A DNA stretch of 64,000 bases from assembly GCA_903861445.1 (NCBI GenBank), contig CAIOUK010000215.1, forward strand, positions 393-64,392, in the 5' to 3' direction. This DNA comes from an uncultured Verrucomicrobia subdivision 3 bacterium. GTDB taxonomy: Bacteria > Verrucomicrobiota > Verrucomicrobiia > Limisphaerales > UBA11358. A program made the position numbers and the translations under genes. Positions 1-64,000 of the stretch are shown here, piece after piece. Position 1 is the first letter of the stretch. Every line of letters begins with the position of its first letter. The notes beneath the pieces were generated by a model. The model saw only the letters and a program-made list of their open reading frames with translations, ran no database searches and was not told the DNA's origin.

Positions 1-228
1 AAAGGCACGGCAAGAAGAGTGACTGGAGAATAAAAGCGATGACTAACGCTGCAAAGAGTTGCTTGTAATTCCAACTCTTTGGAACTGCTGGTGTCTGGGC
101 AACATTCATTGGTTTGAGTGTTAACAAAGTCTGACTATCATCGTGATTCGTTAGGTTGGTTAAATTTTCACGTTCCGCTGTGACAAAGTCAATTTCCGCC
201 GTTAAGATGACCGTATAGCGGACACATT

Positions 229-963
229 ATGAAACAGGACAAAACCGTTTCCACCTCGCTCATCAAGGCGCTCGACATCATTTCCTATATGGCCGGCCAT
301 CCGGAAGGCATCCGCCTCGTGGACTTGGTCGCGGGCAGCGGCTTGCCCCGCTCGACGGTCATCCGCATTCTTCAGACGCTTCAAGACTATGGACTGGTGG
401 AAAATTTGGATGCCAGACATTATCAACTTTCCGCGCGCTTCCGGTCGTGGGCGAATCCGGATCGCTACACGGTTTTGCGCAACCGCTACCGTCCGATTTT
501 GCAGGCCATCTCGGCAGAAGTGAAGGAACTCGTCCTGCTTGGCCTGCGGGAGGGAGCGGGCATCATCCACCTTGATTACATTGAATGGGATCACGCCATT
601 CGCGTCGCGCCGACGCCACACACGCGGCATCCGTGGCACAAGCACGCGCTGGGCAAGCTGGCGATGAGTCTTCAGCCCGGCATTCTTGAGCAACTCAAAA
701 ACCACCGACGTCGCGCGGAGATGGCGGAAATTCAGCGCACCGGCGTGGCGTGGAATCGTGAGGAAAGCGAGCCGGGCATGATTGCGCTGGCGACCTGGGG
801 CATGAAGCCGAGTCCGGCAGAACCAATGATTGCGGTGGCGTGGCCGACTTTTCGCTTCACCGAAAAAGCCGCCACGAATGCGATCCGTGTTATTCGCGAA
901 GCTGTGCGGCGAGAAATAAAAACGGCACCGGCTCTCAAGTTGCCAACCGGTAAAGAATTATGA
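229..963 (+). CDS. IclR-family transcriptional regulator
   Basis: ATG at 229. N-terminal winged HTH (LIKALDIISYMAGHPEGIRLVDLVAGSGLPRSTVIRILQTLQDYGLV) followed by a ~170 aa effector-type domain, which is the IclR layout. It converges on the response-regulator gene 6 nt away. Confidence 0.85.
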   Translation: MKQDKTVSTSLIKALDIISYMAGHPEGIRLVDLVAGSGLPRSTVIRILQTLQDYGLVENLDARHYQLSARFRSWANPDRYTVLRNRYRPILQAISAEVKELVLLGLREGAGIIHLDYIEWDHAIRVAPTPHTRHPWHKHALGKLAMSLQPGILEQLKNHRRRAEMAEIQRTGVAWNREESEPGMIALATWGMKPSPAEPMIAVAWPTFRFTEKAATNAIRVIREAVRREIKTAPALKLPTGKEL

Positions 964-969
964 ACGAAA

Positions 970-2334
970 TTATTCGTTTATAATAAACCCGCTATTCCGG
1001 AAACGCTGGAGCTTGTAGAGCAGCGTGCGGCGGCTGATGCCCAGGGCTTTGGCCGTTTCCGTGCGGTTGAAATGATGCTCTTTTAGGGCGGCCAAAATGG
1101 CATCTCGTTCGATGGCTTCGAGCTGCGGTGTTTCATTTATCGTCGCTGGCGGCTGGCTGATAGCAGTAGTTTGTAGACGAGTTGGCAGGTGTTCCGGCAA
1201 AATCACTTCGCTTCGCGAGACCAGCACGGCTCGTTCGATGACATTGCGCAGCTCGCGCACATTGCCCGGCCAGGCATAATTTTCCAGAATCGCCGTCGTC
1301 GCGGCAGAAAGTTGCGCGTTGCCGGGGGAAAATTCTTTCAGGAACAAATTGGCCAGCGGCAAAATATCTTCGCGCCGTTCGCGCAACGGCGGCACGTTCA
1401 ACTCCACGACATTCAGCCGGTAAAATAAATCTTCACGGAAACGGCCCGCCTTCACCTCGTCTTCGAGATTACGATTGCTGGCGGCGAGCACGCGGGCGTC
1501 GGTGTGGATTTCGCGATTCGAACCAACGCGCTGAAATTTTCCGTCCTGCGTCACCCGCAGCAGCCGCGCCTGTAGGGCAGGGGACATCTCGGCGATTTCA
1601 TCCAGAAAAATCGTGCCGCCCTTGGCCTCTTCAAAACGGCCGATGCGCTGCGCCGTCGCGCCGGTGAACGCGCCTTTTTCGTGCCCGAACAATTCGCTTT
1701 CCAGCAGCGTTTCGGGAATCGCCGCGCAGTTGACTTTGACGAGCGGCCCGTTGGCGCGCGCGCTCCAAGCATGGAGCAGGTCGGCCACTACTTCCTTGCC
1801 CACGCCGCTTTCGCCGGTGATGAACACACGCGTGTCGGACGCCGCGATGAGCGCGATGTCTTGAAACAAAGTTGTCATCAGCGGACTGTGCGCGGCGATG
1901 TGCGGCGGTAGTTTTTTCTCCGCGCCCAAATTCAACGGCGTGGTTGCCGCCAGCCCAGTGGCTTGCCGGACAGTGGCAAGCAATTCATCCAGATCAATCG
2001 GCTTGGCGAGATAGTTCAGCGCGCCGTCGCGCATCGCGCCCACGGCTTCGCGGATGTCGGCGTAGGCGGTGACGAGCAGGACGGGCAGCGTGAAATGCTG
2101 TTCGCGCAGCCGGCGCAACGTTTCCAGGCCGGACAGCCCGGTCATCCGCACGTCAGAAATCATCAGGGAAAATTTCTCCTTCGCCAGCAGCTCCAGCGCG
2201 CGTTCGCCGGAATCCGCCAGCGTGGTGACGAAGCTCTGGCTGCGCAGAAAGGAATCCAGCAGACTGCGCTGGCCGGCGTCATCATCCACGACGAGGATGC
2301 GCGGCGGTGCGGTTTTGCGTTCGTCCAAAGCCAT
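970..2334 (-). CDS. sigma54-dependent response regulator (NtrC/PilR-type enhancer-binding protein)
   Basis: REC domain (ILVVDDD...SDVRMTGLSG). AAA+ sigma54-interaction module with Walker A GESGVGKE and the GAFTGA loop. C-terminal Fis-type HTH (TAKALGISRRTLLYKL). Confidence 0.95.
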   Translation of the reverse strand: MALDERKTAPPRILVVDDDAGQRSLLDSFLRSQSFVTTLADSGERALELLAKEKFSLMISDVRMTGLSGLETLRRLREQHFTLPVLLVTAYADIREAVGAMRDGALNYLAKPIDLDELLATVRQATGLAATTPLNLGAEKKLPPHIAAHSPLMTTLFQDIALIAASDTRVFITGESGVGKEVVADLLHAWSARANGPLVKVNCAAIPETLLESELFGHEKGAFTGATAQRIGRFEEAKGGTIFLDEIAEMSPALQARLLRVTQDGKFQRVGSNREIHTDARVLAASNRNLEDEVKAGRFREDLFYRLNVVELNVPPLRERREDILPLANLFLKEFSPGNAQLSAATTAILENYAWPGNVRELRNVIERAVLVSRSEVILPEHLPTRLQTTAISQPPATINETPQLEAIERDAILAALKEHHFNRTETAKALGISRRTLLYKLQRFRNSGFIINE

Positions 2335-2364
2335 GCGGCAAATTAGCCGAAGCCCCGCGCCGCG

Positions 2365-3921
2365 TCACGCCGCGAGTTTGAGGTGGCTGATGCGGAAAAT
2401 CGCGCCGCGCGGCTCGTTCGGCAGGCACGCGATTTCCCAGCCGTGCAGCAAAACAATTTGCGAAACCACCGCGAGGCCGAGGCCGGTGCCTGTTTGGTTC
2501 GTCGTGAAATAGGGCTTGAAAATTTCCTGCCGTTTGTCCGCCAGCACGCCGGGGCCGTCGTCGCGGATTTCCAGAATCGCCTCCGTGGCGTTCGCGCGAC
2601 GCACTTCGATTTTTATCTGTCCGGCGGTGCCGACCGCGTGCGTGGCGTTGATGAGCAGGTTGAACAGCACTTGCCGCAATAATTGTTCATCGGCTTCAAC
2701 CGCCAGCGGTTCACCGCCGACTTCCACACGTAACTTTTTCTCCTCGATGTCGTAGCCGAGCGTGCGGACGATTTCCGAACAAGCCGCCGTGAGCGCCACC
2801 TTCGTGCGCCGGACTTCGCGCGGCTTGGAATAATTTATGAACTCAGTCAACTGCGCCGTCACCTTGTCGGTTTCGTCCACGATGATTTTTGATTTCTCGC
2901 GCACTTCCGTCGCCGCGTCCGGCAAACGGGCGATTAGCTGCGCCTGCCCGCGAATTAAATTGAGCGGATTGCGCGTTTCGTGCGCGAGACCGGCGGCGGC
3001 GAGGTTCATTTCCTTGAGGTGTGAATTGAGTTCGCTCGCGCGCACGAGGCGGATTTGCAATTCCGCCGTGCGCCGCACATTGCGCCACGCGAGGCCGACG
3101 CCGAGCGCGGAAATGCCGGCGAACAAAACAATGACAGCACGCAGCCACAGATCGCGCGTGCCGATAGCATGGAAATTTTCAGTGGACATCGCCAGCACGA
3201 GGCCGTGCAGCTCGCGCTTGGCGGCGAGCGTCTTGAACTCGGTGTCGGTCATTCCGCGCATCCACGGCGGGCGATGAGTGCCGCCATGCGGGTGTTCGCC
3301 GTCCGGCGGCGGCGCGGGCGCAGCGATTTCTCCGGCAGCATTGGTGGGCGGCGGTAAATTTGTCGGCGGCAATTCCGGCGCGTTGGTGTTCCAAGCGCCG
3401 CGGTCACGCCGGAAAAATTCCCGGCTGCGCTCGGTCCCATTGGTCAACAGGTTGCGAAAGGAAGGCAGCACGACGGTGGCGTTGTTGGTCTCGCCTTCAG
3501 GGGTGACGCTGGCGCCGGCCACCGGCAAAACGAAGGTCACGCCGCCGCCGGACCAGCGTTCGCGGTCGGCGAGCAGTTTGCGGGAAATCAGATTCGTGTC
3601 ACCGGCAATGACGACGGGATCGCCGTCGGTGTTCAGCAGGCCGATGGCGAGCAAGCCGCTGGTGCTGACAAAACTGTTGGTATGACTGCTGACAAGTTCG
3701 TTCAGGACGGGTTCGAGGCGATCCTGAAACAGCGCGCCGCGAAACCGCAGCGCGCGCGTGACGGCGCTTAAGGTGCTGGCGATTTCCCGCGAGCGGTTGC
3801 GGAGGTCGGACTTCGCGGCCTCGACCACGCGCAGATGTTCTTCCACCTGCCAGCCAACGACGAGCAGCCACGCGCCGGCAAGCAGGCCGAAGACCCAGCG
3901 GCGTTGGCGTTGCGTTTCCAT
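2365..3921 (-). CDS. sensor histidine kinase (two TM segments flanking a periplasmic-looking domain)
   Basis: N-terminal TM (VFGLLAGAWLLVVGW), a ~230 aa Pro-rich extracytoplasmic segment and a second TM (AVIVLFAGISALGVGLAW). H-box LAHETRNPLNLI and HATPase boxes NLLINATHA, DDGPGV, GTGLGLAV. Lies 30 nt upstream of the activator gene. Confidence 0.9.
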   Translation of the reverse strand: METQRQRRWVFGLLAGAWLLVVGWQVEEHLRVVEAAKSDLRNRSREIASTLSAVTRALRFRGALFQDRLEPVLNELVSSHTNSFVSTSGLLAIGLLNTDGDPVVIAGDTNLISRKLLADRERWSGGGVTFVLPVAGASVTPEGETNNATVVLPSFRNLLTNGTERSREFFRRDRGAWNTNAPELPPTNLPPPTNAAGEIAAPAPPPDGEHPHGGTHRPPWMRGMTDTEFKTLAAKRELHGLVLAMSTENFHAIGTRDLWLRAVIVLFAGISALGVGLAWRNVRRTAELQIRLVRASELNSHLKEMNLAAAGLAHETRNPLNLIRGQAQLIARLPDAATEVREKSKIIVDETDKVTAQLTEFINYSKPREVRRTKVALTAACSEIVRTLGYDIEEKKLRVEVGGEPLAVEADEQLLRQVLFNLLINATHAVGTAGQIKIEVRRANATEAILEIRDDGPGVLADKRQEIFKPYFTTNQTGTGLGLAVVSQIVLLHGWEIACLPNEPRGAIFRISHLKLAA

Positions 3922-3963
3922 TTTCGGTTTCAGTCTGGCGCGGTTTTGGTGAAAGACAATTTC

Positions 3964-5259
3964 CTAATTTTTCTTCACCGGCAGGCGGTCGAGGAAATGG
4001 TTTAGTTCCAGTTCAGGAATGGAATTGGTGATCATCTGCGACTGGCCGGTTTCGTGGCCGGACAAGGCAGCAAGCTGTTCCGGCGCGCGAACGATATGCG
4101 GCGTGAGAAAAATTAGCAGCTCGCTCTTCGTGCTCGACTTGGCGCTGAACTTAAACAACTGGCCAAGCAACGGGATGTCGCCGAGTAGCGGAATTTTACT
4201 GTCGTTGGACGATTTGTCGCTGCCGATGAGTCCGCCGATGACGACCGGCTGGCCGTCCGGCGTCACGACCACGGTGTTGGCGGAACGCTTGTTGATGTTG
4301 GGCGCATACACGGCGGAAGAAATCACGCTGCCGCCTTCAATCACCTGGCCGGGCGTCGAGTTGTCAATGGACGTGATTTGCGGCTGGAGAATCATTTGCA
4401 CCAGACTGTTCGCACCGATGAATGGTGTCACGTCCAGTTGGATGCCGACATTTTGATAACTGCCGTTGATGGTCGGCACCGTCGTGACGCTGTTGCCAAC
4501 GGTGGTGAAGCTGACGCCGCTCGGCAGATAAATGCTCTGGCCGACGACGATTTCCGCCTGCTGGCCGTCGCGCGCGAGGATGGACGGACGCGACAACACC
4601 TGCGCCTTGCCGGCGGTGGCGAGGGCCTGAATGGTTGCCGTGAAATCGTTGCCGGTAAGTTGCGCAAAACCGCCGGTGCCGGTCGCGCCCGCCAACGCCT
4701 GCGGCAGGCCAAAATTGTTGCCCGCGCTCACGCTGGAATAGACCGGCGTGATGCTGGAAGGCACAACTGCCGCCGTAGCCGTGCCTGGATTTGCAACCGA
4801 AAAATTTGTGGCATACCCGGAGAGCTGCGAAAAATTATTATTCAGCCCGGTGTAATTACCCTGCACGCCGATGGCGGATGCCTTGTTGTCCGTCACCTCG
4901 ACAAAGACCACCTTGATGAGCACCTGTGGCACGGGCGCGTCGAGGTTGGCGATGACGTTGCTGATCTGCTGGCTCGTCTCCTCGTCCGCGATGACGACGA
5001 GATTATGCGTCACTGGATCCACGGAAATGACCGCGTTGCCCACCGTGCCGTTGTTGTTGTATTGGCCGGAGGTGGTGCTGCTACTGCTGCTGCGACTGGA
5101 ACTACTCCCGCCGCCAAAGCCGCCAAACCCACCGAAGCCACCAAACCCGCCGCCGCCGAAACCGCTGCCGCCGCGTGACTGCGCGTGAACCATCAGCGCG
5201 GCACCCAGCCAGAGCGCCAGCACGACTCCGTAATTTTTATTGAAAAGTTTTGTCTTCAT
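3964..5259 (-). CDS. secretin, C-terminal half (own signal peptide, partial N3-type repeat, pore-forming secretin domain)
   Basis: GGAG sits 8 nt before ATG 5259. Signal peptide MKTKLFNKNYGVVLALWLGAALMVHAQ, then a G/F/S low-complexity stretch, then AVISVDPVTHNLVVIADEETSQQISNVIANLD (the beta-beta-alpha of an N-type repeat). The canonical secretin C-domain follows, ending SKIPLLGDIPLLGQLFKF...SELLIFLTPHIV. Confidence 0.85.
   Translation of the reverse strand: MKTKLFNKNYGVVLALWLGAALMVHAQSRGGSGFGGGGFGGFGGFGGFGGGSSSSRSSSSSTTSGQYNNNGTVGNAVISVDPVTHNLVVIADEETSQQISNVIANLDAPVPQVLIKVVFVEVTDNKASAIGVQGNYTGLNNNFSQLSGYATNFSVANPGTATAAVVPSSITPVYSSVSAGNNFGLPQALAGATGTGGFAQLTGNDFTATIQALATAGKAQVLSRPSILARDGQQAEIVVGQSIYLPSGVSFTTVGNSVTTVPTINGSYQNVGIQLDVTPFIGANSLVQMILQPQITSIDNSTPGQVIEGGSVISSAVYAPNINKRSANTVVVTPDGQPVVIGGLIGSDKSSNDSKIPLLGDIPLLGQLFKFSAKSSTKSELLIFLTPHIVRAPEQLAALSGHETGQSQMITNSIPELELNHFLDRLPVKKN
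5107..5172 (-). repeat. GFG-type coding microsatellite (GGSGFGGGGFGGFGGFGGFGGG) at the mature N-terminus of the secretin C-half
   Basis: Plus strand reads ccgccaaagccgccaaacccaccgaagccaccaaacccgccgccgccgaaaccgct, reiterated 9-nt GFG units. A poly-Ser run follows (SSSSRSSSSSTTS). Confidence 0.7.
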
Positions 5260-5286
5260 ATTTTTTTCTCCGGTTGAATGGCCAAA

Positions 5287-6663
5287 TTAAAATTGCGGGC
5301 TGCCACCGTTGCGGCCGCTGCCGCCAATACTCGACGTGCCTGAACTCGTGGTTGTGCCGGTGGCCGTGGTGTTGTTCTGCGCGCGCTGCATCAACGCGCT
5401 GTTCTGCGACGAACTGCTGCCGCTGCTGCGTGAGCCGCTGGTCTGGAACATATTTTGCAGCACCTGTGCCGCCTGCTGCGGGTCGCCGTTGTTCATGTGG
5501 AACACATAAACTTTCTGGTCGCGCGTCGAAGGCACGTCGAGATCGGTCATCATATCCGCGATCTGCTCCATCAATTCCTTTGGCGCGGTCACGATGACCG
5601 CCTGAATGCGCGCATCCGCCACCGCGTTCACCTGCGTCGCTTTTTTGACGCGGTCGCTGGAAGAACTGCCGCCTGACGTTCCGCCCGCCGCCCCGCTCAT
5701 CATCCGTGAAAAGAAACTGCTTCGCCCGCCGCCTTCGCCGCCGCGAAAGCTGATGGGCGACTGCGCGCCGCCGCCGGAACCACCGCCGCTCGGAAACACG
5801 CTTTCGATTTCCGCCGCCACGTCCGTCGGACTGGCGTGCTTGAGCCGGAACACGCGGATTTCCGTCTCCGCCTCCGCGCTGTCGTCAATCGCTTTGATGA
5901 TTTCCGTGAGGTGCCGGATGTTCGCCTGCGTGTCAGTGATGACCACCGAGTTGCCCGCCTCGTTCGCCACGACCGTCGCCTGCGGCGAGACAAACGACGT
6001 CAGATCCGAAACCAGTTGCCGCGCCTCGACAAAGCGGATGGGAATGATCTGCGTCACAATTTCCGCGTTGTTCGGAATATCTTCCGGATTGTTGCCGCTC
6101 TTCACCGGAATATTGCGCGTCTTTGCGTCGTTTTTGTCCACGATGGTCAGCGTGCGGCCGTTGCGGATGGCCGCGTAGCCATTTTTATTCAACACGGCGT
6201 TCAGCAGATTAACCGCTTCGTCGCGCGTCAGGTGTTTGCCGACAACGGACACAGAGCCGTTGACGCGCGTGTCTTGCACGATGACGAACCCCGCCGCGTC
6301 GCTCAAGTAATTCAACACCATTTCCAGCGGCGCATTGCGAAAGTTCAAATCCAAATCATTGCCGTTCGTGCCCGTTGCCTGTGCGGGCGGAACAAAAGTT
6401 GCGCCGACGGCCGGCGCGACAGCGGATTTGCCGCTCGCCGGCAAAATCACCATCGGCCCGGCATTGGTTGAAGTGGGCACCGCTGCGGTTGGCGGAGTTT
6501 GATTACTGCCTGTTTCCGGAAGCGATCCGTCATCCGAGTCAGCAGCCTCGGCGCGCGGTGGCGGTGGCGGATTGTTATCCGTCGGTGGATTTTCTTGGGC
6601 GGTGGCGGCGACCAGCCAGCCCGCAACGCCCAATGCAAATAAGCTTAAGCTTGTGTTTTTCAT
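5287..6663 (-). CDS. secretin, N-terminal half (signal peptide, N0-like domain, two NolW/N1-N2-like repeats, first part of an N3 repeat)
   Basis: Signal peptide MKNTSLSLFALGVAGWLVAATAQ. N0-like LDLNFRNAPLEMVLNYLSDAAGFVIV...RTLTIV. Repeats IIPIRFVEARQLVSDL...VVITDTQANIRHLTEIIKAID and IRVFRLKHASPTDVAAEIESVF...AVIVTAPKELMEQIADMMTDLD. Then VYVFHMNNGDPQQAAQVLQNMF, an S/G/T-rich tail and TAA. Confidence 0.85.
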   Translation of the reverse strand: MKNTSLSLFALGVAGWLVAATAQENPPTDNNPPPPPRAEAADSDDGSLPETGSNQTPPTAAVPTSTNAGPMVILPASGKSAVAPAVGATFVPPAQATGTNGNDLDLNFRNAPLEMVLNYLSDAAGFVIVQDTRVNGSVSVVGKHLTRDEAVNLLNAVLNKNGYAAIRNGRTLTIVDKNDAKTRNIPVKSGNNPEDIPNNAEIVTQIIPIRFVEARQLVSDLTSFVSPQATVVANEAGNSVVITDTQANIRHLTEIIKAIDDSAEAETEIRVFRLKHASPTDVAAEIESVFPSGGGSGGGAQSPISFRGGEGGGRSSFFSRMMSGAAGGTSGGSSSSDRVKKATQVNAVADARIQAVIVTAPKELMEQIADMMTDLDVPSTRDQKVYVFHMNNGDPQQAAQVLQNMFQTSGSRSSGSSSSQNSALMQRAQNNTTATGTTTSSGTSSIGGSGRNGGSPQF

Positions 6664-7268
6664 TGTAATTCCTTTGCTTTTTTTTCCATCAGTCGTTTCA
6701 AAACATCATTCTGCCCCAGCGCCGACGAAGGTGCCGCCACTGGAATTTCCGTGCCGGATGTGCCGCCGGCGACGGGCGCGTTCACACTGGTGCTGGCGGA
6801 GATTTCGTCCGCACCCGCCCATTCCCACTTGCCGTTTTCCTGACGCACCACGTCGCCGACTTTTAATGTCAGCTTGTCGGCCTGATTCGTAGTCTCCAGC
6901 GTCACGCCGCCCGGAGTGATTTTCGTCACCGTGTAACCCGCAATTTTCTGTGCGACGGGCAAAACCTGTTTCAACTCATCACGGTTACCGCTGAAAAAAG
7001 CGAACAACCCTTTTTGATAATTCATCGTGCCGACAAAAGTGAAAGCCGGCGCCGCCGCCGAAACATGTGTGTGCGTCACGCGCGTCCGCGTCCGCGTCGA
7101 GACATAATGCGGCTGGCGATTCGGATCAAAAATATTCCGGTCCGTGACGAACCGGCTGAACGCCGCATAATCCGTCGCGCCGGGAACCCCATTGTTCGTC
7201 TGCGCGAACGCATCACTGACGCCAGCCAACGCGAGTGCCAAAATGATTTTTGCGGGTAGCGGTTTCAT
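6660..7268 (-). CDS. PilP/GspC-like periplasmic secretin-interacting protein
   Basis: Signal peptide MKPLPAKIILALALAGVSDAFAQ and an RNIFDP motif (compare RDPF in PilP/GspC). A small beta domain follows: FTFVGTMNYQKGLFAFFSG...IAGYTVTKITPGGVTLE. 4-nt overlaps with both neighbours. The family assignment is by motif and position only. Confidence 0.55.
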   Translation of the reverse strand: MKPLPAKIILALALAGVSDAFAQTNNGVPGATDYAAFSRFVTDRNIFDPNRQPHYVSTRTRTRVTHTHVSAAAPAFTFVGTMNYQKGLFAFFSGNRDELKQVLPVAQKIAGYTVTKITPGGVTLETTNQADKLTLKVGDVVRQENGKWEWAGADEISASTSVNAPVAGGTSGTEIPVAAPSSALGQNDVLKRLMEKKAKELQ

Positions 7269-7837
7269 TTTTTATCCGGCGGCAGCAGCGCCAGCCCGTT
7301 GATTTCAGTGCTCAAAGTCATTTGCTGACCTTCCTTGTCGCGCGCCGTGAGTTCCAGCGAATCCAGCCGCAGCGCGAGCGGCCCGCGCTCCAGATCGTAA
7401 AGAAACTGGCTCAACGTGCCGAGGGTGCCCGATGTTTCCACACGGCACGTCAGCGTCATATAATTGGTGGACTCATTTTTCCATTGCGGCATCAGGCTCG
7501 TCACTTCCGCGCCGCTGCTGCGCGACCAGCCGTCCACCGCCGTCAGCAATTTTTGCTCCGCGAGCGAGGTGTTCGCCGGCAGCGCATTCACCGTCATGTC
7601 CCGCCAGCGGCTGCGGATGCTGGCTTCACGCTGGAGCAGCCGGTTGCCGTCGGTCACCTTGGTTCGCAAATCCTTGACCTGCGCCTGCCGCGCCGACCAC
7701 CAGCCGCCGAGCGGTGCGAGGACAAAATCTACGCCCACCAGCAACGCAAGCGCTGCGGCGGTCAGCACCACGAGAAATTCCTGACGATTCTTAATTTTCA
7801 CTGCCGCCTCCGTTGTTAAAGTTGAAGCCAAATACAA
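7265..7837 (-). CDS. PilO/GspM-like bitopic inner-membrane assembly protein
   Basis: Single TM (FLVVLTAAALALLVGVDFVLAPL), a coiled-coil-like segment and a ~100 aa periplasmic domain. It sits after the PilM-PilN fusion. An alternative GTG start at 7801 (VKIKNRQEF) would reduce the 47-nt overlap to 11 nt. Confidence 0.55.
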   Translation of the reverse strand: MYLASTLTTEAAVKIKNRQEFLVVLTAAALALLVGVDFVLAPLGGWWSARQAQVKDLRTKVTDGNRLLQREASIRSRWRDMTVNALPANTSLAEQKLLTAVDGWSRSSGAEVTSLMPQWKNESTNYMTLTCRVETSGTLGTLSQFLYDLERGPLALRLDSLELTARDKEGQQMTLSTEINGLALLPPDKK

Positions 7838-9248
7838 ACTGCATCGGCGCCTTGCCGCGAATCTGCTGGAGCTTCACGCCGCTCACACCGTCCGCCGTGC
7901 GCAGTTTGGCTTGCATTGCCAGCAACGCCGCATAATCACGCGCCGTGCCGGAGCAGGTCACCGTGCCGCCATCGCGCACCACAATATTTTTCGCCGTCAC
8001 CGAGCCGTCCTCGGGAAACGCCAGCGACAACTGCCGCAGAATCGAAAGATTTTTGAATGAGCCATCATACCACGGGCGATACTGCCGGATGTTGTTTTGA
8101 ATCGCCGACAACTCGCCGACCTTCACCGCCATGCGCGACCACTGCGAGCGGTAATGCCAGAGTTGAATCTGCTGGAATAAAAATATCGCGAGGAAAATGG
8201 CGGCCACGCCCGCCGCCACCGCGCCCGTCGTCCGAAACCGGCCGGAAGAATATTTGGCGACGAACTGTTCGAGGAAATTCGGCTTCGGCGGCAAAAATTC
8301 AAACGCCAATTTTTGCTCTGCCAAAAAACGCGCCGCCAGACTGAATGCCGGCGACAAAGTCGCTTCCACCGGCAGCGTCACGCCGAATTCCTCCGGCGCG
8401 TAGGCCGCAATGATTTCCACTTTCAAGCCCATCGGCTCGAAGCGCAGATCCAACTCGTCCGTCAACGGCTGCGCCAGTTCGCGCGGGCCAAAGATGCGGA
8501 TGCGCTTCACCGCATCGCGCAATTCGCCCGGTAACTGGCCGAGCGTGACGCGCACTTCGCGCGCCACCACATCCGCGTGCAGCGTGCGCCGCCCCGCTTC
8601 ATCTTCGACCGCGCCGGCGAGCGACCGCAGCGCCGCCATGCCGCCGCCCGCCGTGATTTGCAGGCCGACGTCCGTTTCGCCAATCGCCAGCGCCAGCACG
8701 CCGCCGGATTTTTCCGAGCCGACAAATTGCAGCGCAGAAATTACGGGGGCAAAACTGACCGGCTTCAGTTTTGCCGCCGCCAAAACATTTTCCAGTGCCG
8801 CGAGGTGCGCGCTGGGAATGCCCGCGAACAAAACATTTTTTTTGCCATCCGCCAGCGGCGTCCGTGAATCGCCTATTTGCAACGTTGCCGCGTCCGTGTG
8901 AAAACTTTTTTCCGCTTCGAGTTGCAGCAGGCTCGCCGCGTCCGCGTCCGGCAGCGGCGGCAGCTCGGTCTGCGCCGTCAACACCCATTTCAGCGGCACG
9001 CCGAAAACGCAGTTGCGCTCGCGCACGCCGGCGGCCTCGAGGTGATTGCGGATTTCGCGCCCGACGAGTTCCGGCGCGGCGGTGAGCGGATCCAGCGCGA
9101 GCGTCACGGAAAACTTTTGCAGCACGGCCAGCGAACCGTTCGTGCGCTTGAGCACCACACCCTCCAGTTTGCTGCCGTCCAGCGCGAGGCCGAGCAGCGA
9201 GGTCAGCTTTTTGCCTTGGCCGAATTTAAATTTGAAATCAGGTTTCAT
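7791..9248 (-). CDS. PilM-PilN fusion (GspL-like): cytoplasmic actin-like domain, TM segment, periplasmic PilN-like domain
   Basis: N-terminal PilM-like region (LGLALDGSKLEGVVLKR...LLQLEAEKSFH...LAALENVLAAAKLKPVSFAPVISAL). TM AVAAGVAAIFLAIFLF. C-terminal ~120 aa PilN/GspL-periplasmic-like domain. Confidence 0.65.
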   Translation of the reverse strand: MKPDFKFKFGQGKKLTSLLGLALDGSKLEGVVLKRTNGSLAVLQKFSVTLALDPLTAAPELVGREIRNHLEAAGVRERNCVFGVPLKWVLTAQTELPPLPDADAASLLQLEAEKSFHTDAATLQIGDSRTPLADGKKNVLFAGIPSAHLAALENVLAAAKLKPVSFAPVISALQFVGSEKSGGVLALAIGETDVGLQITAGGGMAALRSLAGAVEDEAGRRTLHADVVAREVRVTLGQLPGELRDAVKRIRIFGPRELAQPLTDELDLRFEPMGLKVEIIAAYAPEEFGVTLPVEATLSPAFSLAARFLAEQKLAFEFLPPKPNFLEQFVAKYSSGRFRTTGAVAAGVAAIFLAIFLFQQIQLWHYRSQWSRMAVKVGELSAIQNNIRQYRPWYDGSFKNLSILRQLSLAFPEDGSVTAKNIVVRDGGTVTCSGTARDYAALLAMQAKLRTADGVSGVKLQQIRGKAPMQFVFGFNFNNGGGSEN

Positions 9249-10612
9249 TGCGTGTTGTTCGCCACCAAACTTTCCCGCGCTTTTTCGCCCAGCGCCCAGC
9301 CAAGCCGGCTCAAGTCCTGACGATATAAGATTTTGGGCGTGCCGTCGCTGACATCGAAAATAAATTTTACCCTCCGGTAGCCGCGCCCGAACGGCCCGAC
9401 CGCCGCGATGTCCGCTGTGAACTGATAGCTGTGCGTGGTCAGCCAGTCGCCCTTCGCCAGCGCTGTGACTACCGGGCTGTTGTTGCCGAGCGCGTCAATG
9501 ACCCAGGCGATGGAGTTGAGATTGTTTGAATTTTGCTGGCGATAGGAAACCAGCGTCTGCGCCGCGCTAATGGCGGTTTGTTCGTCAATGTTCGCGCCCA
9601 TGAACATCGCCGTCAGCACGTCGGAGTTGGCGGTGTTGACGTTCACGCGGTTGCGGATGTAGGTATTGGTTTTTGTCGTCACCCCATTGGCGATGGCGGC
9701 AAAATCATCCGAGCTCAATCCCTGATTTTTGCAGAACAGCGCGAAATCCAGAAGGCCGTTGAAATTTTGCCCCCGTCCGTTTTTCGGATGCAGCCGGTTG
9801 TTGATGGCGGTCCACAACTGGTTTTCGCGGCTGGTGCCGAGATTCTGGAACAGCGATTTGATTTGACCTTCTTTCGCCGTGTTCACATTGGTCAGCGAAG
9901 AGCCGTCGGCATGAAAATTCGGTTCGCGCGTATAGACCGTCACATCTCCGAACAGGCCGGAATCCAGCTCGCCATTGCCGTTGACATCTTTTTCATTGGC
10001 GTCCAGCACGCCGTTGCGGTTCAGATCCTCGCCGGCCAACATATCTTCCGTTGCGCCATAGACGAGTCGCAGTTCGTCCACCGTTTCGAACGGCGCATTT
10101 TTTGCCACATAGCCGAGCGAATTGTAGTCGAGCGACACCACTCCGTTCGTGCCGCGCCAATCCATGATCGCTTCGGCAAAATCGGACGTGATGTTCGGCA
10201 GATACTGGAAAACATTAGTGCTGACATTATTTAAATTCAATTTGCCGCCCTCATCCACCAATCCAAAATACGGCTCGGTGGAATTACCTTCGTTCGGATC
10301 GCGGCCGATAAGCCAAAATTTCGCGTCGCCCACCGGCACGGCCTCGCACTTGAACTGTGAGCTGTCCGGCACCACGCCGTTGGTGGCGTAATTTTGCAGC
10401 ACGAGGCCGACATAGCGCGCCGCGCCCTCGATGGCCTGGTCCGCCGCGACGCCGCTCGCGCGGTTGTCGGCGGCGCGCAGTTCGTAAGTCATCGTGTTTG
10501 CAAAATACAGCGCGATGCTGACAAGGCCGAGGCACACCCACAACACGATTACCAGCACCGACGCGTGTTCGCGCCGGGCGGCAAATCGTTTTGGTTGGAG
10601 CGGCAATTTCAT
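9245..10612 (-). CDS. gspK: GspK-like minor pseudopilin
   Basis: Basic N-terminus plus hydrophobic helix without Glu5 (RREHASVLVIVLWVCLGLVSIALYF). Large globular body with an Asp/Asn-rich Ca-binding-like run (DLNRNGVLDANEKDVNGNGELD) and VNVNTANSDVLTAM. It sits after the G/H/I/J-type genes. Confidence 0.75.
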   Translation of the reverse strand: MKLPLQPKRFAARREHASVLVIVLWVCLGLVSIALYFANTMTYELRAADNRASGVAADQAIEGAARYVGLVLQNYATNGVVPDSSQFKCEAVPVGDAKFWLIGRDPNEGNSTEPYFGLVDEGGKLNLNNVSTNVFQYLPNITSDFAEAIMDWRGTNGVVSLDYNSLGYVAKNAPFETVDELRLVYGATEDMLAGEDLNRNGVLDANEKDVNGNGELDSGLFGDVTVYTREPNFHADGSSLTNVNTAKEGQIKSLFQNLGTSRENQLWTAINNRLHPKNGRGQNFNGLLDFALFCKNQGLSSDDFAAIANGVTTKTNTYIRNRVNVNTANSDVLTAMFMGANIDEQTAISAAQTLVSYRQQNSNNLNSIAWVIDALGNNSPVVTALAKGDWLTTHSYQFTADIAAVGPFGRGYRRVKFIFDVSDGTPKILYRQDLSRLGWALGEKARESLVANNTQ

Positions 10613-10614
10613 TT

Positions 10615-11397
10615 TTAATTTCCCGTCGCGCTGAACAGAACCATGTTCGTCCGTGTCACAGAATCAATCGGCACCACCAGTTGAATCGGCTGCGCCGTCC
10701 GGTTCGCGCCGGCCAGTTGGATTTCCACGCGCACGGCCAGCGGCAGATTCGTGTTCACCGTGGTCGGGTCGGTCGTGTCCCAGACTTCCTGCCATTGTGT
10801 GCCGTCGAAACAGGAAAATTTCACGCTTGCCACGCCGCTCAACAGGAGCTGGTTATCCACAAATGGCGTCGTGGTGGACAACAAATTTCTCAAGACGCTG
10901 CGATACAAATCACGCTGGCCGGAAACCGCGGTGGAATTTTTCAACTCATAGGTCACGCGCTGGATGTCCGCCCACGGCGCGTTCGCGCCCAACGCGCCGG
11001 TCGCCGTGAAAATCTCCGCCACCGCCGGCTCGCTGACGCCGGTGCTGGTGATGCCGGTGCTGGTGATGCCGGTGCCGACGCGGAAGCTGCCGGAGAGAAA
11101 TTTACTCGTGCCGTTGGTGGGCGTGACGACGCATTGCAAATCGCGGCGTAAAAACGTGAAGGCCTGATCCACCGGCGTCGCGGTGTCCACCACGTTGGTC
11201 GTCACCTCGCGCAGGCGCAGCGCGCTGAACAGCACGGCGCTGACCGCGACCAGCACGATGGCCGCCACGCCGATGGCGAGAATCATCTCGACCAGCGTGA
11301 AGGCACATTTCGAACGGCGAATGGCAAATGGCGAATCCGCCGCCACGCCGAGCGCGGCAGCCATTCGTAATTCGTAATTCGTAATTCGTAATTTCAT
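10615..11397 (-). CDS. GspJ-like minor pseudopilin (prepilin-type N-terminal methylation motif)
   Basis: Motif AFTLVEMILAIGVAAIVLVAV. ATG 11397 overlaps the upstream stop as ATGA. An alternative ATG at 11364 would leave the heptamer tract as a 30-nt spacer. The longer ORF in the track (start 11523) overlaps the upstream gene and is not favoured. Confidence 0.7.
   Translation of the reverse strand: MKLRITNYELRMAAALGVAADSPFAIRRSKCAFTLVEMILAIGVAAIVLVAVSAVLFSALRLREVTTNVVDTATPVDQAFTFLRRDLQCVVTPTNGTSKFLSGSFRVGTGITSTGITSTGVSEPAVAEIFTATGALGANAPWADIQRVTYELKNSTAVSGQRDLYRSVLRNLLSTTTPFVDNQLLLSGVASVKFSCFDGTQWQEVWDTTDPTTVNTNLPLAVRVEIQLAGANRTAQPIQLVVPIDSVTRTNMVLFSATGN
11363..11397. repeat. heptanucleotide tandem repeat: attcgta x4 plus one degenerate unit
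   Basis: Plus strand reads attcgtaattcgtaattcgtaattcgtaatttcat. On the coding strand it would encode KLRITNYELR of the prepilin leader if ATG 11397 is used. Confidence 0.95.
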
Positions 11398-11804
11398 TGC
11401 GTCATGTTCAAAGTTGTCGCGCCCGGCAGACTCGCCAGCGTGTCCAGCTTCACCGAATAATCTTTGCCCTGTGCGGAAAATTTCACTTCCGCCGTCACCA
11501 GTTGCATTGCGTCCTGCGGCCACGACTGGCTCGTGAGCGTCCAGCTAAAATTCTGTGCGCCCTCGCTTGTCGTGCCGCTCTGCGTGCCGTTGTTCCAGTT
11601 CGTCAGCACCAAACTCTCGTTCAAAATCCGGTCGGCCACGCGCACCGCCGCGCCCTTGCGCGCCGCGACCTCGCCCGCGAGGCTGGCGACGTGCATGGCT
11701 TCGATCGCCACCGGCACGACGATGGCCAGAAACAACAGCGCCACCATGACCTCGACCAGCGTGAAGGCGGGTGGACGCCTATTTTTCGCGGTCGTTAATC
11801 TCAT
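11394..11804 (-). CDS. GspI-like minor pseudopilin
   Basis: MRLTTAKNRRPPA/FTLVEVMVALLFLAIVVPVAI prepilin motif. The 136 aa size is typical of GspI. It lies between the H-like and J-like genes. Confidence 0.7.
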   Translation of the reverse strand: MRLTTAKNRRPPAFTLVEVMVALLFLAIVVPVAIEAMHVASLAGEVAARKGAAVRVADRILNESLVLTNWNNGTQSGTTSEGAQNFSWTLTSQSWPQDAMQLVTAEVKFSAQGKDYSVKLDTLASLPGATTLNMTQ

Positions 11805-12336
11805 AACCCTGATGGTTGTCCGTTTCTGCCAGCCAGCGGGAAAACCCCGCGCTGTCTGTCAATTTTAACTGCTGCGGGCTGCCTTCATCCACCGCGCCGT
11901 CCGGCAGAAATCGGATGGCCGGCAGATTTCTGAAAGACGTCGCCGTTCCGCTGCCGGTTTTCACCACGGTAAATTTCAAGGTCGGATCCACCGTCAAATT
12001 TTCCGCCTTCGCGTCGCCGTTCTGGCCGCTGGTTTCGGCTTCCGCGCCATACTGGCCGGTTTTTTCATCCAGCCAAAAAATCATCGGCATTCCTTCCGAC
12101 ACCGCGCGGCTTTGCGTGGTGTGTATGAGCGCCAGCATCCGCCGCGCCTCGGAATCCAACGCGCGGCCCTGAATGAAACCGGATATGCGCGGCACCACCA
12201 AGGCGGTCATAACCACCAGTAACGCCAGCACCAAAATCAATTCAATGAGCGTGAAGGCGGAGGCGGATTTCGCGTTGCAAATTTCAAATGACAAATGGCG
12301 ACCGGTCGTTCGCGCTGCCGGCATTCGCAATTTCAT
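11779..12336 (-). CDS. GspH-like minor pseudopilin
   Basis: ATG 12336 lies 2 nt after the gspG stop. Motif SASA/FTLIELILVLALLVVMTALVVPRISGFIQGRALDSEARRML. The ORF-track start at 12462 would overlap gspG and is not favoured. Confidence 0.7.
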   Translation of the reverse strand: MKLRMPAARTTGRHLSFEICNAKSASAFTLIELILVLALLVVMTALVVPRISGFIQGRALDSEARRMLALIHTTQSRAVSEGMPMIFWLDEKTGQYGAEAETSGQNGDAKAENLTVDPTLKFTVVKTGSGTATSFRNLPAIRFLPDGAVDEGSPQQLKLTDSAGFSRWLAETDNHQGYEINDREK

Positions 12337-12338
12337 TT

Positions 12339-12794
12339 TTATTTTGCCCAACTGACAATATCGTCGTCCGTGCCTTCCTTGCCGTCCGGGCCGACGGACA
12401 GCAGGTCGTAGGAACCGGGCGTGTGTTTGCCGGGAAAAGTGTATATGTAAGGATGATGCCACTGGTCCACCGGCAGGCTTTCCAGATACGGCCCGTGCCA
12501 GTCCCGCGCGTTGCTGGGGGGCGTGACCAAATCCTGTAGGCTCTTGGGATACGAACCCATGTCCACTTCATATTGGCCGAGTGCCGACTTGATGCCGCCG
12601 TTGATGTCGGTTGTGGTCGCCGTAATCCGGGCGCGTTCGCTGGAGCCGGCGATCCGGGGAATGACCAGCGCGGCCAGAATGCCGATGATGACCACCACCA
12701 GCAGAATTTCCACAAGGGTGAACGCGCGGCGCAACCGGGATGATTTGGGAACAAGTTTTTTGATTTCGATTTTCATAAACAGTTTGGTTTTCAT
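12339..12794 (-). CDS. gspG: major pseudopilin GspG
   Basis: ATG 12794 overlaps the gspF stop as ATGA. Motif RRA/FTLVEILLVVVIIGILAALVIP. The C-terminal T2SS_G signature DWHGPYLESLPVDQWHHPYIYTFPG...YDLLSVGPDGKEGTDDDIVSW is present. Confidence 0.9.
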   Translation of the reverse strand: MKTKLFMKIEIKKLVPKSSRLRRAFTLVEILLVVVIIGILAALVIPRIAGSSERARITATTTDINGGIKSALGQYEVDMGSYPKSLQDLVTPPSNARDWHGPYLESLPVDQWHHPYIYTFPGKHTPGSYDLLSVGPDGKEGTDDDIVSWAK

Positions 12795-14035
12795 TTGATG
12801 TTTTGGCTCATAGTCAGCACCGGCAGCAGCATGCCGATGAAAATAGTGCCGATGAAACCGGCGATCAGGAACAACATCAGCGGTTCGGCCAGCGCAACGG
12901 CGGTTTTCAAGTTGCGGTCCAAATCGGCCTCCGTGACGACGGCCACCCGGACCAGTTCGGCGTCGAGCTTGCCGCTTTCCTCGGCGACGGAAATCATTTC
13001 CAGCACCGAACCGGAAAAGAGCGCCTTGCAATCGGCCAGGCTCTGGCCGAGCCGTCCGCCCTGCTGCACGCGTTCAATGGCCTGCGCCACGGCATCCACG
13101 AGAATCTGATTGCCAATCGAGCGGCGCGCCACGTTCAAGCCCTGCACCAGCGGCACGCCTGCGCCGATCAAGGTGCCGAGCATCCGGCAGAAACGGGCCA
13201 TGGCAAATTGCGCGATGAGCGGGCCGGCGAGCGGCGTTTTCAAAATTATTCCCTCCCAGACGCGCCGGCCTTTTTCCGAGACCAGCCAGGCGCGCACGAG
13301 AAAAAGTGCCACGACCAGCGCGGCGGCGACGAACAAACCATACGCCCGGATCAAATCGCTTGCGCCGATGATGATTTTCGTGAGCAACGGCAGCGAACCG
13401 TGGATGCTGTTGAACAGGTTCCGCAGCATCGGAATAAAAAAAGTCAGCAGCGCGACGAGCACGCCCACGGCCAGCACCAGCAGGATGCAAGGATACAGCA
13501 TGGCCTGCATCACCTTTGATTTCAGGTCTTTCTCGCGCGCTTGAAATTCCGCGATCTGCGCCAGCACCACGTCCAGAAATCCGCCCGCCTCGCCCGCTTC
13601 GACCATCGCGACATAGACGCGCGGAAAAGTTTCCGGCGATTTCGCCATCGCATTCGCCAGCGACATGCCATCTACCACGAGGTCGTGAATTTGTTTCCAC
13701 TGCGCTTTTGACGCCGGCGACGACGCTTCTTTCTGTAAAATCACCAGCGCGCGGCTCAACGGCACGCCCGCCGCCAGCAGACTGGAAAGCAGCCGGGTAA
13801 AATTTTCTAGTTCCTTCGCGGAAACTTTTTTGGACGCGAAATCGAAAGTGATATTCCCCAATGACGACGGAGCAGCGGAACCTTTTTTGCCGGCGGAATT
13901 TTTCTCCAACAAGTTTACCGGACGCAAGCCGAGCGTTTCCATCTGCCGCAGCGCGTCGGGGCGACCGGCGGCGTCCAACACGCCCACGGCCATTTTGCCG
14001 TCGCGCTGCAAGGCTTTGTAGGCAAAAGTAGGCAT
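12791..14035 (-). CDS. gspF: type II secretion inner-membrane platform protein GspF
   Basis: 414 aa with two T2SSF-type repeats and three TM segments. Characteristic stretches are FTRLLSSLLAAGVPLSRAL and FCRMLGTLIGAGVPLVQGL. Confidence 0.95.
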   Translation of the reverse strand: MPTFAYKALQRDGKMAVGVLDAAGRPDALRQMETLGLRPVNLLEKNSAGKKGSAAPSSLGNITFDFASKKVSAKELENFTRLLSSLLAAGVPLSRALVILQKEASSPASKAQWKQIHDLVVDGMSLANAMAKSPETFPRVYVAMVEAGEAGGFLDVVLAQIAEFQAREKDLKSKVMQAMLYPCILLVLAVGVLVALLTFFIPMLRNLFNSIHGSLPLLTKIIIGASDLIRAYGLFVAAALVVALFLVRAWLVSEKGRRVWEGIILKTPLAGPLIAQFAMARFCRMLGTLIGAGVPLVQGLNVARRSIGNQILVDAVAQAIERVQQGGRLGQSLADCKALFSGSVLEMISVAEESGKLDAELVRVAVVTEADLDRNLKTAVALAEPLMLFLIAGFIGTIFIGMLLPVLTMSQNIK

Positions 14036-14041
14036 GAAAAA

Positions 14042-15766
14042 TTAGCGCGCCACCGCGATGCTCGCGGTGGAATCACCGACCTGGTTTTTTGTCGCGGTCT
14101 CGACTTCCTTCGCCGTGGTGACGCTCAACACTTCTTCCACCGTCGTGACGCCGGCGGCGACCAAACGCCAGCCGTCCTCGGCGAGTGTGCGCATTCCGGC
14201 TTTGCGCGCGGCGGCGCGGATTTGATCCGTCGAGGCGCTTTTCAAAATGAGCTGGCGGATTTCCTCGTCGGTGTTCATCCACTCAAAAATCGCGTGGCGG
14301 CCAAAGAAACCGGTATTGCGGCACTCGCGGCAGCCGACGGATTTGAAAATGGTTTTGTCCGCCGCGATGCCGAGCTTGGCTTTGAAAGATTGCGCCCGCA
14401 CGGAATTATCCGGCTGTTTGCAATGCTTGCAAAGCACGCGCACGAGCCGTTGCGCCAGCACGGCTTCGAGCGACGAGGCGACGAGATACGGCTCGACGCC
14501 CATGTCCACCAGCCGCGTCAGTGCGCCGGGCGCGTCGTTGGTGTGCAACGTGGAAAAAACCAGGTGACCGGTGAGCGACGCCTGCACCGCGATTTGCGCG
14601 GTTTCGGCGTCGCGGATTTCGCCGATGAGAATCACGTCGGGATCGTGGCGCAAAATCGAGCGCAAGCCGCGCGCGAACGTCAGGCCGGATTTTTCGTTGA
14701 CCTGAATCTGGTTGACGCCTTTGAGCTGATATTCCACCGGATCTTCGACCGTGATGATTTTTCGGACGGCGTCGTTGATTTCGTTGAGCGCCGTGTAAAG
14801 CGTGGAAGTTTTGCCGGAGCCGGTCGGGCCGGTGACTAAAATAATTCCGTGCGGCAAACCGAGAACGTGCTGAAAATGTTCCAACTCGCGCTGGTTCATG
14901 CCGATTTCGCCAAGGCCGCGCAGCGTGGAGTTCTGCCGCAGCAGGCGCATCACGACCGCTTCGCCGTGCAGCATCGGGATGATGGAAACGCGAATGTCCA
15001 CCTCGGCCTGATCAATGCGGACCTTGATGCGACCATCCTGTGGCAGGCGTTTTTCCGCGATGTTGAGGTGGCTCAAGATCTTGATGCGCGAAACGATGGC
15101 CGGCTGAAATTGCTTCAATTGCGGCGGCACGGCCGTGTCCTGCAATTCCCCGTCTATGCGGTAGCGGATTTTGAATTCGTCCTCAAATGGCTCCAGATGA
15201 ATATCCGACGCGCGCAGCTCGATGGCGTCTTTCAACACCTGGTTGACGAAACGGATGATGGACGCCTCGTCCTCTTCGCCGGAATCGAGGTCGGTGTTCT
15301 CGGCGTTTTCGTCAACGACCTGGATGGATTTTTCCTCGTCGAGGGTGCCGATGGTGTCGGCGCCGACGCCGAGGCGCTTTTTGATTTCGCGCTGGATGGC
15401 TTCGCTCGTAGAGAGAATCGGTTTGAGGTTCAAGCCGGTCAAAGTTTTCAGCGCGTCAAAACCTTGCGTGGCAAACAGGCGGCTCGTCGCGACTTCGACG
15501 GAACCGTTGGTGCGCTGGAGCGGAAGCAATTCTTCCTTCAGTAAAATGCGCGCGGGAAAAAGGGAGAGAAGCTGACGATCCGGCTCGACGTCTTCGAGCG
15601 TCGTGTAGCCGAGGCCGTATTCGGTCGCAAGCCAGCGGAGAATTTCTTCCTCGCTGGACAAATTCAGTTTCGCGAGCGCGGTGGCATCCAGCGCAGACAG
15701 TTGCCGGGACGCGACCATGCGTTCCAGCAACCCCTTTGATGAATCTTGAACCGTGGTGGCGGCCAT
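14042..15766 (-). CDS. gspE: type II secretion ATPase GspE
   Basis: N-terminal T2SSE_N/MshEN-like domain. Walker A GPTGSGKTST, Asp box, Walker B VILIGEIRD, His box TGHLVFSTLHTN, and a tetracysteine Zn motif CKHC...CRECRNTG. Confidence 0.95.
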   Translation of the reverse strand: MAATTVQDSSKGLLERMVASRQLSALDATALAKLNLSSEEEILRWLATEYGLGYTTLEDVEPDRQLLSLFPARILLKEELLPLQRTNGSVEVATSRLFATQGFDALKTLTGLNLKPILSTSEAIQREIKKRLGVGADTIGTLDEEKSIQVVDENAENTDLDSGEEDEASIIRFVNQVLKDAIELRASDIHLEPFEDEFKIRYRIDGELQDTAVPPQLKQFQPAIVSRIKILSHLNIAEKRLPQDGRIKVRIDQAEVDIRVSIIPMLHGEAVVMRLLRQNSTLRGLGEIGMNQRELEHFQHVLGLPHGIILVTGPTGSGKTSTLYTALNEINDAVRKIITVEDPVEYQLKGVNQIQVNEKSGLTFARGLRSILRHDPDVILIGEIRDAETAQIAVQASLTGHLVFSTLHTNDAPGALTRLVDMGVEPYLVASSLEAVLAQRLVRVLCKHCKQPDNSVRAQSFKAKLGIAADKTIFKSVGCRECRNTGFFGRHAIFEWMNTDEEIRQLILKSASTDQIRAAARKAGMRTLAEDGWRLVAAGVTTVEEVLSVTTAKEVETATKNQVGDSTASIAVAR

Positions 15767-15793
15767 GAATCGTCAGCTTTCGTCTCGGAATTA

Positions 15794-16378
15794 TTAGTTC
15801 ACCAGACCAAGCAGATAAGCCTGCGCTTCCTGTTTCGTCGTGAGCACAGCCTTGAGGTCGGCCTGCGCCGCTTCAAGCTTGGCCTGTTTGACTTTCTGCG
15901 CAGCCTTGTATTTGGCGAGCAAATCCTTGATCTGCGCCGCCGGAGCGTTGTCGTCAATCGCCTTTTGCAAAGCTTCCTGTTCAGGGCTGGCCTGGCCAAA
16001 CATGCTGGTGCGCGAACGATTCCGGTTGCCGGTCTGATCGCCAGCGGCACTATTAGTGGCGCCACGGTTGCGACCGCCGGTAAACATCCGTCCCATGGTG
16101 CCGCTGCTCACCGCGATACGAGCGTCCATGACTTTCTGCACCAGCGGTTTCACGGCGCTCCACTCGGTGTCGTTGGTGAAGCCGAGTTGTTCCTGCACGC
16201 GTTCCATCATGCGTTGTTGCATCTGGGCGGGATCAAAATTTCCGCCGCCGCGTTGGCGGTTCTGACCATTTTGACCACCGCCGTCGTTATTATTGTTGTC
16301 CTGCGCGAGTCCGCTGCTGACGTTGACGACGAGCGTGATGGCCACGGCGCAGCCGGTGATGATACGATTTAGTTTCAT
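15794..16378 (-). CDS. secreted helical protein with an LTxxQ motif (Spy/CpxP-like, tentative); first gene of the secretion block
   Basis: Signal peptide MKLNRIITGCAVAITLVVNVSSGLAQ, an N/G/Q-rich linker, then helical segments and LTTKQEAQ near the C-terminus. It lies 27 nt upstream of gspE on the same strand. Confidence 0.45.
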   Translation of the reverse strand: MKLNRIITGCAVAITLVVNVSSGLAQDNNNNDGGGQNGQNRQRGGGNFDPAQMQQRMMERVQEQLGFTNDTEWSAVKPLVQKVMDARIAVSSGTMGRMFTGGRNRGATNSAAGDQTGNRNRSRTSMFGQASPEQEALQKAIDDNAPAAQIKDLLAKYKAAQKVKQAKLEAAQADLKAVLTTKQEAQAYLLGLVN

Positions 16379-16457
16379 GTCAATTTTTCTTATGATTTTT
16401 TATAGCGTTGATTCCATGGCGGCACCTTTGCGTGACGGTCATGGCCCGACCCACTTA

Positions 16458-16473
16458 CGCAAGGAACATGCCA
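16458..16473 (-). promoter_or_regulatory. sigma54 (-24/-12) promoter candidate
   Basis: The minus strand reads TGGCATGTTCCTTGCG, against consensus TGGCAC-N5-TTGC(A/T), with exact GG-to-GC spacing. It ends 80 nt upstream of ATG 16378. Confidence 0.65.
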
Positions 16474-16514
16474 GCTTAAAAAGCGCCTATATTTGATAAA
16501 ACCGAAATACCGCC

Positions 16515-16529
16515 GCGCAATCCTTGCTC
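16515..16529. promoter_or_regulatory. dyad GCGCA-N5-TGCTC (9/10), candidate enhancer-binding-protein site
   Basis: gcgcaatccttgctc. The centre is about 75 bp upstream of the transcription start implied by the sigma54 element, and 33 bp from the second dyad. Confidence 0.35.
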
Positions 16530-16547
16530 AATTTGCCAATGTTGACC

Positions 16548-16562
16548 GCGCACTATTTGCGC
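16548..16562. promoter_or_regulatory. perfect dyad GCGCA-N5-TGCGC, candidate enhancer-binding-protein site
   Basis: gcgcactatttgcgc. The centre is about 108 bp upstream of the implied sigma54 transcription start, the usual distance for NtrC-type upstream activator sites. Confidence 0.4.
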
Positions 16563-16808
16563 ACACATGTGGCTGGGTCTGATGTTCTCTGGAATGGTAA
16601 AATGCAGCACCCGGCCAGCCAAAAAAGAGGGCTTTCGGTTTGTTATGCTGGTGGAACTCAATCAGACCATCAACACTTGGGGAGAAGAGCATATCATGCG
16701 CGTGGACACCCAATTAAAACCCTGCCTCGCACAACAGGGTAGCTTGCCGACAAGACGAACAAGAATTGACGAAGGAAAAACAAGATTCGTCTGGCATAAA
16801 GCCGCCGG

Positions 16809-17156
16809 ATGGACGATAAGTTTATTGTGAAAGTAGTGCTGGCCATCCTTTGCAGTTTCGTCCTCTTGTGGGGACAGGCACTGGCTTTGTCCGCGCCTAC
16901 TGCCAGTATCAGCATGACAAAACATGACTGCGGCTGTGGCGGCAAGATGAGCTGCTGTCAGGCCGCTTCTGCTGCGCAACCGACCGCCGCCACGGTGCCC
17001 GCCAGTTCGCAACATCAAATGGTCGCTCCGTTGCCGGTGCTTTTGGCTTGGATTTTGGGTGCCACCCCAACCGCACAAATTTCTCCCACCGTTCCCGCTT
17101 CCTTGTCCGCCGCCAGCGCGCCAATCTTCGCGCGCCACTGCGTTTGGCTCATCTGA
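16809..17156 (+). CDS. small exported Cys-rich protein (possible metal-binding accessory protein)
   Basis: N-terminal hydrophobic signal-like segment (KVVLAILCSFVLLWGQALA), then HDCGCGGKMSCCQ, then an Ala/Pro/Ser-rich tail. It lies directly upstream of cusB on the same strand. No recognisable family. Confidence 0.35.
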   Translation: MDDKFIVKVVLAILCSFVLLWGQALALSAPTASISMTKHDCGCGGKMSCCQAASAAQPTAATVPASSQHQMVAPLPVLLAWILGATPTAQISPTVPASLSAASAPIFARHCVWLI

Positions 17157-17317
17157 TTTTTCTCCGCTGAAGCCTGTGGTGTGCCTTGCGCCGATGCGCT
17201 AGGTGTGATTTCAATTTCACCGCCACTTCAGCTCCCAAAAACTTCCGTTGTCCTGCGCGCCGTGAGGTTTCACGTCCGCGCCTGTCCGAAAGAAAAAATT
17301 CAATCGCAAGAAATTTT

Positions 17318-18181
17318 ATGAAGCTAAAAATTGTTTTGATCCTGCTGCTGTCGGCCGGCGGCGGATTCTGGTTTTATCAAAACCGCCCCACCAGTTCAGC
17401 CGCGTCAACGAATCAAAAAACGGAACGCAAAATCCTTTTTTACCAAAGCTCCATGCACCCGTGGATCAAATCGGATAAGCCGGGCAAGTGCCCGATTTGC
17501 GGCATGAATCTCGTGCCGATGTATGAAGGCGATGCGATGGCGACGGGCGATACCAACCTCGTCGCGCTGAATGCCGACAGCGTCAGCGTCATCCATGTGC
17601 AGACAGAAACCGTCCAGCGTCGCGCGGTTACGCACACCATCCACGTCATCGGGCGCATCCAGAAAAATTCCGCAACGGCGGCGTGGTTCGTGTTCGACAT
17701 CTACGAGCGTGATCTGCCGTGGATCCGCACCGGCCAGAAGCTCGACGTGACGCTGCCCGCCGTGCCGGATCGGGTTTATCACGCGCAAATCCGTCAATAC
17801 AGCACCGAGGCATTCGCCGACCGCAATCTGGACGACATGAGCGACAGCACAAAAATCCGTGCGGAGATTTTGAATTCGCCCGTCGTGGTTCCCGGTTTTG
17901 AGGACAAGGCGTATTTCAATAACCTCCACGCCGAATCGCACATCGTCGCGGCCACGCCGGAGGTTTTGGCCGTGCCGCGCAGTGCGGTCATTTCGCGTGG
18001 CACCGGCCCGCTGATTTATTTGGAAAAAAGCCCGGGTTATTACACGCCGAAAGCAATCAGGCTTGGCCGCGTTGGCGACGAATACGCCGAAGTGCTAGCC
18101 GGTCTCGATAATGGCGATCAGGTGGTCATCAACGGAAATTTATTGATTGATGCCGAGGCGCAACTCACTAACGGAAAATAA
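17318..18181 (+). CDS. cusB: efflux RND periplasmic adaptor, CusB-like, with an N-terminal heavy-metal-binding domain
   Basis: ATG 17318 (MKLKIVLILLLSAGGGFWFY). HMBD-type motif YQSSMHPWIKSDKPGKCPICGMNLVP. Beta-barrel/MP-type C-terminal region (GDEYAEVLAGLDNGDQVVINGNLLIDAEAQL). At 287 aa it is short for the family. Confidence 0.8.
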   Translation: MKLKIVLILLLSAGGGFWFYQNRPTSSAASTNQKTERKILFYQSSMHPWIKSDKPGKCPICGMNLVPMYEGDAMATGDTNLVALNADSVSVIHVQTETVQRRAVTHTIHVIGRIQKNSATAAWFVFDIYERDLPWIRTGQKLDVTLPAVPDRVYHAQIRQYSTEAFADRNLDDMSDSTKIRAEILNSPVVVPGFEDKAYFNNLHAESHIVAATPEVLAVPRSAVISRGTGPLIYLEKSPGYYTPKAIRLGRVGDEYAEVLAGLDNGDQVVINGNLLIDAEAQLTNGK

Positions 18182-18185
18182 TTTT

Positions 18186-21100
18186 ATGATCAACCGCATC
18201 ATCAAATGGTCGTTGCGTAACCGCTTCCTTGTCCTCTGCGGCGTGGCGTTGCTTGTTGGTCTTGGCGTGCGCGCGGTTTATCAAACGCCGGTGGACGCGA
18301 TTCCTGACTTGAGCGAAAACCAGGTCGTCGTCTTCGCTGACTGGCCGGGTCGCAGCCCGCAGGAAGTCGAAGACCAAGTCACCTATCCGCTATCGGTGAA
18401 TTTGCAGGGACTTGCCGGCGTGAAAACTGTCCGCGCCAATTCCATGTTTGGCTTCGCGCTCGTCACGATTATTTTTGACGACAAAATTGACAATTATTTC
18501 GCGCGCTCGCGCGTGCTGGAACGGCTGAATTATCTAGGCAGCCAGCTTCCCGCCGGCGTCACGCCGCAACTTGGCCCGGACGCGACCGGCCTCGGCTGGG
18601 TCTATCAATACTACCTCGACGTTGACCCGAAAAAATCTCCGCACGGCGGCTACGACCTCGGCCAGTTGCGCGCCACGCAGGATTGGTTTGTGCGCTATCA
18701 GTTAAATTCCGTTCATGGTGTCGCCGAAATCGCGAGCATCGGCGGCTTCGTGCGGCAATATCAGATTGAAGTTTCCTCGCTGAAAATGCGTGACCGCAAC
18801 GTGTCGCTGCAAACCGTCATGGACGCGGTGAAGCAAAGTAATTTGAACGTCGGTGGCAAAGTGATTGAAGAAAATGGAATGGAATTTGTCGTGCGCGGCA
18901 TCGGCCTCGTGCAGTCGGCAAACGATTTAGAAAACATCGTGCTCCAGCAAAACAGCGGTTTGCCTGTGTATCTAAAGGACATTGCGAATGTGCAAATCGG
19001 CGGCGATTTCCGGCGCGGCGCGCTGGACATTGACGGCCACGAAGCCGTCGGCGGAATCGTCGTTATGCGCACCGGCGAAAACGCCATGCAGGTCATTCGC
19101 GATGTGAAGGCCAAGATCGCGCAGATTTCGCCGAGCCTGCCGCCGGGTGTCAGCATCAAATCTTTTTACGACCGGAGCGAATTGATTTCACGCACGCTCG
19201 ACACGCTCAAGCACGCGCTGACGGAGGAAATCATTTTGGTCACGGCGGTCATCATTATTTTTCTGTTCCACTTTCGCAGCATCCTCATCGTTGCGCTGCC
19301 GCTGCCACTTTCAATTTTGTTCTCGTTCATTTTGATGAACCAGTTCGGTATCACGTCGAACATCATGTCGCTCGCCGGCCTCGCCATCGCCATCGGCGTG
19401 CTGGTGGACGCGGGCATCGTGATGGCCGAAAACGCGATCCGCCACTGCGAAATCGCGGAACGGAAGAAGGGCGCGCGGCTGAACCGGGCGGAATCGCTGC
19501 AAGTCACGCTGGAGGCCGCGCAACAGGTCGGCCGGCCGATTTTCTTTGCGATGGTCATCATCATTCTCGCGTTCGTGCCGGTGTTCGCGCTGAGTGGGCA
19601 GGAGGGAAAATTGTTCCACCCGCTCGCGTTCACCAAAACCTTCGCGATGCTCGGCTCGACGATCCTCGCCATCACGCTGGTGCCGGCGCTGTGCGCGACG
19701 TTCATCCGCGGGCCGTTTCATTCCGAAGATTCCAATCCGCTGATGCGGCTGCTGCTGGCGATTTACAATCCCATTTTGGATTTGGCGCTGCGTTTCAGAA
19801 AGACTGTTCTCAGCTTGGCCTTCATTTGTCTGGTTGTGGCGTTGGCGCTCGCGTTTGGCGTGCCTAAACCTATTGTCGAAAAAATTTCCAGCTTCAACCC
19901 GCAGCTCGCCGCCAAACTGCCGCGCGGCATGGGCAGCGAATTTATGCCGACGCTGAATGAAGGCAGTTTGCTGTTCATGCCGGTGCTGCTGCCGAGCACG
20001 TCGCTGACGGAAGTAAAACGCATTCTGGCGTGGCAGGACGCGGTCATCAAACAGACGCCGGAAGTGGAATCCGTCGGCGGCAAACTCGGCCGCTCGGAAA
20101 CCGCGACCGATCCCGCGCCGGTGGAGATGATCGAAACCACCATCATGCTCAAGCCGGAGGCGCAGTGGCGGCCGGGTATGACGAAGGAAAAACTGATCAC
20201 CGAATTGGAGGAAAAATTGTCGAAACTGCCGGGCTACATCCCGGGATTCTTGCAGCCGATTGAAAACCGCATTTTGATGATCAGCACCGGCATCCGCGCG
20301 CAGGTCGGGATAAAAATTCTCGGCGACAATCTGGACGCGCTGCAAAAGAAGGCGTTCGAGGTCGAGCGCGTGGTGCGCACGATTCCCGGCGCGGTCGGCG
20401 TGGCCGCGTCGCGCACGCAGGGCAAGCCGTATCTCGACATTGAAGCTGACCGCGTGGCGATGGCGCATCACGGTCTGCGCGCGCAGGATATTTTGGACGT
20501 GGTGGAAGCCGGAATCGGCGGCAAAAATGTTTCGATGGCGATTTTCGGACGCGAAAGAATTCCGATTCAAGTGCGCCTTGAGCGCGGCGACCGCGACGAC
20601 ATTGAGCGGCTTGGCGATATTTCGGTTCCCGTTGGCGATGGCAAATTTATTCTGCTCGGACAAGTTGCTAAAATCATGCGCGAGGCAGGGCCAAGTGAAA
20701 TCGCCAGTGAAAACGGGCGTTTGCGCGTGTTCGTGCAGGCGAATGTCGAGGGACGCGACCTTGCGGGCTTTGTGCAGGAAACGCAGTCGCGCATCGCGAA
20801 AGAAGTTTCTTTGCCGCCGGGCATGACAATCGAATGGAGCGGCCAATACGAAAATCAAATCCGCGCGCAGAAGACGTTGCAGATCATCGTGCCGGCGGCG
20901 TTGTTCGTGATTTTCATTTTGCTCTACGTCGTTTATCACAGCGCAAAAGAGGCGGCGCACGTCATTCTCGCGGTGCCGTTCGCGCTCACCGGCGGCGTTT
21001 TTCTGCAATGGTGGCTCGGCTACAATTTCAGCGTGGCGGTTTGGGTCGGCTACATTGCGCTTTTCGGCACAGCCATCCAGACCGGTGTCGTGATGGTCGT

Positions 21101-21434
21101 TTATCTCGACGAGGCAGTGAAAAAGAAAATGGCCGAGCTCGGCGACAAATTTTCCCGAGCCGATTTGATTCAAGCGGTGAAGGACGGCGCACGGCTGCGG
21201 TTGCGCCCGAAAGTCATGACCGTCGCCACCATCGTTGCCGGCCTGCTGCCGATTTTATGGAGTAACCGCACCGGTGCGGAAGTGATGAAGCCGATTGCCG
21301 CGCCCGTCATCGGCGGGATGTTGAGCAGCCTCGTCCACATCCTGATTGTGACGCCGGTGATTTTCTGCTGGCTTCGTGAACATGAAGTGAAAACCCAATG
21401 TCGTGTCAATAGCACCGATATTGTAGCCGCATAA
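18186..21434 (+). CDS. cusA: heavy-metal efflux RND pump, CusA family
   Basis: ATG 18186 lies 4 nt after the cusB stop. 1082 aa with 12 TM segments and two large periplasmic loops. Segments LLFMPV, VEMIETT and ILMISTG line up with the three-methionine Cu(I)/Ag(I) site of E. coli CusA as I recall that sequence. Confidence 0.93.
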   Translation: MINRIIKWSLRNRFLVLCGVALLVGLGVRAVYQTPVDAIPDLSENQVVVFADWPGRSPQEVEDQVTYPLSVNLQGLAGVKTVRANSMFGFALVTIIFDDKIDNYFARSRVLERLNYLGSQLPAGVTPQLGPDATGLGWVYQYYLDVDPKKSPHGGYDLGQLRATQDWFVRYQLNSVHGVAEIASIGGFVRQYQIEVSSLKMRDRNVSLQTVMDAVKQSNLNVGGKVIEENGMEFVVRGIGLVQSANDLENIVLQQNSGLPVYLKDIANVQIGGDFRRGALDIDGHEAVGGIVVMRTGENAMQVIRDVKAKIAQISPSLPPGVSIKSFYDRSELISRTLDTLKHALTEEIILVTAVIIIFLFHFRSILIVALPLPLSILFSFILMNQFGITSNIMSLAGLAIAIGVLVDAGIVMAENAIRHCEIAERKKGARLNRAESLQVTLEAAQQVGRPIFFAMVIIILAFVPVFALSGQEGKLFHPLAFTKTFAMLGSTILAITLVPALCATFIRGPFHSEDSNPLMRLLLAIYNPILDLALRFRKTVLSLAFICLVVALALAFGVPKPIVEKISSFNPQLAAKLPRGMGSEFMPTLNEGSLLFMPVLLPSTSLTEVKRILAWQDAVIKQTPEVESVGGKLGRSETATDPAPVEMIETTIMLKPEAQWRPGMTKEKLITELEEKLSKLPGYIPGFLQPIENRILMISTGIRAQVGIKILGDNLDALQKKAFEVERVVRTIPGAVGVAASRTQGKPYLDIEADRVAMAHHGLRAQDILDVVEAGIGGKNVSMAIFGRERIPIQVRLERGDRDDIERLGDISVPVGDGKFILLGQVAKIMREAGPSEIASENGRLRVFVQANVEGRDLAGFVQETQSRIAKEVSLPPGMTIEWSGQYENQIRAQKTLQIIVPAALFVIFILLYVVYHSAKEAAHVILAVPFALTGGVFLQWWLGYNFSVAVWVGYIALFGTAIQTGVVMVVYLDEAVKKKMAELGDKFSRADLIQAVKDGARLRLRPKVMTVATIVAGLLPILWSNRTGAEVMKPIAAPVIGGMLSSLVHILIVTPVIFCWLREHEVKTQCRVNSTDIVAA

Positions 21435-21891
21435 AAATGACTGAAAATATGAAGTTGGTTGAAAATCAAAAAACACAATTGCTCAATGGGACAAAAAATA
21501 AGTAAGCCCAAAATTCTCCCGCTCATATTTAGCAGGCCAGAGGTTTAGGCAGATTCTCTTGCGTGGCTAACCCCCATTCAGGAACATCGGATGATTGTGA
21601 AAGCGGCAAATTAAGGGGTGCCGCCCGACGGATTGCTGGCGCGTTGAATTTGCCGGTGCGGGTTGTCAAAGCCTTCTTGAACTTGTTGGTGGACATCCAC
21701 AAGGTGGCCAACTTTTTGCAGGCCAGCGATCGGGATATCCATGTGGAATTTGAGAAAATTGGCGACAGGAAGCCTTGTCACCCGACAATTTTTCACCAGT
21801 GCACGGGATTGTCGGTCAGGCTCGCCAATATATTTATCTCAAAATAAATTGAACCTACCAGTCAGGCATGGCACTTTTTACCTAAATCATC

Positions 21892-22425
21892 ATGAAGCAA
21901 AATTCCATGCCTGCGGGAACCGCTCCGGGCCGGAACCATTTTCCACCTTTGAATCCGGTGGAGCGGGAGACGATTCAACTTTTTGTCCAATTGGCCAGAG
22001 TCTTGGGACAAAGACCTTCCTTTGCGGAAATTTATGGGCTGCTTTTTGTTTCCCCGCGGCCTTTGCCACAGGATGATTTCATCAAACGGTTGAACTTGAG
22101 CAAGGGTTCGGCCAGTCAGGGCATCAGCTATCTGTTGGAATTGGGTGCGGTGCGGACGGTGGCGGTGGACGACCGGCGGGTGCATTACGAGGCGGTGGCG
22201 GAACTGCGCAATCTCGCCAGCCGGTTCCTGCGCCAGCAAGTGCTGGCCAATTTTGAGGACAGTGGCGCGCGTCTGGATCGAATCGCCGCCGAGGCCAAAA
22301 AACTTTCCGCTTCGGAGGCCGAATTTGCGCTAAATCGCGTAAAAATGCTCAAGAGCTGGTCTAAAAATACCCGTCGCATATTGCCAGTATTGCTGGCCTT
22401 GCTCGGCAGTCGAAACGGAAAATAA
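21892..22425 (+). CDS. GbsR/MarR-like winged-helix transcriptional regulator
   Basis: SFAEIYGLLFVSPRPLPQDDFIKRLNLSKGSASQGISYLLELGAVRTV...RRVHYEAV matches the GbsR-type (COG1510-like) HTH pattern. Confidence 0.7.
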   Translation: MKQNSMPAGTAPGRNHFPPLNPVERETIQLFVQLARVLGQRPSFAEIYGLLFVSPRPLPQDDFIKRLNLSKGSASQGISYLLELGAVRTVAVDDRRVHYEAVAELRNLASRFLRQQVLANFEDSGARLDRIAAEAKKLSASEAEFALNRVKMLKSWSKNTRRILPVLLALLGSRNGK

Positions 22426-22540
22426 GAGTCGGTGTTCCGACACAGACAATCTGACATACGCCAAGTGGTTTTGGAAAAAAATTTTCCAAACGACCACGGG
22501 CGGCAGCTTGGCTGAACCGGTATCCCGCTTTCACCCAACC

Positions 22541-23872
22541 ATGACCAACCCCGCTCCCATCGCCGTCGTCGGGCTGGGCTATGTCGGGCTGCCTTTGAGT
22601 TTGCAATTCGCCCGCTCCGGCGTGCGAGTGTTGGGCTTGGACATTGATCCCGCCAAGGTGGCCGACCTCAATGCCGGGTGCAGCTACATCAGCCACATTC
22701 CGGCGGCTGAAATTCAGGCGCAGCGCGCGGCGGAACAATTCGAGGCGAGCACGGATTTTTCCCGCGTGCGCGAAACGCAGGCGGTGCTGATCTGCGTGCC
22801 AACGCCGCTGACGAAAAAACGTGAACCCGATTTATCTCACGTCCTCAATACCGCGCGCGCCATCGCGCCGCATCTGCGGCGGGACAAATCGGAAATCGGA
22901 AATCGGAAATCGGAAATTCCTTTGGTTGTGCTCGAATCCACCACCTATCCTGGCACGACCGAAGGCGAATTGCGCCGCGAACTGGAAACCGGCTCCGGGT
23001 TAGTAGCGGGCAAAGATTTTCATCTCGCTTATTCACCGGAACGCGAAGATCCCGGCCAGCCGGAACATCGGCTGGCGGACATTCCGAAAATTGTCGGCGG
23101 CCTCACGCCCGCCTGTCGCGAACGGGCCATAGCGCTTTATCAGCAAGCCATTCGCACGCTGGTGCCGGTTTCCTCGTGCCGCGCCGCCGAAGCCACCAAG
23201 CTGCTCGAAAATGTTTTTCGCAGCGTCAACATCGCCCTCGTCAACGAATTGAAGTCGGTTTACGGCGCGATGGACATTGATATTTGGGAGGTCATCGCCG
23301 CCGCGAAAACCAAGCCGTTTGGCTTCATGCCGTTTTATCCGGGGCCGGGACTCGGCGGTCATTGTCTTCCCATTGATCCGTTTTATCTGGCTTGGAAAGC
23401 GCGTGAATTTGGCCAGCCAACGCGCTTCATCGAACTTGCCGGTGAAATCAACACCGCCATGCCGCAGCAAGTTGTCGGTGTGGCAGTCGCCGCGCTGGCC
23501 GCGCAAAAAAAATCCGTGTCCGGCGCGCGCGTCCTGATTCTTGGTCTGGCTTACAAGGCCGATTTAGACGACGACCGCGAATCACCCGCCTACCGGCTGT
23601 TGGATTTGTTGAGCGAACGCGGCGCGACCGTGGCTTATCACGATCCGTATGTGTCGGTCATTCGCGCCACGCGCGAACATCCGCATCGGGCCGGTCAAGA
23701 ATCAGTGGCGTGGACGCGCGAAAATATTTCCAGCTTTGACGCCGTGGTCGTTGTCACCGCGCATCAGGCGGTCAATTATCAGGAACTCGCCGACTGGTGT
23801 CCGTGTATCGTGGACACGCGGAATGTCATGGCGAAAGTTCACACCCAACCTGGTCAAGTCTGGAAGGCATGA
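22541..23872 (+). CDS. nucleotide-sugar 6-dehydrogenase (UDP-GlcNAc/UDP-ManNAc dehydrogenase family)
   Basis: ATG 22541 (the ORF-track start 22508 is TTG). N-terminal Rossmann motif IAVVGLGYVGLPLSLQFARSG. Catalytic region FYPGPGLGGHCLPIDP. C-terminal UDP-binding domain VLILGLAYKADLDDDRESPA. Contains an in-frame heptamer-derived insert (see repeat 22886-22917). Confidence 0.9.
   Translation: MTNPAPIAVVGLGYVGLPLSLQFARSGVRVLGLDIDPAKVADLNAGCSYISHIPAAEIQAQRAAEQFEASTDFSRVRETQAVLICVPTPLTKKREPDLSHVLNTARAIAPHLRRDKSEIGNRKSEIPLVVLESTTYPGTTEGELRRELETGSGLVAGKDFHLAYSPEREDPGQPEHRLADIPKIVGGLTPACRERAIALYQQAIRTLVPVSSCRAAEATKLLENVFRSVNIALVNELKSVYGAMDIDIWEVIAAAKTKPFGFMPFYPGPGLGGHCLPIDPFYLAWKAREFGQPTRFIELAGEINTAMPQQVVGVAVAALAAQKKSVSGARVLILGLAYKADLDDDRESPAYRLLDLLSERGATVAYHDPYVSVIRATREHPHRAGQESVAWTRENISSFDAVVVVTAHQAVNYQELADWCPCIVDTRNVMAKVHTQPGQVWKA
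22886..22917. repeat. heptanucleotide tandem repeat aaatcgg x4.6 inside the dehydrogenase gene
   Basis: aaatcggaaatcggaaatcggaaatcggaaat. It encodes KSEIGNRKSEI between HLRRD and PLVVLESTTYPGTTE. Confidence 0.95.
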
Positions 23873-23957
23873 CTGGTGGAAAAAGTTGCTCGAATTATTC
23901 CTCTGTTCGCAGGCCAGCAAAGCCATTAGCATAATTTTTAAAGCCTCCATAATTGCC

Positions 23958-25388
<1,431 letters not shown>

Positions 25389-25512
25389 TCCTCGCAATAA
25401 GCTGAAATTCTCAGACCTGAGACCGGAAACGCGACCACTGATTTCCGACATTAAAAACCTCGATTTTGCAGTTTAAGTATTTCAGATTTCATCCTGTTTT
25501 TTTTGATTGTTT

Positions 25513-27942
25513 ATGTTGATTAAACGTTTCCAAATCCTGACCTGCCTCGTCTCAATTGCGGTCGTTGCCCTGCTGGCTTGGCCAACTCATGGCAACGCGG
25601 CGGCGCCAAAGGTCAAAATGCCCAACCCGGATTTCACCAAAGGCGAACCCATCCCGCCGGACGCCAACCATGACTGGAATCTCGGTGCCACCGGCGTGCG
25701 CGGCTGGATGTTCACCGGCCGGACGTTTGCCACCACCGAGGCGCGCCAGATTAAAATCACCAAGGTCGCCAAAGGCTCGCCCGCCGATGGTTTACTCGCG
25801 GTGGGCGACGTAATTCTCGGTGTCGGCGGCAAACCCTTTTCATACGATCCGCGCACGGAGTTTGGTAAGGCGCTCACCGTTGCGGAATCCGAGGCCGCCG
25901 GCGGCAAATTGCGTGTGACCCGCTGGCGGGCCGGTCACACGGAAGAGGTCACCATCAAACTACCGGTGCTCGGCACCTACAGCGCCACCGCGCCGTTTGA
26001 TTGCCCAAAATCGAAACGCATCTTCGAACAAGGCTGTGCGCTGTTGGCCAAACGCGTCGCCGCGCCAACCTATCATCCCGACCCGATCATCCGTTCGTTA
26101 AATGCGCTCGCACTGCTGGCCAGCGGTAAACCGGAATACCTTCCCGTGTTGCGCAAGGAAGCGCAGTGGGCTTCGGGGTTCTCCGCCGAGAGCATGGCCA
26201 CGTGGTATTACGGCTACGTCATGATGTTTCTGGCCGAATACAAAATGGCCACCGGCGATGAATCGGTCATGCCCGGATTGCAGCGGCTGGCGCTGGAGGC
26301 GGCCAAGGGCCAAAGTGCGGTCGGTTCGTGGGGGCACAAATTTGCCCGCCCCGATGGCCGGCTCAATGGCTACGGCATGATGAATTCACCGGGTGAGCCG
26401 TTGACCATCGCCATGGTGATGGCGCGCGCCGCCGGCGTCAACGACCCCAAAGTTGCTCATGCCATCGAAATGAGCGCGCGGCTTTTGAGGTTTTATATTG
26501 GCAAAGGCTGCGTGCCCTACGGCGACCACGCGCCGTGGATGCAGAGTCATGATGACAACGGCAAATGCGGCATGGCCGCCGTGCTGTTCAACTTGTTGGA
26601 TGAACCCGCCGGCGCCGATTTCTTCGCGCACATGAGCCTGTGCTCGTTTGGTCCGGAGCGCGATTGTGGCCACACGGGAAATTATTTCAACATCGTCTGG
26701 GCCATGCCCGGCGTCGCGCTCTCCGGCCCGCAGGCCACGGGCGCGTGGATGAAGGAATTCGGTGAGTGGTATTATGATCTCTCCCGCGAGTGGGATGGCA
26801 GCTTTGCGCATCTGGGGCCGCCGCAGGCAAGCAGAGATAGCTACGGTGGTTGGGACGCCACTGGTGCCACCCTGTTGGCTTATGCCGTGCCGCTGAAAAG
26901 TCTCTGGCTCACCGGCAAGCGCCCCACTCAGGTTCCCCAGCTCAGTGCCAGCGAGGCGGAACAGTTCATCCGCACCGGGCGCGGCTGGTCGCAGGGTGAT
27001 AAATTCAGTTACTACGACAAGTTAAGCGACGACGAATTGATTGCCGATCTCGCCAGTTGGTCGCCCATCGTGCGCGATCGCGCGGGGACTGCGCTGGGTC
27101 GCCGCCAGGAAGCCCCGGTTGCCCGCGTGCTGGCGCTGCTCAATTCTCCGTCCCTCGATGCGCGCCTCGGCGCGTGCCAGGCCATCGTCCAGCTCAAGGA
27201 CCGGGCCGCTGCCGCCGTTCCCGCATTGCGTCAGGCCCTGCATGCGGACGAACTCTGGTTGCGGATCAACGCCGCCGAAGCGCTCGCCGCGATTGGCAAG
27301 CCGGCGATGGTGGCCGTCCCAGATATGCTGGAATTGTTGTCTCAGGTTGACCCGAAACAAGACCCGCGCGGTATGCAGCAGCGCTATTTTACCGGTGCCC
27401 TGTTTGGTGCTCGCAACGGATTGCTGGGACACTCTCTCGAAAATGTGGATCGCAATCAAATCTACGCGGCGGTGCGCGCCGGATTAAAAAACGAAGACGG
27501 CGCTGCTCGGGGCGTCTTTAGCACCGTTTATAAAAACCTTTCCGCAGAGGAGATCAAACCGTTGTTGCCCACCATTCTGCAAGCGGTGGTCGAGTCTGCT
27601 CCCAGCGACGAGATGTTTGCCGATGGCATCCGCCTGGATGGCCTGCGCATTTTGGCCGCCCATCATGTGGCGGAAGGATTGACCGCCGGCGTCAACTATC
27701 TCCGCGACCAAAATCCTTGGGGCAGCGAAAAGCGCACGATTGAATTGACCAAAACCCTGGCCAGTTACGGAGCATCCGCCAAGGTTGTCATTTCCGAACT
27801 CACGCGCATTGCGGATGGCTTTGCGGCCGGCGAACCCAATGCCTCCAAGCAATCGAGCCTCAATAAAGCCGCCACCGTCCGGGCGGCCATCCAAGAAATC
27901 GCCGCCGCCACTGACCACACGAAACTCATCCATATCCAATAA
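25513..27942 (+). CDS. secreted PDZ-like, alpha/alpha-toroid-like and HEAT-repeat protein (paralog 1; resembles DUF6288-type PVC proteins from memory, unverified)
   Basis: Signal peptide MLIKRFQILTCLVSIAVVALLAWPTHGNA. PDZ-like IKITKVAKGSPADGLLAVGDVILGVGGKPF. Central ~350 aa helical-repeat region (SAVGSWGHKF...PYGDHAPWMQSHDDNGKCG...GHTGNYFN). C-terminal HEAT/PBS-lyase-like repeats (DARLGACQAIVQLKDRAAAAVPALRQAL...WLRINAAEALAAIG). Confidence 0.8.
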   Translation: MLIKRFQILTCLVSIAVVALLAWPTHGNAAAPKVKMPNPDFTKGEPIPPDANHDWNLGATGVRGWMFTGRTFATTEARQIKITKVAKGSPADGLLAVGDVILGVGGKPFSYDPRTEFGKALTVAESEAAGGKLRVTRWRAGHTEEVTIKLPVLGTYSATAPFDCPKSKRIFEQGCALLAKRVAAPTYHPDPIIRSLNALALLASGKPEYLPVLRKEAQWASGFSAESMATWYYGYVMMFLAEYKMATGDESVMPGLQRLALEAAKGQSAVGSWGHKFARPDGRLNGYGMMNSPGEPLTIAMVMARAAGVNDPKVAHAIEMSARLLRFYIGKGCVPYGDHAPWMQSHDDNGKCGMAAVLFNLLDEPAGADFFAHMSLCSFGPERDCGHTGNYFNIVWAMPGVALSGPQATGAWMKEFGEWYYDLSREWDGSFAHLGPPQASRDSYGGWDATGATLLAYAVPLKSLWLTGKRPTQVPQLSASEAEQFIRTGRGWSQGDKFSYYDKLSDDELIADLASWSPIVRDRAGTALGRRQEAPVARVLALLNSPSLDARLGACQAIVQLKDRAAAAVPALRQALHADELWLRINAAEALAAIGKPAMVAVPDMLELLSQVDPKQDPRGMQQRYFTGALFGARNGLLGHSLENVDRNQIYAAVRAGLKNEDGAARGVFSTVYKNLSAEEIKPLLPTILQAVVESAPSDEMFADGIRLDGLRILAAHHVAEGLTAGVNYLRDQNPWGSEKRTIELTKTLASYGASAKVVISELTRIADGFAAGEPNASKQSSLNKAATVRAAIQEIAAATDHTKLIHIQ

Positions 27943-28076
27943 CTCCGCCGGACGGCTTTTTCCATAAGGAAGAGCATGAGAGCAATGGGGATGATTTTCA
28001 GGGTTTGCCAATCAGACTACGGATCGCTGACTAATGACTACTGACTTCCGCTTTCAGTCTTTCGTTTTTTAATTTT

Positions 28077-29129
28077 ATGAAAACGCTCCTCGTCACCGGC
28101 TCGTCCGGTCTCATCGGCTCCGAAGTCGTGGAATCCTTCAGTCGCGATGGCTGGCATATTCACGGCGTGGACAACAACATGCGCGCCGATTTCTTTGGCC
28201 CCGGCGGCGACACCCGCTGGAATCAGCAGCGGCTGATCGGCGCGCTTAAAAATTTTTCCCATCACGAGCTGGACATCCGCAATCGGCCCGCCGTGCTGGG
28301 GCTGCTGAATGAACTCAAGCCCACGGCCATCGTTCACACCGCCGCGCAGCCGAGCCACGACCTCGCCGCCAGCCGGCCATTCGATGACTTCGATGTGAAT
28401 GCTAACGGCACGCTCAACATGCTGGAAGCCGCGCGCCTCGCGTGTCCGGAATCACCGTTCGTCCACATGAGCACGAACAAGGTTTATGGCGATGCGCCCA
28501 ATCGCATCCAGCTCAAGGAACTCGCCCAACGCTGGGATTATGATGATGCTACCTACGCCGACGGCATCCGCGAAACTTTCACGATTGATCAAAGCAAGCA
28601 CAGCTTGTTCGGCGCGTCCAAAGTTGCCGCCGACGTGATGGTGCAGGAATACGGCCGTTATTTCGGCATGCCCACCTGCGCGTTGCGCGGCGGCTGTCTG
28701 ACCGGCCCAAATCACAGTGGCGTGGAACTGCACGGTTTCTTGAGCTACCTCATCAAGTGCAATCTCGAAGGCCGCACCTACAAGGTTTTCGGCTACAAAG
28801 GCAAGCAGGTGCGCGACAATATCCACAGCCACGACGTCGTGCAATTCATGCGCCGGTTCATCGAATCACCCCGCAAAGGCGAAGTCTATAACCTCGGCGG
28901 TGGCCGCGCGAATTCGGTTTCTATCCTCGAAGCCTTCGATCTTATTGCCTCCATCTCCGGCAAAAAGATGAGCCACGAATATGTGGATCAAAACCGCGCC
29001 GGCGACCATATCTGCTACATCTCTAACCTCGATAAGTTGAAAGCGCACTATCCCGGCTGGGGCATCACGAAGGATTTGAAGACGACGTTCGTCGAAATTC
29101 ACGATGCGTGGGTGAAAAGGAAAAGCTGA
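28077..29129 (+). CDS. NAD-dependent epimerase/dehydratase (extended SDR)
   Basis: [18 protein letters not shown] Rossmann motif, [17 protein letters not shown] (YxxxK), [12 protein letters not shown]. Overall it resembles the CDP-paratose-2-epimerase-like subgroup. Confidence 0.88.
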
Positions 29130-29187
29130 AATCAATTTCTATTTTCTACTTTCCAAATGTCTGCTTTGTCTTGCGATGTCTGATTTC

Positions 29188-30237
29188 ATGAAAATTCTCA
29201 TCACCGGCGGCGCGGGGTTCGTGGGTTCCAACCTGGCGCTCGCGCTGCGGGCGGATATGTCCGGCGCAGAAGTCGTCTGCATGGACAACTTGTATCGACG
29301 TGGCTCGGAATTGAATGTGCCGCGTTTGGAAAAAGCCGGTGCAACCTTTCATCGCGGCGATGTGCGCGACCCGGCGGCGTTTCCCGCCGGCCCGTTTGAT
29401 TTTCTCATCGAATGTTCCGCCGAACCTTCCGTGCTGGCCGGTCAGGCCGGCTCGCCGGATTATCTGTTTCAGACCAATCTCGTCGGTGCCTACAACTGTC
29501 TGGAAAAAGCCCGGCAATGGCAGAGTAAATTTATTTTTCTCTCCACCAGCCGCGTTTATCCCATCGCCCGGCTCGAAGCCCATCCGTGGCGCGAAGAAAC
29601 CACGCGGTTCGCGTGGGACGACCACGGCACGCCCGGCCTCAGCTCGCGCGGCGTGAGTGAAGCGGTGGATTTAAGCGGCGCGCGGTCACTCTACGGCTAC
29701 ACCAAAATTTCCGCCGAACAACTCATCGAGGAATATCGTGCCGCATTTGGCCTGCGAGCCGTCGTCAACCGCTGCGGTGTTATCGCTGGGCCGTGGCAGT
29801 TCGGCAAGGTGGATCAAGGCGTGGCCTCGCTCTGGGTGCTGGCGCATCATTTTCAGCGACCGTTGAGCTACATCGGCTACGGCGGCACGGGTAAACAAGT
29901 CCGCGATTTTCTGCACGTTGCCGACTTGTGCGATTTGATTCGCGAACAAATCCAGAATTTTGATCACTGGGACGGCTGGCTGGGCAACGTCGCCGGCGGC
30001 CTCGCCCACAGCGCCTCGCTTTGCGAACTGACCACGCTCTGTCGCGAAATTACTGGCCGCGAAACGCCGATCAAATCCATCGCGGAAAATCGTCCGAACG
30101 ATTTGCGGATTTTTGTGGCCGACTGCAACCGCTTGTTTCAACACACCACTTGGCGGCCAAAACGCAACGTGCGTCGTATCGTTCAAGACGCCCATGCGTG
30201 GGTGGTGGAACACGCGGAGCAACTAAAAAAACTCTGA
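29188..30237 (+). CDS. NAD-dependent epimerase/dehydratase (extended SDR), second copy
   Basis: MKILITGGAGFVGSNLA (ATG 29188; an upstream in-frame ATG at 29176 is also possible), LSTSRVY, YGYTKISAE (YxxxK), GKQVRDFLHVAD, RIFVADCNRL. Confidence 0.88.
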   Translation: MKILITGGAGFVGSNLALALRADMSGAEVVCMDNLYRRGSELNVPRLEKAGATFHRGDVRDPAAFPAGPFDFLIECSAEPSVLAGQAGSPDYLFQTNLVGAYNCLEKARQWQSKFIFLSTSRVYPIARLEAHPWREETTRFAWDDHGTPGLSSRGVSEAVDLSGARSLYGYTKISAEQLIEEYRAAFGLRAVVNRCGVIAGPWQFGKVDQGVASLWVLAHHFQRPLSYIGYGGTGKQVRDFLHVADLCDLIREQIQNFDHWDGWLGNVAGGLAHSASLCELTTLCREITGRETPIKSIAENRPNDLRIFVADCNRLFQHTTWRPKRNVRRIVQDAHAWVVEHAEQLKKL

Positions 30238-30274
30238 CCGCAGATTTCAGCTTTCAGAATTTCTGTTTCAACTT

Positions 30275-31120
30275 ATGCATTTGATTCTTGAACCCGGACG
30301 CGCCGAGAAAAATTACTGGCGCGACCTCTGGCGCTATCGCGAGCTGTTCATTATTCTCGCCTGGCGCGACATCACCGTTCGCTACAAGCAAACAGTCATC
30401 GGCGTGGTGTGGGCGGTCATCCGGCCGTTGCTGACGACGATTGTGTTCACGGTGGTGTTTAGCAAGATTGCCAAATTATCCGCGCCGGGTGCCATCCCTT
30501 ATGCGCTGCTGGTGATGGCGGCGAATCTGCCCTGGCAGTTTTTTGCCACCGCCATGAGCGAGTCCAGCAACAGCCTGATCGGCAATGCCAACCTCATCTC
30601 CAAAATCTACTTTCCCCGACTCATCATCCCTGTGGGCTCCGTCATTACTAGCTTCGTGGATTTTTTAATCACCCTCGGTTTGATGGCAGCACTAATGATC
30701 TGGTTTCAGTTTGTTCCTGACTGGCGCTTATTTCTGCTCCCCGCTTTCATGATATTAGCTTTTGCCTCAGCTTTCGGCATCGGCCTGTGGCTGTGCGCGC
30801 TAAACGTGGAATACCGGGACTTTCGTTACATCGTGCCCTTCATTGTGCAATTTGGATTTTTCCTCTCGCCCGTGGGCTTCAGCACCACGCGCGTGCCGGA
30901 ACACTGGCTCTGGCACGGTTTTGATATTCCGGCGCGGTTGATCTACTCGCTTAATCCCATGGTGGGTGTCATTGAAGGCTTCCGCTGGAGCCTGTTGCGC
31001 GGTGAAAGCTCTTTTCAGGTTTCAGCTTTGAGCATTTCAGTTTTTGTGACGGTCGTGCTGTGCGCGAGCGGTATCTGGTATTTCCGAAAAATGGAACGCA
31101 CATTTGCCGACGTCATTTGA
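30275..31120 (+). CDS. wzm: ABC-2-type polysaccharide export permease (Wzm/KpsM/TagG family)
   Basis: N-terminal YRELFIILAWRDITVRYKQTVIGVVWAVIRPLLT signature and six TM segments, 281 aa. Confidence 0.9.
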   Translation: MHLILEPGRAEKNYWRDLWRYRELFIILAWRDITVRYKQTVIGVVWAVIRPLLTTIVFTVVFSKIAKLSAPGAIPYALLVMAANLPWQFFATAMSESSNSLIGNANLISKIYFPRLIIPVGSVITSFVDFLITLGLMAALMIWFQFVPDWRLFLLPAFMILAFASAFGIGLWLCALNVEYRDFRYIVPFIVQFGFFLSPVGFSTTRVPEHWLWHGFDIPARLIYSLNPMVGVIEGFRWSLLRGESSFQVSALSISVFVTVVLCASGIWYFRKMERTFADVI

Positions 31121-31163
31121 AGAACGAAAGTGGAAATCACGAAAAGAGGTGTTGGATTTGAGC

Positions 31164-33095
31164 ATGAATCAAAAGTATCGTCCTGACATTGATGGATTAA
31201 GGGCGCTGGCCATTTTGCCAGTAATCCTTTTTCATGCTGACCTTGGATGCCCCGGCGGATTTGTTGGGGTTGACATCTTTTTTGTTATTTCTGGCTTCCT
31301 GATTACGTCACTCATTTTGAAAGAAATCAATGAAGATTGCTTCAGTTTAGTCACTTTCTGGGAACGACGGATTCGGAGAATCTTGCCAGCCTTGGCCGTG
31401 GTGGTTTTCGCCACGCTCGTTGCGGGGTGGTTTTTATTCATGCCAGCGGACTTTGAGGTGCTTGGCAAATCCGTTATTGCTCAGGTGACATTGCTGTCCA
31501 ATGTTTTCTTTTATCGGCAAAGTCTTGTTGGTGGCGGATACTTTGCTCCTGTTTCGGATACCAAAGCACTGCTGCATACTTGGTCTTTGGCCGTTGAGGA
31601 ACAATTTTATGTGCTCTTTCCGCTGCTGCTGATTTTGCTGGGACGGCAAAAACGCCTTTCAATTGCACAAGCTATTTTATGGTTTGGCATTGGGTCGCTT
31701 TTTTTGAGTGTTGCGGGCAGCTATTACAGACCGGGGGCAACTTTTTACCTGCTACCGACCCGAGCGTGGGAACTGATGATCGGGGCATTTCTCGCTACCA
31801 TCCCCGGAAGGCAGTTGTTGAATCCACGAATAAACGAAGCCGTTGGCTGGTCTGGTCTCGGACTGATTTTTTATTCGATATTCTTTTATACGCGCGAAAC
31901 CCGGTTTCCGGGACTGGCGGCGATTCCTCCTTGTCTGGGTGCCGCATTGATTATTTTTTCAGGCGGGGGAATCAATGTGAAACCAACGCTCATCAACCGG
32001 GGACTGGCTTGGAAACCGGTTGTATTTATCGGCCTCATTTCCTATTCACTTTATCTATGGCATTGGCCGCTTTTGGTTTTCTCAAAAAACTACAACTATT
32101 ACCACTACGGCACGAAAACCCAAAGTTGGCAACTTCGTATCACGCTGTTGATGATCGGCATCGCCCTCGCCGCTGCTTCATTGAAATGGATCGAAGCGCC
32201 CTTTCGGAAGCGCATACTTTGCCCCCGTCGCCCACAAGTGTTTGCACTTGCCGGTTGCACGATGCTAACCCTGCTGATTTTTGGCACCGGTGTTTATTTG
32301 AAACATGGAGTGCGTTCCCGGATTTCCTCCAAAGCGGATATTTTTTTAAACGGCAAGGATTATGTAGCGTTTCGAAATAATATCACGCCACAACAGGCCG
32401 CCGCCGGCCAGTTTCCCGAACTCGGCGCGCAAAGCACCAATCAACCGATTCAAATTCTTCTTTGGGGCGACAGCCACGCCATGCATGTAGCCTCCGCCCT
32501 TGACGAGCTATGCCGAAGGTTTTCAGTGCGTGGCGTTGAGGCGACTCATTCAGACACGGCACCGATGCTTGATTATATCCAAATAGAAAAATATGGTCTG
32601 AATGAAAATGCGCCCGCGTTCTCGCAATCCGTGGTCGAGTTCATTGCCAAACATCACATAAAAACGGTAATTCTTGGCGCGGTCTGGTCGGATTACGGGC
32701 CAACTAATATTGTTGCTGACAAACTGGTGGAAACAGCCCAGACCATCATGGCTACTGGCGCTTCAGTTTATATTCTTAAAGATGTGCCCAAACCAGACTA
32801 TGATGTTCCCATGCAGGCAAGTATTACAGTCAGGCAACATGGTGACCTCGCCCAACTGGAAATACCTCCGGCTAAATACGCCGCCTTGAATGAAAGTTAT
32901 GAACCGGTTTTTAATCGCCTTACAAAAATCGGCGCGACCGTTTTGGACACTTCAAAGTATTTCCTCAACACAAATGGCCGTTACGATGTTATCCGGAATG
33001 GTAGGGTTTTATATTTTGACGCACACCATCTGACAACAGCGGGAGCAAAACTGCTGCTACCCATGTTTGAACCAATATTCCACCAATTAAATTGA
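31164..33095 (+). CDS. membrane acyltransferase family 3 (OafA/YrhL-like) fused to a C-terminal SGNH-type domain
   Basis: ATG 31164. MNQKYRPDIDGLRALAILPVILFHA, ~10 TM segments, HTWSLAVEEQFY, then a soluble ~270 aa domain (ILLWGDSHAMH). Visibly more A+T-rich than wzm and wzt, which it separates. Confidence 0.88.
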   Translation: MNQKYRPDIDGLRALAILPVILFHADLGCPGGFVGVDIFFVISGFLITSLILKEINEDCFSLVTFWERRIRRILPALAVVVFATLVAGWFLFMPADFEVLGKSVIAQVTLLSNVFFYRQSLVGGGYFAPVSDTKALLHTWSLAVEEQFYVLFPLLLILLGRQKRLSIAQAILWFGIGSLFLSVAGSYYRPGATFYLLPTRAWELMIGAFLATIPGRQLLNPRINEAVGWSGLGLIFYSIFFYTRETRFPGLAAIPPCLGAALIIFSGGGINVKPTLINRGLAWKPVVFIGLISYSLYLWHWPLLVFSKNYNYYHYGTKTQSWQLRITLLMIGIALAAASLKWIEAPFRKRILCPRRPQVFALAGCTMLTLLIFGTGVYLKHGVRSRISSKADIFLNGKDYVAFRNNITPQQAAAGQFPELGAQSTNQPIQILLWGDSHAMHVASALDELCRRFSVRGVEATHSDTAPMLDYIQIEKYGLNENAPAFSQSVVEFIAKHHIKTVILGAVWSDYGPTNIVADKLVETAQTIMATGASVYILKDVPKPDYDVPMQASITVRQHGDLAQLEIPPAKYAALNESYEPVFNRLTKIGATVLDTSKYFLNTNGRYDVIRNGRVLYFDAHHLTTAGAKLLLPMFEPIFHQLN

Positions 33096-34378
33096 AAAAC
33101 GACGCGATCATATCAGTCGAAAACCTCGGTAAAAAATACCGCATCAGTCATCAGGCTGAACGGCAGCGCTACACCGCCTTGCGCGACGTGTTGGCCAACA
33201 AGGTCAAAGGCTTATTCCAAAATCGGAAATCGGAAATCGAAAATCAGAAATCGGTGGAGGATTTTTGGGCCTTGCAGGACGTTTCCTTTGAGGTCAAGCG
33301 CGGCGAAGTCGTTGGCATCATCGGGCGGAATGGCGCGGGCAAGAGCACGCTGCTGAAAATTCTGAGCCGCATCACCGAGCCGAGCACCGGCCGCGTGGAT
33401 TTGCGCGGGCGCGTGGCGAGCCTGTTGGAAGTCGGCACCGGATTTCATCCCGAACTGACCGGACGCGAAAATGTCTTTTTGAACGGTGCGATCCTGGGCA
33501 TGAGTCGGGCGGAGATCCGGAGGAAATTTGACGAGATCGTGGCCTTTGCCGAGGTGGAGAAGTTTTTGGACACACCGGTGAAACGCTACAGCAGCGGCAT
33601 GTATGTGCGCCTGGCCTTTGCCGTGGCCGCGCACCTGGAACCGGAAATCTTGATCGTGGACGAAGTGCTGGCGGTAGGTGATGCGCAGTTTCAGAAGAAA
33701 TGCCTAGGCAAGATGCAGGATGTCAGCAAAGGCGGTCGAACCGTGCTCTTTGTCAGTCACAACATGGTGGCCGTGCAAACCCTCTGCCACCGCGCCTTGT
33801 GGTTGCGCGATGGTAAGTTGATTGCGGATAGGGACGTGGCTCCAGTCGTTGCGGATTACCTGCGTGGATTCCACGGCCAAGACGACATCCAGCAATGGGA
33901 CGACCCCAAAACCGCGCCCGGCAACGACGCGCTCCGGATTAGAAGCGTCCGGCTGATTCCCGAAACCAGCGGGGATGACAATCTCATTTCCATGCAGACA
34001 CCGTTCCGGATTGAAACCGAATTCTGGGTGCTGGACGCCAGCCGCCAACTGCACTTCACCTATCATTTGCTCAATGACCAGGGCATCACGGTGTTGACTA
34101 CCGGCTTCCCGATGCAAGTGCATCCAGTGGGTCACCACAAGGCCGTCTGCCATTTGCCCGGCAACCTGCTCAACAGCGGCGGCTACTCCCTGAAATTGCT
34201 CGTGGTGGAGAATGGCAACAAGGTGACTTATATCCGTGAAAGCATTGCCAGTTTTACCGTCGTGGATATTGCGGAAAGAAAAGGTTCTTGGATGGGACGG
34301 GAACCGAGTGTTGTCCGGCCTATCTTAAATTGGAATGTGGAAACTTTAAAAACAAACAGTTCTTCTACGCATAATTAG
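33092..34378 (+). CDS. wzt: polysaccharide export ABC ATPase with a C-terminal glycan-binding-type domain (Wzt/TagH family)
   Basis: TTG start overlaps the upstream stop. Walker A GRNGAGKSTLLK, signature YSSGMYVRLAFA, Walker B ILIVDEVLAVGD, then a ~170 aa beta-rich C-terminal extension. Confidence 0.9.
   Translation: MKNDAIISVENLGKKYRISHQAERQRYTALRDVLANKVKGLFQNRKSEIENQKSVEDFWALQDVSFEVKRGEVVGIIGRNGAGKSTLLKILSRITEPSTGRVDLRGRVASLLEVGTGFHPELTGRENVFLNGAILGMSRAEIRRKFDEIVAFAEVEKFLDTPVKRYSSGMYVRLAFAVAAHLEPEILIVDEVLAVGDAQFQKKCLGKMQDVSKGGRTVLFVSHNMVAVQTLCHRALWLRDGKLIADRDVAPVVADYLRGFHGQDDIQQWDDPKTAPGNDALRIRSVRLIPETSGDDNLISMQTPFRIETEFWVLDASRQLHFTYHLLNDQGITVLTTGFPMQVHPVGHHKAVCHLPGNLLNSGGYSLKLLVVENGNKVTYIRESIASFTVVDIAERKGSWMGREPSVVRPILNWNVETLKTNSSSTHN
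33220..33254. repeat. heptanucleotide tandem repeat (aaatcgg, aaatcgg, aaatcga, aaatcag, aaatcgg) inside wzt
   Basis: It encodes NRKSEIENQKS just upstream of the Walker A region. The unit family is the same as in the dehydrogenase gene. Confidence 0.9.
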
Positions 34379-34384
34379 GCGCTT

Positions 34385-36460
34385 ATGAAACTTGGTATCA
34401 TGCAGCCCTATTTCTTTCCTTACATAGGGTATTTTCAATTGATCAATGCCGTGGATTTGTTTGTTGTCTACGATGACCTTCAGTATATCAGCCGTGGATG
34501 GATTAATCGGAACCGGATTCTTGTCAATGGAAAATCTAGCTACATCACATTGCCAATTCGATCTGCCTCACACCTTACTTCAATCAAAGACTCGTGTTTT
34601 AACGGCAACTTTGCCAAAGAGAAAAACTCGATTCTCCGCCGGATCGAAGGCGCCTACCGCAAAGCGCCGCATTTTTCGGAGACATTTGAATTGATTGAGA
34701 AATGCTTCCAATGCCCTGACCCAAAAGTCTCGGCGTTTGTCTCCCAGACAATTAAGCAATGCTGTCAGCACCTCGGCATTTCAACTCCGTTAAATATCAC
34801 GCCATCACTTCAAATAAATGCCGATTTGCGAGGTCAAGATCGGGCTATTGCTATTACCAAACACCTTGGTTCCGACCATTACCTCAACCCTGTTGGCGGT
34901 ATGGAAATTTACAGCGGGAAAGAATTTCAGCGGCACGGAATTGAGTTGAGCTTTGTCCGGACTAATGAATTCAGCTACAAACAATTTGGCGGCGAATTTG
35001 TTCCGAATCTCTCAATCATTGATGTTTTGATGTTTAATGATCGCGACACCATCCGTGACTATCTGTCAAGATACACTCTCATTTCAAACAGCGATGAAGG
35101 AGCCAAGTTTTCTACTACATCCTCCAACAATGATTTATTGCCTGGATCTCTTAAAGAAAATCTCATTAATCAACGCATAGATTCCAAATGGCGGGTCTTG
35201 GTGTTTCCGGGAGCAACCGAAATTGCCATGGAATTGCGGCAGTCGTTGGCGGGGTGTAAGGACGTATTACTTTTCTCCGCCGGCAGCCAAGTTTCAAATC
35301 ATGCGCCATTTGTATTTGAACGGCATTTCATAATTCCAGAAATTGGTAAACCCAATTGGCTGGATGAATTAGCTGCCGTGGTGGACGCGAACCAAATCAC
35401 CCACATTTTTCCGGCGCATGATGACGTGCTGCTGGCCTTGGCGGAAAACGCCGACACGCTAAAGGCAAAAGTTGTCACGTCACCTCTGGAAACTTGCCGG
35501 ATTGCCCGTTTCAAAATCGCAACTCAGGAGCGGTTGGCGGGCATCGTTCCAACACCAGAGCGGTTTCATACGCCGGAGGCGGTTAAAACCTGGCCCGTAT
35601 TTTTGAAGCCGGATCGGGGAGAAGGTGCGAAGCGAACCGCTCTGGCCAAAAATGCCAGTCATCTTGCCGCCTTGCTGGCAAAGGATGCTGACCGAATCAT
35701 TCTTGAATACCTGCCCGGTTCAGAATTCACGGTGGACTGTTTTTCTGACCGTGACCGTGGTCTGCAATATGTCTGTGGGCGCCAAAGGCGGCGGATCCGT
35801 TCAGGTATTGCCATGGATGCTGTGGTTGTTGAAGATCAGCGATTCTGGGAATATGCGGAAGCGATTTCCAAGGTGCTCAAGTTTCATGGCGCTTGGTTTT
35901 TTCAAGTAAAAGCAGATCAAAATGGCGTGTTGAAAGTGATGGAAGTCGCGCCGCGCATTGGCGGCACTTCGGCATTGAGCCGGGTGCGTGGCGTGAACCT
36001 GCCGCTGTTAAGCCTTTATGAAGCAGAGCGCCTGCCTGTGCAAATCATCCCCGTCGATTATTCGGTCGAAATTGACCGCGCCTTGGTCAACCGCTATCGG
36101 CACAATCTCCGCTACCGGACAATTTATGTGGATTTTGACGACACGCTGGTTATCCGCGGGAAGTTGAATGTCGAACTTATCAAATTACTTTATCAGGGCG
36201 TAAATCGCGGCACTCGTTTGGTGCTACTGACAAGACACAAGGGGGATTTGAAATTGCAACTACGCCAATGGCGGCTAGAGAGCCTTTTCGACGAGGTTAT
36301 CCATCTTGGTCAAACAGATTCAAAAGCGGATTTCATCAAAGAAACGGACGCTATTTTCATAGACGACAGTTTCGCCGAAAGAAAAGCCGTTCACGAAAAA
36401 ACTGGCATTGTGACAATTGATCCGTCCATGGTGGAGTTGTTGTTAGATGATCGCATATGA
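34385..36460 (+). CDS. tri-domain fusion: WbqC-like, ATP-grasp ligase and HAD-type phosphatase
   Basis: N-terminal MKLGIMQPYFFPYIGYFQLINAVDLFVVYDDLQYISRGWINRNRI (WbqC family). Central ATP-grasp-like region (WPVFLKPDRGEGAKRT...IILEYLPGSEFTVDCF...WFFQVK...VMEVAPRIGGTS). C-terminal HAD motifs IYVDFDDTLV and IFIDDS. A+T-rich by eye. Confidence 0.8.
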   Translation: MKLGIMQPYFFPYIGYFQLINAVDLFVVYDDLQYISRGWINRNRILVNGKSSYITLPIRSASHLTSIKDSCFNGNFAKEKNSILRRIEGAYRKAPHFSETFELIEKCFQCPDPKVSAFVSQTIKQCCQHLGISTPLNITPSLQINADLRGQDRAIAITKHLGSDHYLNPVGGMEIYSGKEFQRHGIELSFVRTNEFSYKQFGGEFVPNLSIIDVLMFNDRDTIRDYLSRYTLISNSDEGAKFSTTSSNNDLLPGSLKENLINQRIDSKWRVLVFPGATEIAMELRQSLAGCKDVLLFSAGSQVSNHAPFVFERHFIIPEIGKPNWLDELAAVVDANQITHIFPAHDDVLLALAENADTLKAKVVTSPLETCRIARFKIATQERLAGIVPTPERFHTPEAVKTWPVFLKPDRGEGAKRTALAKNASHLAALLAKDADRIILEYLPGSEFTVDCFSDRDRGLQYVCGRQRRRIRSGIAMDAVVVEDQRFWEYAEAISKVLKFHGAWFFQVKADQNGVLKVMEVAPRIGGTSALSRVRGVNLPLLSLYEAERLPVQIIPVDYSVEIDRALVNRYRHNLRYRTIYVDFDDTLVIRGKLNVELIKLLYQGVNRGTRLVLLTRHKGDLKLQLRQWRLESLFDEVIHLGQTDSKADFIKETDAIFIDDSFAERKAVHEKTGIVTIDPSMVELLLDDRI

Positions 36461-37665
36461 ACCCAGAACATACTCAGCATCAATTAGCCATTCTCGGCGC
36501 TACTCCCTCATTTCCAGAACCATTGCACGTTGGCCGCCCAAACCTCGGCGACCGTGAGACGATGCTGCGCCGGGTAAATGAAATTTTTGACCGCCGCTGG
36601 TTCACCAACGACGGCCCGCTGGTCAAGGAATTTGAAGCCCGCATCCAGCAACTCGTCGGGGTGAAGCATTGCGTGGCTATGTGCAATGCCACCATCGCTC
36701 TGGAGATTGCCATTCGCGCCCTTGAACTGCGCGGCGAGGTCATTGTGCCGGCCTACACCTTCATCGCCACCGCGCACGCGCTGCAATGGCAGGAAATCAC
36801 GCCGGTCTTTGCGGACATGGATCCGGCCACGCATAATATCGCGCCGGAAACCATCGAGCGACTCATCACGCCGCGCACCACCGGCATCATCGGCGTTCAT
36901 GTGTGGGGTCGTCCTTGTAACACGGAAGCCATCGAAGCCATCGCCGCCAAACACCAACTCAAGGTGATGTATGACGCGGCGCATGCCTTTGGCTGTTCGC
37001 ATCGCGGCCGGATGGTCGGCAGTTTTGGGTCGTGCGAAGTATTCAGTTTTCACGCCACCAAATTCATCAACTGCTTTGAAGGTGGCGCGGTGGTCACGAA
37101 TGATGATGCGCTGGCGGCGAAGCTGCGGTTGATGCGCAACTTCGGTTTTGCCGGAGTGGACAAGGTGATTTACCCCGGCACCAACGGCAAGTTGACGGAG
37201 GTTTGCGCGGCGATGGGAATTACCTCGCTGGAGGTCATGGAAGAAATCATCGTCGCCAATCGCCGGAACTATGAGGCTTACTGCGAAGGCTTGAAAAGTC
37301 TGCCGGGCATCGCGCTGAAAGAATATGCTGCGGGCGAGCGTCGCAATTACCAATACATCGTGGTGGAAGTGGATGAAACCAAGTCACCGCTAAACCGGGA
37401 TGAATTGGTGGCGGTGTTGCAGGCGGAAAATGTGTTGGCGCGGAAATATTTCTGGCCGGGCTGCCACCGCATGGAGCCTTACAAATCATTTTTCCCGAAT
37501 GCTCATTTGTTATTGCCGCAGACTGAAAAGCTGGCGGCCCAGATTATGGTTCTGCCCACCGGTCAGTCGGTCGGGGCGGAAGATGTCGGAAAAGTTTGCG
37601 GCCTCATCCACACCGCGTTGTCCCAATCCGCCGTTGTGCGGGCGGCGTTAAGTAAACAAGACTAA
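36457..37665 (+). CDS. DegT/DnrJ/EryC1/StrS-family PLP aminotransferase
   Basis: ATGA overlap with the upstream gene. Motifs FEARIQQLVGVKHCVAMCNATIALEIAIRAL, GVHVWGRPC and FSFHATKFINCFEGGAVV (Schiff-base Lys). Confidence 0.9.
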   Translation: MNPEHTQHQLAILGATPSFPEPLHVGRPNLGDRETMLRRVNEIFDRRWFTNDGPLVKEFEARIQQLVGVKHCVAMCNATIALEIAIRALELRGEVIVPAYTFIATAHALQWQEITPVFADMDPATHNIAPETIERLITPRTTGIIGVHVWGRPCNTEAIEAIAAKHQLKVMYDAAHAFGCSHRGRMVGSFGSCEVFSFHATKFINCFEGGAVVTNDDALAAKLRLMRNFGFAGVDKVIYPGTNGKLTEVCAAMGITSLEVMEEIIVANRRNYEAYCEGLKSLPGIALKEYAAGERRNYQYIVVEVDETKSPLNRDELVAVLQAENVLARKYFWPGCHRMEPYKSFFPNAHLLLPQTEKLAAQIMVLPTGQSVGAEDVGKVCGLIHTALSQSAVVRAALSKQD

Positions 37666-37713
37666 ATTGTATTTGTTTCTGCTTTCTCAATTTTAGATTT
37701 AGCTCTTAAAAAT

Positions 37714-38586
37714 ATGCCCCGCGTTTCCGAGCAAATTTCCTGCGAGAATCCCAAGGTGAGCGTCAAGATGATCACTTACAATCACGAGCCGTTTATTGCG
37801 CAGGCGATAGAAAGTGTGCTCATGCAGGAGACGGATTTTCCGGTGGAATTGATCATTGGCGAGGACTACTCCCCGGACGGCACCCGGGAAATTGTGAAGC
37901 GCTATGCCGCAAAATATCCCAATGTCATCCGGGCGTTGCTGCCGGAGCGCAATCTGGGCATACGAGCCAATAGTGCTGGGGTTTCCAAGGCCTGCCGTGG
38001 CCAATATATAGCTTTCTTGGAAGGGGACGATTACTGGACATCTCCGCATAAAATTAAAAAGCAAGTGGATTTTTTGGATACCCACCTCAACTATTCCGCC
38101 AGCGCTCATCAGACGAAGCAACTGCTGGAAGATGGCACACCCGGAAAAATATTTGGCCAGTTTGACAAGCTTGATGTTGGGGTAGTGGATACGATTGCGC
38201 CTTTATCGCCCTGGCATACCACGTCATTTGTCTGTCGCCGTGAATTTTTTTATCTTCCGGACTGGATTTCCAGCATCATCAGCGTAGATATGGCCATATT
38301 CACGATCGTTGCGAGCAGGGGACCGGTTCGGGTTTTTCCAGAGGTCATGAGTGTTTATCGGAAACATGTGGGGGGTATCACCTCTGATGCTAAAGTAATT
38401 GCTAATTTTCACCAGAACCGCATTGAACTTATGGAGCATCTGGATGATCACTTGAAATACGAGTATCATGACCGTTTTCAGGAAGTTATTCATAGCCATC
38501 GCGCTGCCATCCGGGCTGCAAAGAGCCGGTGGTTTTATCAACTGGCATCCCAGGCAAAGAAAAAACTGCGCAGCCTGTTAAAGTGA
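37714..38586 (+). CDS. glycosyltransferase family 2
   Basis: VSVKMITYNHEPFIAQAIESVLMQETDFPVELIIGEDYSPDGT and FLEGDDYW (DxD). Confidence 0.85.
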   Translation: MPRVSEQISCENPKVSVKMITYNHEPFIAQAIESVLMQETDFPVELIIGEDYSPDGTREIVKRYAAKYPNVIRALLPERNLGIRANSAGVSKACRGQYIAFLEGDDYWTSPHKIKKQVDFLDTHLNYSASAHQTKQLLEDGTPGKIFGQFDKLDVGVVDTIAPLSPWHTTSFVCRREFFYLPDWISSIISVDMAIFTIVASRGPVRVFPEVMSVYRKHVGGITSDAKVIANFHQNRIELMEHLDDHLKYEYHDRFQEVIHSHRAAIRAAKSRWFYQLASQAKKKLRSLLK

Positions 38587-39716
38587 ACCTAGCCATCGCC
38601 TCACCCTCTTCCGCTGTTTATTCGGAAACATTTGTCCGGATGCAGATGGAAGGATTGCCTTGTGTGCTTCGGATACACGGCGGCCCCGTGGCAAGTGAAA
38701 CCATACCGGGTGGCCAGATTCAACCGCTGCGTTCACTTCGCGGCATTCTTGATACGGCCTACTGGTGCGGTTTGAAACACCGGCGATGGGATGGCCCACA
38801 AGCAGCGGAATTAAAAAGGCGGCTCAAAAAATACCGGGTGGAGGTGGTGCTTGCCAATTTTGGTCCCACTGGGGTGGCACTGCTGCCAGTTTGCCAGGAG
38901 CTTTCCATTCCGTTGGTGGTTCACTTTCACGGTTACGATGCACATACGAAAAGCGTGGTGGAGGCACATCGGAGCCATTACCAACGGCTCGGGCGAGAAT
39001 GCGCTGGCATGGTGGTTGTTTCTCACAAGATGCAGGCGGCCTTGGCCAATCTGGGAATGCCCGTGGAAAAAATAACACTGGCGCGATATGGCGTGAACCC
39101 AAATCTTTTTGAAGCCAAAATTGAATTTCCCGACCGACCGGTTTTCTTCGGAATCGGTCGGTTTGTTGACAAAAAGGCGCCTTATCTGACCTTGCTGGCT
39201 TTCCAGAAAGTTCACGAAAAAATTCCGTCTGCCCGTCTCATTCTGGCCGGTGACGGAGTTCTATTCGAAGCCACCCGCAACCTTGCCAAAGTGCAGGGAC
39301 TAGAAACGGCGGTAGAATTTCCCGGCGTGCTCACCCCGAAACAAGTGGCGGCTTATCTGCAAAGCGCCTCCGCATTTGTGCAACATTCCATCACGCCAGA
39401 ATTTGGTTCAGACGCCGGCGATAGCGAGGGAACCCCAGTGGCTATGTTGGAAGCGATGATGTGCGGTCTGCCCGTGATTGGCACCCGTCATGCGGGAATT
39501 GGCGAGGTGGTTGAGCACGGAGTCACCGGCTATGTTGTTGAGGAGCGCGATGTAAATGACATGGCGGCAGCGATGCTGGGCATTGCCGCTTCACCTATGC
39601 TCGCGCGGCAATTAGGTCGAGCAGCTCGTGAGCAAGCCCTGAAAAATAACACTTCAGAAATCTATTTGAATAAGTTGAAAAACATCCTGGCTTCCGCAGT
39701 GCGCAACACGATCTAA
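38583..39716 (+). CDS. glycosyltransferase family 4 (GT-B, EX7E)
   Basis: Probable GTG start in a GTGA overlap with the upstream stop (the ORF-track start 38529 overlaps by 58 nt). Motifs FFGIGRFVDKKAPYL and GDSEGTPVAMLEAMMCGLPVIGTRHAGIGEVV. Confidence 0.85.
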   Translation: MNLAIASPSSAVYSETFVRMQMEGLPCVLRIHGGPVASETIPGGQIQPLRSLRGILDTAYWCGLKHRRWDGPQAAELKRRLKKYRVEVVLANFGPTGVALLPVCQELSIPLVVHFHGYDAHTKSVVEAHRSHYQRLGRECAGMVVVSHKMQAALANLGMPVEKITLARYGVNPNLFEAKIEFPDRPVFFGIGRFVDKKAPYLTLLAFQKVHEKIPSARLILAGDGVLFEATRNLAKVQGLETAVEFPGVLTPKQVAAYLQSASAFVQHSITPEFGSDAGDSEGTPVAMLEAMMCGLPVIGTRHAGIGEVVEHGVTGYVVEERDVNDMAAAMLGIAASPMLARQLGRAAREQALKNNTSEIYLNKLKNILASAVRNTI

Positions 39717-39801
39717 AAAGTGGATTGCCCGTTCGTCAGTTTCATCCTCCCTCCTGCGCCAATGTTGAGCGTTGGGTGGTGGAAGCCATTAGCAAAAGGA
39801 A

Positions 39802-40764
39802 ATGTTGAAACCTGCAATGCCCCAACTCGTCTCCATCCTCATCCCGTGTTTCAATGCTGAACGCTGGGTGGCGCAAGCCATCGAAAGTGCGCTGGCGCAG
39901 ACCTGGCCGGAGAAGGAAGTCATCGTCGTGGACGACGGCTCCAAGGATGGGAGCCTTGAGATCATCAAAAGCTTTGGCCATCGCATCCGCTGGGAATCAG
40001 GGCCAAATCGCGGCGGCAACGCTGCCCGAAACCGGTTGCTAGAGCTGGCACGGGGCGAATGGCTGCAATATCTGGATGCGGACGATCATCTACTGCCGGA
40101 CAAGGTGGCGCAACAGATGGAATTTCTCGCCATCCATCCGGCGACGGATGTGGTGTTTGGTCCGGTGACGCTAGAACATTGTTCGGAGAACGGGACGCGG
40201 CGTGAGTTGCTGCCGATTCCCGAGCCGCACGATTTTTGGATTCTGCTGGCGCGTTGGCATTTGCCGCAAACGGGAGCATCGCTTTGGCGCAAGCCGGCAA
40301 TTCTTGACGTTGGAGGATGGAAATCAGACCAACCTTGTTGTCAGGAGCATGAGTTGTATCTGCGCCTGCTCATGGCGGGCAAACGATTAGATTATTGTCC
40401 CAGCAATGGCGCGATTTATCGCCAATGGACTACGGACAGTGTTTGCCGGCGCGACCCGCGGCAACTGCATCAGAGAACGCTGGAAATTCTCCAAAAAGAG
40501 CGCGCTTTTTTGGACGAACGCGAGGAACTTACCACGGATCGTCTCAATGCTATTAACCAAATGCGCTTCACCATGGCGCGTGGCATTTGGAAATATGACC
40601 GCTGCGCCGCTGCGAAGATAGTTGCCGACGTCAGGCAATTACAACCGGACTTCCGGCCAGATTCCAGAGGGTGTAAGTTGAGTTACAGGATATTGTATCG
40701 TTGTTTTGGGTTCGCCACCGCAGAACAGGTGCGAGCCAGAATTTTAGCTCTTTGCCAACGGTGA
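39802..40764 (+). CDS. glycosyltransferase family 2
   Basis: VSILIPCFNAERWVAQAIESALAQTWPEKEVIVVDDGSKDGS and YLDADDHL. Confidence 0.9.
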   Translation: MLKPAMPQLVSILIPCFNAERWVAQAIESALAQTWPEKEVIVVDDGSKDGSLEIIKSFGHRIRWESGPNRGGNAARNRLLELARGEWLQYLDADDHLLPDKVAQQMEFLAIHPATDVVFGPVTLEHCSENGTRRELLPIPEPHDFWILLARWHLPQTGASLWRKPAILDVGGWKSDQPCCQEHELYLRLLMAGKRLDYCPSNGAIYRQWTTDSVCRRDPRQLHQRTLEILQKERAFLDEREELTTDRLNAINQMRFTMARGIWKYDRCAAAKIVADVRQLQPDFRPDSRGCKLSYRILYRCFGFATAEQVRARILALCQR

Positions 40765-41693
40765 AAATCAGCTGCATCATTCCCACTCTCGGACGAGGGA
40801 AAATCCTTTGCGACACCATCGAGATGCTGCTGGGGCAATCGCATCCCGCGCACGAGATCATCGTGGTGGATCAGACGGCGGCTCCGGATGAGGCGACCTG
40901 CCGGGCGTTGACCGAATGGAATCAGCAGGGGAAAATTCGCTGGCTCCGGCAAACGGAACCGAATGCCTCCAAAGCGCGCAATGCTGGCGCGCTGGCGGCC
41001 ACGGGCGAGGTGGTATTATTTCTCGATGATGACATTCAGGTTAAACCCGATTTTCTGGCGGCGTATGCGGAAACTTTTGAACGAACCCACGCGGCGGCGG
41101 TTTCCGGTCAGGTTCTCGAGGACGACGGCAAAGCGGTGGACGAACTGCCGCCTAAAGCTCTGGATCCGGAAATTGGCTGGCTTTATTTTCCCAAGAATTA
41201 CACCAAGGAATGTGAAACTACATTTATGATGGCGGGCAATGTCGCCATTCGTCGTGACATTTTTTTGGCACTGGGCGGCATGGATGAAAATTACGAAAAA
41301 GGAGCCTTTCGGGAGGAATCGGACTTTGCGATGCGATTTGTGCGTGCCGGGCACCGGTTTTACTATAACCCCCAATGCAGCATCTATCATTTGGGCGCAA
41401 AGTTGGTTCGGGGCGGCGGGGCGCGAAGCTGGTGGCAGGAAAGGCAGTTTTGGTATTTTCATCATTGCGTGGGCGACTGGTATTTTAATCTCCGGTTTGT
41501 GACACTTCGTTTGTTTTTACCGTTTTTGACCAACAGCATCCGTTGTTTTGTGCTCAATCGAGAAAGGTTGAAAAAACCCTGGATCATACCCTTGCATCTC
41601 GTTTTTTGGCTTGCAGGAATGCCGGTGGCAGCCTGGCGGCGGGTGCGAGGGGCTGCCCTGATAGATTCTAAAACACGGAAGGCTACCCCATGA
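40761..41693 (+). CDS. glycosyltransferase family 2
   Basis: GTG 40761 in a GTGA overlap with the upstream stop. Motifs ISCIIPTLGRGKILCDTIEMLLGQSHPAHEIIVVDQT and LFLDDDI. Confidence 0.85.
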   Translation: MKISCIIPTLGRGKILCDTIEMLLGQSHPAHEIIVVDQTAAPDEATCRALTEWNQQGKIRWLRQTEPNASKARNAGALAATGEVVLFLDDDIQVKPDFLAAYAETFERTHAAAVSGQVLEDDGKAVDELPPKALDPEIGWLYFPKNYTKECETTFMMAGNVAIRRDIFLALGGMDENYEKGAFREESDFAMRFVRAGHRFYYNPQCSIYHLGAKLVRGGGARSWWQERQFWYFHHCVGDWYFNLRFVTLRLFLPFLTNSIRCFVLNRERLKKPWIIPLHLVFWLAGMPVAAWRRVRGAALIDSKTRKATP

Positions 41694-42577
41694 ATATCGG
41701 CGTGCTGATTACCAATTATCAGGCTTGGCCAATGACCGAACGGGGCATCCGCGAGGTGTTACGCTGGTCGGGAGATTCTATCTCGAAAATTGTGGTGGTG
41801 GATGATGCATCGGATGCCTCCAAGAAGTTTCCAGAAAGTGACCAAGTCGTTATTTTTCGGAATCCAGAAAATCTAGGTTATGTTCGCAGCGTCAATGTCG
41901 GCATGCGCCTGATCAGTGATGACGTGGTTTTATTTTTTGATTGCGATGCCTATCCGCTGATGGATTTGGTGCCAGCGGTAATTAGGCATTTTGAAAATGA
42001 GCCGCAATTGGGCGCACTGGGCTTTTTTGAAGTGGGCAGCGGCGGCAAGACGCGGATTGCGGGTGATTGCGAGCCGACCTTGATGAACTTTCTTTTGGGG
42101 CAAGCCTTGGGTGATTGGTTTGCCCGGCATGGTTGGTTCGTGGGCAAACACTTTGTGCTGCATTCCTGCTGCATGGCAGTCCGGCGAAAAGCGTTTGAAC
42201 AAATCGGCGGGTTTGATGAAGCGTTTGATTTTCTGGATGCTGACACGGATTTCTCTCTGCGGTTGCAGGATGCCGGTTGGCTCGTCAAGACCGATGCCTC
42301 CCTGAAATGTTTTCACCAAGGCTCCGGCAGCCCGCAGACTACGGCCCGGCGCGTGATGCGCTTTCATCGCAATCGCTGGTTGCTATTGAAAAAACATGGC
42401 AAGGTTCAAGCTCCGTCACTGTGCCGGTTTATCCTCAAGCTGCGGCATCTTTGTGAATTGACACTGCTGTTCTTCGCGAAGTGGTTTCGCCCGCGCCCTG
42501 CCACCCAAATCCAAGATAAAATTGCCGGGCGCAGCCAGCTTTTGCGTTCTGTGGCGCGGGATTATCGCGCCGATTGA
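41690..42577 (+). CDS. glycosyltransferase family 2
   Basis: ATGA overlap with the upstream gene. Motifs IGVLITNYQAWPMT...KIVVVDDASD and FFDCDAYP. Confidence 0.85.
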   Translation: MNIGVLITNYQAWPMTERGIREVLRWSGDSISKIVVVDDASDASKKFPESDQVVIFRNPENLGYVRSVNVGMRLISDDVVLFFDCDAYPLMDLVPAVIRHFENEPQLGALGFFEVGSGGKTRIAGDCEPTLMNFLLGQALGDWFARHGWFVGKHFVLHSCCMAVRRKAFEQIGGFDEAFDFLDADTDFSLRLQDAGWLVKTDASLKCFHQGSGSPQTTARRVMRFHRNRWLLLKKHGKVQAPSLCRFILKLRHLCELTLLFFAKWFRPRPATQIQDKIAGRSQLLRSVARDYRAD

Positions 42578-42611
42578 GCGGTTCAGTGGAACTCAAGACG
42601 AGATTCACAAA

Positions 42612-43634
42612 ATGAAAATCCTTTTGCACACCCGTTTTTATCCCAATGTCGGCGGGATTGAGACCGTGGCGTGGCTGCTGGCTCACGAATGGCAGCGGCA
42701 GGGCGAGCAGGTGACCGTGGTTTCCGATGTCGTTTGCCCACCAGAACAACGCAGAGAATTGCCATTTCCCGTCCATTATCGTCCCTCCATTAGATGCTGG
42801 TTGCAATTGATGCGGTCGGCGGATGTGTTTGTCCACATGAACCTCAGCTTGAAAGCGCTGTGGCCGGTATTGTTGGTGCCTCGGCCCTTGGTGGCGGTGC
42901 ATCATGGCTTCTACGTCGTGGATCGGACCGGGCGGCAGGATTGGCGGGAGCGGCTTAAACTCAAACTGATGGCTCGGGCCGCCAACATCGCAGTCAGCGA
43001 AGCCGTGGCCCGGCGGCTGCCGGTGCCGTGCGCGGTCATTCCCAACCCGGTGGATGTTTCCCTGTTTCAAACTAGCCAGACAACCGTGCGCAACCGGGAT
43101 TTGGTTTTTGTGGGCCGGCTTGTCTCGGACAAAGGTGCTGCTTTACTGGTTCAGGCTTTGGATCGGTTGCGCCAAAACGGATTGACGCCGCAATTGACCA
43201 TCATCGGCGACGGGCCGGAGCGGGCGGTTTTAGAACAACAGGTGGCGGCGTTGAAATTATCCAGCCAGATTCATTTCACCGGTTCGCAGCCGCAAGCGCA
43301 GGTGGCGCAACGGCTGCGGCAACATCAAATTCTGGTGGTGCCCTCGCTTTGGGAGGAACCGTTTGGGGTGGTGGCTTTGGAAGGTGCGGCGTGCGGTTGC
43401 GTGGTGCTGGGTTCGGATGGCGGCGGTTTGCCGGAGGCGATTGGGCCAACGGGAACTACTTTCAAGCGCGGCGAGGTGGATGATTTGGTTTTGAAATTAT
43501 CCCACTTGCTTCGACATCCTGAAGTATGGTCGTCCTATCGCGCAGCGGCTCCGGCGCATTGGGAACGCCATCAACCGGCGTTGATTGCCCGGCGCTATCT
43601 GGAAGTGTTCGGAAAACAAATTCTGGAACGCTGA
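42612..43634 (+). CDS. glycosyltransferase family 4
   Basis: ATG 42612 (MKILLHTRFYPNVGGIETVAWLLAHEW). Motifs VFVGRLVSDKGAALL and EEPFGVVALEGAACGCVVLGSDGGGLPE. Confidence 0.88.
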   Translation: MKILLHTRFYPNVGGIETVAWLLAHEWQRQGEQVTVVSDVVCPPEQRRELPFPVHYRPSIRCWLQLMRSADVFVHMNLSLKALWPVLLVPRPLVAVHHGFYVVDRTGRQDWRERLKLKLMARAANIAVSEAVARRLPVPCAVIPNPVDVSLFQTSQTTVRNRDLVFVGRLVSDKGAALLVQALDRLRQNGLTPQLTIIGDGPERAVLEQQVAALKLSSQIHFTGSQPQAQVAQRLRQHQILVVPSLWEEPFGVVALEGAACGCVVLGSDGGGLPEAIGPTGTTFKRGEVDDLVLKLSHLLRHPEVWSSYRAAAPAHWERHQPALIARRYLEVFGKQILER

Positions 43635-43640
43635 AATAAT

Positions 43641-43703
43641 GAAAGCTTGAGACCTGAGGCGGAAACCTGAAATTGGAAAAATGAAATCGGAAAGTGGATT
43701 AAC
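43641..43703. repeat. nine in-phase heptads in the spacer after the GT4 gene
   Basis: gaaagct tgagacc tgaggcg gaaacct gaaattg gaaaaat gaaatcg gaaagtg gattaac. Strict 7-nt phase with a GAAA-type core. Confidence 0.85.
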
Positions 43704-43750
43704 CCGGTGGTCTGCAGCCGGCGCGGGGTTGTTAAAGTAAAATAAAGCAC

Positions 43751-45136
43751 ATGAATTTGGAACGGAATAAAATTTCAGAACCAGATGAGGCAACCGGCAG
43801 GCGCGGGCGTCCGGTTCAGACCCGGCGGGAGCCGTTGGCCGATGAGAAAATAAAGCTGGCGTGGCTCGTGTTACTGACGGCCTTGGCGATGACGGTGCTG
43901 GAAGGGGCGTTCCGCAAATGGGTGTTCCCCCAGGGCGGAGCGGTTAAGTATCTGCTGTATTTTTCCAAGGACATCATTTTTGCGACCATTCTTTTCCTGC
44001 CCAAACGAAGCCAGCCCTCGCTGGCGTTAGAGAGTTTTTCTAACTGTCTGCTGCCCGGTTGTGTGCTGATCGGGCTGGGGGCGATCGCAAGTTGCCAGCA
44101 TGGGTTCAACCCAGTTGGTTCCATTTTAACCATCCGGGCACTGATCGTGCTGCCGGTCATCGCCTGGCTGGTGGTGCCCCGGTTGGCGGGTTTGCCCCTG
44201 CGCTGGGTGGCTGGGCTGCTGACTGTTTTTGTCCTGCTAAATTTTGCGTTGGGTATGGAGCAAAACCGCCTGCCCAAGGATCATTGGCTGAACCATTATG
44301 CGGATGCTGAAATGGAGGTGGTGGAATTGGAATCCGGGGTGCGCGCCACCGGCACCTTTGCCTACATCGCTGGATTAGGGGTCATTTCCACCGTGGGCAT
44401 TTGGGCGGGACTGGCGTTGATGAGCGTGGCCAGAAGCCAATGGCAGCGTCTGTGGGGGTGGGTGGCTCTGGTTGCGGGCTTTGGCTGCGGACTGGCCTCT
44501 ATCTCCCGTGCACCCATTGTCATCGCCGCCGCCATGGTGGCAGGGTGGCTGGTATCCTTTCGCGACAGTGTTTCGCTGCTGATTCGCGGGTTGGTCATGG
44601 GGCTGGTCTGTCTGGGGCTGGCGTTTGTGCTGGGGCTGGCTCCCGCCTTTTCCCATCTATGGCAGGGTTTGGAGGAACGGGCTAATCAGGGCAGCGATAG
44701 CTTTAACCAGCGGGCGTTTGGATCCTTTGGCGAAACCCTTGTCGCCCTGCAAGCCGCGCCGTTTGGCAATGGTTTTGGCACAGAACAGATCGGTGGGCAA
44801 TACTATGCCACCGGCGCGGCGGGCTTCAACCATTTTGAAAGCACCCTCCCCCGGCTGGTCATGGAAACTGGGCTTTTAGGCTTGATTGGCTATTTTGTCG
44901 TTGCTGCCGGTGTGATCATGGCTCTGCAAACCGCCAAACTCGGCGCGTCACCCGGCGCCAAGTCAGCCCTGCTGGCCACCCAATTATTTTTGGGAGTCAT
45001 GCTGTCCATGGGCGGCGTGATATTCAACCACACGGCTGCGGACTTCGTCTGGATTATTTTTGCGGCGGTCTTGGCAGGAGTGGGCAACGGGGAAAGCAGA
45101 AATTTGGAAAGTAGAAAACAGAGACCTGACCTCTGA
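43751..45136 (+). CDS. O-antigen ligase/polymerase-like (Wzy_C-type) polytopic membrane protein
   Basis: About 11 TM segments with a larger loop containing ISRAPIVIAAAMV and FGNGFGTEQIGG. This is the general layout of WaaL/Wzy-like proteins found in exosortase-linked EPS loci. The C-terminal tail GESRNLESRKQRPDL is read from a heptad tract. Confidence 0.6.
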   Translation: MNLERNKISEPDEATGRRGRPVQTRREPLADEKIKLAWLVLLTALAMTVLEGAFRKWVFPQGGAVKYLLYFSKDIIFATILFLPKRSQPSLALESFSNCLLPGCVLIGLGAIASCQHGFNPVGSILTIRALIVLPVIAWLVVPRLAGLPLRWVAGLLTVFVLLNFALGMEQNRLPKDHWLNHYADAEMEVVELESGVRATGTFAYIAGLGVISTVGIWAGLALMSVARSQWQRLWGWVALVAGFGCGLASISRAPIVIAAAMVAGWLVSFRDSVSLLIRGLVMGLVCLGLAFVLGLAPAFSHLWQGLEERANQGSDSFNQRAFGSFGETLVALQAAPFGNGFGTEQIGGQYYATGAAGFNHFESTLPRLVMETGLLGLIGYFVVAAGVIMALQTAKLGASPGAKSALLATQLFLGVMLSMGGVIFNHTAADFVWIIFAAVLAGVGNGESRNLESRKQRPDL

Positions 45137-45147
45137 CCACTGACCTC
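45092..45147. repeat. eight in-phase heptads spanning the stop codon of the ligase-like gene
   Basis: gaaagca gaaattt ggaaagt agaaaac agagacc tgacctc tgaccac tgacctc. Confidence 0.85.
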
Positions 45148-45161
45148 TCAAGTTTTTTCAT

Positions 45162-46412
45162 ATGAAAAAAACTTCCGTCATCGTTTCCTACAGCGGCGTG
45201 CATCAGGCGTTTCAGATTGCCTTGGCGACGCAGGAGGCCGGATTGCTGGACAGTTTTTATGGTTCCATTTTTGATGCACCCGGTAAATGGGGCCAGAAGT
45301 TGAGCCAAGTCATGGGAAAGGAAGCATTAAGCAACCGTCGGTGTGTCGGGTTGCCTCCAGAAAGATTGGTGGAATATCCGTGGCCGGAATTATTTGCGCG
45401 CCTCAAACGACTCACCGGTTGCGCCCGCCGGGATGAATGGCTTTGGACGGCCCGGCAATTTGACCGGCATGTCGCTCGGCTGATTGCCAAGAAAAACTGC
45501 CGCCTGTTAATCGGCGTTGAAAATTGCGCCGTCGAATCATTCCGTGTGGGCCGCGCGCGGGGCATGAAACTGGTTTATGATTGCCCGGGCTTTAACCCTG
45601 AAGTTTCCGATCAGGCGGCACTGCGCGCGGCCGTCGAGTGGCACTTGCCGCGTCCGCTGCCTTCGGATGCCCCCGCCATCAAGGTCAGCAAGGATCAGGA
45701 GTTGGCGCTGGCGGATTGCGTGCTGGTGTATTCGGAAGTGCATCAGCGGAGCTGGGCGCAACGCGGTGTGCCGACGGAAAAATTCGTCCGCATCCCCTTG
45801 TGGATTGAACCTGATTTGTGGCGGCCAAAGGTGGCAACGAGCAACCACCAAGTTCCATTGCGGGTGCTGTATGCCGGGCGCGGCACGTTGATGAAGGGCG
45901 TGCCTTACTTGTTGGAGGCTGTAAAAAAATGTGGCCGCCGGGTGCAACTGGATTGCGTTGGGAACCTTCAGTTGGAACTTCAGCCGCTGGCGGCGGGATT
46001 GACCAACGTCAAATTTCTCCCACCCGTGCCCAAATCCCAACTCCGAGAGGTTTATTGCAACCATGATGTGCTGGTTTTGCCCTCGCTGGGCGATTCCTTC
46101 GGGTTTGTGGCCTTGGAAGCGATGGCGTGCGGATTGCCGGTGGTGGTGACGGAGAATTGCGGGGTGCCAGTGCCCGATCCGGCGTGGCGTGTGCCCATCA
46201 TGGACAGCGCGGCGATTGCCCAGCGGCTGGAATACTACGCCACGAACCGCGAGGCATTGCAGCATGACGGACAAGTGGCACAACAGTTTGCCCGGCAATT
46301 CACGCCGGAACGCTATCGCGAACAAATCAAAAAGTTGCTAGGGAACCTGTTGAGTAAATCAGAAAGTGGAAAGTGGAAAACAGAAACGGGAATTAAAAAT
46401 ATCGAAAGTTGA
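45162..46412 (+). CDS. glycosyltransferase family 4
   Basis: LYAGRGTLMKGVPYLL and LGDSFGFVALEAMACGLPVVVTENCG. The C-terminal tail SKSESGKWKTETGIKNIES is read from a heptad tract. Confidence 0.85.
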   Translation: MKKTSVIVSYSGVHQAFQIALATQEAGLLDSFYGSIFDAPGKWGQKLSQVMGKEALSNRRCVGLPPERLVEYPWPELFARLKRLTGCARRDEWLWTARQFDRHVARLIAKKNCRLLIGVENCAVESFRVGRARGMKLVYDCPGFNPEVSDQAALRAAVEWHLPRPLPSDAPAIKVSKDQELALADCVLVYSEVHQRSWAQRGVPTEKFVRIPLWIEPDLWRPKVATSNHQVPLRVLYAGRGTLMKGVPYLLEAVKKCGRRVQLDCVGNLQLELQPLAAGLTNVKFLPPVPKSQLREVYCNHDVLVLPSLGDSFGFVALEAMACGLPVVVTENCGVPVPDPAWRVPIMDSAAIAQRLEYYATNREALQHDGQVAQQFARQFTPERYREQIKKLLGNLLSKSESGKWKTETGIKNIES

Positions 46413-46414
46413 AA
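46359..46414. repeat. eight in-phase NNNGAAA heptads spanning the GT4 stop codon
   Basis: tcagaaa gtggaaa gtggaaa acagaaa cgggaat taaaaat atcgaaa gttgaaa. gaaaacagaaa (46376-46386) is the perfect reverse complement of tttctgttttc (46444-46454), just before the next start codon. Confidence 0.9.
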
Positions 46415-46466
46415 CCCGATTCCATCTGCCTTTGTCCTTCATTTTTCTGTTTTCAAAATTTCAGTT

Positions 46467-47477
46467 TTGGCTGCCGTGATCAAAGTCGTTCATTTCCACC
46501 GCCGACCGATGGCCGGTTACACGAGCATCGAAAGGCTTTTTGACGGCCTGCGGCGGGCCATGCCGGAAGGCATCGAATGCCTGATGCATCTCTGTCCCCG
46601 TTTCAGCAAAGGCATCTGGCCGCGCCTGCTGAATATGATGGATGCCGCCCGGCATCAGGGAACGGTCAACCACATCACGGGCGATGTCCATTATCTCGCG
46701 CTGGCGCTGGCCAAGCGGCGCACCTTGCTGACCATTCACGATTGCGCCGCGCTGGAGCGGTTGCGCGGCTGGCGCCGGACGTTGCTGAAATTGTTCTGGT
46801 TCAGCTTGCCCATCTGGCGCTCCCAACTCGTGACGGTGATTTCTGAATCCACCCGCCGGGAATTGCTGCGGCATGTTCGTTGCGATGCCGCCAAAATCCG
46901 GGTGGTGCCCAACTGCGTGGGCGCTGATTTTGTGCCGGTGCCCAAGGCTTTCAATTCGGTGGAGCCGCAGATTCTGCATCTGGGGACAGGTGCCAACAAA
47001 AATCTGGAAAGATTAGCTAGGGCAATTAGTGGTCTGCCCTGCCGTTTGAATATTTTAGGTCAATTGAGTCAAGCACAGGAACAGACTTTGGCGGTAGCCA
47101 AAATTCGTTACACCAACCTGCCTCAGGCGACTGATGCCGAGGTGTTGCGCGCGTATGCCGAGTGCGACTTGGTGGCTTTTGTTTCCACCTACGAAGGGTT
47201 TGGCCTGCCCATCATCGAGGCCCAGGCCACGGGGCGGCCGGTCGTGACGAGTAAAATTTTATCCATGCCGGAAGTAGCCGGGAACGCCGCCTGTCTGGTG
47301 GATCCGTTGGACGTGGAATCCATCCGTCAAGGAATCCTTAAAGTCTGGCACGAGCCGGATTATCGCGCCCAGCTGGTCGCCGCCGGTTTTGAAAATGTAA
47401 AGCGGTTCACGCCCGCCGCCGTGGCGGCCCAATATGGAGCCATCTATCGCGAACTGGCGGATAAAGCCAAAATATGA
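46467..47477 (+). CDS. glycosyltransferase family 4
   Basis: TTG 46467 (or GTG 46476). Motifs ILHLGTGANKNLERL and STYEGFGLPIIEAQATGRPVVTSKILSMPEVAG. Confidence 0.85.
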   Translation: MAAVIKVVHFHRRPMAGYTSIERLFDGLRRAMPEGIECLMHLCPRFSKGIWPRLLNMMDAARHQGTVNHITGDVHYLALALAKRRTLLTIHDCAALERLRGWRRTLLKLFWFSLPIWRSQLVTVISESTRRELLRHVRCDAAKIRVVPNCVGADFVPVPKAFNSVEPQILHLGTGANKNLERLARAISGLPCRLNILGQLSQAQEQTLAVAKIRYTNLPQATDAEVLRAYAECDLVAFVSTYEGFGLPIIEAQATGRPVVTSKILSMPEVAGNAACLVDPLDVESIRQGILKVWHEPDYRAQLVAAGFENVKRFTPAAVAAQYGAIYRELADKAKI

Positions 47478-47480
47478 AAT

Positions 47481-47508
47481 CGGGAAAGTAGAAAGTAGAA
47501 ATGGGGAA
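47481..47508. repeat. four in-phase heptads after the GT4 stop
   Basis: cgggaaa gtagaaa gtagaaa tggggaa. The rest of the 127-nt spacer (to 47604) continues with T-rich units (gtttcag catttca gttttca aaatttt) running up to the next ATG. Confidence 0.85.
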
Positions 47509-47604
47509 TAACTTCCAGGCTGATTTTTTAATTCGGGTTAATTCGTGAAATTCGTGTCAAAGTAGAAATCAGTTTCAGCATTTCAGTTTTCAAAATTTTC
47601 TTTT

Positions 47605-48804
47605 ATGCACATCGCTCACGTTCAGGGAATCTTTTCGCCGGAACACGGCGGGCCCACCCAGTCGTTGAGCAATTATTGCCGGGGGCAGGTGGCGGCAGGT
47701 CATCGCGTGGCCGTTTGGACGTTGGAGGGCTATCCCGGCACTTCCCCGGCCCGCCGGCTGCCGTTGCCGGTGGAGATGCATGTGTTCCCGCTAGCGGCAC
47801 CAGCCCGGCTCGGACGCTCCCCCGCCATGCGCCGGGCATTGGCACAGGTTGAACCACCGGACGTCTATCATCTCCACGGAGCATGGCTGCGAGCCATGGC
47901 CTACGGCGCGAACGCGGCCCGTCAGCAACGGCGACCCTATGTGCTGGAAGTGATGGGTATGTATGAAGACTGGGCGCTCCGCCAAAAATGGCACCAAAAA
48001 CGGCTCGTGCGCTGGTGGTTTCAGGATCGGGTGCTGCGCGAGGCGAATTGTCTGCATGTGAATTCCCAGCAGGAAGCGGATGACTTACGCCGGCTGGGCT
48101 TCAAAGCGCCGGTGGCGGTGATCCCGGTGGGCGTGGATATGGAAAAAATAGAAGACCTGAAATCCGAAATCCGAAATCAGGAGTCAGCCATCGAAGTGCA
48201 ATTAAAGAATCATCCGTTCGTGTTGTTCCTCTCCCGCCTGCATTACAAGAAAGGCCTCGATTTGTTGATTCGGGCTTGGGCGGCAGTCAAAAAGTCAGAT
48301 GTCAGCGGTCAGCGGTCAGAATGGCTGCTGGCCATTGCGGGCACTGGCTCGCCGGAATATGTGCACGAGTGTCGCCAACTAGCCGAACAGTTGGGGATTG
48401 CTAAACAATGCCTTTGGCTGGGTCATGTGGACGAATGGCAAAAGAGTTGGTTGTATGCCCGCGCGCATTGCTACGTCCTGCCCACCAACAGCGAAAATTT
48501 TGGCAACACGGTCGCCGAAGCCCTGGCGCATGGCACGCCGGTCATCACGACCATCCACACTCCGTGGGCGGACTTGGAGAAGCATCGTTGCGGCTGGGTG
48601 GTGAATAATACCGTGGAGGCACTGCAACCAGCCCTGATGCAAGCCCTCGCGCTGGACGCCGCCAGCCGGCGCAACATGGGGGCGGCGGGCCAAAAGTGGG
48701 TGCGTGAGGCTTACTCATTGAAATCCGTGTTGAACAGCGTTGAAAGTGTTTATCATTGGGTGGCCGCCGGCGGGTCGCCGCCGGATTGCGTCCGTCTGGA
48801 TTAG
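47605..48804 (+). CDS. glycosyltransferase family 4
   Basis: [35 protein letters not shown] and [22 protein letters not shown]. Contains two short heptamer tracts in loop regions. Confidence 0.9.
48159..48179. repeat. heptanucleotide repeat gaaatcc x2 plus gaaatca inside the GT4 gene
   Basis: It encodes LKSEIRNQ in the inter-domain linker after VIPVGVD. Confidence 0.85.
48301..48320. repeat. heptanucleotide repeat gtcagcg x2 plus gtcaga inside the GT4 gene
   Basis: It encodes VSGQRSE in a loop before LLAIAGTG. Confidence 0.85.
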
Positions 48805-48826
48805 AATTTTTTTAAACTCTACCACC

Positions 48827-49399
48827 ATGCAAGTTGACCTTTCAAAATTTTCGACCGCCGGCTTTGGCCGCGGCGCTTCCCGTTTCAAAGAAGCGCTCTG
48901 GGTTTTGGTGCGTTGTGTTTTTTTTGCGCCGGTCTGGCCGCTGCCCAGCGTCGTGCGGGTCTTTTGGTTGCGCCGGTTTGGAGCCAAAATCGGCCAAGGC
49001 GTCGTCATCCGTTCCCGCGTGAACATCCATTTCCCCTGGCGGTTGGAAATCGGGGATCACGTCTGGATCGGCGAGGAATGCTGGCTCCTCAATCTGGCAC
49101 CCATCGCCATCGGAAGCCACGTCTGTCTTTCGCAACGCGCCTTTCTCTGCACCGGCAACCATGATTACAAGTCGCCGGACTTCACGCTCATCGTAAAACC
49201 CATTCACGTCGAAACCGGCGCGTGGATTGGCGCAGCGGCATTTGTCGGTCCGGGCGTGCGCGTGGGCAGCCATGCCGTCCTCACCGCTGGCTCGGTAGCC
49301 ACAAAAGATTTGCCACCCTTCGCCATCTGTCAAGGCAACCCGGCCAGCCGCATCAAAGACCGGATTCTATCGCCGGACAACCCGGCGACCACTGCATGA
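48827..49399 (+). CDS. WcaF-like left-handed beta-helix (hexapeptide) acetyltransferase
   Basis: ATG 48827. Motifs [43 protein letters not shown] and [33 protein letters not shown]. Confidence 0.85.
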
Positions 49400-49962
49400 A
49401 ACGCCGGCGTTGGCTGGTCATCGCGGCTGCCGTATTCGGCCTGTTGGTGTTACTGGTGCTGCTTGCCGCTCCATTTCCGAGGCAAATTTTGACGGTGGAT
49501 AACGGTTCGGTAAAGACGGATGTCATGGTGGTGTTGGGCGGTTTTGCCGTAGAACGTCCACAACGCGCTGCGGAATTATTCCAAGCGGGTGAGGCACCCA
49601 AAATCATTCTCAGCGGCAGCGGCGACGGACTCGTCAATCGGCAATTGCTCCAGAAGATTGGCGTGCCAGAAAACGCCATGATACTGGAAGATCGTTCGAT
49701 TTCCACGGTTGAGAACGCCAAATTTTCCATACTCTTGCTTCGCCAGATGGGCGCGCATAAGGTCATCATTGTCACTTCCTGGTATCACTCACGCCGGGCG
49801 CTGGCGACGTTCAAACATTTCGCCCCCGACCTGCAATTTTATTCGCGCCCGGCCTATTTTGGTTACGACACCAAAAACCGCCAAGTGATCAGTGGATTCA
49901 TACATTTGGAATACTTCAAATTAGTCTATCACTGGTTGCGGGATGGCATCTGCCCGTTGTAA
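49396..49962 (+). CDS. DUF218/YdcF/ElyC-family protein with an N-terminal membrane anchor
   Basis: ATGA overlap with the upstream gene. Anchor [23 protein letters not shown], then VMVVLGG...KIILSGSG...STVENAKFS...[14 protein letters not shown]. Confidence 0.8.
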
Positions 49963-49977
49963 ATTAAATCCCCTGCT

Positions 49978-51600
49978 TTGAATTCAGCTTTCAAATCTCA
50001 ATTCGCAGTTTTTCGACTCGCGCTTTGCGCTTTGCCGCTGGTCTGGCTGTGGTGCGTTCTGCTCAATGACCTCCGCGTGGAATGGACCGTCAATCCGCAA
50101 TACGCCTACGGCTGGGCCGTGCCGTTCTTGTGTATTTTTCTCCTGCTCCGAAAAATTTTCCGACCTACAGCTGGAATCACTCCGCCGGCAACGGCCAACT
50201 TCCGGCTATCGCCGATTCTCTGCCAAATCATTTTCGGGTTGCTGGCGTTGCTCTATTTGCCCGCTCGTCTGATTCAGGAAGCCAATCCCGGCTGGCGGCT
50301 CGTGAGCTGGGCGCTGGCCATTTCAGTCATCGGCATCACTCTTTGCGTTCTGCGCTCGGCGCTTGGCGCTTCGCGCCTTCAGGTTTCAGGTTTCAGGTTT
50401 CAGGTTTCGGACTTTGCTTTCCCACTGTTTTTTTTCCTCGTGGCCGTGCCATGGCCGACGCTGATTGAAAATCCGTTGATCCAAACCCTGACTCACTTTG
50501 ATGTCCGCGCGACGTGTGATTTGGCCGGCTGGCTCGGCATTCCAGCCATCCCGCACGCCAACGTCATCGAGGTGGCGACGGGCTTGGTGGGCATCGACGA
50601 AGCGTGCAGCGGCATCCGTTCATTCCAAGCCACGCTGATGATTTCACTGTTCCTCGGTGAGTATTATGCCTTGGGACTTGCCCGTCGGCTATTCTGCGTG
50701 GGGTGCGGATTTTTACTGGCCTTGCTGCTCAATCTCGTCCGATTGCTGGTGCTGGTCTGGGTGGCGGCGCAGCGAGGGATTCCAGCCACGACCCGGTGGC
50801 ACGACCCGACGGGGGTGTTCATTTTGCTCGGTTGCTTCTTTGTGTTATGGGGCATTGGAGTCTGGCTGGCGCCAGCAAAAGCCAAGTTAGAAGTCAGCAG
50901 TCAGCAGCCAGCAACTGGAAGTCAAAACTCAAAACCCTCCGCCTCCGAACTTTCCGTTTTCCGTTTTCCGTTTTCTGCGGTGGCCTTAACCGGCTGGCTG
51001 CTGTGCGTGCAAGTGGGCGTGGAAGGCTGGTATCGGTGGCATGAAACCCGGTTGCCCGCCGCGACGGTTTGGCAAGTGGCGTGGCCGACCAACAATCCCA
51101 CTTTCACCGAGCGCGACATTCCGGTGACTTCGCGGCAAATCCTTCGGTTTGATGACGGGCGCAATGCCGGCTGGCAGGAGGATAATCTAAATTGGCAGGT
51201 GATTTTTCTCCACTGGCAACCCGGCCGTGCGGCCGTGCGGCTGGCGCAGAACCACACGCCCGAAGTTTGTCTGGCGGCCGTCGGCCATCAGCTTACCGGG
51301 GGTAGAGAATTGCAATTCCTCGCGGTCAACGGTTTGAAAATGCCGTTCCGTTTTTATCAACTCACCGATACGCCGCAGCCAGTCTTCGTGGCCTATTGCT
51401 TATGGAACGACCGGGCGGGTTCCCGCAAGTTTGAAACTAGCTCCCTGACGGCCAGCAGTCGAATCGCCGCCGTGCGAGCGGGTCAACGCAACGCCGGCCA
51501 ACGCTCACTGGAAATCGCCCTTACGGGTCTAAGCGATCTTGCTGCGGCCCAAACCGCCGTGCAACAGTTGCTCGAAAAAATCATTGTGCCCGAACGGTGA
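49978..51600 (+). CDS. exosortase fused to a C-terminal EpsI-family domain
   Basis: TTG start (uncertain). Polytopic N-terminal ~300 aa with the exosortase catalytic region GIDEACSGIRSFQATLMISLFLGE and NLVRLLVLVW. A low-complexity linker, then TM SAVALTGWLLCVQVGV and an EpsI-like domain with HTPEVCLAAVGH. Confidence 0.85.
   Translation: MNSAFKSQFAVFRLALCALPLVWLWCVLLNDLRVEWTVNPQYAYGWAVPFLCIFLLLRKIFRPTAGITPPATANFRLSPILCQIIFGLLALLYLPARLIQEANPGWRLVSWALAISVIGITLCVLRSALGASRLQVSGFRFQVSDFAFPLFFFLVAVPWPTLIENPLIQTLTHFDVRATCDLAGWLGIPAIPHANVIEVATGLVGIDEACSGIRSFQATLMISLFLGEYYALGLARRLFCVGCGFLLALLLNLVRLLVLVWVAAQRGIPATTRWHDPTGVFILLGCFFVLWGIGVWLAPAKAKLEVSSQQPATGSQNSKPSASELSVFRFPFSAVALTGWLLCVQVGVEGWYRWHETRLPAATVWQVAWPTNNPTFTERDIPVTSRQILRFDDGRNAGWQEDNLNWQVIFLHWQPGRAAVRLAQNHTPEVCLAAVGHQLTGGRELQFLAVNGLKMPFRFYQLTDTPQPVFVAYCLWNDRAGSRKFETSSLTASSRIAAVRAGQRNAGQRSLEIALTGLSDLAAAQTAVQQLLEKIIVPER
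50378..50410. repeat. heptanucleotide tandem repeat ttcaggt x4 plus a partial unit inside the exosortase gene
   Basis: ttcaggtttcaggtttcaggtttcaggtttcgg. It encodes LQVSGFRFQVSD in a loop before FPLFFFLVAVPWPT. Confidence 0.95.
50893..50976. repeat. block of heptad units forming the exosortase-EpsI linker
   Basis: gtcagca gtcagca gccagca ... gtcaaaa ctcaaaa ... ttccgtt ttccgtt ttccgtt ttctg. It encodes SSQQPATGSQNSKPSASELSVFRFPFS. Confidence 0.85.
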
Positions 51601-51610
51601 ATTCCGCGTC

Positions 51611-51694
51611 GTGAAAATTCTTCTGCTCAACCAGGTTTTTAACCCCGATGCTGTCGCCACCGCGCAACATTTGAGCGATCTAGCGCCGGTGTGA
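51611..51694 (+). pseudogene. 27-codon remnant of a glycosyltransferase 5' end (homologous to the start of the GT4 gene at 52760)
   Basis: GTG 51611 encodes VKILLLNQVFNPDAVATAQHLSDLAPV then a stop. Compare MKILLLNQVFFPDVVSTAQHLSDLATALA at 52760. By my hand count 57 of 72 nt are identical, with most differences at third codon positions. Confidence 0.75.
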
Positions 51695-51755
51695 GTTGGC
51701 TACCTGATAGGTATTTTTTATTAAAACAAATCAAAGATTAGATCGTTTATTATGG

Positions 51756-52763
51756 GTGGATTGCTGCAAGGGTATCTGCATCGTGCTGGTGGTTTTTGGG
51801 TATGTGACAGGCGGCTTGGAGGCGGCAAAGGCTCTCTCCGCCGATTCCATATTTCTGACGTTGCGAACATGGGTTTATCTGTTTCATATGCCGGCCTTTT
51901 TCCTCCTGTCGGGTTTGTTTGCCGGCAAAGCGGTTGGACGGCCATGGCGTGCACTTTTTCAAAACAAGACGAGAACACTGGTCTATCCTTACATCCTATG
52001 GACCGGGATTTATTTAGCCTCGCAAATTCTCTTGGTGCGTTATGTGAATAACCCGCCAAATATCGGCAGGGCGCTCCATTTGCTTTGGGAGCCTTATGGA
52101 TATGGCCTTTGGTTTCTGTATAGCCTCTTTCTGATTTCAATGATGTTCCATCTGTTATTGGTGGCAGGAGTGCGCAAGCAAATCCTGTTGCTGACGGCAG
52201 TCGCGTTCCATCTGGGGGCATGGTTTAATGCGTTTGCTTTTTGGCCCATTTTAAATACCGCGATGCTGAATCTCATTTTCTTTGCCGTAGGGTCTATTTA
52301 TGTGGAAAAAATCTCGGCCAGCTTGCCAAGCGTCAACAGAATGAAATTAATTGCAGCAGGAATGGTGTTACTTGGATTGATGACTATTATATTTGCCATG
52401 CCAAACTACGCGAAGTTGCCACTAGGTTTGACAACTGCGTTGCTGGGAATCGTTGGCATTATTGCTTTGTCTCATGGATTAATCGGTTTGGCAGTAGGTC
52501 GGTTCTTTTCTGTGCTGGGCTTTTACTCTCTGGAAATATATCTGGGACATCCCCTTTGTAGCACCGCAGCGCGGGCTGTTTGGAGCCGTATTGGCATCTC
52601 GTCGGAATTTTTAATGGTGTTGTTTATTGTCTCTGCAGGAGTATTTGTTTCCCTCGCGATAGCCTTGCTTTGCCAAAAGCTGCAATTCCCTTACCTATTC
52701 CGATGGCCGCAGTTTCACCTCAAGCCTAGCATTGAAAGGGAATCCGATCTTTGCACAAAATGA
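51756..52763 (+). CDS. membrane acyltransferase family 3 (no SGNH domain)
   Basis: GTG 51756 is the first canonical start after an in-frame TAG at 51708. Motif DCCKGICIVLVVFGYV...VYLFHMPAFFLLSGLF and ~10 TM segments. The stop overlaps ATG 52760 as ATGA. A+T-rich leader (ttttttattaaaacaaatcaaagattag). Confidence 0.8.
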   Translation: MDCCKGICIVLVVFGYVTGGLEAAKALSADSIFLTLRTWVYLFHMPAFFLLSGLFAGKAVGRPWRALFQNKTRTLVYPYILWTGIYLASQILLVRYVNNPPNIGRALHLLWEPYGYGLWFLYSLFLISMMFHLLLVAGVRKQILLLTAVAFHLGAWFNAFAFWPILNTAMLNLIFFAVGSIYVEKISASLPSVNRMKLIAAGMVLLGLMTIIFAMPNYAKLPLGLTTALLGIVGIIALSHGLIGLAVGRFFSVLGFYSLEIYLGHPLCSTAARAVWSRIGISSEFLMVLFIVSAGVFVSLAIALLCQKLQFPYLFRWPQFHLKPSIERESDLCTK

Positions 52764-53983
52764 AAATCCTCCTGCTCAACCAGGTCTTTTTTCCCGACGT
52801 TGTCTCCACAGCGCAGCATTTAAGCGATTTGGCAACAGCGCTGGCGGCGCGTGGCCATGAAGTGACGGTGGTCAGCAGCCGCAGGGGTTATGATCATCCC
52901 GATATGATCTATCCCGCGTGCGAAACCTGGCGCGGCATCAAAATTCGCCGCGTTTTTTCCACGCGCTTCGGCAAAGGCGCCAAGTGGCGGCGCGCGGCGG
53001 ACTTTGCCAGTTTTCTGATTTGCTGCTGCACCCGGCTCTTGTTCCTGCCGCGTCAAGACGTGGTGCTGGCGCTGACCACGCCGCCGCTCATTTCCTTCAT
53101 CGGGGCGTGGCGGGCAAAATTGTGGCGGGCGCGCTTTTGCTATTGGGTCATGGATTTCAATCCGGACGAGGCCATCGCCGCCGGCTGGCTGCGGGCGGAT
53201 TCGTTTGCGGCAAAATTTCTGGAACGGCTCTCGTGTTTCAGCCTGCGCCGGGCGGAAGGTATCATTGCGCTGGACCGCTTCATGCGCGACCGCATCGTGG
53301 CCAAGGGCATCGCGCCGGAAAAAGTCGCCGTCATTCCGCCGTGGTCACAGGATGATGAAGTTCGCTTTGATGCGGCGGGGCGGGAAAAGTTTCGCACTGC
53401 GCACGCCCTCGCAGGAAAATTCGTCGTAATGTATTCCGGCAATCACAGCCCGGTGCATCCGCTGGATACATTGATGCAGGCGGCAGAGCGGTTGCGCCAG
53501 GAAACGGACATCGTATTTTGTTTTGTTGGCGGTGGCAGCGAATTTGCGCGTGTAAGAAAATGGGCAGCCGCCACCGGCAATCCACAAGTGCTTTGCCTGC
53601 CATATCAGCCGCTGGATCAACTATCCGCCTCGCTCTCGGCGGCAGATGCGCATGTCGTAGTCATGGGCGACGCTATGCTTGGCTTGGTTCACCCCTGTAA
53701 AATCTACAATGTTCTTTCCGTTGGAGCCCCGGTGATTTATATCGGGCCGACAACCAGCCACGTCACGGAAATTCTGGAAGGCTTGCAGCCGCACCATCCG
53801 TGGATTGGCGTGCGGCACGGGGCAGCGGAGGATTTGGCTCGTCAAATTCGAGAAATGCGCACAGCTGGAGTGGCTCATGACCGCCGTCTGCCAGTTGCCG
53901 TGGCGGCGCGCTATTCGCAGGCCATGCTGTTGCCACAATTGTTGGCGGTGTTGGCCGGCAAAGGTAATGCGGCCGCAGACTGA
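52760..53983 (+). CDS. glycosyltransferase family 4
   Basis: MKILLLNQVFFPDVVSTAQHLSDLATALAARGHEVTVVSS (GT4 N-domain) and VMYSGNHSPVHPLDTLMQAA...FCFVGGGSEF. The ORF-track TTG at 52751 is also possible. Confidence 0.88.
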   Translation: MKILLLNQVFFPDVVSTAQHLSDLATALAARGHEVTVVSSRRGYDHPDMIYPACETWRGIKIRRVFSTRFGKGAKWRRAADFASFLICCCTRLLFLPRQDVVLALTTPPLISFIGAWRAKLWRARFCYWVMDFNPDEAIAAGWLRADSFAAKFLERLSCFSLRRAEGIIALDRFMRDRIVAKGIAPEKVAVIPPWSQDDEVRFDAAGREKFRTAHALAGKFVVMYSGNHSPVHPLDTLMQAAERLRQETDIVFCFVGGGSEFARVRKWAAATGNPQVLCLPYQPLDQLSASLSAADAHVVVMGDAMLGLVHPCKIYNVLSVGAPVIYIGPTTSHVTEILEGLQPHHPWIGVRHGAAEDLARQIREMRTAGVAHDRRLPVAVAARYSQAMLLPQLLAVLAGKGNAAAD

Positions 53984-54015
53984 CACTTTCCTGTAATCAT
54001 TTTCCAATTCCATTC

Positions 54016-54054
54016 ATCCCCGCCGGCTTCAGTTGGCGGGGATGTTTGCTTTTT
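54016..54054 (+). terminator. rho-independent terminator candidate closing the polysaccharide operon
   Basis: 9-bp stem atccccgcc / ggcggggat (54016-54024 and 54035-54043) with a 10-nt loop, followed by gtttgcttttt. Confidence 0.6.
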
Positions 54055-54489
54055 GGGAGCATAAGCCTCTGCGCTCGTTCCCCAATGGTTTCAATCATCC
54101 CACAAGGTTTTAGGTTTTTTTCGACTTCAGGAACTATTTGGGGCAGGGGAGGAACTATTTCCAACTCAACTCCAAAATATTAGAAAACTATTATTTTACT
54201 GGAGTTTTTACTAGTGGTGAAAGTTTTGAAACGCACTCGTGAGCACTGCAATTGATCAATGCCTTGTGATATGTTTTACTCTGAAGCGAGCTGGTCGCGG
54301 CTGTTTTTTTCTTGGGAAAACTGCACCGTATCAGGGGTAGTTGTTATGCAAAAAGGTATTGTATTAAGAGGTGTGATTATGGGAAAACCAGTCGACACCA
54401 GCGCAATCATATCATGATTGTCAAAATTGACCGGCTTGCTATGGCTGTTAACCGTTGTCGGGAATCATAATAATAAAACGAAACGAACC

Positions 54490-56913
54490 ATGAAGAAGCT
54501 CATTTGGTATTCACGCGTGCTGGTAATATTCAGTTTAGTGTTGCTAGGCGGAGCCGCCGGCCTTTCAGGTGCTACCGACCAGAAAAAAGCACCACCTGTC
54601 AATCCGGATTTCACTCACGGCGGGCAAAGGGATGATTTTCACGACTGGACGTTGGGGCCGACGGGTTTGCGGGGCTGGATATACGGCAGCAAGTGCGAGA
54701 CGAGCGAGGCGCGCCAAATTCTGGTCACTGCCGTGGCAAAGGGTTCGCCAGCGGATGGCATTTTAACTAATGGGGATGTCATTCTCGGGGTCGGTGGTCA
54801 GCCATTTTCCTGCGATGCCCGCATCAGTTTTGCCAAAGCCATTACCGCTGCTGAAAAAGCGAACTGGTGGAAGGGCGGGAAACTGCAGTTGCTACGCTGG
54901 CGCGCGGGCCAGACTGAAACGGTGGAACTCAAACTCAAGGTCATGGGCACATATAGTGACACCGCGCCGTATGATTGCCCGAAATCAAAAAAGATTTTTG
55001 AGCAGGGCTGCGAGGCGATTGCCAAGCGGGGACTTAACGGTGAATCCATTCCCAATGACATGAACGCGTTGGCGTTGCTGGCCAGCGGCAAGCAGGAATA
55101 CCGGCCCATGCTGGCGGCCTACGCGAAGCAGGTGGCAGAACATCATTTTGATGGTTACCCGAATTGGGATTATGGCTATGCAAATATTTTTCTCGCCGAA
55201 TATGTGCTGACTACGGGTGACCGGTTGGTGTTTGAAGGGTTGAAGCGCATCACCTTGGAGATTGTGCAGAGCCAGAGCGCCGTTGGCACTTGGGGGCATA
55301 ACCCGGCCCGACCGGATGGCAACCTCAACGGCTATGGTTGCATGAACCAGCCGGGGTTGAGTCTGACGATTTCGATGGTGCTGGCGCAGGAGGCTGGGGT
55401 GAATGATCCGGCGCTGGATCGGGCGATAGCGAAGGCGTCCGGCTTCTTGCGCTGGTATGCCAACAAGGGTGCCATTCCTTATGGCGATCATAAGCCGTGG
55501 GACAGCCATGATGATAATGGCAAATCCGGCAGTGCGGCAGTGTTGTTTGATTTGCTGGGCGACCGCGAGGCAGCAGAATTTTTCGCGAAGATGGCTGCCG
55601 CCGGTTACGCCGAGCGCGAGCGCGGGCACACGGGCAATTATTTTAATGTGCTGTGGGCCTTGCCCGGCGTCATCCGTTGCGGACCGCTGACGTCTGGGTC
55701 TTATCTCAAGGAGCAGGCCTGGTATTATGATTTGGCGCGCAGCTGGGATGGTAGCGTTATTTATCAAGGTGAACCACAAGGCGGGGAGGATTTCAGAGAA
55801 TACACCGGGTGGGACTGCACCGGGTCGTATCTGCTGGCCTATGCGGCACCGCAAAAAAGTCTTTATTTGACGGGCAAAAAACCATTTTCGTTTCCCGCGC
55901 TTAATAGCGCTCAAACCGATGAGGTCATTGCGGCGGGTCGTGATTTCACGCCGGCCACCGAGGCGACCTGTTATGATGGACGCTCAACCGAACAGTTGCT
56001 GTCTGGTTTAATGAGCTGGTCGCCGGCCGTGCGACTGCGTTCGGCCCAGTCATTGGCGCAGCGTGAAGGTAACTTTGTGCCGACGCTGCTGAAATTCTTG
56101 GCTAGTCCCAATCAGGACGCCCGCTATGGCGCGTGTTTGGCGCTGGCTAAACTCGGACCAAAGGCCGATCCGGCGGTAGCGCAATTGCGGGCGGCACTCA
56201 AGGATTCCGATCCGTGGGTGCAATACCTTGCCTGTCAGTCCATCGCCGCCCTCAGCCCGGCCGTGCGCGCAACCTGCGTGCCGGATTTATTGAATCTGGC
56301 AATGGCCTCCAATCCCGACGACCCGCGCCATATTGTTCAACGCGCCGTGGGCATGGCATTATTTTCACCTTTTCCTGGCCGGAGCCCCCGGAGCATTCTT
56401 GCAGATTCACTGGTTGGGGTGGATCGCCGTCTGCTCATTCCGGCCATTGAATCCATTTTAAATAACGAAGACGGGGCCGCTCGCGGCAGCGTCGGTGCCA
56501 TTTACGGTAAATTGACCGGCAATGATTTGGCTGTGTTATTGCCATCCATCCTGAAAGCAAGTGAGAAAATGGCACCCAGCGGCGAGATGTTTGCTGAAGG
56601 TATTCGGGTGGAAGGACTGGATTTGTTGTCGCGACTGCATATTCGCGAAGGGATGCCGGTTTGCGTATCGATTAGCGCACCCAAATGGGGGTCGCCCCTC
56701 GCAAAGTGCATGGAATATCTCAAGCGATATGGCGTTCATGCCAAAGAAGTGCTGCCGCAGTTGCGGGAAGTTCGCGGCAAATACGAAGAGCGCCGTGATA
56801 AGGCGGGAGTGGCTCTGATTGACAAGACCATTGCCGAAATTAAGGCCAGCCAGATTGCGCCCCAACTGGTGGGTATTGATGAGTTCACGGCAAAATACAG
56901 GTCGGCGAAGTAA
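54490..56913 (+). CDS. secreted PDZ-like, alpha/alpha-toroid-like and HEAT-repeat protein (paralog 2)
   Basis: ATG 54490 (MKKLIWYSRVLVIFSLVLLGGAAGLSGA). Collinear with 25513-27942 along the whole length. For example VAKGSPADGILTNGDVILGVGGQPF, TAPYDCPKSKKIFEQGC, SAVGTWGHNPARPDGNLNGYG, PYGDHKPWDSHDDNGKSG, GHTGNYFN, and HEAT-like DARYGACLALAKLGPKADPAVAQLRAAL. Confidence 0.8.
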   Translation: MKKLIWYSRVLVIFSLVLLGGAAGLSGATDQKKAPPVNPDFTHGGQRDDFHDWTLGPTGLRGWIYGSKCETSEARQILVTAVAKGSPADGILTNGDVILGVGGQPFSCDARISFAKAITAAEKANWWKGGKLQLLRWRAGQTETVELKLKVMGTYSDTAPYDCPKSKKIFEQGCEAIAKRGLNGESIPNDMNALALLASGKQEYRPMLAAYAKQVAEHHFDGYPNWDYGYANIFLAEYVLTTGDRLVFEGLKRITLEIVQSQSAVGTWGHNPARPDGNLNGYGCMNQPGLSLTISMVLAQEAGVNDPALDRAIAKASGFLRWYANKGAIPYGDHKPWDSHDDNGKSGSAAVLFDLLGDREAAEFFAKMAAAGYAERERGHTGNYFNVLWALPGVIRCGPLTSGSYLKEQAWYYDLARSWDGSVIYQGEPQGGEDFREYTGWDCTGSYLLAYAAPQKSLYLTGKKPFSFPALNSAQTDEVIAAGRDFTPATEATCYDGRSTEQLLSGLMSWSPAVRLRSAQSLAQREGNFVPTLLKFLASPNQDARYGACLALAKLGPKADPAVAQLRAALKDSDPWVQYLACQSIAALSPAVRATCVPDLLNLAMASNPDDPRHIVQRAVGMALFSPFPGRSPRSILADSLVGVDRRLLIPAIESILNNEDGAARGSVGAIYGKLTGNDLAVLLPSILKASEKMAPSGEMFAEGIRVEGLDLLSRLHIREGMPVCVSISAPKWGSPLAKCMEYLKRYGVHAKEVLPQLREVRGKYEERRDKAGVALIDKTIAEIKASQIAPQLVGIDEFTAKYRSAK

Positions 56914-57368
56914 GCTCTAATCCTCAACTCGGCAAGTCCGGTTGCCGCGCCAACGAGTCGTCGGTGGAGTAGGGGGCATGGCCGCCGTGGTTGAGCGTTG
57001 GAACTTGAGCGTCGCTATTTCTATTTTCGCGCGCCGACCCGATTTTCCGATTATGGCGAAGGCACCGTGCGATACTGCTGTTCGCAACAAACTTGGTTGG
57101 TAACAAAATCTGTTTGATGTCCCGCCGACCTCGGCTCACGCTCGCTGCCCACCGGTTAATATGGGAGACCACCTGACTATAATCCCACTCTAAATGAGAA
57201 AAAGGGGGCGCACACCAATTGCAGTGAGTGGGGGCTCCGTGCAGATCAGGGAAACCTGTTGGGCACGCGCCGGCTGTTCTCAGCTAAAAACTGGTATGCC
57301 ACGATGAAGATATCGGGTTCATCAATATAACGAAACAGGGCGAATGCTGGCATTGATTGGCTCCTGAA

Positions 57369-57390
57369 TCTAACCCAAAATTGGGGTAGA
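57369..57390. promoter_or_regulatory. 22-bp near-perfect palindrome TCTAACCCAAAATTGGGGTAGA (operator candidate, copy 1)
   Basis: The arms TCTAACCCAA and TTGGGGTAGA are complementary at 9 of 10 positions around a 2-nt centre. It lies about 230-250 nt upstream of the giant ORF start. A second copy is at 63714-63735. Confidence 0.55.
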
Positions 57391-57544
57391 GTTTAATTGG
57401 GAAATAACTCGCAGCGTGCGATTTGTTGCGGAACATTGAAGTTGTTCTTGTAACTGCCCGGCGGATTAATTTTATTAATCAATAATTTGCGCTGTGGCAG
57501 GAGTAAAGGACTTCCGTTACTTACGCCAACAGAACACGAATCTT

Positions 57545-57572
57545 TACCGTAGCGTTGATACCGTAGCGTTGA
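57545..57572. repeat. perfect 14-bp tandem duplication taccgtagcgttga x2
   Basis: It lies 46 nt upstream of ATG 57618. Confidence 0.9.
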
Positions 57573-57617
57573 AGACGGAAACAGCTGGTTCAAAACTTAT
57601 AAAATTAAGATAAAAAG

Positions 57618-60600
57618 ATGAGGACAGAAATGATCAGAGTAATGGTGAAACGTTTTTCAGTCGCTGTCGCGGCCGGACTGGTGTTCTGTGCGGGTAGTGC
57701 TTTCGCCGATACGATCATCGGCACGGGTGGCACCTATACGATCAACACCACTAACACCACCACCAACGGCACCTTCACGGTGTGGAATGATGCCGGCACG
57801 CTGACGATGTCCAACGGAGCCACCCTGCTGGTTGCGCCCAGCCAGCATCCAGCCACCAATTACAATAACGACGCCATCCTCTTCGCCGGTGGTGCGGGCA
57901 CGAACACCATGAAGTTCAATGACAACGACACCGATTTTCAGATGACCAACTCGGTCAGTTCCACCGCCACCAACGCGCAGACGCTCGCCCTTTATACCGG
58001 CTACCTTGGCAACGGCGACCGCGAAACGGTTACGTTCAGCTCGGGTATCCCGAATGGGACGAGTGGCAATGCTTTGTCACTGGCGGTCTATTTTACTGGC
58101 AATACAGCTGCACAATTAAGTTATGTGAATCTTTATGGGGCCAATACTTTTACTGGCCCAATCACTTTAAAAAAAGTTTCGGGCAGCGGTCTGTTTGGCT
58201 TGACCGTTGGTGGTGAAATTCTTCACCCCAACAGCGCCATCACTGTGATTGGTTCGGGTTCGTTGGGGAACGGAAATTATGCCGGAGCCATTTCCATGGA
58301 TACCAACACATTTTTGAACTTCGCGAGCACGACCGCACAAACGCTCGCCGGCCCCATCTCGGGACCGGGAGCGGTGAAGGTTATCGGCAATGGTGGTTTG
58401 ACTTTGTCCGGCACGAACACTTACACCGGCGGCACCACCATCAGCACGGGTTGCTCGCTGACTTTGGCAACGAATGGCGGATTGAAATTCGTTATTACCG
58501 ATACCAATAACAATACGGTGACGGGCTCCGGCACGGCGTCGGCCACCTTCAATGGCACTTTCACTCTGGATACTTCGGCGGTGACGGTGAACAGCAATTC
58601 CTGGACGTTGGTCAGTGGCATGACTAACAAAATTTATGGCGCCAACTTTGGTTTGACCGGCTTCACCGGTCCCGTGGGCAATCTCTATTCAGGCACGTTT
58701 GGAGGCAGGGCTTGGACGTTCAACAAGACCAACGCGGTATTGCAGATGAATCTACCCGCCCAGATTACGACCTTCAGCACTCTGGGCTATGCCGGCGTCA
58801 TCAACCAGACCAACAAGACGATTTCGTTGACGATTCCCTCCACCAACTCGCTGGCCACGCTGGCACCGACTTACACGCTCACATCGGGAACGTGCAATCA
58901 GCCCAGCGGCTCCGCGCCATCCCCCACTTTTGCGGTGCAAAATCCGGCCATCTACAGCGTGGTGGATGGAACGATCACCAACAACTACACCGTCACCGTC
59001 AATCTATTGGATTTAACTTCCCGGTCGTATTCTGCTTCCTTTTATGTGCTGACCGCAACAAACGGCGCAAACCTGCCGGCTGCAGCCTCGGAAACCAATT
59101 TCCCGATTCTATTGCGGCTGAATGCCAGCAACTTTAATTTCAGTCAGGCCCAGACCAACGGCGCGGACATCCTCTTCACCACCGCCAACAGTAATTCCTT
59201 GCCCTACGAGATCGAGCAGTGGGATGCCGTGAATGGCACGGCCAGCATTTGGGTGCAAATTCCGAGTATCCGGGGCAATACAAACCAGCAACTCCTCATG
59301 TTCTGGGGCAATACCAATGCGATCAGCCAGTCCAGCGGCTCGTCGGTGTTCAACTCAGCCAACGGTTTTGCTTGCGTGCTGCACATGAACGGAACTGCGG
59401 ATTCGACCGGCACGCTGACGCCCACGGACACGGGCACGACGGCGACGAATGGCGCGGTGGGACTGGCGAGGCATTTCAATGGCACCGTGGAGCTGAATTG
59501 CGGAACGAGCATCACTACACTTCCTTCCGGCGGCAACCCGCACACCACCGAAGCTTGGTTCCGAGCCAACGTGTCTCCCGGGACGATGGTGGGGTGGGGA
59601 GTTCAGCAGGGATCGGGCAAAGTGGTCGTGACCGAGGCCAGCCCGCCCCACATTTATGTGGATACCTTTTTTGGCCCCACCTTGAATGGCAATAGCACGC
59701 TATCACTAGCGCAATGGTATCATGTGGCCTATGTTTACACCAACGGAACCGCCAAGGTTTATGTCAATGGTGTGCTGGACGGTTCAATCACGGGCACGCT
59801 GAATATTCCTAATCCGGCGCGAATGGATGTGGGTTTGGGCAGCGCATTTGGTGACGCCGCTTTCATCGGCGATTTGGATGAGGTGCGTATCTCCAGCATG
59901 GCGCGCTCCACCAACTGGCTGTCGCTGGAATATCAAAATCAGAATCCTCTGCAAACGCTGGTGGGCAACCTCGTGCAGCCGGGCACCAACTTTTCTGTTT
60001 CGGCCACGAATGTGACGATGAATGAATCCACCACAACCAATCTGACGGCTCAAGCGGGTGGCGCGGCGAAGGTCTATTGGCTGCTGAAACAAAACGGCCA
60101 GTCAACGGTGCTGGCGGTGGATCAGTTCTTATACACGATTAATGCCGGCCGCGTGACGAGTAACCAATCATTTGTGATTGAATTCAAAGCGGTCTATCCA
60201 GACGGATCGATCCAGACCAATGATATTCCGGTGACGGTGCTGGATACGATTCCCGATCCCATCTTCACGTTAGTCACGTCAACTAATTTGTGGGATGGAC
60301 GTTCGACGTTGACCGTGACGCCGGTGATTTCCAACTGGGCGGCGCTGGTGGTGGCAGGAGCAACCAACCTCAATTACAAATGGAACGTGGCCGGTGTGGC
60401 GGTGACGGCGCAAACGCCGTCCGCGCTGACCGCGCCCGGCGTCTACACGACGACGAATCTAACCTTGTTGCGCGCGCAAGGAAACGGGGTTCTGACCGCG
60501 ACGCTGGCCTTGGATAACGGTGGTGGGGTTAACTCGAATAGTGCCGCTGTGACCGTGCAGCAACCGCTCACCGATGCCTGGGTGGTGCGGACGCCGGGCG

Positions 60601-62501
60601 CCAGTGAAAAGCCGGTAAACAATCAGTTTTATGCGCGGGATAACACCGGCTATGGCACGATTTATTACAACGGCACCATTGGCGGTTCGCCCGACTCGGT
60701 TTTCATGAATATTTATTCCAATGGAGTTCTCTATACCAATATCAGCGTCGTTCCTGCCGGCGGCGTTTATGCTTTGAGTGCGCGGATTCCCTCGGGCTTG
60801 ATTACTTACAGCGTGCAGTTCAGCTCCGTGACCGCTGGCGTGACCAATTTACTGGACACGGAAACCAATCTGGTTTGCGGCGATGCCTACATTATTGAAG
60901 GCCAGTCCAATGCCGAGTCGAAAAACCATTACGGCACGAATAATAACTACTCCATCAACACCTATACCAATCCGTGGATCCGAACCTTTGGCACCCAGGG
61001 CACCAGTGGAGCCACCAATGGCGGGTGGGGCTACGCCGTCGGCGATCCCGGCTCCGGACTTTACGAAATTGGCATCTGGGGTATGTGTCTGGCCAGCAAT
61101 CTGCAGGCGACCTATCAGATTCCCATCTGCATCATGAACGGGGCAGTCGGCGGCACGCTGATTTCCGCGCATCAGGCCAATCCCACCAACCATTACGACG
61201 CGGGTGGCGGCACCTATTCGATTTACGCCAACTTGGTGACCCGCGTGGCGGCGGCCAATCTGACGCATGGCATCCGGGGCGTGCTCTGGCATCAGGGTGA
61301 AAACGACCAGACAGCGGCGGATCCAACTGGCAATTATGACTACGTCAACTACCAGTCCTACTTCATGAATATGTCCGGCGCGTGGAAGACAGATTTCCCG
61401 AACATCCAGCATTATTATATCTTCCAAATCTATCCCAATGCCTGCTCCATCGGTGGCGGATACTGGAGCGATATGATTCGCGAGGTGCAGCGCAACTTAC
61501 CCGGCCTGTATTCCAATATGAGCATCATGTCCACGCTGGCCCAGCCCACAGGCAGCCAGTGTCACTTCTATTCCCCCGACTATTGCCAGTTGGCCTATAA
61601 TATGTTCCCGCTGGTTGCGCGTGACAATTACGGCTTAGTCCCAACGAATGATATCACGGTGCCCAATATCATCAGCGCCGCCTTTACTACCACTAATCGC
61701 AATCAAATTGCGCTGGTGTTCAACCAGAACATGACTTGGAACAACGCCGTCACGGCCAACTTCTATCTCGACCGTCTCGCCGGCTGGGTCGCCGCCGGCA
61801 GTGCCAGCAACAACGTCATCACGCTGACCTTGAGCGGTTCTTCAACGAACCAGACGATTGATTATGTGGTGGATCAATATTGGACTTCAACCAGTGTGAC
61901 CAACTTTTCTGCCATGCTCACCGGCTCCAACGGCCTTGCTGCGCTTACGTTTTATGCGGTGCCGATTGCGCCGCCACCGGCGGTCGCCTCCGCGTCTGCG
62001 CCGCTGATTAACGGCCTGCTGCCGGCCACTGGCCGCACCAATGGCGGAACGGTGGTGACCATCACCGGCACCAACTTTTTGAGCGGTGCGAGTGTGCTGT
62101 TCGGCGGCAACAACGCCACCGGCGTCAGTGTTATCAGTTCAAACCAAATCACGGCGTCGACTCCGGCCAACAGCCCCGGCGCGGTGAATGTTGCGGTGAT
62201 CAACACCAACGGTCTCGCGGTGACGAATTTGAATGCGTTCACCTATATGCTGCCGCCGGTGCAAGTGCCCATTGCCGGCACCGCCGTGCAGCTCGTCGGC
62301 ACCAACCTGATGCTGGTTTGGGCGGGGGCGACCAATCAGTCTTGTGTGCTGCTCATGGCCACGAACATATTGCAACCGCGCAACACTTGGATACCGGTGG
62401 CCACCAATCCCGTCGGGCCGAGTGGAGTTTCGACGAACAGTATTCCCGTCAACACCAGCGGGCCGCAGCGCTATTATCTGCTCTCCATTCCATACAATTG
62501 A
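57618..62501 (+). CDS. giant secreted multidomain protein: beta-strand-repeat (PATR-like) region, DUF2341/LamG module, Ig-like region, SASA/SGNH-type carbohydrate esterase domain, IPT/TIG domain
   Basis: Signal peptide MVKRFSVAVAAGLVFCAGSAFA. ATG 57630 has a GAGGA 6 nt upstream and may be the true start. GT-rich beta repeats (LTLSGTNTYTGGTTIS). NFPILLRLNASNFNFSQAQTNGADILFTT...YEIEQWD (DUF2341-like), then a LamG-like stretch (WYHVAYVYTNGTAKVYVNGVLDG...GDLDEVRIS). Esterase-like CGDAYIIEGQSNAE ... GVLWHQGENDQ. IPT/TIG GRTNGGTVVTITGTNFLSGASVLFGG. Confidence 0.85.
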   Translation: MRTEMIRVMVKRFSVAVAAGLVFCAGSAFADTIIGTGGTYTINTTNTTTNGTFTVWNDAGTLTMSNGATLLVAPSQHPATNYNNDAILFAGGAGTNTMKFNDNDTDFQMTNSVSSTATNAQTLALYTGYLGNGDRETVTFSSGIPNGTSGNALSLAVYFTGNTAAQLSYVNLYGANTFTGPITLKKVSGSGLFGLTVGGEILHPNSAITVIGSGSLGNGNYAGAISMDTNTFLNFASTTAQTLAGPISGPGAVKVIGNGGLTLSGTNTYTGGTTISTGCSLTLATNGGLKFVITDTNNNTVTGSGTASATFNGTFTLDTSAVTVNSNSWTLVSGMTNKIYGANFGLTGFTGPVGNLYSGTFGGRAWTFNKTNAVLQMNLPAQITTFSTLGYAGVINQTNKTISLTIPSTNSLATLAPTYTLTSGTCNQPSGSAPSPTFAVQNPAIYSVVDGTITNNYTVTVNLLDLTSRSYSASFYVLTATNGANLPAAASETNFPILLRLNASNFNFSQAQTNGADILFTTANSNSLPYEIEQWDAVNGTASIWVQIPSIRGNTNQQLLMFWGNTNAISQSSGSSVFNSANGFACVLHMNGTADSTGTLTPTDTGTTATNGAVGLARHFNGTVELNCGTSITTLPSGGNPHTTEAWFRANVSPGTMVGWGVQQGSGKVVVTEASPPHIYVDTFFGPTLNGNSTLSLAQWYHVAYVYTNGTAKVYVNGVLDGSITGTLNIPNPARMDVGLGSAFGDAAFIGDLDEVRISSMARSTNWLSLEYQNQNPLQTLVGNLVQPGTNFSVSATNVTMNESTTTNLTAQAGGAAKVYWLLKQNGQSTVLAVDQFLYTINAGRVTSNQSFVIEFKAVYPDGSIQTNDIPVTVLDTIPDPIFTLVTSTNLWDGRSTLTVTPVISNWAALVVAGATNLNYKWNVAGVAVTAQTPSALTAPGVYTTTNLTLLRAQGNGVLTATLALDNGGGVNSNSAAVTVQQPLTDAWVVRTPGASEKPVNNQFYARDNTGYGTIYYNGTIGGSPDSVFMNIYSNGVLYTNISVVPAGGVYALSARIPSGLITYSVQFSSVTAGVTNLLDTETNLVCGDAYIIEGQSNAESKNHYGTNNNYSINTYTNPWIRTFGTQGTSGATNGGWGYAVGDPGSGLYEIGIWGMCLASNLQATYQIPICIMNGAVGGTLISAHQANPTNHYDAGGGTYSIYANLVTRVAAANLTHGIRGVLWHQGENDQTAADPTGNYDYVNYQSYFMNMSGAWKTDFPNIQHYYIFQIYPNACSIGGGYWSDMIREVQRNLPGLYSNMSIMSTLAQPTGSQCHFYSPDYCQLAYNMFPLVARDNYGLVPTNDITVPNIISAAFTTTNRNQIALVFNQNMTWNNAVTANFYLDRLAGWVAAGSASNNVITLTLSGSSTNQTIDYVVDQYWTSTSVTNFSAMLTGSNGLAALTFYAVPIAPPPAVASASAPLINGLLPATGRTNGGTVVTITGTNFLSGASVLFGGNNATGVSVISSNQITASTPANSPGAVNVAVINTNGLAVTNLNAFTYMLPPVQVPIAGTAVQLVGTNLMLVWAGATNQSCVLLMATNILQPRNTWIPVATNPVGPSGVSTNSIPVNTSGPQRYYLLSIPYN

Positions 62502-62536
62502 GCCGTCGGTGACAGTCCGCCGGCCGTTTGGACAAC

Positions 62537-62564
62537 AGCCTGACTTTTACAGCCTGACTTTTAC
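62537..62564. repeat. perfect 14-bp tandem duplication agcctgacttttac x2
   Basis: It lies 36 nt downstream of the giant ORF stop. The unit is two heptads of the ctgactt family seen in other spacers. Confidence 0.9.
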
Positions 62565-62568
62565 GAAT

Positions 62569-62610
62569 AACCGCACCGTTCTGCTGCAGATCAATCTAAC
62601 GGTCGCGGTT
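62569..62610. terminator. long hairpin between the convergent giant ORF and regulator gene (possible bidirectional terminator)
   Basis: aaccgcaccgtt (62569-62580) pairs with aacggtcgcggtt (62598-62610): 12 bp with one bulged C and a 17-nt loop. There is no clear U-tract on the plus strand. Confidence 0.4.
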
Positions 62611-62634
62611 AGCAACAACCCAGCGATTTCATAT

Positions 62635-63705
62635 TCATTTAGCAACGGGCGGCGGCGCGACCGTGCCTCCGGGGATAAATTTGGCAGGGAAAGCGTGCTG
62701 GCGGAGATCGCGTTTGCCTCGACTTACATGGTTCGCCCAGCGGAGGATGCACCGAACTAATTGACTGAAATCCTGCTGCATGCGGGTGACCGTGGGCACA
62801 CACCACTCAAAAATCGGTTCGTGTCCCAGAAAAATCAATGAGACATCCTGGGGCACGCGCAGTCCCCGTGTCGCGAGAAAATGATTCGTCGCCGCGAACA
62901 ACTCCGGTTCATCCACCAGCAACCCAGTCGGCGCGGTGACTTGAAACAATTTGGCAAGGCATTTTTGAAAGCCTGGCACGCTTTCTTCCCAATCCGGCAG
63001 CACATAAGGCGAAGCCGGGATGCCGTAGGCGGCCAGCGCGGTCAGAAATGCTGTGGGCAGCTGGCCCATGATCGGCTGCCGATGTTGGCGGCGGACCAGC
63101 ATGACGATTCGCCGGTGACCCAGTTTTAGCAGTGATTGGGTGCCTTCTTCGATCGCCGCCATACAGTCTGGGCCGGCGGCAGCGATGGGTTGGCCGCGCC
63201 AGCCCCCAAATAGCGCAAAAGCGGGCGTTTTTTGCTGGGCGAACCATGTGATCACTTCCACTGAACCGCACGCCACCACCCACGCATCTGCCTTGGTGCG
63301 GGCTACCATCTTGGCGATGCGACCCACGTCCATATTCAATTCCAGCAAAGTTTTTGGGGTGTGAAATGAGACGTGTCCTGCCTCCGCCAGCCGATGTTGC
63401 AAGTCCACCACATACGTCCAGGAACGATCTGCCGGTGTCCACACCAGCAAGGCCACCCGCATCGGGGAACCCCCCCCGCCTTTCAACGGAACAATGCGGC
63501 GACTTCGGCGTAAGCCTTGGCTGAGCAACAATCCTTCCTGTTCGAGTTGCCTCATCGCCGCATCCACTGTCTTACGGTTTATCCCCAGTTCCACCGCCAA
63601 CCGATCCGCCCCAGGTATGGTATCTTGCCAACGCCCCCGGATCAAATCGGCGCGCAAATGGGCGGCGACCTGGTTGGCGGACGAAAGCAGAGCAAATGAT
63701 GGCAT
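62635..63705 (-). CDS. transcriptional regulator with a GntR-type HTH and a LacI/periplasmic-binding-protein-type sugar-binding domain
   Basis: ATG 63705 (the ORF-track TTG is at 63711). HTH region IPGADRLAVELGINRKTVDAAMRQLEQEGLL, then a ~270 aa PBP-like domain (RVALLVW..., VVACGSVEV..., RIVMLV..., PTGLLVDEPELF..., VPQDVSLIFLG). Confidence 0.75.
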   Translation of the reverse strand: MPSFALLSSANQVAAHLRADLIRGRWQDTIPGADRLAVELGINRKTVDAAMRQLEQEGLLLSQGLRRSRRIVPLKGGGGSPMRVALLVWTPADRSWTYVVDLQHRLAEAGHVSFHTPKTLLELNMDVGRIAKMVARTKADAWVVACGSVEVITWFAQQKTPAFALFGGWRGQPIAAAGPDCMAAIEEGTQSLLKLGHRRIVMLVRRQHRQPIMGQLPTAFLTALAAYGIPASPYVLPDWEESVPGFQKCLAKLFQVTAPTGLLVDEPELFAATNHFLATRGLRVPQDVSLIFLGHEPIFEWCVPTVTRMQQDFSQLVRCILRWANHVSRGKRDLRQHAFPAKFIPGGTVAPPPVAK

Positions 63706-63713
63706 GGTCAAAA

Positions 63714-63735
63714 TCTAGCCCAAGATTGGGGTAGA
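63714..63735. promoter_or_regulatory. 22-bp near-perfect palindrome TCTAGCCCAAGATTGGGGTAGA (operator candidate, copy 2)
   Basis: It begins 9 nt upstream of the regulator's ATG, in the divergent spacer, and matches copy 1 at 20 of 22 positions. Confidence 0.55.
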
Positions 63736-63760
63736 GCACAAATAATTTATCATTCTTGGC

Positions 63761-64000
63761 ATGAGCCAACAGACAGAAAGACAGATCAAAAATCCTTACG
63801 GCGACCGTTTGGAAAATTTTTGTTCTGGTGCGGTTTATGACTCGCTCTGGGCATTAGGCTTTCCCGACTAATTGCTGCCACAAACGATTCGTCCGCTGAA
63901 CCCGGGCGCGTGCTGGCCGGAAGAGTTTTTACTATAAAGGTCATGTGGATACAACGCTTGATGGCCCCCCTCCGCTGCTAGATTTGCAACGGGCCAACCG
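63761..64000 (+). pseudogene. RraA/aldolase-family gene apparently disrupted by an in-frame TAA and at least one frameshift (runs to the window edge)
   Basis: ATG 63761 gives ...ENFCSGAVYDSLWALGFPD then TAA (63869-63871). The same frame continues LLPQTIRPLNPG. The expected next motif VLAGRVFTIK is in another frame (from 63910). Together these match the RraA-family pattern xDalxxlG...irPlxpg...vxGxaxTv. Confidence 0.35.

Follow-up and report, generated by a model that had tools for sequence, protein, structure and literature searches.

What drives the expression of the type II secretion system (T2SS) operon on the minus strand of this 64-kb stretch of DNA (the window) from a soil/freshwater Verrucomicrobium (subdivision 3/Limisphaerales)? 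The answer probably lies in a sigma-54 promoter and tandem enhancer (UAS) dyads, which together would control the complete operon. The elements of this reading, i.e. the promoter and dyads with their geometry and conservation, the gene content and packing of the operon, and the domains of its kinase and regulator, are read from the sequence and from its comparison with related loci.

The operon encodes a complete type II secretion machine and was counted at 15 genes rather than the 16 of the preliminary description: p194, gspE-F-G-H-I-J-K, a gspL-like gene, gspM, a gspC-like gene, two secretin genes and the genes for a histidine kinase and an NtrC-type regulator. Intergenic distances run from -26 to +42 nt, five of them being 4-nt overlaps, in line with the earlier remark that no gap exceeds 42 nt and that such overlaps are many. 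The first gene, p194 (15794..16378, minus strand like all the genes below), which holds this position in all the loci compared, encodes a secreted, helical protein whose linkers are rich in G/N/Q and which has a C-terminal LTTKQ motif. This protein has no sequence matches in Pfam, NCBIfam or PDB, and its AF2 model is helical and gave no significant match in a fold search. Some of its orthologues have been named 'Spy/CpxP family' by JGI, but no significant sequence or fold match was found between p194 and the Spy/CpxP/ZraP/CnrX families. It is followed by the secretion ATPase GspE (14042..15766; Pfam T2SSE 8.9e-139 and MshEN), which scores 607 bits against TIGR02533 gspE, slightly under the cut-off of 630, by the platform protein GspF (12791..14035; Pfam T2SSF 5.9e-55) and by the major pseudopilin GspG (12339..12794; Pfam T2SSG 5.3e-26 and N_methyl), the start of which was taken as the ATG at 12794, in a 4-nt overlap with gspF. 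The minor pseudopilins are GspH (11779..12336; Pfam GspH 1.9e-6 and N_methyl; start chosen), GspI (11394..11804; Pfam T2SSI 1.8e-4 and N_methyl), GspJ (10615..11397; Pfam T2SSJ 2e-12 and N_methyl; start chosen) and GspK (9245..10612; Pfam T2SSK, T2SSK_1st and HHH_3). Then come a GspL-like (PilM/PilN-like) assembly protein (7791..9248), with weak matches (TIGR01709 gspL 1.2e-3, PilN 0.015) and a synteny that is kept across loci, a GspM/PilO-like protein (7265..7801; Pfam PilO 2.1e-5, T2SSM_b 3.5e-5), and p202 (6660..7268), which carries a signal peptide and is possibly GspC-like, its sole match being a weak one to NF041515 GspC_delta (1.6e-3; 18 bits for a cut-off of 150). The secretin is split into two genes in all the loci compared. 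Its N-terminal half (5287..6663; Pfam type_II_gspD_N0 and Secretin_N; TIGR02517 gspD positions 1-297) consists of a signal peptide, N0, Secretin_N repeats and an S/G-rich tail, and its C-terminal half (3964..5259; Pfam Secretin 1.9e-46; TIGR02517 model positions 281-600) of its own signal peptide, a G/S-rich region and the secretin pore domain.

The putative control elements are found in the 430-bp divergent intergenic region upstream of p194, on the other side of which a CusB/CusA-like operon starts at 16809. The predicted sigma-54 promoter, TGGCAT-GTTCC-TTGCG (TGGCATGTTCCTTGCG; 16458..16473, minus strand), has its -24 GG at 16472/16471 and its -12 GC at 16460/16459, which is the right spacing, and lies 80 nt 5' of the p194 ATG at 16378. 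From sigma-54 geometry, transcription is predicted to start at 16447, 12 nt 3' of the C in the -12 GC; with this C as -12, the dyad centres (16555 and 16522, 33 bp apart) fall near -108 and -75. The distal dyad, GCGCA-AATAG-TGCGC (16548..16562), is perfect, while the proximal one (16515..16529) reads GAGCA-AGGAT-TGCGC on the operon strand, i.e. GCGCA-N5-TGCTC on the plus strand. Many textbook enhancers sit farther from the promoter than the -75 of this proximal site. The spacer between enhancer and promoter (16474..16514, minus strand; GGTATTTCGGTTTTATCAAATATAGGCGCTTTTTAAGC) is rich in A/T tracts and is a candidate bend or IHF-like region, in which a GATTnnnTGG/AAA segment is semi-conserved. 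The leader is predicted to fold into a 5'-proximal hairpin (+4 to +34; 16414..16444, minus strand), followed by an A/C-rich unstructured stretch reaching to the ATG. Such a hairpin folds in 13 of 13 orthologous leaders, whose sequences differ (z -1.0 to -3.7), and no common structure was found by RNAalifold on the MAFFT alignment of these leaders.

How far do these motifs exceed chance? Each by itself, the single elements are no rarer than chance in 64 kb: the strict -24/-12 pattern has 2 matches (1.2 expected), the loose sigma-54 pattern 6 (7.7 expected) and the dyad with at most one mismatch 14 (11.8 expected). The composite module (two dyads and a -24/-12 element in the same geometry) has a single match in the window and none across 100 shuffles. 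A third dyad, with one mismatch, lies at 16687-16701, closer to the divergent gene, and is not conserved in the orthologous loci compared. For an unbiased comparative test, 19 loci (L001-L019) were fetched with the GspL-like protein, a mid-operon query; 12 of them, from Verrucomicrobia subdivision 3/Limisphaerales MAGs, include the upstream region. TGGCAY-N5-YTGC is present exactly once in each of these 12, at 88-102 nt ahead of the p194 start, and the strict pattern was found nowhere else in their ~330 kb. The GCA/TGC cores of the dyads hold fixed positions in 11 of the 12 (the exception being L004, where the proximal dyad is degenerate), whereas spacers, flanks and upstream neighbours vary. 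Across 13 orthologous upstream regions, the distal dyad keeps invariant GCA and TGC cores around a variable 5-nt spacer, with its centre at -79 to -84 from the T of TGGCA (-91 in L014/L017), and the proximal dyad is kept in 12, with its centre at -49 to -52 (-61 in L014/L017). In an alignment with a mean column identity of 50%, the invariant columns are the distal GCA/TGC, the proximal GC and T, the promoter TGGCA and TGC (the spacer between them being variable) and the start codon; when counted from the dyads as anchors, GCA reaches 100% in either dyad, as does the distal TGC, and the proximal TGC 92-100%, and again the 5-nt spacers vary. The genes upstream differ in every locus, and the CusBA-like, small Cys-rich or IclR genes of the window are found in none, which indicates that module and secretion operon travel together.

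When metagenomes were scanned with the module, at least 120 stretches were returned, and among the matches listed ~85 of 120 directly precede p194 and gspE(-gspF), with p194 identities down to 27-70%. In most loci 49-52 bp separate the proximal dyad from TGGCA. The dyads are 29-34 bp apart (25-37 allowed in the search), mostly 29/30 or 32/33, so that the 33 bp reported earlier hold for the window but not as a fixed value, and this bimodality makes the helical phasing approximate only. Likewise, the mismatch pointed out in the proximal half-site is present but is no defect, since GAGCA is the commonest left half-site of this dyad in 71 metagenome loci. The positions of promoter and dyads put forward in the preliminary description thus stand on checking, and its main idea, a sigma-54 promoter with two NtrC-type enhancer dyads driving a packed secretion operon whose last genes are its own kinase and sigma-54 activator, is strongly supported by phylogenetic footprinting.

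The two last genes, already recognized as a histidine kinase and a GAFTGA activator, have the expected domains and motif. The kinase (2365..3921; Pfam HisKA and HATPase_c) has a ~230-aa predicted periplasmic region between a hydrophobic segment near the N terminus (9-25, identified by eye) and a TM helix (257-280), an H-box HETRNPL at 314 and a HATPase domain; its top NCBIfam models are ZraS and AtoS, with scores far under the cut-offs, and its gene closes the conserved part of the cluster in 14 of the 14 loci reaching that far. The NtrC-family regulator, or sigma-54 enhancer-binding protein (970..2334; Response_reg, Sigma54_activat 8.4e-69, AAA_lid_14 and HTH_8), combines REC, an AAA+ domain with GAFTGA at residue 221 and a Fis-type HTH (HTH_8), with AtoC, ZraR and NtrC as top NCBIfam models, all under their cut-offs. 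A convergent IclR-type gene comes after it in the window. The regulator gene directly follows the kinase gene in the window, L004, L007, L010 and L142, and lies upstream of the operon in L014. As it is adjacent in no more than roughly one third of related loci and often an orphan elsewhere, the operon is 'self-contained' in the window but not in the family.

Does the sigma-54 transcript include these two genes? An unlikely, though by no means negligible, alternative is that it serves mainly p194 and the structural genes, with kinase and regulator on weak constitutive promoters of their own and little or no autoregulation. The 42-nt spacer ahead of the kinase gene (3922..3963, minus strand) carries boxes AAATTGTCTTTC and CCAGACTG, and in 14 loci this spacer measures 42-48 nt and conserves both boxes (AAATTGyCTTTTC and CCAGACTG, the latter ~10 nt before the ATG). 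Immediately ahead of their start codon, unlinked regulator genes carry a conserved pair of boxes, TTTTGRC-N16-TAGnYTG, the downstream one of which is retained in the window as TAATTTG, and in most relatives the regulator gene is found at unrelated chromosomal sites, where it must be expressible by itself. The boxes before both genes may be separate promoters, which would weaken autoregulation. However, they might just as well serve to initiate translation, and in the window the 3' end of the kinase gene has taken the place of the upstream regulator box; to regard the pre-kinase spacer as a weak internal promoter is speculation. Moreover, gaps of 42 and 30 nt separate the secretin, kinase and regulator genes with neither a terminator nor a large gap among them, which makes read-through the default expectation; a strong terminator between 3964 and 3921 had been named as evidence against a single operon, and no minus-strand terminator-like site was found there.

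It seems distinctly improbable, by comparison, that the dyads serve another sigma-54 activator encoded elsewhere and that the operon regulator controls other genes. The dyads are kept in L001-L003, L011, L016 and L017, which have no regulator gene within the fetched flanks, and with the regulator not adjacent in about two-thirds of related loci, linkage is no proof that regulator and dyads are paired; in L004 the regulator is adjacent, yet the proximal dyad is degenerate. Related modules of dyads and sigma-54 promoter also precede, on other contigs, ZraP/CnrX-type (Metal_resist) genes, Usp genes adjoining a kinase and an NtrC-type regulator, and an orphan secretin-N gene, so the motif is not unique to the T2SS, although its presence before Metal_resist and Usp genes makes it plausible that this dyad type is used by this branch of the NtrC family. 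Against another activator, regulator orthologues of 70-88% identity are found throughout the clade, a linked regulator is always linked to the T2SS operon, and no second sigma-54 promoter on which it could act was found in the loci. Furthermore, unlinked regulators have no adjoining kinase and the T2SS operon always ends in a kinase otherwise without a partner, which fits a pairing of the two orphans. Finally, that the motifs are chance matches or operators of the divergent metal-efflux (CusBA-like) genes is effectively refuted by the comparative data, for although the patterns are singly no commoner than in shuffles, share their intergenic region with these genes and are accompanied by a third dyad nearer to them, the composite module is absent from the shuffles, its distance to p194 is fixed in 12 of 12 loci, all of which lack CusBA-like neighbours, and the third dyad is not conserved.

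Under sigma-54 control of the whole operon, the following scenario can be outlined. Sigma-54 RNA polymerase would form a closed complex at TGGCAT-N5-TTGC (16473-16459) and wait there; the organism presumably possesses rpoN, a gene absent from the window and from 0.97 Mb of fetched loci. The membrane kinase, probably the partner of the operon regulator, would sense a periplasmic or envelope signal and phosphorylate it. Dimers of the regulator are proposed to occupy the two dyads, which share roughly one face of the DNA at a distance of ~three helical turns, and to form an AAA+ ring that would contact sigma-54 via looping over the A/T-rich spacer, its GAFTGA loops opening the promoter using ATP. 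Transcription would then proceed from ~16447 through p194, gspEFGHIJK, the L-like, M and C-like genes and both secretin halves, and most likely, in this genome, into the kinase and regulator genes, which would create a positive feedback. The basal supply of kinase and regulator would presumably come from weak internal promoters.

The analogy with PilS-PilR (Pseudomonas, Myxococcus, Geobacter) drawn in the preliminary description is apt insofar as an NtrC-family two-component system and sigma-54 control a machine of the type IV filament superfamily, with the regulator binding upstream sites as proposed here. However, PilR drives the major pilin gene alone, with pilSR outside that transcript, whereas here the promoter precedes the whole machine (ATPase, platform, pseudopilins and secretin). 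PilS spans the membrane with six helices and detects pilin there, unlike the present kinase with one clear TM helix and an N-terminal hydrophobic segment. In their architecture, glnA-ntrBC and ZraPSR are closer precedents. Enteric glnA-ntrB-ntrC likewise has a sigma-54 promoter (glnAp2) with two tandem dyads ~three helical turns apart, an activator of REC-AAA+-Fis-HTH type, and kinase and regulator genes at the 3' end of the activated operon, with positive feedback. The NtrC dyad is also 15 bp long (5-nt half-sites, 5-nt spacer), but its sequence is GCACC-N5-GGTGC rather than one built on GCGCA, and the sites of glnAp2, at -140/-108, are farther from the promoter than those at -108/-75. The target there is nitrogen assimilation, not a secretion machine, NtrB is cytoplasmic whereas the sensor kinase found here sits in the membrane and has a large periplasmic region, and the regulator is under the NtrC equivalog cut-off (419.6 vs 558.6 bits). 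ZraP-ZraS-ZraR of E. coli is sigma-54-dependent and autoregulated, with a small secreted helical protein as its first target; the likeness extends to the dyad type before Metal_resist genes, to the JGI naming of some p194 orthologues and to the best NCBIfam models, which also point to AtoS-AtoC of E. coli, though the scores are far under the equivalog cut-offs (ZraS 163 vs 479 bits, ZraR 426 vs 760) and, unlike in ZraPSR, twelve secretion genes separate p194 from the two-component genes.

Among other secretion systems, T6SS VasH/Sfa2 and T3SS HrpR/HrpS are cluster-encoded enhancer-binding proteins that activate sigma-54 promoters of their own cluster (PMC3162934 and its references; PMC8855297), but they have no receiver domain and no partner kinase, in contrast to the classical phosphorelay proposed here for a T2SS. 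For T2SS itself, RNA-seq in Plesiomonas shigelloides showed RpoN-dependent expression of a cluster (T2SS-2) (PMC9743648), with no promoter, activator or sites defined, unlike here, and a PSSM survey predicted that T2SS COGs have sigma-54 promoters, chiefly in Myxococcia and less in Polyangia and Planctomycetia (PMC12316311); Verrucomicrobia subdivision 3 lies outside the coverage of both. A kinase subfamily named 'T2SS_HK' exists in NCBIfam (NF038348), of which the present kinase is no member (60.6 vs 450 bits). Sigma-54 control of the present T2SS operon is a very well supported prediction, though its regulatory design is familiar.

A sigma-54 promoter preceded by two phased dyads had been claimed in front of the secretion operon by the preliminary description, and all three elements are found where it had placed them. 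The minus strand reads TGGCATGTTCCTTGCG at 16473-16458, with a GG doublet at 16472/16471 and a GC doublet at 16460/16459, ahead of the ATG of the first gene at 16378. The hallmark of a sigma-54 promoter is a GG and a GC doublet with a spacing of exactly 10 bp within TGGCAC-N5-TTGCW, and it is this spacing that is seen at 16473-16458, where the window has TGGCAT-GTTCC-TTGCG and its orthologues TGGCAY-N5-YTGC. The site is intergenic, lies upstream of, and in the same orientation as, the gene it would regulate, and is conserved in orthologous loci. If the C of the GC doublet is taken as -12, the predicted transcription start falls at ~16447, which would give a leader of 69 nt. The distal dyad, GCGCAAATAGTGCGC (16562-16548), is perfect and the proximal one, GAGCAAGGATTGCGC (16529-16515), has one mismatch, their centres being 33 bp apart at -108 and -75 relative to that start. 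Upstream activating sequences of NtrC-type regulators are dyad-symmetric and usually tandem, lie ~70-150 bp ahead of the transcription start and share roughly the same face of the helix, a description matched by the -108/-75 centres, by a spacing of 29-34 bp across the family and by conserved cores. The proximal left half-site of the window, GAGCA, is the commonest form in the family, i.e. normal. A third dyad on the plus strand, GAGCATATCATGCGC (16687-16701, one mismatch), lies in the same intergenic region, ~221 bp from TGGCA on its upstream side; relatives do not share it, and it was discarded as part of the enhancer. A candidate IHF site, TATCAAATATAGG, was not retained either: it fits the WATCAA part of the consensus but not the TTR part and has no consistent match in relatives, so that the region is best described as an A/T-rich spacer.

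Taken singly, these motifs are unconvincing since in 64 kb none of them is rarer than chance would predict: the loose sigma-54 pattern has six matches (7.7 expected), the dyad with at most one mismatch 14 (11.8 expected) and the strict -24/-12 pattern two (1.2 expected). The composite module of both dyads and the promoter, however, has a single match in the window and was absent from all 100 shuffles. Two stray sigma-54-like sites, both lacking dyads and conservation, are consistent with chance. The first, TGGCATCATCCTTACA (12446-12461, minus strand), was rejected: it lies in the 3' end of the gspG coding sequence (WHHPYI), is mismatched in its -12 element, and none of the loci has a strict site that corresponds to it. 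The second, a strict match reading TGGCACCGACGCTGC (56486-56500, minus strand), is antisense within a long plus-strand ORF and is consistent with the 1.2 matches expected by chance.

The decisive evidence for a sigma-54 promoter and enhancer dyads in front of the secretion operon is their conservation in orthologous loci. Nineteen loci from metagenome-assembled genomes of Verrucomicrobia subdivision 3/Limisphaerales were retrieved with the poorly conserved GspL-like protein (66-82% identity), and because this query is encoded in the middle of the operon, the selection was blind to the promoter. Gene order from p194, the first gene, to the kinase gene is identical in all 19. Twelve of the loci extend upstream of the operon, and in each of these TGGCAYN5YTGC is present exactly once, always 88-102 nt ahead of the start codon of p194; neither strand of any of the 19 loci has a further copy. 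Within the motif, TGGCA and TGC never vary, whereas the 5-nt spacer between them does (GTTCC, ATTCC, ATCTC, GATCC, GTATA, ATATA, ACGCC, AATCC and GCCGT). The dyads behave likewise, with invariant GCA/TGC cores around variable spacers, only the proximal dyad of one locus (L004) being degenerate, and their centres, counted from the T of TGGCA, lie at about -80 and -51 (-91/-61 in L014 and L017). In an alignment of the upstream regions with a mean column identity of 50%, the invariant columns are essentially those of the promoter and dyad motifs and the start codon. The phasing of 33 bp stands for the window but not as a rule for the family, since related loci use 29-34 bp.

On its other side, the module of the window faces a divergent metal-efflux-like unit (16809-21434, plus strand), which consists of genes for a small secreted Cys-rich protein (...DCGCGGKMSCC..., 16809-17156), a CusB/HlyD-like protein with a heavy-metal-binding domain (17186-18181) and an AcrB/CusA-type RND pump (18147-21434). 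The promoter of this unit may be a sigma-70-like site at 16670-16697 (plus strand). Beyond it lie ~28 ORFs on the same strand (~21900-54000), which from their N-terminal sequences have a polysaccharide/glycosyltransferase-type look. The idea that the dyads are operators of the CusBA-like operon can be dismissed because none of the related loci has these neighbours; in L014 and L017, for example, the upstream gene is an opposite-strand ORF of 414 aa encoding a putative phenylacetate-CoA-ligase-like enzyme. Since the upstream neighbours differ between loci, the module belongs to the secretion operon rather than to the divergent genes.

A scan of metagenomes with the composite pattern returned at least 120 stretches. 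Among the matches listed, the module is directly followed by p194 and then gspE(-gspF) in ~85, which include far more distant relatives (p194 identity 27-70%). The 84 distinct upstream regions among these listed matches have dyad centres 29-34 bp apart in a bimodal distribution (29/30 and 32/33), although 25-37 bp was allowed, and the proximal dyad lies 49-52 bp from TGGCA in nearly all of them. Also among the listed matches, positions left free in the search pattern are conserved, such as the terminal GC of each dyad, and the proximal left half-site is most often GAGCA, as in the window. Other matches precede genes for Metal_resist (ZraP/CnrX-type) periplasmic proteins (L022 and L095) or Usp genes adjoining a kinase and an NtrC-type regulator (L066, L088, L108 and L130), the regulator at such loci being ~40% identical to that of the window. 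It thus seems, from sequence comparison, that the GCGCA-N5-TGCGC type of dyad is common to a wider branch of NtrC-family regulators; some of the non-T2SS matches may be due to chance. In two further contigs (L063, 1248-1352, and L087, 2976-3080), GCGCA-N5-TGCGC and GAGCA-N5-TGC are followed by TGGCACGGCCCTTGC, an arrangement very similar to that of the window. There the module directly precedes a stand-alone gene of 474 aa with secretin N-domains (N0 and Secretin_N) and 36-37% identity to the secretin N-half of the window, which is outside any T2SS operon and which a regulator of this type may have as a second target. Downstream of it, an aldolase-like and two Hsp20-like ORFs were recognised by eye from their N-termini.

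The operon behind the promoter has 15 co-directional genes by Pfam, NCBIfam and start-codon choice, not the 16 counted previously, and is as tightly packed as had been described, with intergenic distances of -26 to +42 nt and five 4-nt overlaps. On the minus strand, the order is p194, gspE, gspF, gspG, gspH, gspI, gspJ, gspK, genes for GspL-like, GspM/PilO-like and p202 proteins, the two halves of a secretin gene, the kinase and the regulator; beyond the latter lies a convergent IclR-type gene. The 42-nt gap before the kinase gene, the place where a terminator had been considered, contains neither a hairpin nor a T-run, and no Rfam match was found in 1-17500. Genes for GspD, GspE, GspF, GspG and GspH-I-J-K, the core by which a T2SS is recognised, are thus all in one cluster, with Pfam matches to T2SSE, T2SSF, T2SSG, GspH, T2SSI, T2SSJ, T2SSK, Secretin and gspD_N0. 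GspM was assigned by matches to PilO/T2SSM_b, and GspL and GspC have weak matches (1.2e-3 and, for p202, 1.6e-3). No prepilin peptidase gene (GspO, peptidase A24) is present within the operon; a peptidase A24 gene lies ~7 kb downstream in one related locus (L142). The secretin is encoded by two adjacent genes: the N-half (5287-6663, minus strand; TIGR02517 gspD 1-297) has a signal peptide, an N0 domain, Secretin_N repeats and an S/G-rich tail, while in the C-half (3964-5259, minus strand; TIGR02517 281-600) a signal peptide of its own accompanies a G/S-rich region and the Secretin domain that forms the pore. This split is found in every related locus (L001-L019 and L142) and is therefore no frameshift artefact. 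A literature search on split secretins found nothing relevant.

p194 (15794-16378, minus strand), which is always first behind the sigma-54 promoter, encodes a secreted protein that is mostly helical, has G/N/Q-rich linkers that are disordered and carries a conserved motif, LTTKQEAQA (LTTKQ), at its C-terminal end. Some orthologues are labelled 'Spy/CpxP family protein refolding chaperone' by JGI, which together with LTTKQ hinted at a Spy/CpxP/ZraP-type protein (PF07813, PF13801), but these are leads only since no sequence or fold test was significant. p194 has no Pfam match (E up to 10) and no significant NCBIfam match, 44 orthologues gave a single Pfam match (Metal_resist, E = 0.065), a p194 profile gave no match to PDB sequences, and comparison by hhalign with two Metal_resist proteins encoded on other contigs gave probabilities <4%. 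With Foldseek, the AF2 model had a best E of 1.4 against the PDB, the predicted fold showing weak similarity (TM 0.5-0.57) to 5io8 and CnrXs 3zg1. The split secretin and p194 may be the more original features of this locus. Ahead of p194, all 13 predicted leaders (those of the window and of the orthologues among L001-L019) have a 5' hairpin, which starts at +3 to +9 (16414-16444, minus strand, in the window), differs in sequence (z -1.0 to -3.7) and gives way to an A/C-rich, unstructured stretch that has no obvious Shine-Dalgarno sequence. No consensus structure emerged, RNAalifold on a MAFFT alignment giving no pairs and Rfam no match.

The last two genes are indeed, as had been claimed, those of a kinase and a sigma-54 activator. 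The regulator (970-2334, minus strand) has the makeup of a group I bacterial enhancer-binding protein: a receiver domain (Response_reg, 9.9e-28; DDD...SDVRM), an AAA+ domain (Sigma54_activat, 8.4e-69) with a Walker A motif, GESGVGKE, at residue 174 and GAFTGA at 221, and a Fis-type HTH (HTH_8, 6.3e-15). The kinase (2365-3921, minus strand) is a HisKA/HATPase membrane protein predicted to have one clear transmembrane helix (257-280) and, by eye, an N-terminal hydrophobic segment (9-25), flanking ~230 aa that would be periplasmic. Neither is an orthologue of ZraSR, AtoSC or NtrBC, which are the closest relatives, since NCBIfam scores are far under the equivalog cut-offs both for the regulator (AtoC, 468 of 714 bits; ZraR, 426 of 760; NtrC, 420 of 559) and for the kinase (ZraS, 163 of 479; AtoS, 155 of 646). 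The kinase is also not in the 'T2SS_HK' subfamily of NCBIfam (60.6 vs 450 bits). Judged by these profiles, the pair represents a branch of the NtrC family without a name of its own.

In the window the operon is self-contained, as had been proposed, with kinase and regulator inside, but this does not hold for the family, in which linkage of the regulator varies. In all 14 loci that extend to this point, the conserved cluster ends with the kinase gene. The kinase gene is directly followed by the regulator gene in the window, L004, L007, L010 and L142, whereas in L008 an opposite-strand gene is inserted between the two, in L014 the regulator gene is upstream, and in eight loci (L001-L003, L005, L011, L015, L017 and L018) it is not in the fetched flanks. 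Regulator orthologues are abundant (74-88% identity), and in five further contexts they are orphans without a kinase beside them. A partnerless kinase at the end of the T2SS cluster and a partnerless regulator elsewhere would most simply be explained as one pair. Each gene also has conserved upstream motifs of its own. The 42-48-nt spacer before the kinase gene in 14 loci (3922-3963, minus strand, in the window) contains a pair of boxes kept in these loci, AAATTGyCTTTTC and, ~10 nt ahead of the ATG, CCAGACTG; speculatively, they may serve in translation or as a weak internal promoter. Unlinked regulator genes (L014, L140, L141, L142 and L145) share TTTTGRC-N16-TAGnYTG, which stops a few nt short of the start codon and may, equally speculatively, be the regulator's own promoter. 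The window (2335-2364, minus strand) and L004 retain only the downstream box (TAATTTG and TAATCTG, respectively), because the 3' end of the kinase gene occupies the upstream part. It is conceivable that both sets of motifs give sigma-54-independent basal expression.

Standard NtrC-type activation is the best-supported account of how the operon is controlled. What sequence comparison establishes is the cis elements, their geometry and conservation and the domains of the proteins; the steps that follow are inferred. The kinase would sense an envelope or periplasmic cue and phosphorylate the regulator, whose dimers would fill both dyads, the presumed sites of the operon-encoded protein, and oligomerise. 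The oligomer would then loop over the A/T-tract-rich spacer to the closed complex of the sigma-54 holoenzyme, which would be opened by ATP hydrolysis. The resulting transcript would comprise the 5' hairpin, the A/C-rich leader and the secretion genes, and in this genome it would probably extend to the kinase and regulator genes as well, thus generating positive feedback. No RpoN box was found in six-frame searches of the window, of the first 19 loci and then of all 142 loci (0.97 Mb). The host genome presumably encodes rpoN, as indirectly supported by the GAFTGA activator of the operon and by the sigma-54 regulons reported in the Verrucomicrobiota class Opitutia (PMC12316311).

The combination of a split secretin, the traits of p194 and the ZraS/ZraR-like affinities of the two regulatory proteins leaves room for a more elaborate scenario, a ZraPSR/Cpx-style circuit of envelope surveillance built around the secretion machine. 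p194 would be a periplasmic adaptor or feedback inhibitor of the kinase, which would monitor the assembly or load of the two-polypeptide secretin rather than an external nutrient; kinase and regulator would be conserved complementary 'orphans', wired together though usually unlinked, and the regulator might drive the stand-alone secretin-N genes of L063 and L087 as well. We consider this scenario unlikely.

That sigma-54 controls the cell exterior, with pili, T3SS and T6SS among its targets, is well documented (PMC3162934; PMC8855297). With regard to T2SS, an RNA-seq study in Plesiomonas in 2022 described itself as the first report of regulation by RpoN (PMC9743648), and genome-wide PSSM predictions of sigma-54 promoters at T2SS genes are concentrated in Myxococcia (PMC12316311). 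Evidence at the level of cis elements is scarce, and our literature search found nothing relevant on sigma-54 or T2SS in Verrucomicrobia subdivision 3 and no description of such a system in Verrucomicrobia. The present locus defines a promoter, two activator sites, a kinase and a regulator, a precisely delimited regulatory unit that is conserved throughout an abundant clade of Verrucomicrobia from soil, peat and fresh water, most of it uncultured; the phylum is noted for polymer degradation, presumably via secreted enzymes. The secretion machine thus appears to be inducible rather than constitutive, and the module, in a reporter fusion or through a phosphomimetic regulator, offers a handle for finding both the inducing signal and the secreted cargo. 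Since the mechanism would be the textbook one, these findings are of value for annotation and for the design of experiments and do not amount to a new principle.

Among known systems, glnA-ntrBC offers a close parallel, its positive feedback on its own kinase and regulator genes being likewise proposed here. The analogy with PilS/PilR that had been drawn is looser than that with glnALG or ZraPSR. PilS has six N-terminal membrane helices, whereas the kinase described here has one clear transmembrane helix, and PilR acts on the promoter of the major pilin gene, whereas no sigma-54 promoter precedes gspG.

Follow-up and report, generated by a model that had tools for sequence, protein, structure and literature searches.

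The locus examined here raises the question of whether a 7-nt repeat inside a nucleotide-sugar dehydrogenase gene acts as an ON/OFF switch for a surface polysaccharide or is simply one more microsatellite in a genome that carries many. The gene lies in 64,000 nucleotides of DNA from the metagenome-assembled genome of an uncultured, Pedosphaera/Limisphaera-like subdivision-3 Verrucomicrobium, which were analysed as a whole and are called the window below. TRF analysis indicated that the tract (AAATCGGAAATCGGAAATCGGAAATCGGAAAT) is 32 nt long and contains 4.6 copies of AAATCGG, with period 7, 100% matches and a score of 64. The nucleotide sequence, the TRF result and the ORF agreed with the first-pass annotation of this DNA that the tract encodes KSEIGNRKSEI in frame, and the peptide occupies codons 116-126 (22886-22918) between the flanks HLRRD and PLVVLESTTYPGTTE. 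An artefact of assembly or chance was ruled out for the tract itself, which recurs unchanged in L001-L003, assembled independently, and in L172, L005 and L168, which are other species. Nine perfect period-7 arrays of 18 nt or more occur in the window; 100 shuffles gave 0.02 on average and never more than 1. The coordinates of the tract, its host gene and the other arrays of the window are given in Table 1.

Table 1. Positions of the dehydrogenase gene, the tract and further heptamer arrays in the window
Feature	Position	Strand	Location and remarks
NDP-sugar dehydrogenase gene, 443 aa	22541..23872	+	Assigned by Pfam and NCBIfam; tract in frame inside
Perfect heptanucleotide array (AAATCGG)x4.6	22886..22917	+	With base 22918 makes a 33-nt, 11-codon insertion
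Second AAATCGG array, 5 units with 2 point changes	33220..33254	+	In frame, N-terminal region of Wzt-type ABC ATPase (QNRKSEIENQKS)
Adjacent arrays CGAATGG x3.7 and ATTCGTA x4.4	11311..11393	-	GspJ-like pseudopilin leader peptide
GAAATCC x2.9 and GTCAGCG x2.7	48159..48319	+	In frame, linker between two GT4 domains of a glycosyltransferase
Five arrays: GCGCTTT, GCGCTTG, TTCAGGT x4.4, AGTCAGC, TTTCCGT x3.6	50020..50975	+	In frame, exosortase (EpsH family)
Gene-end arrays	45126..46379	+	CTGACCT x3.3 over the Wzy_C-like stop codon; GAAAGTG x2.6 in a GT4 C-terminal tail
Intergenic TGACTAA x2.7	28028..28046	.	Further spacer arrays at 30241-30263 and 47484-47501
Heptamer array in Wzm permease gene			In the window

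Pfam searches indicated that the host protein contains PF03721 (138 bits), PF00984 (104 bits) and PF03720 (75 bits), that is, the N-terminal NAD-binding, central and C-terminal UDP-binding domains of the UDP-glucose/GDP-mannose dehydrogenase family. The NCBIfam model TIGR03026 (NDP-sugar dehydrogenase) was matched with 403 bits, the cut-off being 189.8, which places the protein in that family. The scores against the NCBIfam equivalog models (WecC/UDP-ManNAc dehydrogenase, TviB and others) were under every cut-off (NF008286, 228 vs 459; NF011729, 204 vs 592; NF040825, 244 vs 750), and for this reason no substrate was assigned. At the family level the enzyme is, by homology, a predicted UDP-GlcNAc/UDP-ManNAc 6-dehydrogenase type. 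The GGHC motif with Cys275 is invariant in 50 homologs, and the exact protein (P0001) is present on seven public contigs. The gene is located upstream of epimerases, Wzm/Wzt, an aminotransferase, many glycosyltransferases, Wzy_C and an exosortase. It heads a Wzm/Wzt-type polysaccharide locus, with polysaccharide export and glycosyltransferases around it, and its homology predicts that the dehydrogenase serves a surface or conditionally useful trait.

In its layout the tract corresponds to an SSR phase-variable locus, the repeat unit being indivisible by three and placed inside an ORF. A 7-nt step shifts the reading frame, and every gain or loss of one unit therefore gives a frameshifted null allele. 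The earlier statement that a change of one or two units would frameshift the gene was confirmed by simulation, in which gain or loss of one or two units gave products of 151, 158, 241 or 248 aa that end before the Cys275 region. The loss of one unit leaves 151 aa and the gain of one unit 248 aa, both without the catalytic and UDP-binding parts.

Comparison with homologs bore out the claim that this position is normally a short turn and that about 11 residues have been inserted. Alignment with the structures 3g79 and 3ojl (Cap5O) by phmmer placed 11-residue gaps exactly at KSEIGNRKSEI, and 4r16 gave gaps of 8+3. Among the 120 closest homolog clusters, nearly all from Verrucomicrobiota, 69 have a three-residue turn at the site (for example HLQ-RGT-LVVLEST) and the remaining 51 carry insertions of 3-55 residues at the identical point; the loop site in other lineages also holds unrelated insertions. 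The structural alignment that had been proposed as a check for a surface loop located the insertion in a helix-to-strand turn. In the AlphaFold2 model (mean pLDDT 82) residues 112-127 are coil between helix 99-111 and strand 128-131, with lowered confidence (pLDDT blocks of 66 and 65 at the loop vs 91 immediately before).

A recent private insertion was ruled out since an insertion of equal length (33 nt) is present at the site in 19 or more verrucomicrobial homolog clusters of 68-92% identity, and KSEIGNRKSEI itself is unchanged in nine clusters at 71-92% identity. The insertion is old and has one fixed in-frame length that is common to many related species. In this subclade of 68-92% identity it also counts as a conserved loop. 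The first-pass annotation had named a conserved native loop as the finding that would speak against an insertion; this description applies to the length of the segment in the subclade and fails for the 69 clusters without the loop. Protein P0003, which is 88% identical and keeps the synteny, has no loop and carries in its place a QKGA turn, which is the ancestral state. In the NJ tree, drawn to compare a single with a multiple origin, sequences with and without the insertion were intermixed; the shared RRD...IP flanks may point to a single origin of the insertion plus recombination. Most orthologs among the matches listed in the metagenome and genome scans were array-less.

Contigs of genomes and metagenomes supplied the DNA of the orthologous site. 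The window, L172, L005 and L168 all carry the same perfect AAATCGG x4.6 array, and the tract is 32/32 identical between genes that are otherwise 88% (L172), 80% (L005) and 72% (L168) identical in nucleotide sequence; homogenisation is therefore faster than point mutation. The orthologous site of L164 contains a perfect AAAGCGG x4.6 array, that of L166 CAATCGG followed by ACATCGG x3.6, and that of L086 AAATCAC x3 followed by a variant unit, while a second paralog in L005 has AAATCGC units. One synonymous interruption (CGG to CGA) that preserves the peptide was found in L169, and 3-4 point changes were found in the arrays of L004 and L084. The loop peptides accordingly differ by lineage (KSEIGNR, KAESGKR, QSDIGHR, KSQITNH, KSAIANR) and the 7-nt periodicity of the DNA is constant.

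Independent point mutation was ruled out as the source of these unit differences, because every unit is altered at one same position. Such a pattern indicates concerted evolution and hence unit turnover by slippage or conversion, and the lineage-specific homogenised units imply that this turnover continues. Cycles of loss and gain that pass through frameshifted intermediates offer the simplest account of units being homogenised while the in-frame length stays constant. The codon phase shifts from one 7-nt unit to the next; each base is therefore read in all three positions and a homogenised change is never silent, which may partly account for the slow change of the unit. Protein P0083 resembles an in-frame variant of P0039 that is three units shorter.

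These sequences also bear on whether the 11 residues are themselves under protein-level selection, for example as a regulatory or interaction loop, with the DNA repeat incidental. The strictly conserved length, the identity of KSEIGNRKSEI in the nine clusters and the peptide-preserving CGG to CGA change of L169 agree with such a role. However, the peptides vary widely by lineage and it is the DNA periodicity that stays constant, P0003 does entirely without the loop in spite of its identity and synteny, and AlphaFold2 gives a coil of low confidence; we regard selection on the peptide as quite improbable. The array might instead be kept for a role at the nucleic-acid level, for instance as a regulatory RNA with structure or a platform to which proteins bind, which would fit the nucleotide conservation of the tract above the rest of the gene and the spacer hairpins that inverted heptamer arrays make elsewhere, as between gspE and gspF in L041. 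Against this stand the lack of a complementary array close by, a predicted RNA fold in this region that does not improve on shuffled sequence (z = 0.28), zero Rfam matches in the whole window and a unit sequence that varies by lineage and locus. A structured RNA or known RNA family at the tract was rejected on the fold and Rfam results, and maintenance as a nucleic-acid element is highly improbable.

Putative length variants were observed in relatives. The array is one unit shorter, and the gene split, in assemblies of three related lineages, of which two were examined as DNA and one (P0122) from the gene table. In the L166 lineage, P0121 (contig L174) is the exact product predicted for a one-unit loss, and this contig of 674 nt is 100% identical to L166 save for one absent unit. 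In the L164 lineage, P0122 is again the exact predicted product; on its contig of 28.6 kb the gene table lists two pieces of 147 + 290 aa and puts the following gene start 1325 nt away vs 1332, and the Wzt array of 37 nt is uncollapsed, with a product still of 429 aa. The third case, P0125, lies on the 13.3-kb JGI contig L175. Over 12,566 nt this contig matches L086 with 99.61% identity and 41 scattered SNPs, and it consequently represents a strain distinct from its ON partner. Only two indels separate L175 and L086: the array of L175 lacks exactly one heptamer unit, and a poly-G run differs by 1 nt. The L175 gene is split into 196 + 247 aa.

The count of repeat units across strains that the first-pass annotation had called for gave apparent heterogeneity in the assemblies of these three lineages and none in those of the window, P0002 and P0026. 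The seven contigs with the identical protein showed no length variant in the window lineage, L001-L003 align to the window gapless, and the products predicted for alleles of -3 to +3 units in this lineage were absent from 15 billion proteins by exact look-up. The lineages of P0002 (10 contigs) and P0026 (8 contigs) likewise gave no length variant. Exact look-up gave no alleles of +1 unit or -2 units: expansions were never seen, and the contractions were of one unit only. Searches for alternative-frame products returned only array-less homologs with frameshifts at scattered positions, which points to a background of frameshift errors or pseudogenes in the collection. In all, variants occur in only about 3 of roughly 50 assemblies.

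It is possible that low-k assembly collapse imitates a one-unit loss. A period-7 array of 30-32 nt forms, with k of about 24 or less, a 7-node de Bruijn cycle, and skipping this cycle removes exactly one unit. Such an artefact is possible chiefly for the short contig L174; with the two long contigs it is less probable.

The tract belongs to a population of heptamer repeats that was observed throughout the genome and the clade. Period 7 accounts for 17 of the 47 TRF rows of the window, and related loci (1.3 Mb from other Verrucomicrobiota) contained 50 perfect period-7 arrays, with at most 8 for any other period. In the window and the related loci, period 7 is over-represented beyond chance and beyond other periods. 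The 59 arrays comprise 39 different canonical units, and none exceeds 32 nt. They do not form a single-unit heptamer family with one dominant, mainly intergenic unit, as most of them lie inside ORFs. The ortholog of the Wzt gene in L164 has equal length and a perfect 37-nt array. The GspJ-like leader (MKLRITNYELRM...SPFAIRRS) is encoded by the arrays directly before the AFTLVEM prepilin motif, and leader-peptide arrays likewise occur in the pseudopilin genes of L035, L041, L048, L052, L060 and L080. The three array-bearing spacers of the window hold different arrays in the relatives L172 and L005. A scan of the fetched loci for ORF fusions after changes of 1-2 units in either direction had suggested L041 and L052 as OFF genes; both were rejected, as the arrays there are inverted and lie in the spacer between gspE and gspF. 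No length polymorphism in any array was found between the near-identical pairs window/L001-3, L164/L165 and L166/L167 or between the near-identical contigs L169-171, L172/L173 and L084/L004. A literature search returned no report of heptamer SSR contingency loci, or of heptamer over-representation, for Verrucomicrobia.

Since similar arrays are present in many kinds of genes and in spacers, a dedicated switching role is not needed to account for this tract. It may be a neutral microsatellite that results from a genome-wide 7-nt slippage bias and is tolerated in the loop, in which case the short alleles would be dead ends or artefacts and there would be no reversible or adaptive switching. Such a passive origin agrees with the abundance of heptamer arrays everywhere in the clade (50 vs at most 8 for other periods in the 1.3 Mb) and with their presence in spacers and wherever an arbitrary peptide is tolerated, that is, in loops, cleaved prepilin leaders, linkers and gene ends. 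It is also consistent with the unrelated insertions that the loop takes in other lineages, with the invariant insertion length in 19 clusters and the three lineages without variation, and with the exact one-unit loss that low-k collapse yields. However, a neutral loop should outpace the gene in divergence, and the tract is the best conserved DNA of the gene; homogenisation lineage by lineage at a fixed length most simply needs frameshifted intermediates; two of the short alleles come from long contigs (13 and 28.6 kb), of which one represents a distinct strain (41 SNPs); and the 37-nt Wzt array on the P0122 contig is uncollapsed. On balance we consider a purely passive tract possible, though rather unlikely.

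The same population of arrays could also be read in the opposite sense, as a clade-wide heptanucleotide contingency system in free-living subdivision-3 Verrucomicrobiota by which dozens of envelope genes switch off and on. Each of these genes, which include those for glycan enzymes, Wzt ATPase, exosortase and, in their leader peptides, type II secretion pseudopilins, would then carry a slippage-purified array of some 4.5 units that is no longer than 32 nt. A lineage-specific replication or repair property would set both the 7-nt period and the length ceiling. We think a system of this extent unlikely.

The tract of the dehydrogenase gene is a real, slippage-prone frameshift hot spot, and a contingency-type switch at this position is plausible. 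The reading that we favour, and to which we give moderate confidence, is that of a contingency-type ON/OFF hot spot of low copy number for a surface-glycan precursor, in which a slippage-driven microsatellite occupies a permissive loop. The heptanucleotide microsatellite would sit in frame in a permissive surface loop of the UDP-GlcNAc/ManNAc-type dehydrogenase, where slipped-strand mispairing would continually add and remove 7-nt units; this turnover would purify the array and let a variant unit spread over the whole of it. Each one-unit slip would produce a frameshifted null (OFF) allele, such as those found in wild relatives, and the opposite slip would restore the gene, for which reason the locus is likened to an ON/OFF contingency hot spot. 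Selection would hold the ON length, with OFF alleles arising in nature. We infer that slippage is the cause of the variation, that it is reversible and that it may find some adaptive use. Of the contingency layout proposed in the first-pass annotation, the part that stands is the frameshifting repeat, with one-unit-loss alleles that split the gene in three related lineages; the part that is weakened is its extension to the window lineage, in which no variant was found; the array also has only 4.6 units, and heptamer arrays are common genome-wide.

To our knowledge, SSR-driven contingency loci are known almost only from host-adapted pathogens. Frameshift switching mediated by SSRs and long heptanucleotide SSRs are both already known. 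The present case is unusual in its host, a free-living uncultured Verrucomicrobium, in its position in the internal loop of an enzyme, in an ON length that is clade-deep and combined with concerted evolution of the unit, and in its place within a genome-wide population of heptamer arrays. It offers a repeat that is held at one in-frame length across species despite repeated homogenisation of its units, together with null alleles from wild relatives that are shorter by exactly one unit. Existing metagenome reads can tell whether environmental bacteria vary their surface glycans by hypermutable repeats, for example under phage or grazer pressure. The arrays also put 7-residue periodic peptides (KSEIGNR, SEIRNPK, FQVSGFR) into many predicted proteins and can split genes in assemblies, and thereby affect the annotation of verrucomicrobial metagenome-assembled genomes.

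Among known systems, intragenic contingency loci with tetranucleotide or poly-G tracts are found in the LOS, LPS and capsule genes of Haemophilus, Neisseria and Campylobacter, and the leader peptide of Neisseria opa contains CTCTT repeats. As in those glycan loci, where slippage gives ON/OFF behaviour, the repeat has a unit length indivisible by three and is placed within the coding region of a glycan or surface gene, and the pseudopilin leader-peptide arrays of the clade resemble the opa layout. Unlike them, the arrays are genome-wide here and not confined to few loci.

The closest comparison by unit length is with the heptanucleotide loci of H. influenzae, which include (TGAAAGA)n upstream of hmw1A/hmw2A and the intragenic (AATTTTG)14 and (AACAACC)8-13 (PMC2651432; see also PMC8262952). 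The phase-variable heptanucleotide tracts documented in that species have 8-38 units (PMC2651432), against which 4.6 units would be short for a high-rate switch and would speak against a strong claim. Both cases share the 7-nt unit and surface-associated genes, and in both, differences in unit number between strains, which are apparent ones in the assemblies here, alter expression or frameshift the ORF. The tracts of H. influenzae, a host-adapted pathogen, differ between almost all strains; in contrast, the ON length here is fixed across species, the array is in an internal loop of an enzyme and the bacterium is a free-living uncultured Verrucomicrobium.

Heptamer repeats are also known as families of a single unit, TAACTGA of Beggiatoa being one of them. 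Long heptamer SSRs are described as over-represented in bacterial genomes (Mrazek et al. 2007, as cited in PMC4692102), and the examples given there, in what is a second-hand account, are GGGAATC in Xanthomonas, GGGGA(C/T)T in Nostoc and the cyanobacterial STRR, with a tentative explanation by slippage bias from the DNA polymerase footprint. The arrays of the window and its relatives are like those long SSRs, as summarised in that account, in the strong enrichment of period 7 and in that most arrays have about four units. By the same account the Xanthomonas, Nostoc and STRR repeats are mostly intergenic and use one G-rich unit per genome, whereas here there are dozens of units (39 among 59 arrays), many of them in frame inside genes.

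Alignment of the NDP-sugar dehydrogenase of the window with its homologs revealed that P0003, a syntenic ortholog from the same sample series (ENA ERZ1426847, 7.6-kb contig) with 88% identity, lacks the 33-nt heptamer insertion and carries the ancestral QKGA turn instead. Since the insertion is present in more distant orthologs (71-84% identity), comparison of these sequences suggests that the loop segment or the entire dehydrogenase gene may have been exchanged by recombination. Where the window and its conspecific contigs differ by SNPs, these all cluster close to the ends of contigs, and the identity across the dehydrogenase gene is 100%, so that for the tract these contigs do not represent independent strains.

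The same loop is also occupied in other lineages. A MITE-like, hairpin-forming insert, translated as ...PLPVGRGEG..., was found there in loci L017 and L018 and in the homologs P0108 and P0097, and in L018 it breaks up a 2.6-unit AAATCGG array. The loop of homologs P0023 and P0032 contains a heptamer array with the unit CACTCCG, and that of P0112 contains 7-aa periodic repeats. Locus L005 carries two dehydrogenase paralogs in one genome, both with the 33-nt insertion, whose units differ (AAATCGG versus AAATCGC).

Heptamer arrays were also identified in other genes. An AAATCGG array of conserved length lies in the Wzt ATPase gene of the window, where it is partly decayed (2 substitutions), and of the related lineage L164, where it is perfect and 37 nt long; the unit of the dehydrogenase array in this L164 genome has changed to AAAGCGG. 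One exosortase (EpsH family) gene of the window harbors five separate arrays, all in frame, yielding peptides such as LQVSGFRFQVSDF and SVFRFPFS. Across the loci scanned, arrays of 25-32 nt were frequent and no perfect array longer than 32 nt was found; heptamer arrays appear to be capped in length at about 4.5 units. The polysaccharide locus of the window is flanked by two paralogous DUF6288-HEAT proteins of 811 and 831 aa.

L175 and L086, two strains with 99.6% identity, differed in the length of a poly-G tract (G8 versus G7) just upstream of a minus-strand GT4 glycosyltransferase gene; this tract is possibly another hypermutable site. In the gspE-gspF spacer of L041 and L052, a (CAACATT)n heptamer array precedes its inverted counterpart, (AATGTTG)n, and the pair forms a hairpin. 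L166 carries several copies of an approximately 265-nt dispersed repeat, made of degenerate TTTCAGC/GTCAGC heptamers and located among small toxin-antitoxin-like ORFs.

Coordinates of repeat arrays, inserts, SNP clusters and associated genes
Feature	Sequence	Position	Remark
SNP clusters, L001 vs window	Window	18392-18996; 20306-20369	
SNP cluster, L002 vs window	Window	21906-22164	
MITE-like insert, dehydrogenase loop	L017	10238-10470	
MITE-like insert, dehydrogenase loop	L018	10238-10470	
Dehydrogenase paralogs	L005	4407-5735; 11621-12940	
Wzt ATPase array	Window	33220-33254	
Wzt ATPase array	L164	3054-3090	
Exosortase gene	Window	49978-51600	
DUF6288-HEAT paralogs	Window	25507-27942; 54418-56913	
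Poly-G tract	L175	about 2992	
Inverted arrays, gspE-gspF spacer	L041	17170-17265	
Inverted arrays, gspE-gspF spacer	L052	10670-10694	
Dispersed repeat	L166	6952-7216; 7344-7454; 8622-8885	
Pseudopilin leader arrays	Window	11311-11393	minus-strand gene 10615-11523
Pseudopilin leader arrays	L041	18554-18640; 18989-19100	
Pseudopilin leader arrays	L048	18776-19900	
Pseudopilin leader arrays	L052	12421-13130	
Pseudopilin leader arrays	L035	18492-18522	
Pseudopilin leader arrays	L060	18838-18855	

In the window and five related loci, type II secretion pseudopilins have leader peptides encoded by heptamer arrays that sit directly upstream of the prepilin motif (A/G)FTL(I/V)E, as in MKIEIRNPKSEIRNRQR|AFTLVEM, where the array-encoded part precedes the motif. 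This layout is reminiscent of the repeats in the leader peptide of Neisseria opa.

Follow-up and report, generated by a model that had tools for sequence, protein, structure and literature searches.

Tandem heptanucleotide repeats have already been described as an abundant kind of sequence in bacteria, exemplified by the tandem heptanucleotides of Calothrix, GGGAATC in Xanthomonas and TAACTGA in the Beggiatoaceae (PMC4692102, PMC4679880, PMC6344855); the earlier view that the tracts considered here belong to no described class is thus not tenable. Bacterial simple repeats over-represent heptamers, and polymerase slippage is the proposed cause (PMC4692102). The TAACTGA repeats of the Beggiatoaceae lie just 5′ of start codons that lack a Shine-Dalgarno sequence (PMC4679880), and a Nostoc preprint reports that heptamer repeats affect the translation of recF and recO (10.1101/2022.06.06.494920). 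The 23S rRNA intervening sequence (IVS) of Coxiella consists of an S23p ORF closed by a 28-bp terminal stem, is excised by RNase III, and carries, within the stem cut by that enzyme and adjoining the start codon, two to three tandem heptamers, whose number varies between strains (PMC4990558). The full-length form of the element described below has the same anatomy as this IVS, but lies between the cistrons of protein-coding operons.

The window, by which we mean the whole 64-kb stretch of DNA analysed, contains nine runs of 10 nt or more that repeat exactly at lag 7, where 20 dinucleotide shuffles gave 0.1. Runs of this kind number six at period 14 and four at period 21, and zero to two at each of the remaining periods from 2 to 20. 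Sliding segments of 21 nt with at least 16 of 21 matches number 128 at lag 7 versus 0–24 at other lags, GAAA, TTTC and TCAG each give a sharp 7-nt spacing peak, and TRF reports 18 period-7 arrays. Period 7, together with 14 and 21, is the sole short period that clearly exceeds the shuffles across the window. The nine tracts named in the preliminary description are all present where it had placed them, and the best self-match of each is at lag 7 (identity 0.45–0.67; p from <0.0005 to 0.02 in 2000 within-tract shuffles), so that the spacers are confirmed as non-random and 7-nt-periodic. The periodicity stands, but to call it strict goes too far, as the units show drift of 6 or 8 nt as well as decay. 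Similarly, tracts do occupy spacers, although not exclusively, since about half lie in frame within coding sequence. An assembly artefact is excluded, as ENA and Logan assemblies made independently give the same sequence, ungapped and with five mismatches at most.

We call the purine-rich GAAANNN tracts R, and their reverse complement, NNNTTTC, Y. The spacer tracts are given below with nhmmer E-values, which are not independent for the copies in the seed alignment (43658–43694, 45089–45125, 46351–46387, 47466–47511 and 29135–29170 among them).

25400–25506, no strand assigned: R-then-Y spacer from a GFO/IDH/MocA-family oxidoreductase gene to a DUF6288 gene.
28027–28076, minus strand: TGACTNN, then TTTCAG-type heptads, up to ATG 28077.
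29105–29134, plus strand: short R-type run at the stop of the epimerase gene 28077–29129, read from the sequence; member of an R-then-Y pair.
29135–29170, minus strand: Y arm, matching the 34-nt element in reverse complement, directly 5′ of the epimerase-2 ATG at 29176 (E=2.6e-5, seed member; also BLAST).
30241–30274, minus strand: Y-type tract TTTCAGC TTTCAGA ATTTCTG TTTCAAC, up to the wzm ATG at 30275.
43641–43703, plus strand: R-type heptad tract between the GT4 gene 42612–43634 and the Wzy-like gene 43751–45136 (lag-7 identity 0.50, p=0.0005; match 43658–43694, E=8e-4, seed member).
45089–45125, plus strand: copy of the ~34-nt R element, the best in the window, overlapping the 3′ end of the Wzy-like ORF (E=8e-6, seed member).
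45126–45148, plus strand: tandem heptamers, CTGACCT ×3.3, toward ATG 45162 (TRF and lag-7 tract).
46351–46387, plus strand: R arm in the 3′ tail of the GT gene 45162–46412, with GAAAGTG ×2.6 (E=1.3e-3, seed member).
46436–46474, minus strand: Y arm (TTTC type) up to the next GT start, GTG 46476 or ATG 46509 (weak minus-strand match, E=2).
47466–47511, plus strand: R arm from the stop codon 47475–47477, with GAAAGTA ×2.6 (lag-7 identity 0.67; E=1.6e-3, seed member).
47560–47604, minus strand: Y arm up to ATG 47605, read from the sequence; the minimum-energy fold pairs it with the R arm, at a z of only −1.0.

The polysaccharide locus has at least six spacers in which gene-less R and Y arms adjoin each other, and in four of these they form a clear R-then-Y pair. 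The R copy at 45089–45125 encodes the tail GESRNLESRKQRPDL of the Wzy-like ORF, and that at 46351–46387 gives the GT gene the tail SKSESGKWKTETGIKNIES; both had been noticed in the preliminary description, as had the exact 11-nt complementarity of 46376–46386 in the R arm and 46444–46454 in the Y arm, which we also find. In contig L003 the gene upstream differs, and identity to the window starts at 45093. In the close relative L084, the initial 32 nt of the spacer 25400–25506 are 94% conserved, and in the tract 28027–28076 the cores are kept and the variable positions changed.

The tracts within coding sequence, together with that at the pseudopilin gene, are as follows.

11307–11399, minus strand: inverted heptad arms (ACGAATT ×4 versus ATTCGCC-type) flanking a GC hairpin at the 5′ end of a T2SS pseudopilin gene.
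22880–22923, plus strand: (AAATCGG)×4.6, in frame in a UDP-sugar dehydrogenase (UGDH-like) gene, encoding KSEIGNRKSEI.
31009–31045, plus strand: TTTCAGN heptads, in frame, at the wzm 3′ end (TRF, lag-7).
33210–33256, plus strand: (AAATCGG)×5, in frame, in the wzt N-terminal region (TRF, lag-7).
48150–48323, plus strand: two in-frame tracts, GAAATCC ×2.9 and GTCAGCG ×2.7, in the GT4 gene 47605–48804.
50339–50983, plus strand: four in-frame tracts in an exosortase gene, GCGCTTG, TTCAGGT ×4.4, AGTCAGC and TTTCCGT ×3.6.

The KSEIGNRKSEI insert is missing from PDB homologues of the UGDH-like protein and from its relatives of 428–432 residues, and contig L206 has an empty site at the position of the tract. 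The pseudopilin-gene arms fold into four 5-bp helices with 2×2 internal loops between them; their ATTCGTA unit is also the heptad that flanks a four-helix-bundle gene in Nostoc sp. C052. For the units AAATCGG, GTCAGCG, GCGCTTG and CTGACCT, a link to the family would be conjectural.

Short perfect arrays of many different units across spacers and coding sequence, with the in-frame ones in variable loops, are what would be expected of ordinary heptanucleotide microsatellites arising locally in a lineage whose replication tends to slip by 7 nt, and tolerated both between genes and in loops; slippage has been proposed to underlie the known heptamer excess (PMC4692102). Also in favour of such an origin, most tracts of the window and of L085 have no four-helix-bundle gene nearby, and the relatives nearest in their DUF6288 gene have no heptads in the corresponding spacers. 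Nevertheless, we consider slippage unrelated to any cassette an unlikely account, since over 50 contigs share a specific, conserved 34-nt composite, non-orthologous copies in both orientations are 92–96% identical, R and Y follow each other in a preferred order, and the arms covary and are concentrated at the ends of one gene family.

As judged by sequence comparison, the R and Y tracts are a single dispersed repeat of ~34 nt in two orientations, with the consensus aAAAGCaGAAATTTGGAAAGTAGAAAgcnGAaAt, which includes GTAG or GTTG. Window positions 45093–45118 match the reverse complement of 29142–29167 with 96% identity (BLAST, 26 nt), and the best R copy of the window matches L084 17062–17093, an arm upstream of a four-helix-bundle gene, with 94% identity over 33 nt and L085 20975–20999 with 92% (BLAST). 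Among 1.3 Mb of related loci, the nhmmer family profile finds matches with E<7 solely in the window, L084 and L085, and it recovers an unseeded arm at L084 17550–17583 (E=8.5e-3). A metagenome scan yielded at least 120 matches; outside the search pattern, the flanks show conservation among 54 contigs whose GC is 0.5 or more and none among 46 whose GC is below 0.45, so that the repeat is present in over 50 high-GC contigs from metagenomes.

In L084 and nine other contigs, arms of this family enclose a small four-helix-bundle gene, TIGR02436/PF05635. It encodes the 23S rRNA IVS protein, which is Avd-like. The L084 gene, at 17120–17587, scores 70.8 bits against a cut-off of 24, with an R arm on one side and a Y arm on the other; the Y arm at 29135–29170 of the window is, by synteny, at the same site as the arm downstream of this gene. 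The same layout of R arm, gene and Y arm is seen in L088, L176, L183, L194, L161, L093 and L159. In L207, the sole two heptad tracts in 20 kb form the gene's downstream flank, the upstream flank being a weaker GAAA-type run. Outside the lineage, in other phyla, the arms have other units, as in the planctomycete contig L049 (AAGGGTG-like versus CACCCTT ×7) and in L081 (GCRGTTA versus GCTAAC). All 14 plasmid copies of the gene that were examined, picked blind to their flanks and coming from five other phyla (Cyanobacteriota, Bacteroidota, Chloroflexota, Spirochaetota and Bacillota), have inverted flanks, which are heptadic in 13. The units vary among gene copies, and the complementarity of the paired arms is kept. 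Within 150 nt of the gene ends there are 6.67 lag-7 tracts per kb versus 0.15 elsewhere in the same loci, a 44-fold enrichment, with lags 6 and 8 near zero. Cognate flanks pair at −51.0 kcal/mol versus −27.5 for non-cognate ones (p=1.2e-6), and in the Nostoc cassette the closing stem is ~40 bp (z=−8.4). The single protein checked across many contigs (P0205) always has the same context and so gives no evidence of mobility. The pentameric four-helix-bundle protein is a candidate for the tract-binding protein that the preliminary description had envisaged.

The strand polarity noticed in the window is borne out in a much larger sample, neighbouring tracts of opposite type running R to Y 30 times and Y to R twice. 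R arms begin at stops or within ~45 nt of them in 14 cases, and Y arms directly 5′ of starts in ~18. Moreover, GGAG, GAGG and AGGA are indeed missing 5′ of the genes concerned, as they are at 29 out of the 30 window starts that were checked (a few coordinates being approximate), so this is an organism-wide trait and not peculiar to these spacers. It is tempting to see here selected translation punctuation, with R arms as three-frame stop pads behind genes, Y arms as unstructured, U-rich loading sites (ribosomal protein S1 or Csp type) for starts without a Shine-Dalgarno sequence, and the periodicity incidental. The positions of the arms, the start codons without such a motif and spacers no more structured than shuffles would all agree with this, and there are parallels in TAACTGA upstream of Shine-Dalgarno-less starts (PMC4679880) and, according to the preprint mentioned above, in Nostoc recF and recO (10.1101/2022.06.06.494920). 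Yet both supposed functions would use exact reverse complements of one 26-nt sequence, which points to an origin at the level of DNA or of a duplex. In addition, it is the R arm, not the Y arm, that abuts the start codon of the four-helix-bundle gene, the arm order is reversed in Anabaena, and most window genes without a Shine-Dalgarno sequence are also without any tract. We therefore find punctuation improbable.

The suggestion of an intercistronic RNA structure has strong support from full-length elements elsewhere, but none from the spacers of the window itself, whose folds are no more stable than those of shuffles (z −1.0 to +1.1). The three R/Y pairs of the window pair among the worst when compared with non-cognate arm pairs, and in 30 gene-less pairs cognate pairing is not above non-cognate (p=0.24). 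Since 12 of 55 contigs fold with z below −2, and the repeats are dispersed, intergenic, found in both orientations and frequently in inverted doublets, with GTAG or GTTG in the consensus and the L003 junction at an element edge, REP/REPIN-like or MITE-like hairpins mobilized by a transposase in trans, unrelated to the four-helix-bundle gene, might be considered. Such an identity is very doubtful: single arms are purine-only and non-palindromic, the loops between arms vary in length and sequence, the single empty/filled pair compared has no target-site duplication, no RAYT or transposase gene is associated, and the gene that recurs beside the arms is that of the four-helix bundle. Contingency repeats whose changing unit number would make polysaccharide genes phase-variable, an idea invited by the surface-polysaccharide locus, by a unit not divisible by 3 that is sometimes within coding sequence, and by the variation among Coxiella strains (PMC4990558), are scarcely credible, as three independent assemblies of the population show no indels, the arrays are short (2.6–5 units) and mostly imperfect, and the DNA of the UGDH-like array is identical, in length and sequence, in L084 and L085, whose orthologues have 92% and 73% protein identity.

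On balance we favour the explanation that the tracts of the window belong, as copies and as decayed remnants, to a family of inverted heptanucleotide arms that extends across the lineage and in its full form carries the TIGR02436/PF05635 gene. In that full form, the arms abut the start and the stop of the gene and pair as a long stem closing the ORF. None of the 17 heptad tracts of the window, and none of the 11 of L085, adjoins such a gene; given that no TIGR02436 gene was found in the window and that arm pairing is weak, the window arms are most likely gene-less, partly decayed copies. For the same reason, we infer their derivation from cassettes from the relative and from the similarity of short, low-complexity arms. 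Cassettes may have lost the ORF, or hairpins without the gene may have spread; alternatively, the ORF may have inserted into pre-existing hairpins. By analogy with the 23S IVS, paired arms in mRNA would be substrates for RNase III. Orientation would be filtered by translation: R arms, with stops in all three frames, would be tolerated at 3′ ends, and Y arms, being stop-free, U-rich and unstructured, beside starts without a Shine-Dalgarno sequence. The gene-less versions in the window also include short runs that lie in frame within tolerant protein loops. The inverted arms around one gene offer a testable clue to the high frequency of tandem heptamers in bacterial intergenic regions.

The 7-nt periodicity of the window's tracts is directly supported. 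In all nine tracts named in the preliminary description, self-identity is highest at lag 7 (0.45–0.67; shuffle p from <0.0005 to 0.02), and the signal exceeds the shuffled controls: the window has nine exact lag-7 runs of at least 10 nt, where dinucleotide shuffles have 0.1. Next come periods 14 and 21, and each of the remaining periods gives 0–2 exact runs. At lag 7, 128 sliding-window positions pass, as against 0–24 for other lags, and GAAA, TTTC and TCAG alike display a sharp 7-nt spacing peak. Lag-7 identities of this size amount to an imperfect periodicity, and “strictly” was too strong a word; nor are the tracts restricted to intergenic spacers, as had been claimed, since about half lie in frame within genes. 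The 11-nt complement, the ORF tails and the absent Shine-Dalgarno motifs were all verified. Being head-to-tail 7-nt units in excess of chance, the tracts are tandem heptanucleotides of the heptameric SSR/STRR type; they also have the intergenic location and lineage-specific units of heptameric SSRs, in that the polysaccharide-locus spacers bear tracts, yet about half are in-frame coding.

The window (G+C 56%) is part of a metagenome scaffold (ENA ERZ18623939, BUCK21-1) whose closest named relatives are freshwater Verrucomicrobiota MAGs, and the homologues of its UDP-sugar dehydrogenase (UGDH) include Limisphaera. Its sequence is also present in other ENA and Logan assemblies, and this recurrence rules out an assembly artefact. 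Thirteen of the 17 tracts lie within 25–52 kb, so that the polysaccharide locus is about three-fold enriched. The locus, at 25.5–54 kb, encodes epimerases, Wzm/Wzt, GT2 and GT4 transferases, a Wzy-like protein, an exosortase and acyltransferases, and is bracketed by paralogous DUF6288 + HEAT + PDZ proteins (25507–27942 and 54490–56913) with ~64% DNA identity in parts. Perfect 14-nt tandem duplications, of a period twice 7, occur at 57545–57572 (TACCGTAGCGTTGA, two copies) and 62535–62564 (ACAGCCTGACTTTT, 2.1 copies), on either side of a 4.9-kb Laminin_G/SASA/TIG gene.

Taken together, BLAST, profile and metagenome results establish that the purine-rich tracts (R, GAAANNN heptads) and the pyrimidine-rich tracts (Y, NNNTTTC) are one element on opposite strands, its arms composed of purines alone or pyrimidines alone. 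In the BLAST comparison of the spacers, 45093–45118 is 96% identical to the reverse complement of 29142–29167, and 92–94% identical to non-orthologous sites of two relatives, contigs L084 and L085. A seven-copy alignment has the consensus GAAAGCnGAAATTTGGAAAGTAGAAAACAGAAAT, and the profile built from it gives matches at E < 7 in the window, L084 and L085 only. A scan of JGI metagenomes with GAMATTTGGAAAGTWGAAA matched at least 120 stretches. Among the matches listed, bases outside the search pattern are conserved in 54 contigs with a GC of at least 0.5 (aAAAGCa upstream and gcnGAaAt downstream) and are not conserved in 46 low-GC contigs; with the low-GC contigs as an internal control, the high-GC matches represent a real family of ~34 nt, or five units.

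The distribution of the tracts is uneven. They are missing from about 75 of 80 related loci (~1.2 Mb), which makes the trait patchy and not clade-wide, and in the four closest DUF6288-anchored relatives (75–79% identity) the gene alone aligns, the flanks being without heptads. Two other contigs, L093 (8057–9580) and L204 (1040–5901), have a heptad density far above the window's, with 11–12 tracts per 10–13 kb, four of them in frame within one GT4 gene; GAAANNN, GTCAGNN, GCGCNNN and CGAACNN are the core families that recur there. In L003, a 2.3-kb contig from another sample, a different upstream gene (positions 1–156, its product ending in AKQIQTYLDKVNG at the stop) is fused to window 45093–47234. 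The identity to the window is 100% from 45093 on, a few bases from the 5′ edge of the 34-nt element. This junction is either that of a recombinant cassette or an assembler's jump between repeat copies, and under either reading there is one more copy of the element in the population.

The arms are also ordered. Neighboring tracts of opposite type run R then Y 30 times and Y then R twice (binomial p ~2 × 10⁻⁷), and the order is identical on both strands. The polarity relative to transcription that the preliminary description had seen is therefore borne out: R after stops and Y before starts predicts such an order for any gene arrangement. Tract positions were scored with a gene caller that had been trained on the window's codon usage, replacing stop-to-stop ORFs, an approach that misleads because the Y orientation is stop-free. 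In R units (CTGAAAG and GTAGAAA, for example) each of the three frames has a stop. With this caller, sense-strand R copies are found no more than ~45 nt downstream of a stop in 14 cases, and Y copies directly upstream of starts in ~18. The window's Y arms terminate 0–30 nt before the starts at 28077, 29176, 30275, 46476 and 47605, with no Shine-Dalgarno motif. In fact, GGAG, GAGG or AGGA is missing at −20 to −4 from 29 of 30 window starts, some of whose coordinates are approximate; the sole exception is AGGA before 39817. Translation in this organism appears to begin, for the most part, with no Shine-Dalgarno sequence. As for CsrA-binding sites, GGA is frequent in the R units, yet it is positioned after stops and not at starts.

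Arms so arranged could be taken for a selected intercistronic hairpin. For the window itself this explanation was dropped, because the predicted folds of its eight spacers are no more stable than shuffles (z from −1.0 to +1.1). Among 30 gene-less R/Y pairs, cognate arms are no better paired than arms from other loci (p = 0.24), and in the ranking of cognate against non-cognate partners the window's three R/Y pairs are among the poorest pairers. The window arms are one family in opposite orientations, with weak local pairing. Across the 55 contigs folded, z is below −2 in 12, the best value being −7.7, with long R:Y stems. On the minus strand at 11295–11410, four predicted 5-bp helices are separated by 2 × 2 internal loops and closed by a GC hairpin cap, with a 7-nt period (z = −1.4). 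At 11363–11393, at the 5′ end of a T2SS pseudopilin gene, ATTCGTA is repeated 4.4 times. The same unit flanks a four-helix-bundle gene on the plasmid of Nostoc sp. C052 (locus L217, 1433–1478), and its sharing could be due to convergence or to horizontal spread.

A tblastx comparison brought out a small gene common to many element-bearing contigs and to L084 (17120–17587), where it is a member of PF05635 (23S_rRNA_IVP)/TIGR02436, “four helix bundle protein”. An ORF of this family lies between the arms in L084 and nine other element-bearing contigs, and the gene adjoins the element in L084, L088, L176, L183, L194, L161, L093, L159 and L203. The layout in these contigs is R tract, ATG, ~118 codons, R tract, Y tract and next gene. 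In L207, from a different verrucomicrobial population, both lag-7 tracts of 20 kb are in the gene's downstream flank, the upstream flank is a weaker GAAA-type run, and both predicted structures, minimum-energy and centroid, have R paired with Y around the ORF. Two planctomycete loci of 22 kb, L049 and L081, have one lag-7 tract each; it adjoins a homologue, and its units are different ones. The window has no PF05635/TIGR02436 ORF by tblastn or by hmmsearch of six-frame ORFs; its Y arm at 29135–29170 stands at the place taken in L084 by the arm that follows the four-helix-bundle gene. One four-helix-bundle protein present in 24 contigs has an identical context in all 24, with no sign of mobility. 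The family numbers at least 7,749 clusters at E 1e-10 or better. The best 120 clusters are all 77–87% identical to the L084 protein, many of them on contigs shorter than 2 kb, as is expected if repeat flanks break assemblies.

The association extends to plasmids. A tblastn search over 72,556 plasmids returned 31 records, mostly cyanobacterial, of which 14 were retrieved prior to seeing any flank. Inverted flanks abut the start and stop codons in all 14 copies and are plainly heptadic in 13. Heptad units vary from one plasmid copy to another while the two arms remain complementary and covary.

Heptad units in the two flanks of plasmid four-helix-bundle genes
Nostoc sp. C052: AATTCGT, four copies, versus ACGAATT, four copies
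N. punctiforme: GGTCGGA versus TCCGACY
Planktothrix: AATCCCC/AATCGTA versus ACGATTT/GGGATTT
Euhalothece: ACCAGTG-type versus CACTGGT, 13 copies
Bernardetia, Chondrinema, Chlorohelix, Treponema, Monoglobus: further units

Over 18 genes, the density of lag-7 tracts is 6.67 per kb up to 150 nt from the gene ends and 0.15 per kb in the remainder of the same loci, with lags 6 and 8 close to zero. The pairing energy is −51.0 kcal/mol for cognate flanks and −27.5 kcal/mol for non-cognate ones (p = 1.2e-6); the predicted closing stem of the Nostoc cassette is ~40 bp long (z = −8.4). The plasmid genes are intercistronic, lying between cas2 and cas1, csx2 and cas1, drmD and pglX, hsdS and hsdR, or an RND adaptor and permease. 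In seven loci (L219, L220, L221, L223, L224, L226 and L228) the gene is found within defence operons, its neighbors being cas2 with cas1, csx2 with cas1, DISARM drmD with BREX pglX, a helicase with an N6-methylase, DUF1156 with HEPN, and hsdS with hsdR. In L228, a Chlorohelix plasmid, direct copies of one ~100-nt unit flank the gene (~870–990 and 1360–1480), and this unit in turn consists of an inverted heptad hairpin (GGATTTTAGATTTTAGATT ... AATCCAAAATCTAAAAT). It looks as if the gene sits between, or has duplicated, whole hairpin elements.

A small PF05635 ORF between terminal inverted repeats whose pairing gives a long stem is a feature that the full-length elements share with rRNA intervening sequences (IVSs). 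The 23S rRNA IVS of Coxiella burnetii, of 428 nt, carries an S23p ORF whose product is a four-helix bundle and homopentamer; the terminal inverted repeats of the IVS form its closing stem of 28 bp, RNase III excises it, and two to three tandem GACAGAT heptamers stand directly upstream of the start codon, the first of them being the site of the 5′ cut (PMC4990558). The same paper cites the IVSs of Leptospira and Brucella, and describes how ORF-bearing 23S rRNA IVSs may lose the ORF or let it decay, gene-less short IVSs also existing (PMC4990558). However, the elements described here are in intercistronic spacers of protein-coding operons (polysaccharide loci; plasmid cas, DISARM/BREX and restriction-modification) and not in helix 25 or 45 of 23S rRNA. 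Unlike the Coxiella IVS, the window copies are without an ORF and pair weakly, and RNase III cleavage has been demonstrated for rRNA IVSs alone. Neither rRNA nor any other Rfam family is present in the window at gathering thresholds, and permissive thresholds applied to eight element-rich loci gave chance miRNA-like matches alone, far below threshold. PF05635 is also similar to Avd, found in diversity-generating retroelements (PMC10053308). Avd forms a basic pentameric barrel and binds an RNA stem-loop whose flipped-out bases are held between protomers (10.1101/2023.10.23.563531). The cargo protein family has this resemblance, but no reverse transcriptase, template repeat or variable repeat was seen near its genes, in contrast to Avd systems.

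Other heptamers have been described. The TAACTGA direct repeats of Beggiatoaceae, Cyanobacteria and Bacteroidetes (MacGregor 2015, PMC4679880) are, like ours, tandem and mostly intergenic, near starts without a Shine-Dalgarno sequence, with stops in all frames in one orientation and a translatable other, occasional in-frame copies in ORFs, and a patchy distribution among taxa. That system consists of a single unit, usually with the stop-containing orientation upstream of starts and with one inverted set reported (PMC4679880), whereas here there are many core-sharing units, a conserved 34-nt composite, R-then-Y pairing and a recurrent cargo gene. By unit there is no match either, those of the window being GAAANNN, NNNTTTC, CTGACNN, AAATCGG and others. 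The tandem heptanucleotides of Calothrix PCC 7601 and the GGGAATC/GGGGAYT repeats of Xanthomonas and Nostoc (Rehm 2015, PMC4692102) are likewise lineage-specific, enriched in gene spacers and sometimes arranged as inverted pairs; their length and sequence differ between close relatives, and their function is unknown. The G-rich units of Xanthomonas and Nostoc were studied as G-quadruplex formers, with no cargo-gene link reported (PMC4692102). In the present data, heptamers of Nostoc, Anabaena and Planktothrix flank four-helix-bundle genes.

The REP, BIME and REPIN sequences of Proteobacteria are short dispersed intergenic repeats that occur as inverted doublets and can form intercistronic mRNA hairpins; a single REP unit is already imperfectly palindromic, and it is tied to a RAYT transposase. 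The elements share with them the short, dispersed, intergenic repeats in inverted doublets. Unlike REP units, the purine-only or pyrimidine-only arms are non-palindromic and heptad-built, no RAYT gene was seen, and the 28 window ORFs scanned gave no transposase-like Pfam match. A MITE is contradicted by the variable length and sequence of the loop and by the lack of a target duplication at the compared empty/filled pair, and an integron attC site by the lack of both a GTTRRRY core and an integrase. Terminator-like sites (21 versus 18.3 expected) and sigma-70 promoter-like sites (7 versus 5.4) are at chance frequency in the window and have no representative in the spacers.

Some of the in-frame tracts add peptide to their host proteins. 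In the UGDH gene, 4.6 copies of AAATCGG (22880–22923) contribute KSEIGNRKSEI to a loop of which solved homologues and relatives of 428–432 aa have a short form. The loop, which follows APHL, is an insertion hot spot among the compared proteins P0001–P0025: it may hold nothing (QKGA/QRGT), KSEIGNRKSEI, decayed forms of it (SETGNQKSEI, SQIANRKSEI) or unrelated inserts of equal length. In P0014 the insert is longer and contains FQVSGF, the peptide of TTTCAGG heptads, which is also found in the window's exosortase. The sole readable empty UGDH site, in L206, displays neither a clean insertion boundary nor a target duplication. These in-frame arrays, and the AAATCGG, GTCAGCG and GCGCTTG units, may have arisen by plain slippage in a lineage prone to heptamers, and the window's tracts need not all belong to the element family. 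Slippage-prone contingency (phase-variable) sequences, which the preliminary description had also offered, are another matter: at the level of assembly consensus, there are no gaps among the window and L001–L003 and no length differences among three independent assemblies, and the UGDH tract is identical in orthologues at 92% and 73% protein identity. Both observations argue against contingency switching.

On balance, the spacers of the window probably carry arms that have no gene and are decayed in part, from an IVS-like family of elements whose full form holds a four-helix-bundle gene within a heptad-built stem. The window copies would have descended from cassettes or, conversely, the gene would have been inserted into hairpins. 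RNase III might process the paired arms in mRNA, and translation might filter the orientation of the arms. A bolder reading, which we regard as doubtful, is that tandem heptamers are largely the arms or debris of one class of S23p/Avd-like cassette, with a period set by the pentamer and with the window as a set of orphan sites. A four-helix-bundle cassette closed by an inverted-heptad stem would colonize both the helices of rRNA and the spacers between cistrons. Recognition by the homopentamer that the cassette encodes may account for the 7-nt period, a putative role suggested by analogy from the five-unit verrucomicrobial arm, the predicted 5-bp helices and 2 × 2 loops at 11307–11399, and the holding of bases by the five protomers of Avd. 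The window spacers would then be candidate orphan sites, bound or processed by a protein whose gene lies elsewhere in the genome.

In an incomplete coverage of the literature, we found no paper making a general heptamer–TIGR02436 link, whether through the motif string or through verrucomicrobial heptamers, the Coxiella precedent concerning a single organism. The earlier statement that no described class has this organization does not hold, tandem heptanucleotides being a described class; the generalized link to four-helix-bundle genes was found in no paper within that coverage. Among the periodic repeats between prokaryotic genes, tandem heptamers are reported to be the most abundant, with no hint of what they do (PMC6344855), and the cyanobacterial, Xanthomonas and Beggiatoaceae families have been described separately, each unexplained. 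The regularity reported here, in the six phyla sampled, is that TIGR02436/PF05635 genes lie between covarying inverted heptamer arrays that close into a stem, an anatomy that in the Coxiella rRNA intervening sequence is a known RNase III substrate. It explains several oddities of annotation, namely element-encoded C-terminal tails, in-frame loop insertions and the breaking of metagenome contigs at repeats. If it holds genome-wide, rRNA intervening sequences, standalone Avd-like proteins and heptamer repeats would be linked, and the heptamers would be supplied with a candidate binding protein and a candidate nuclease.
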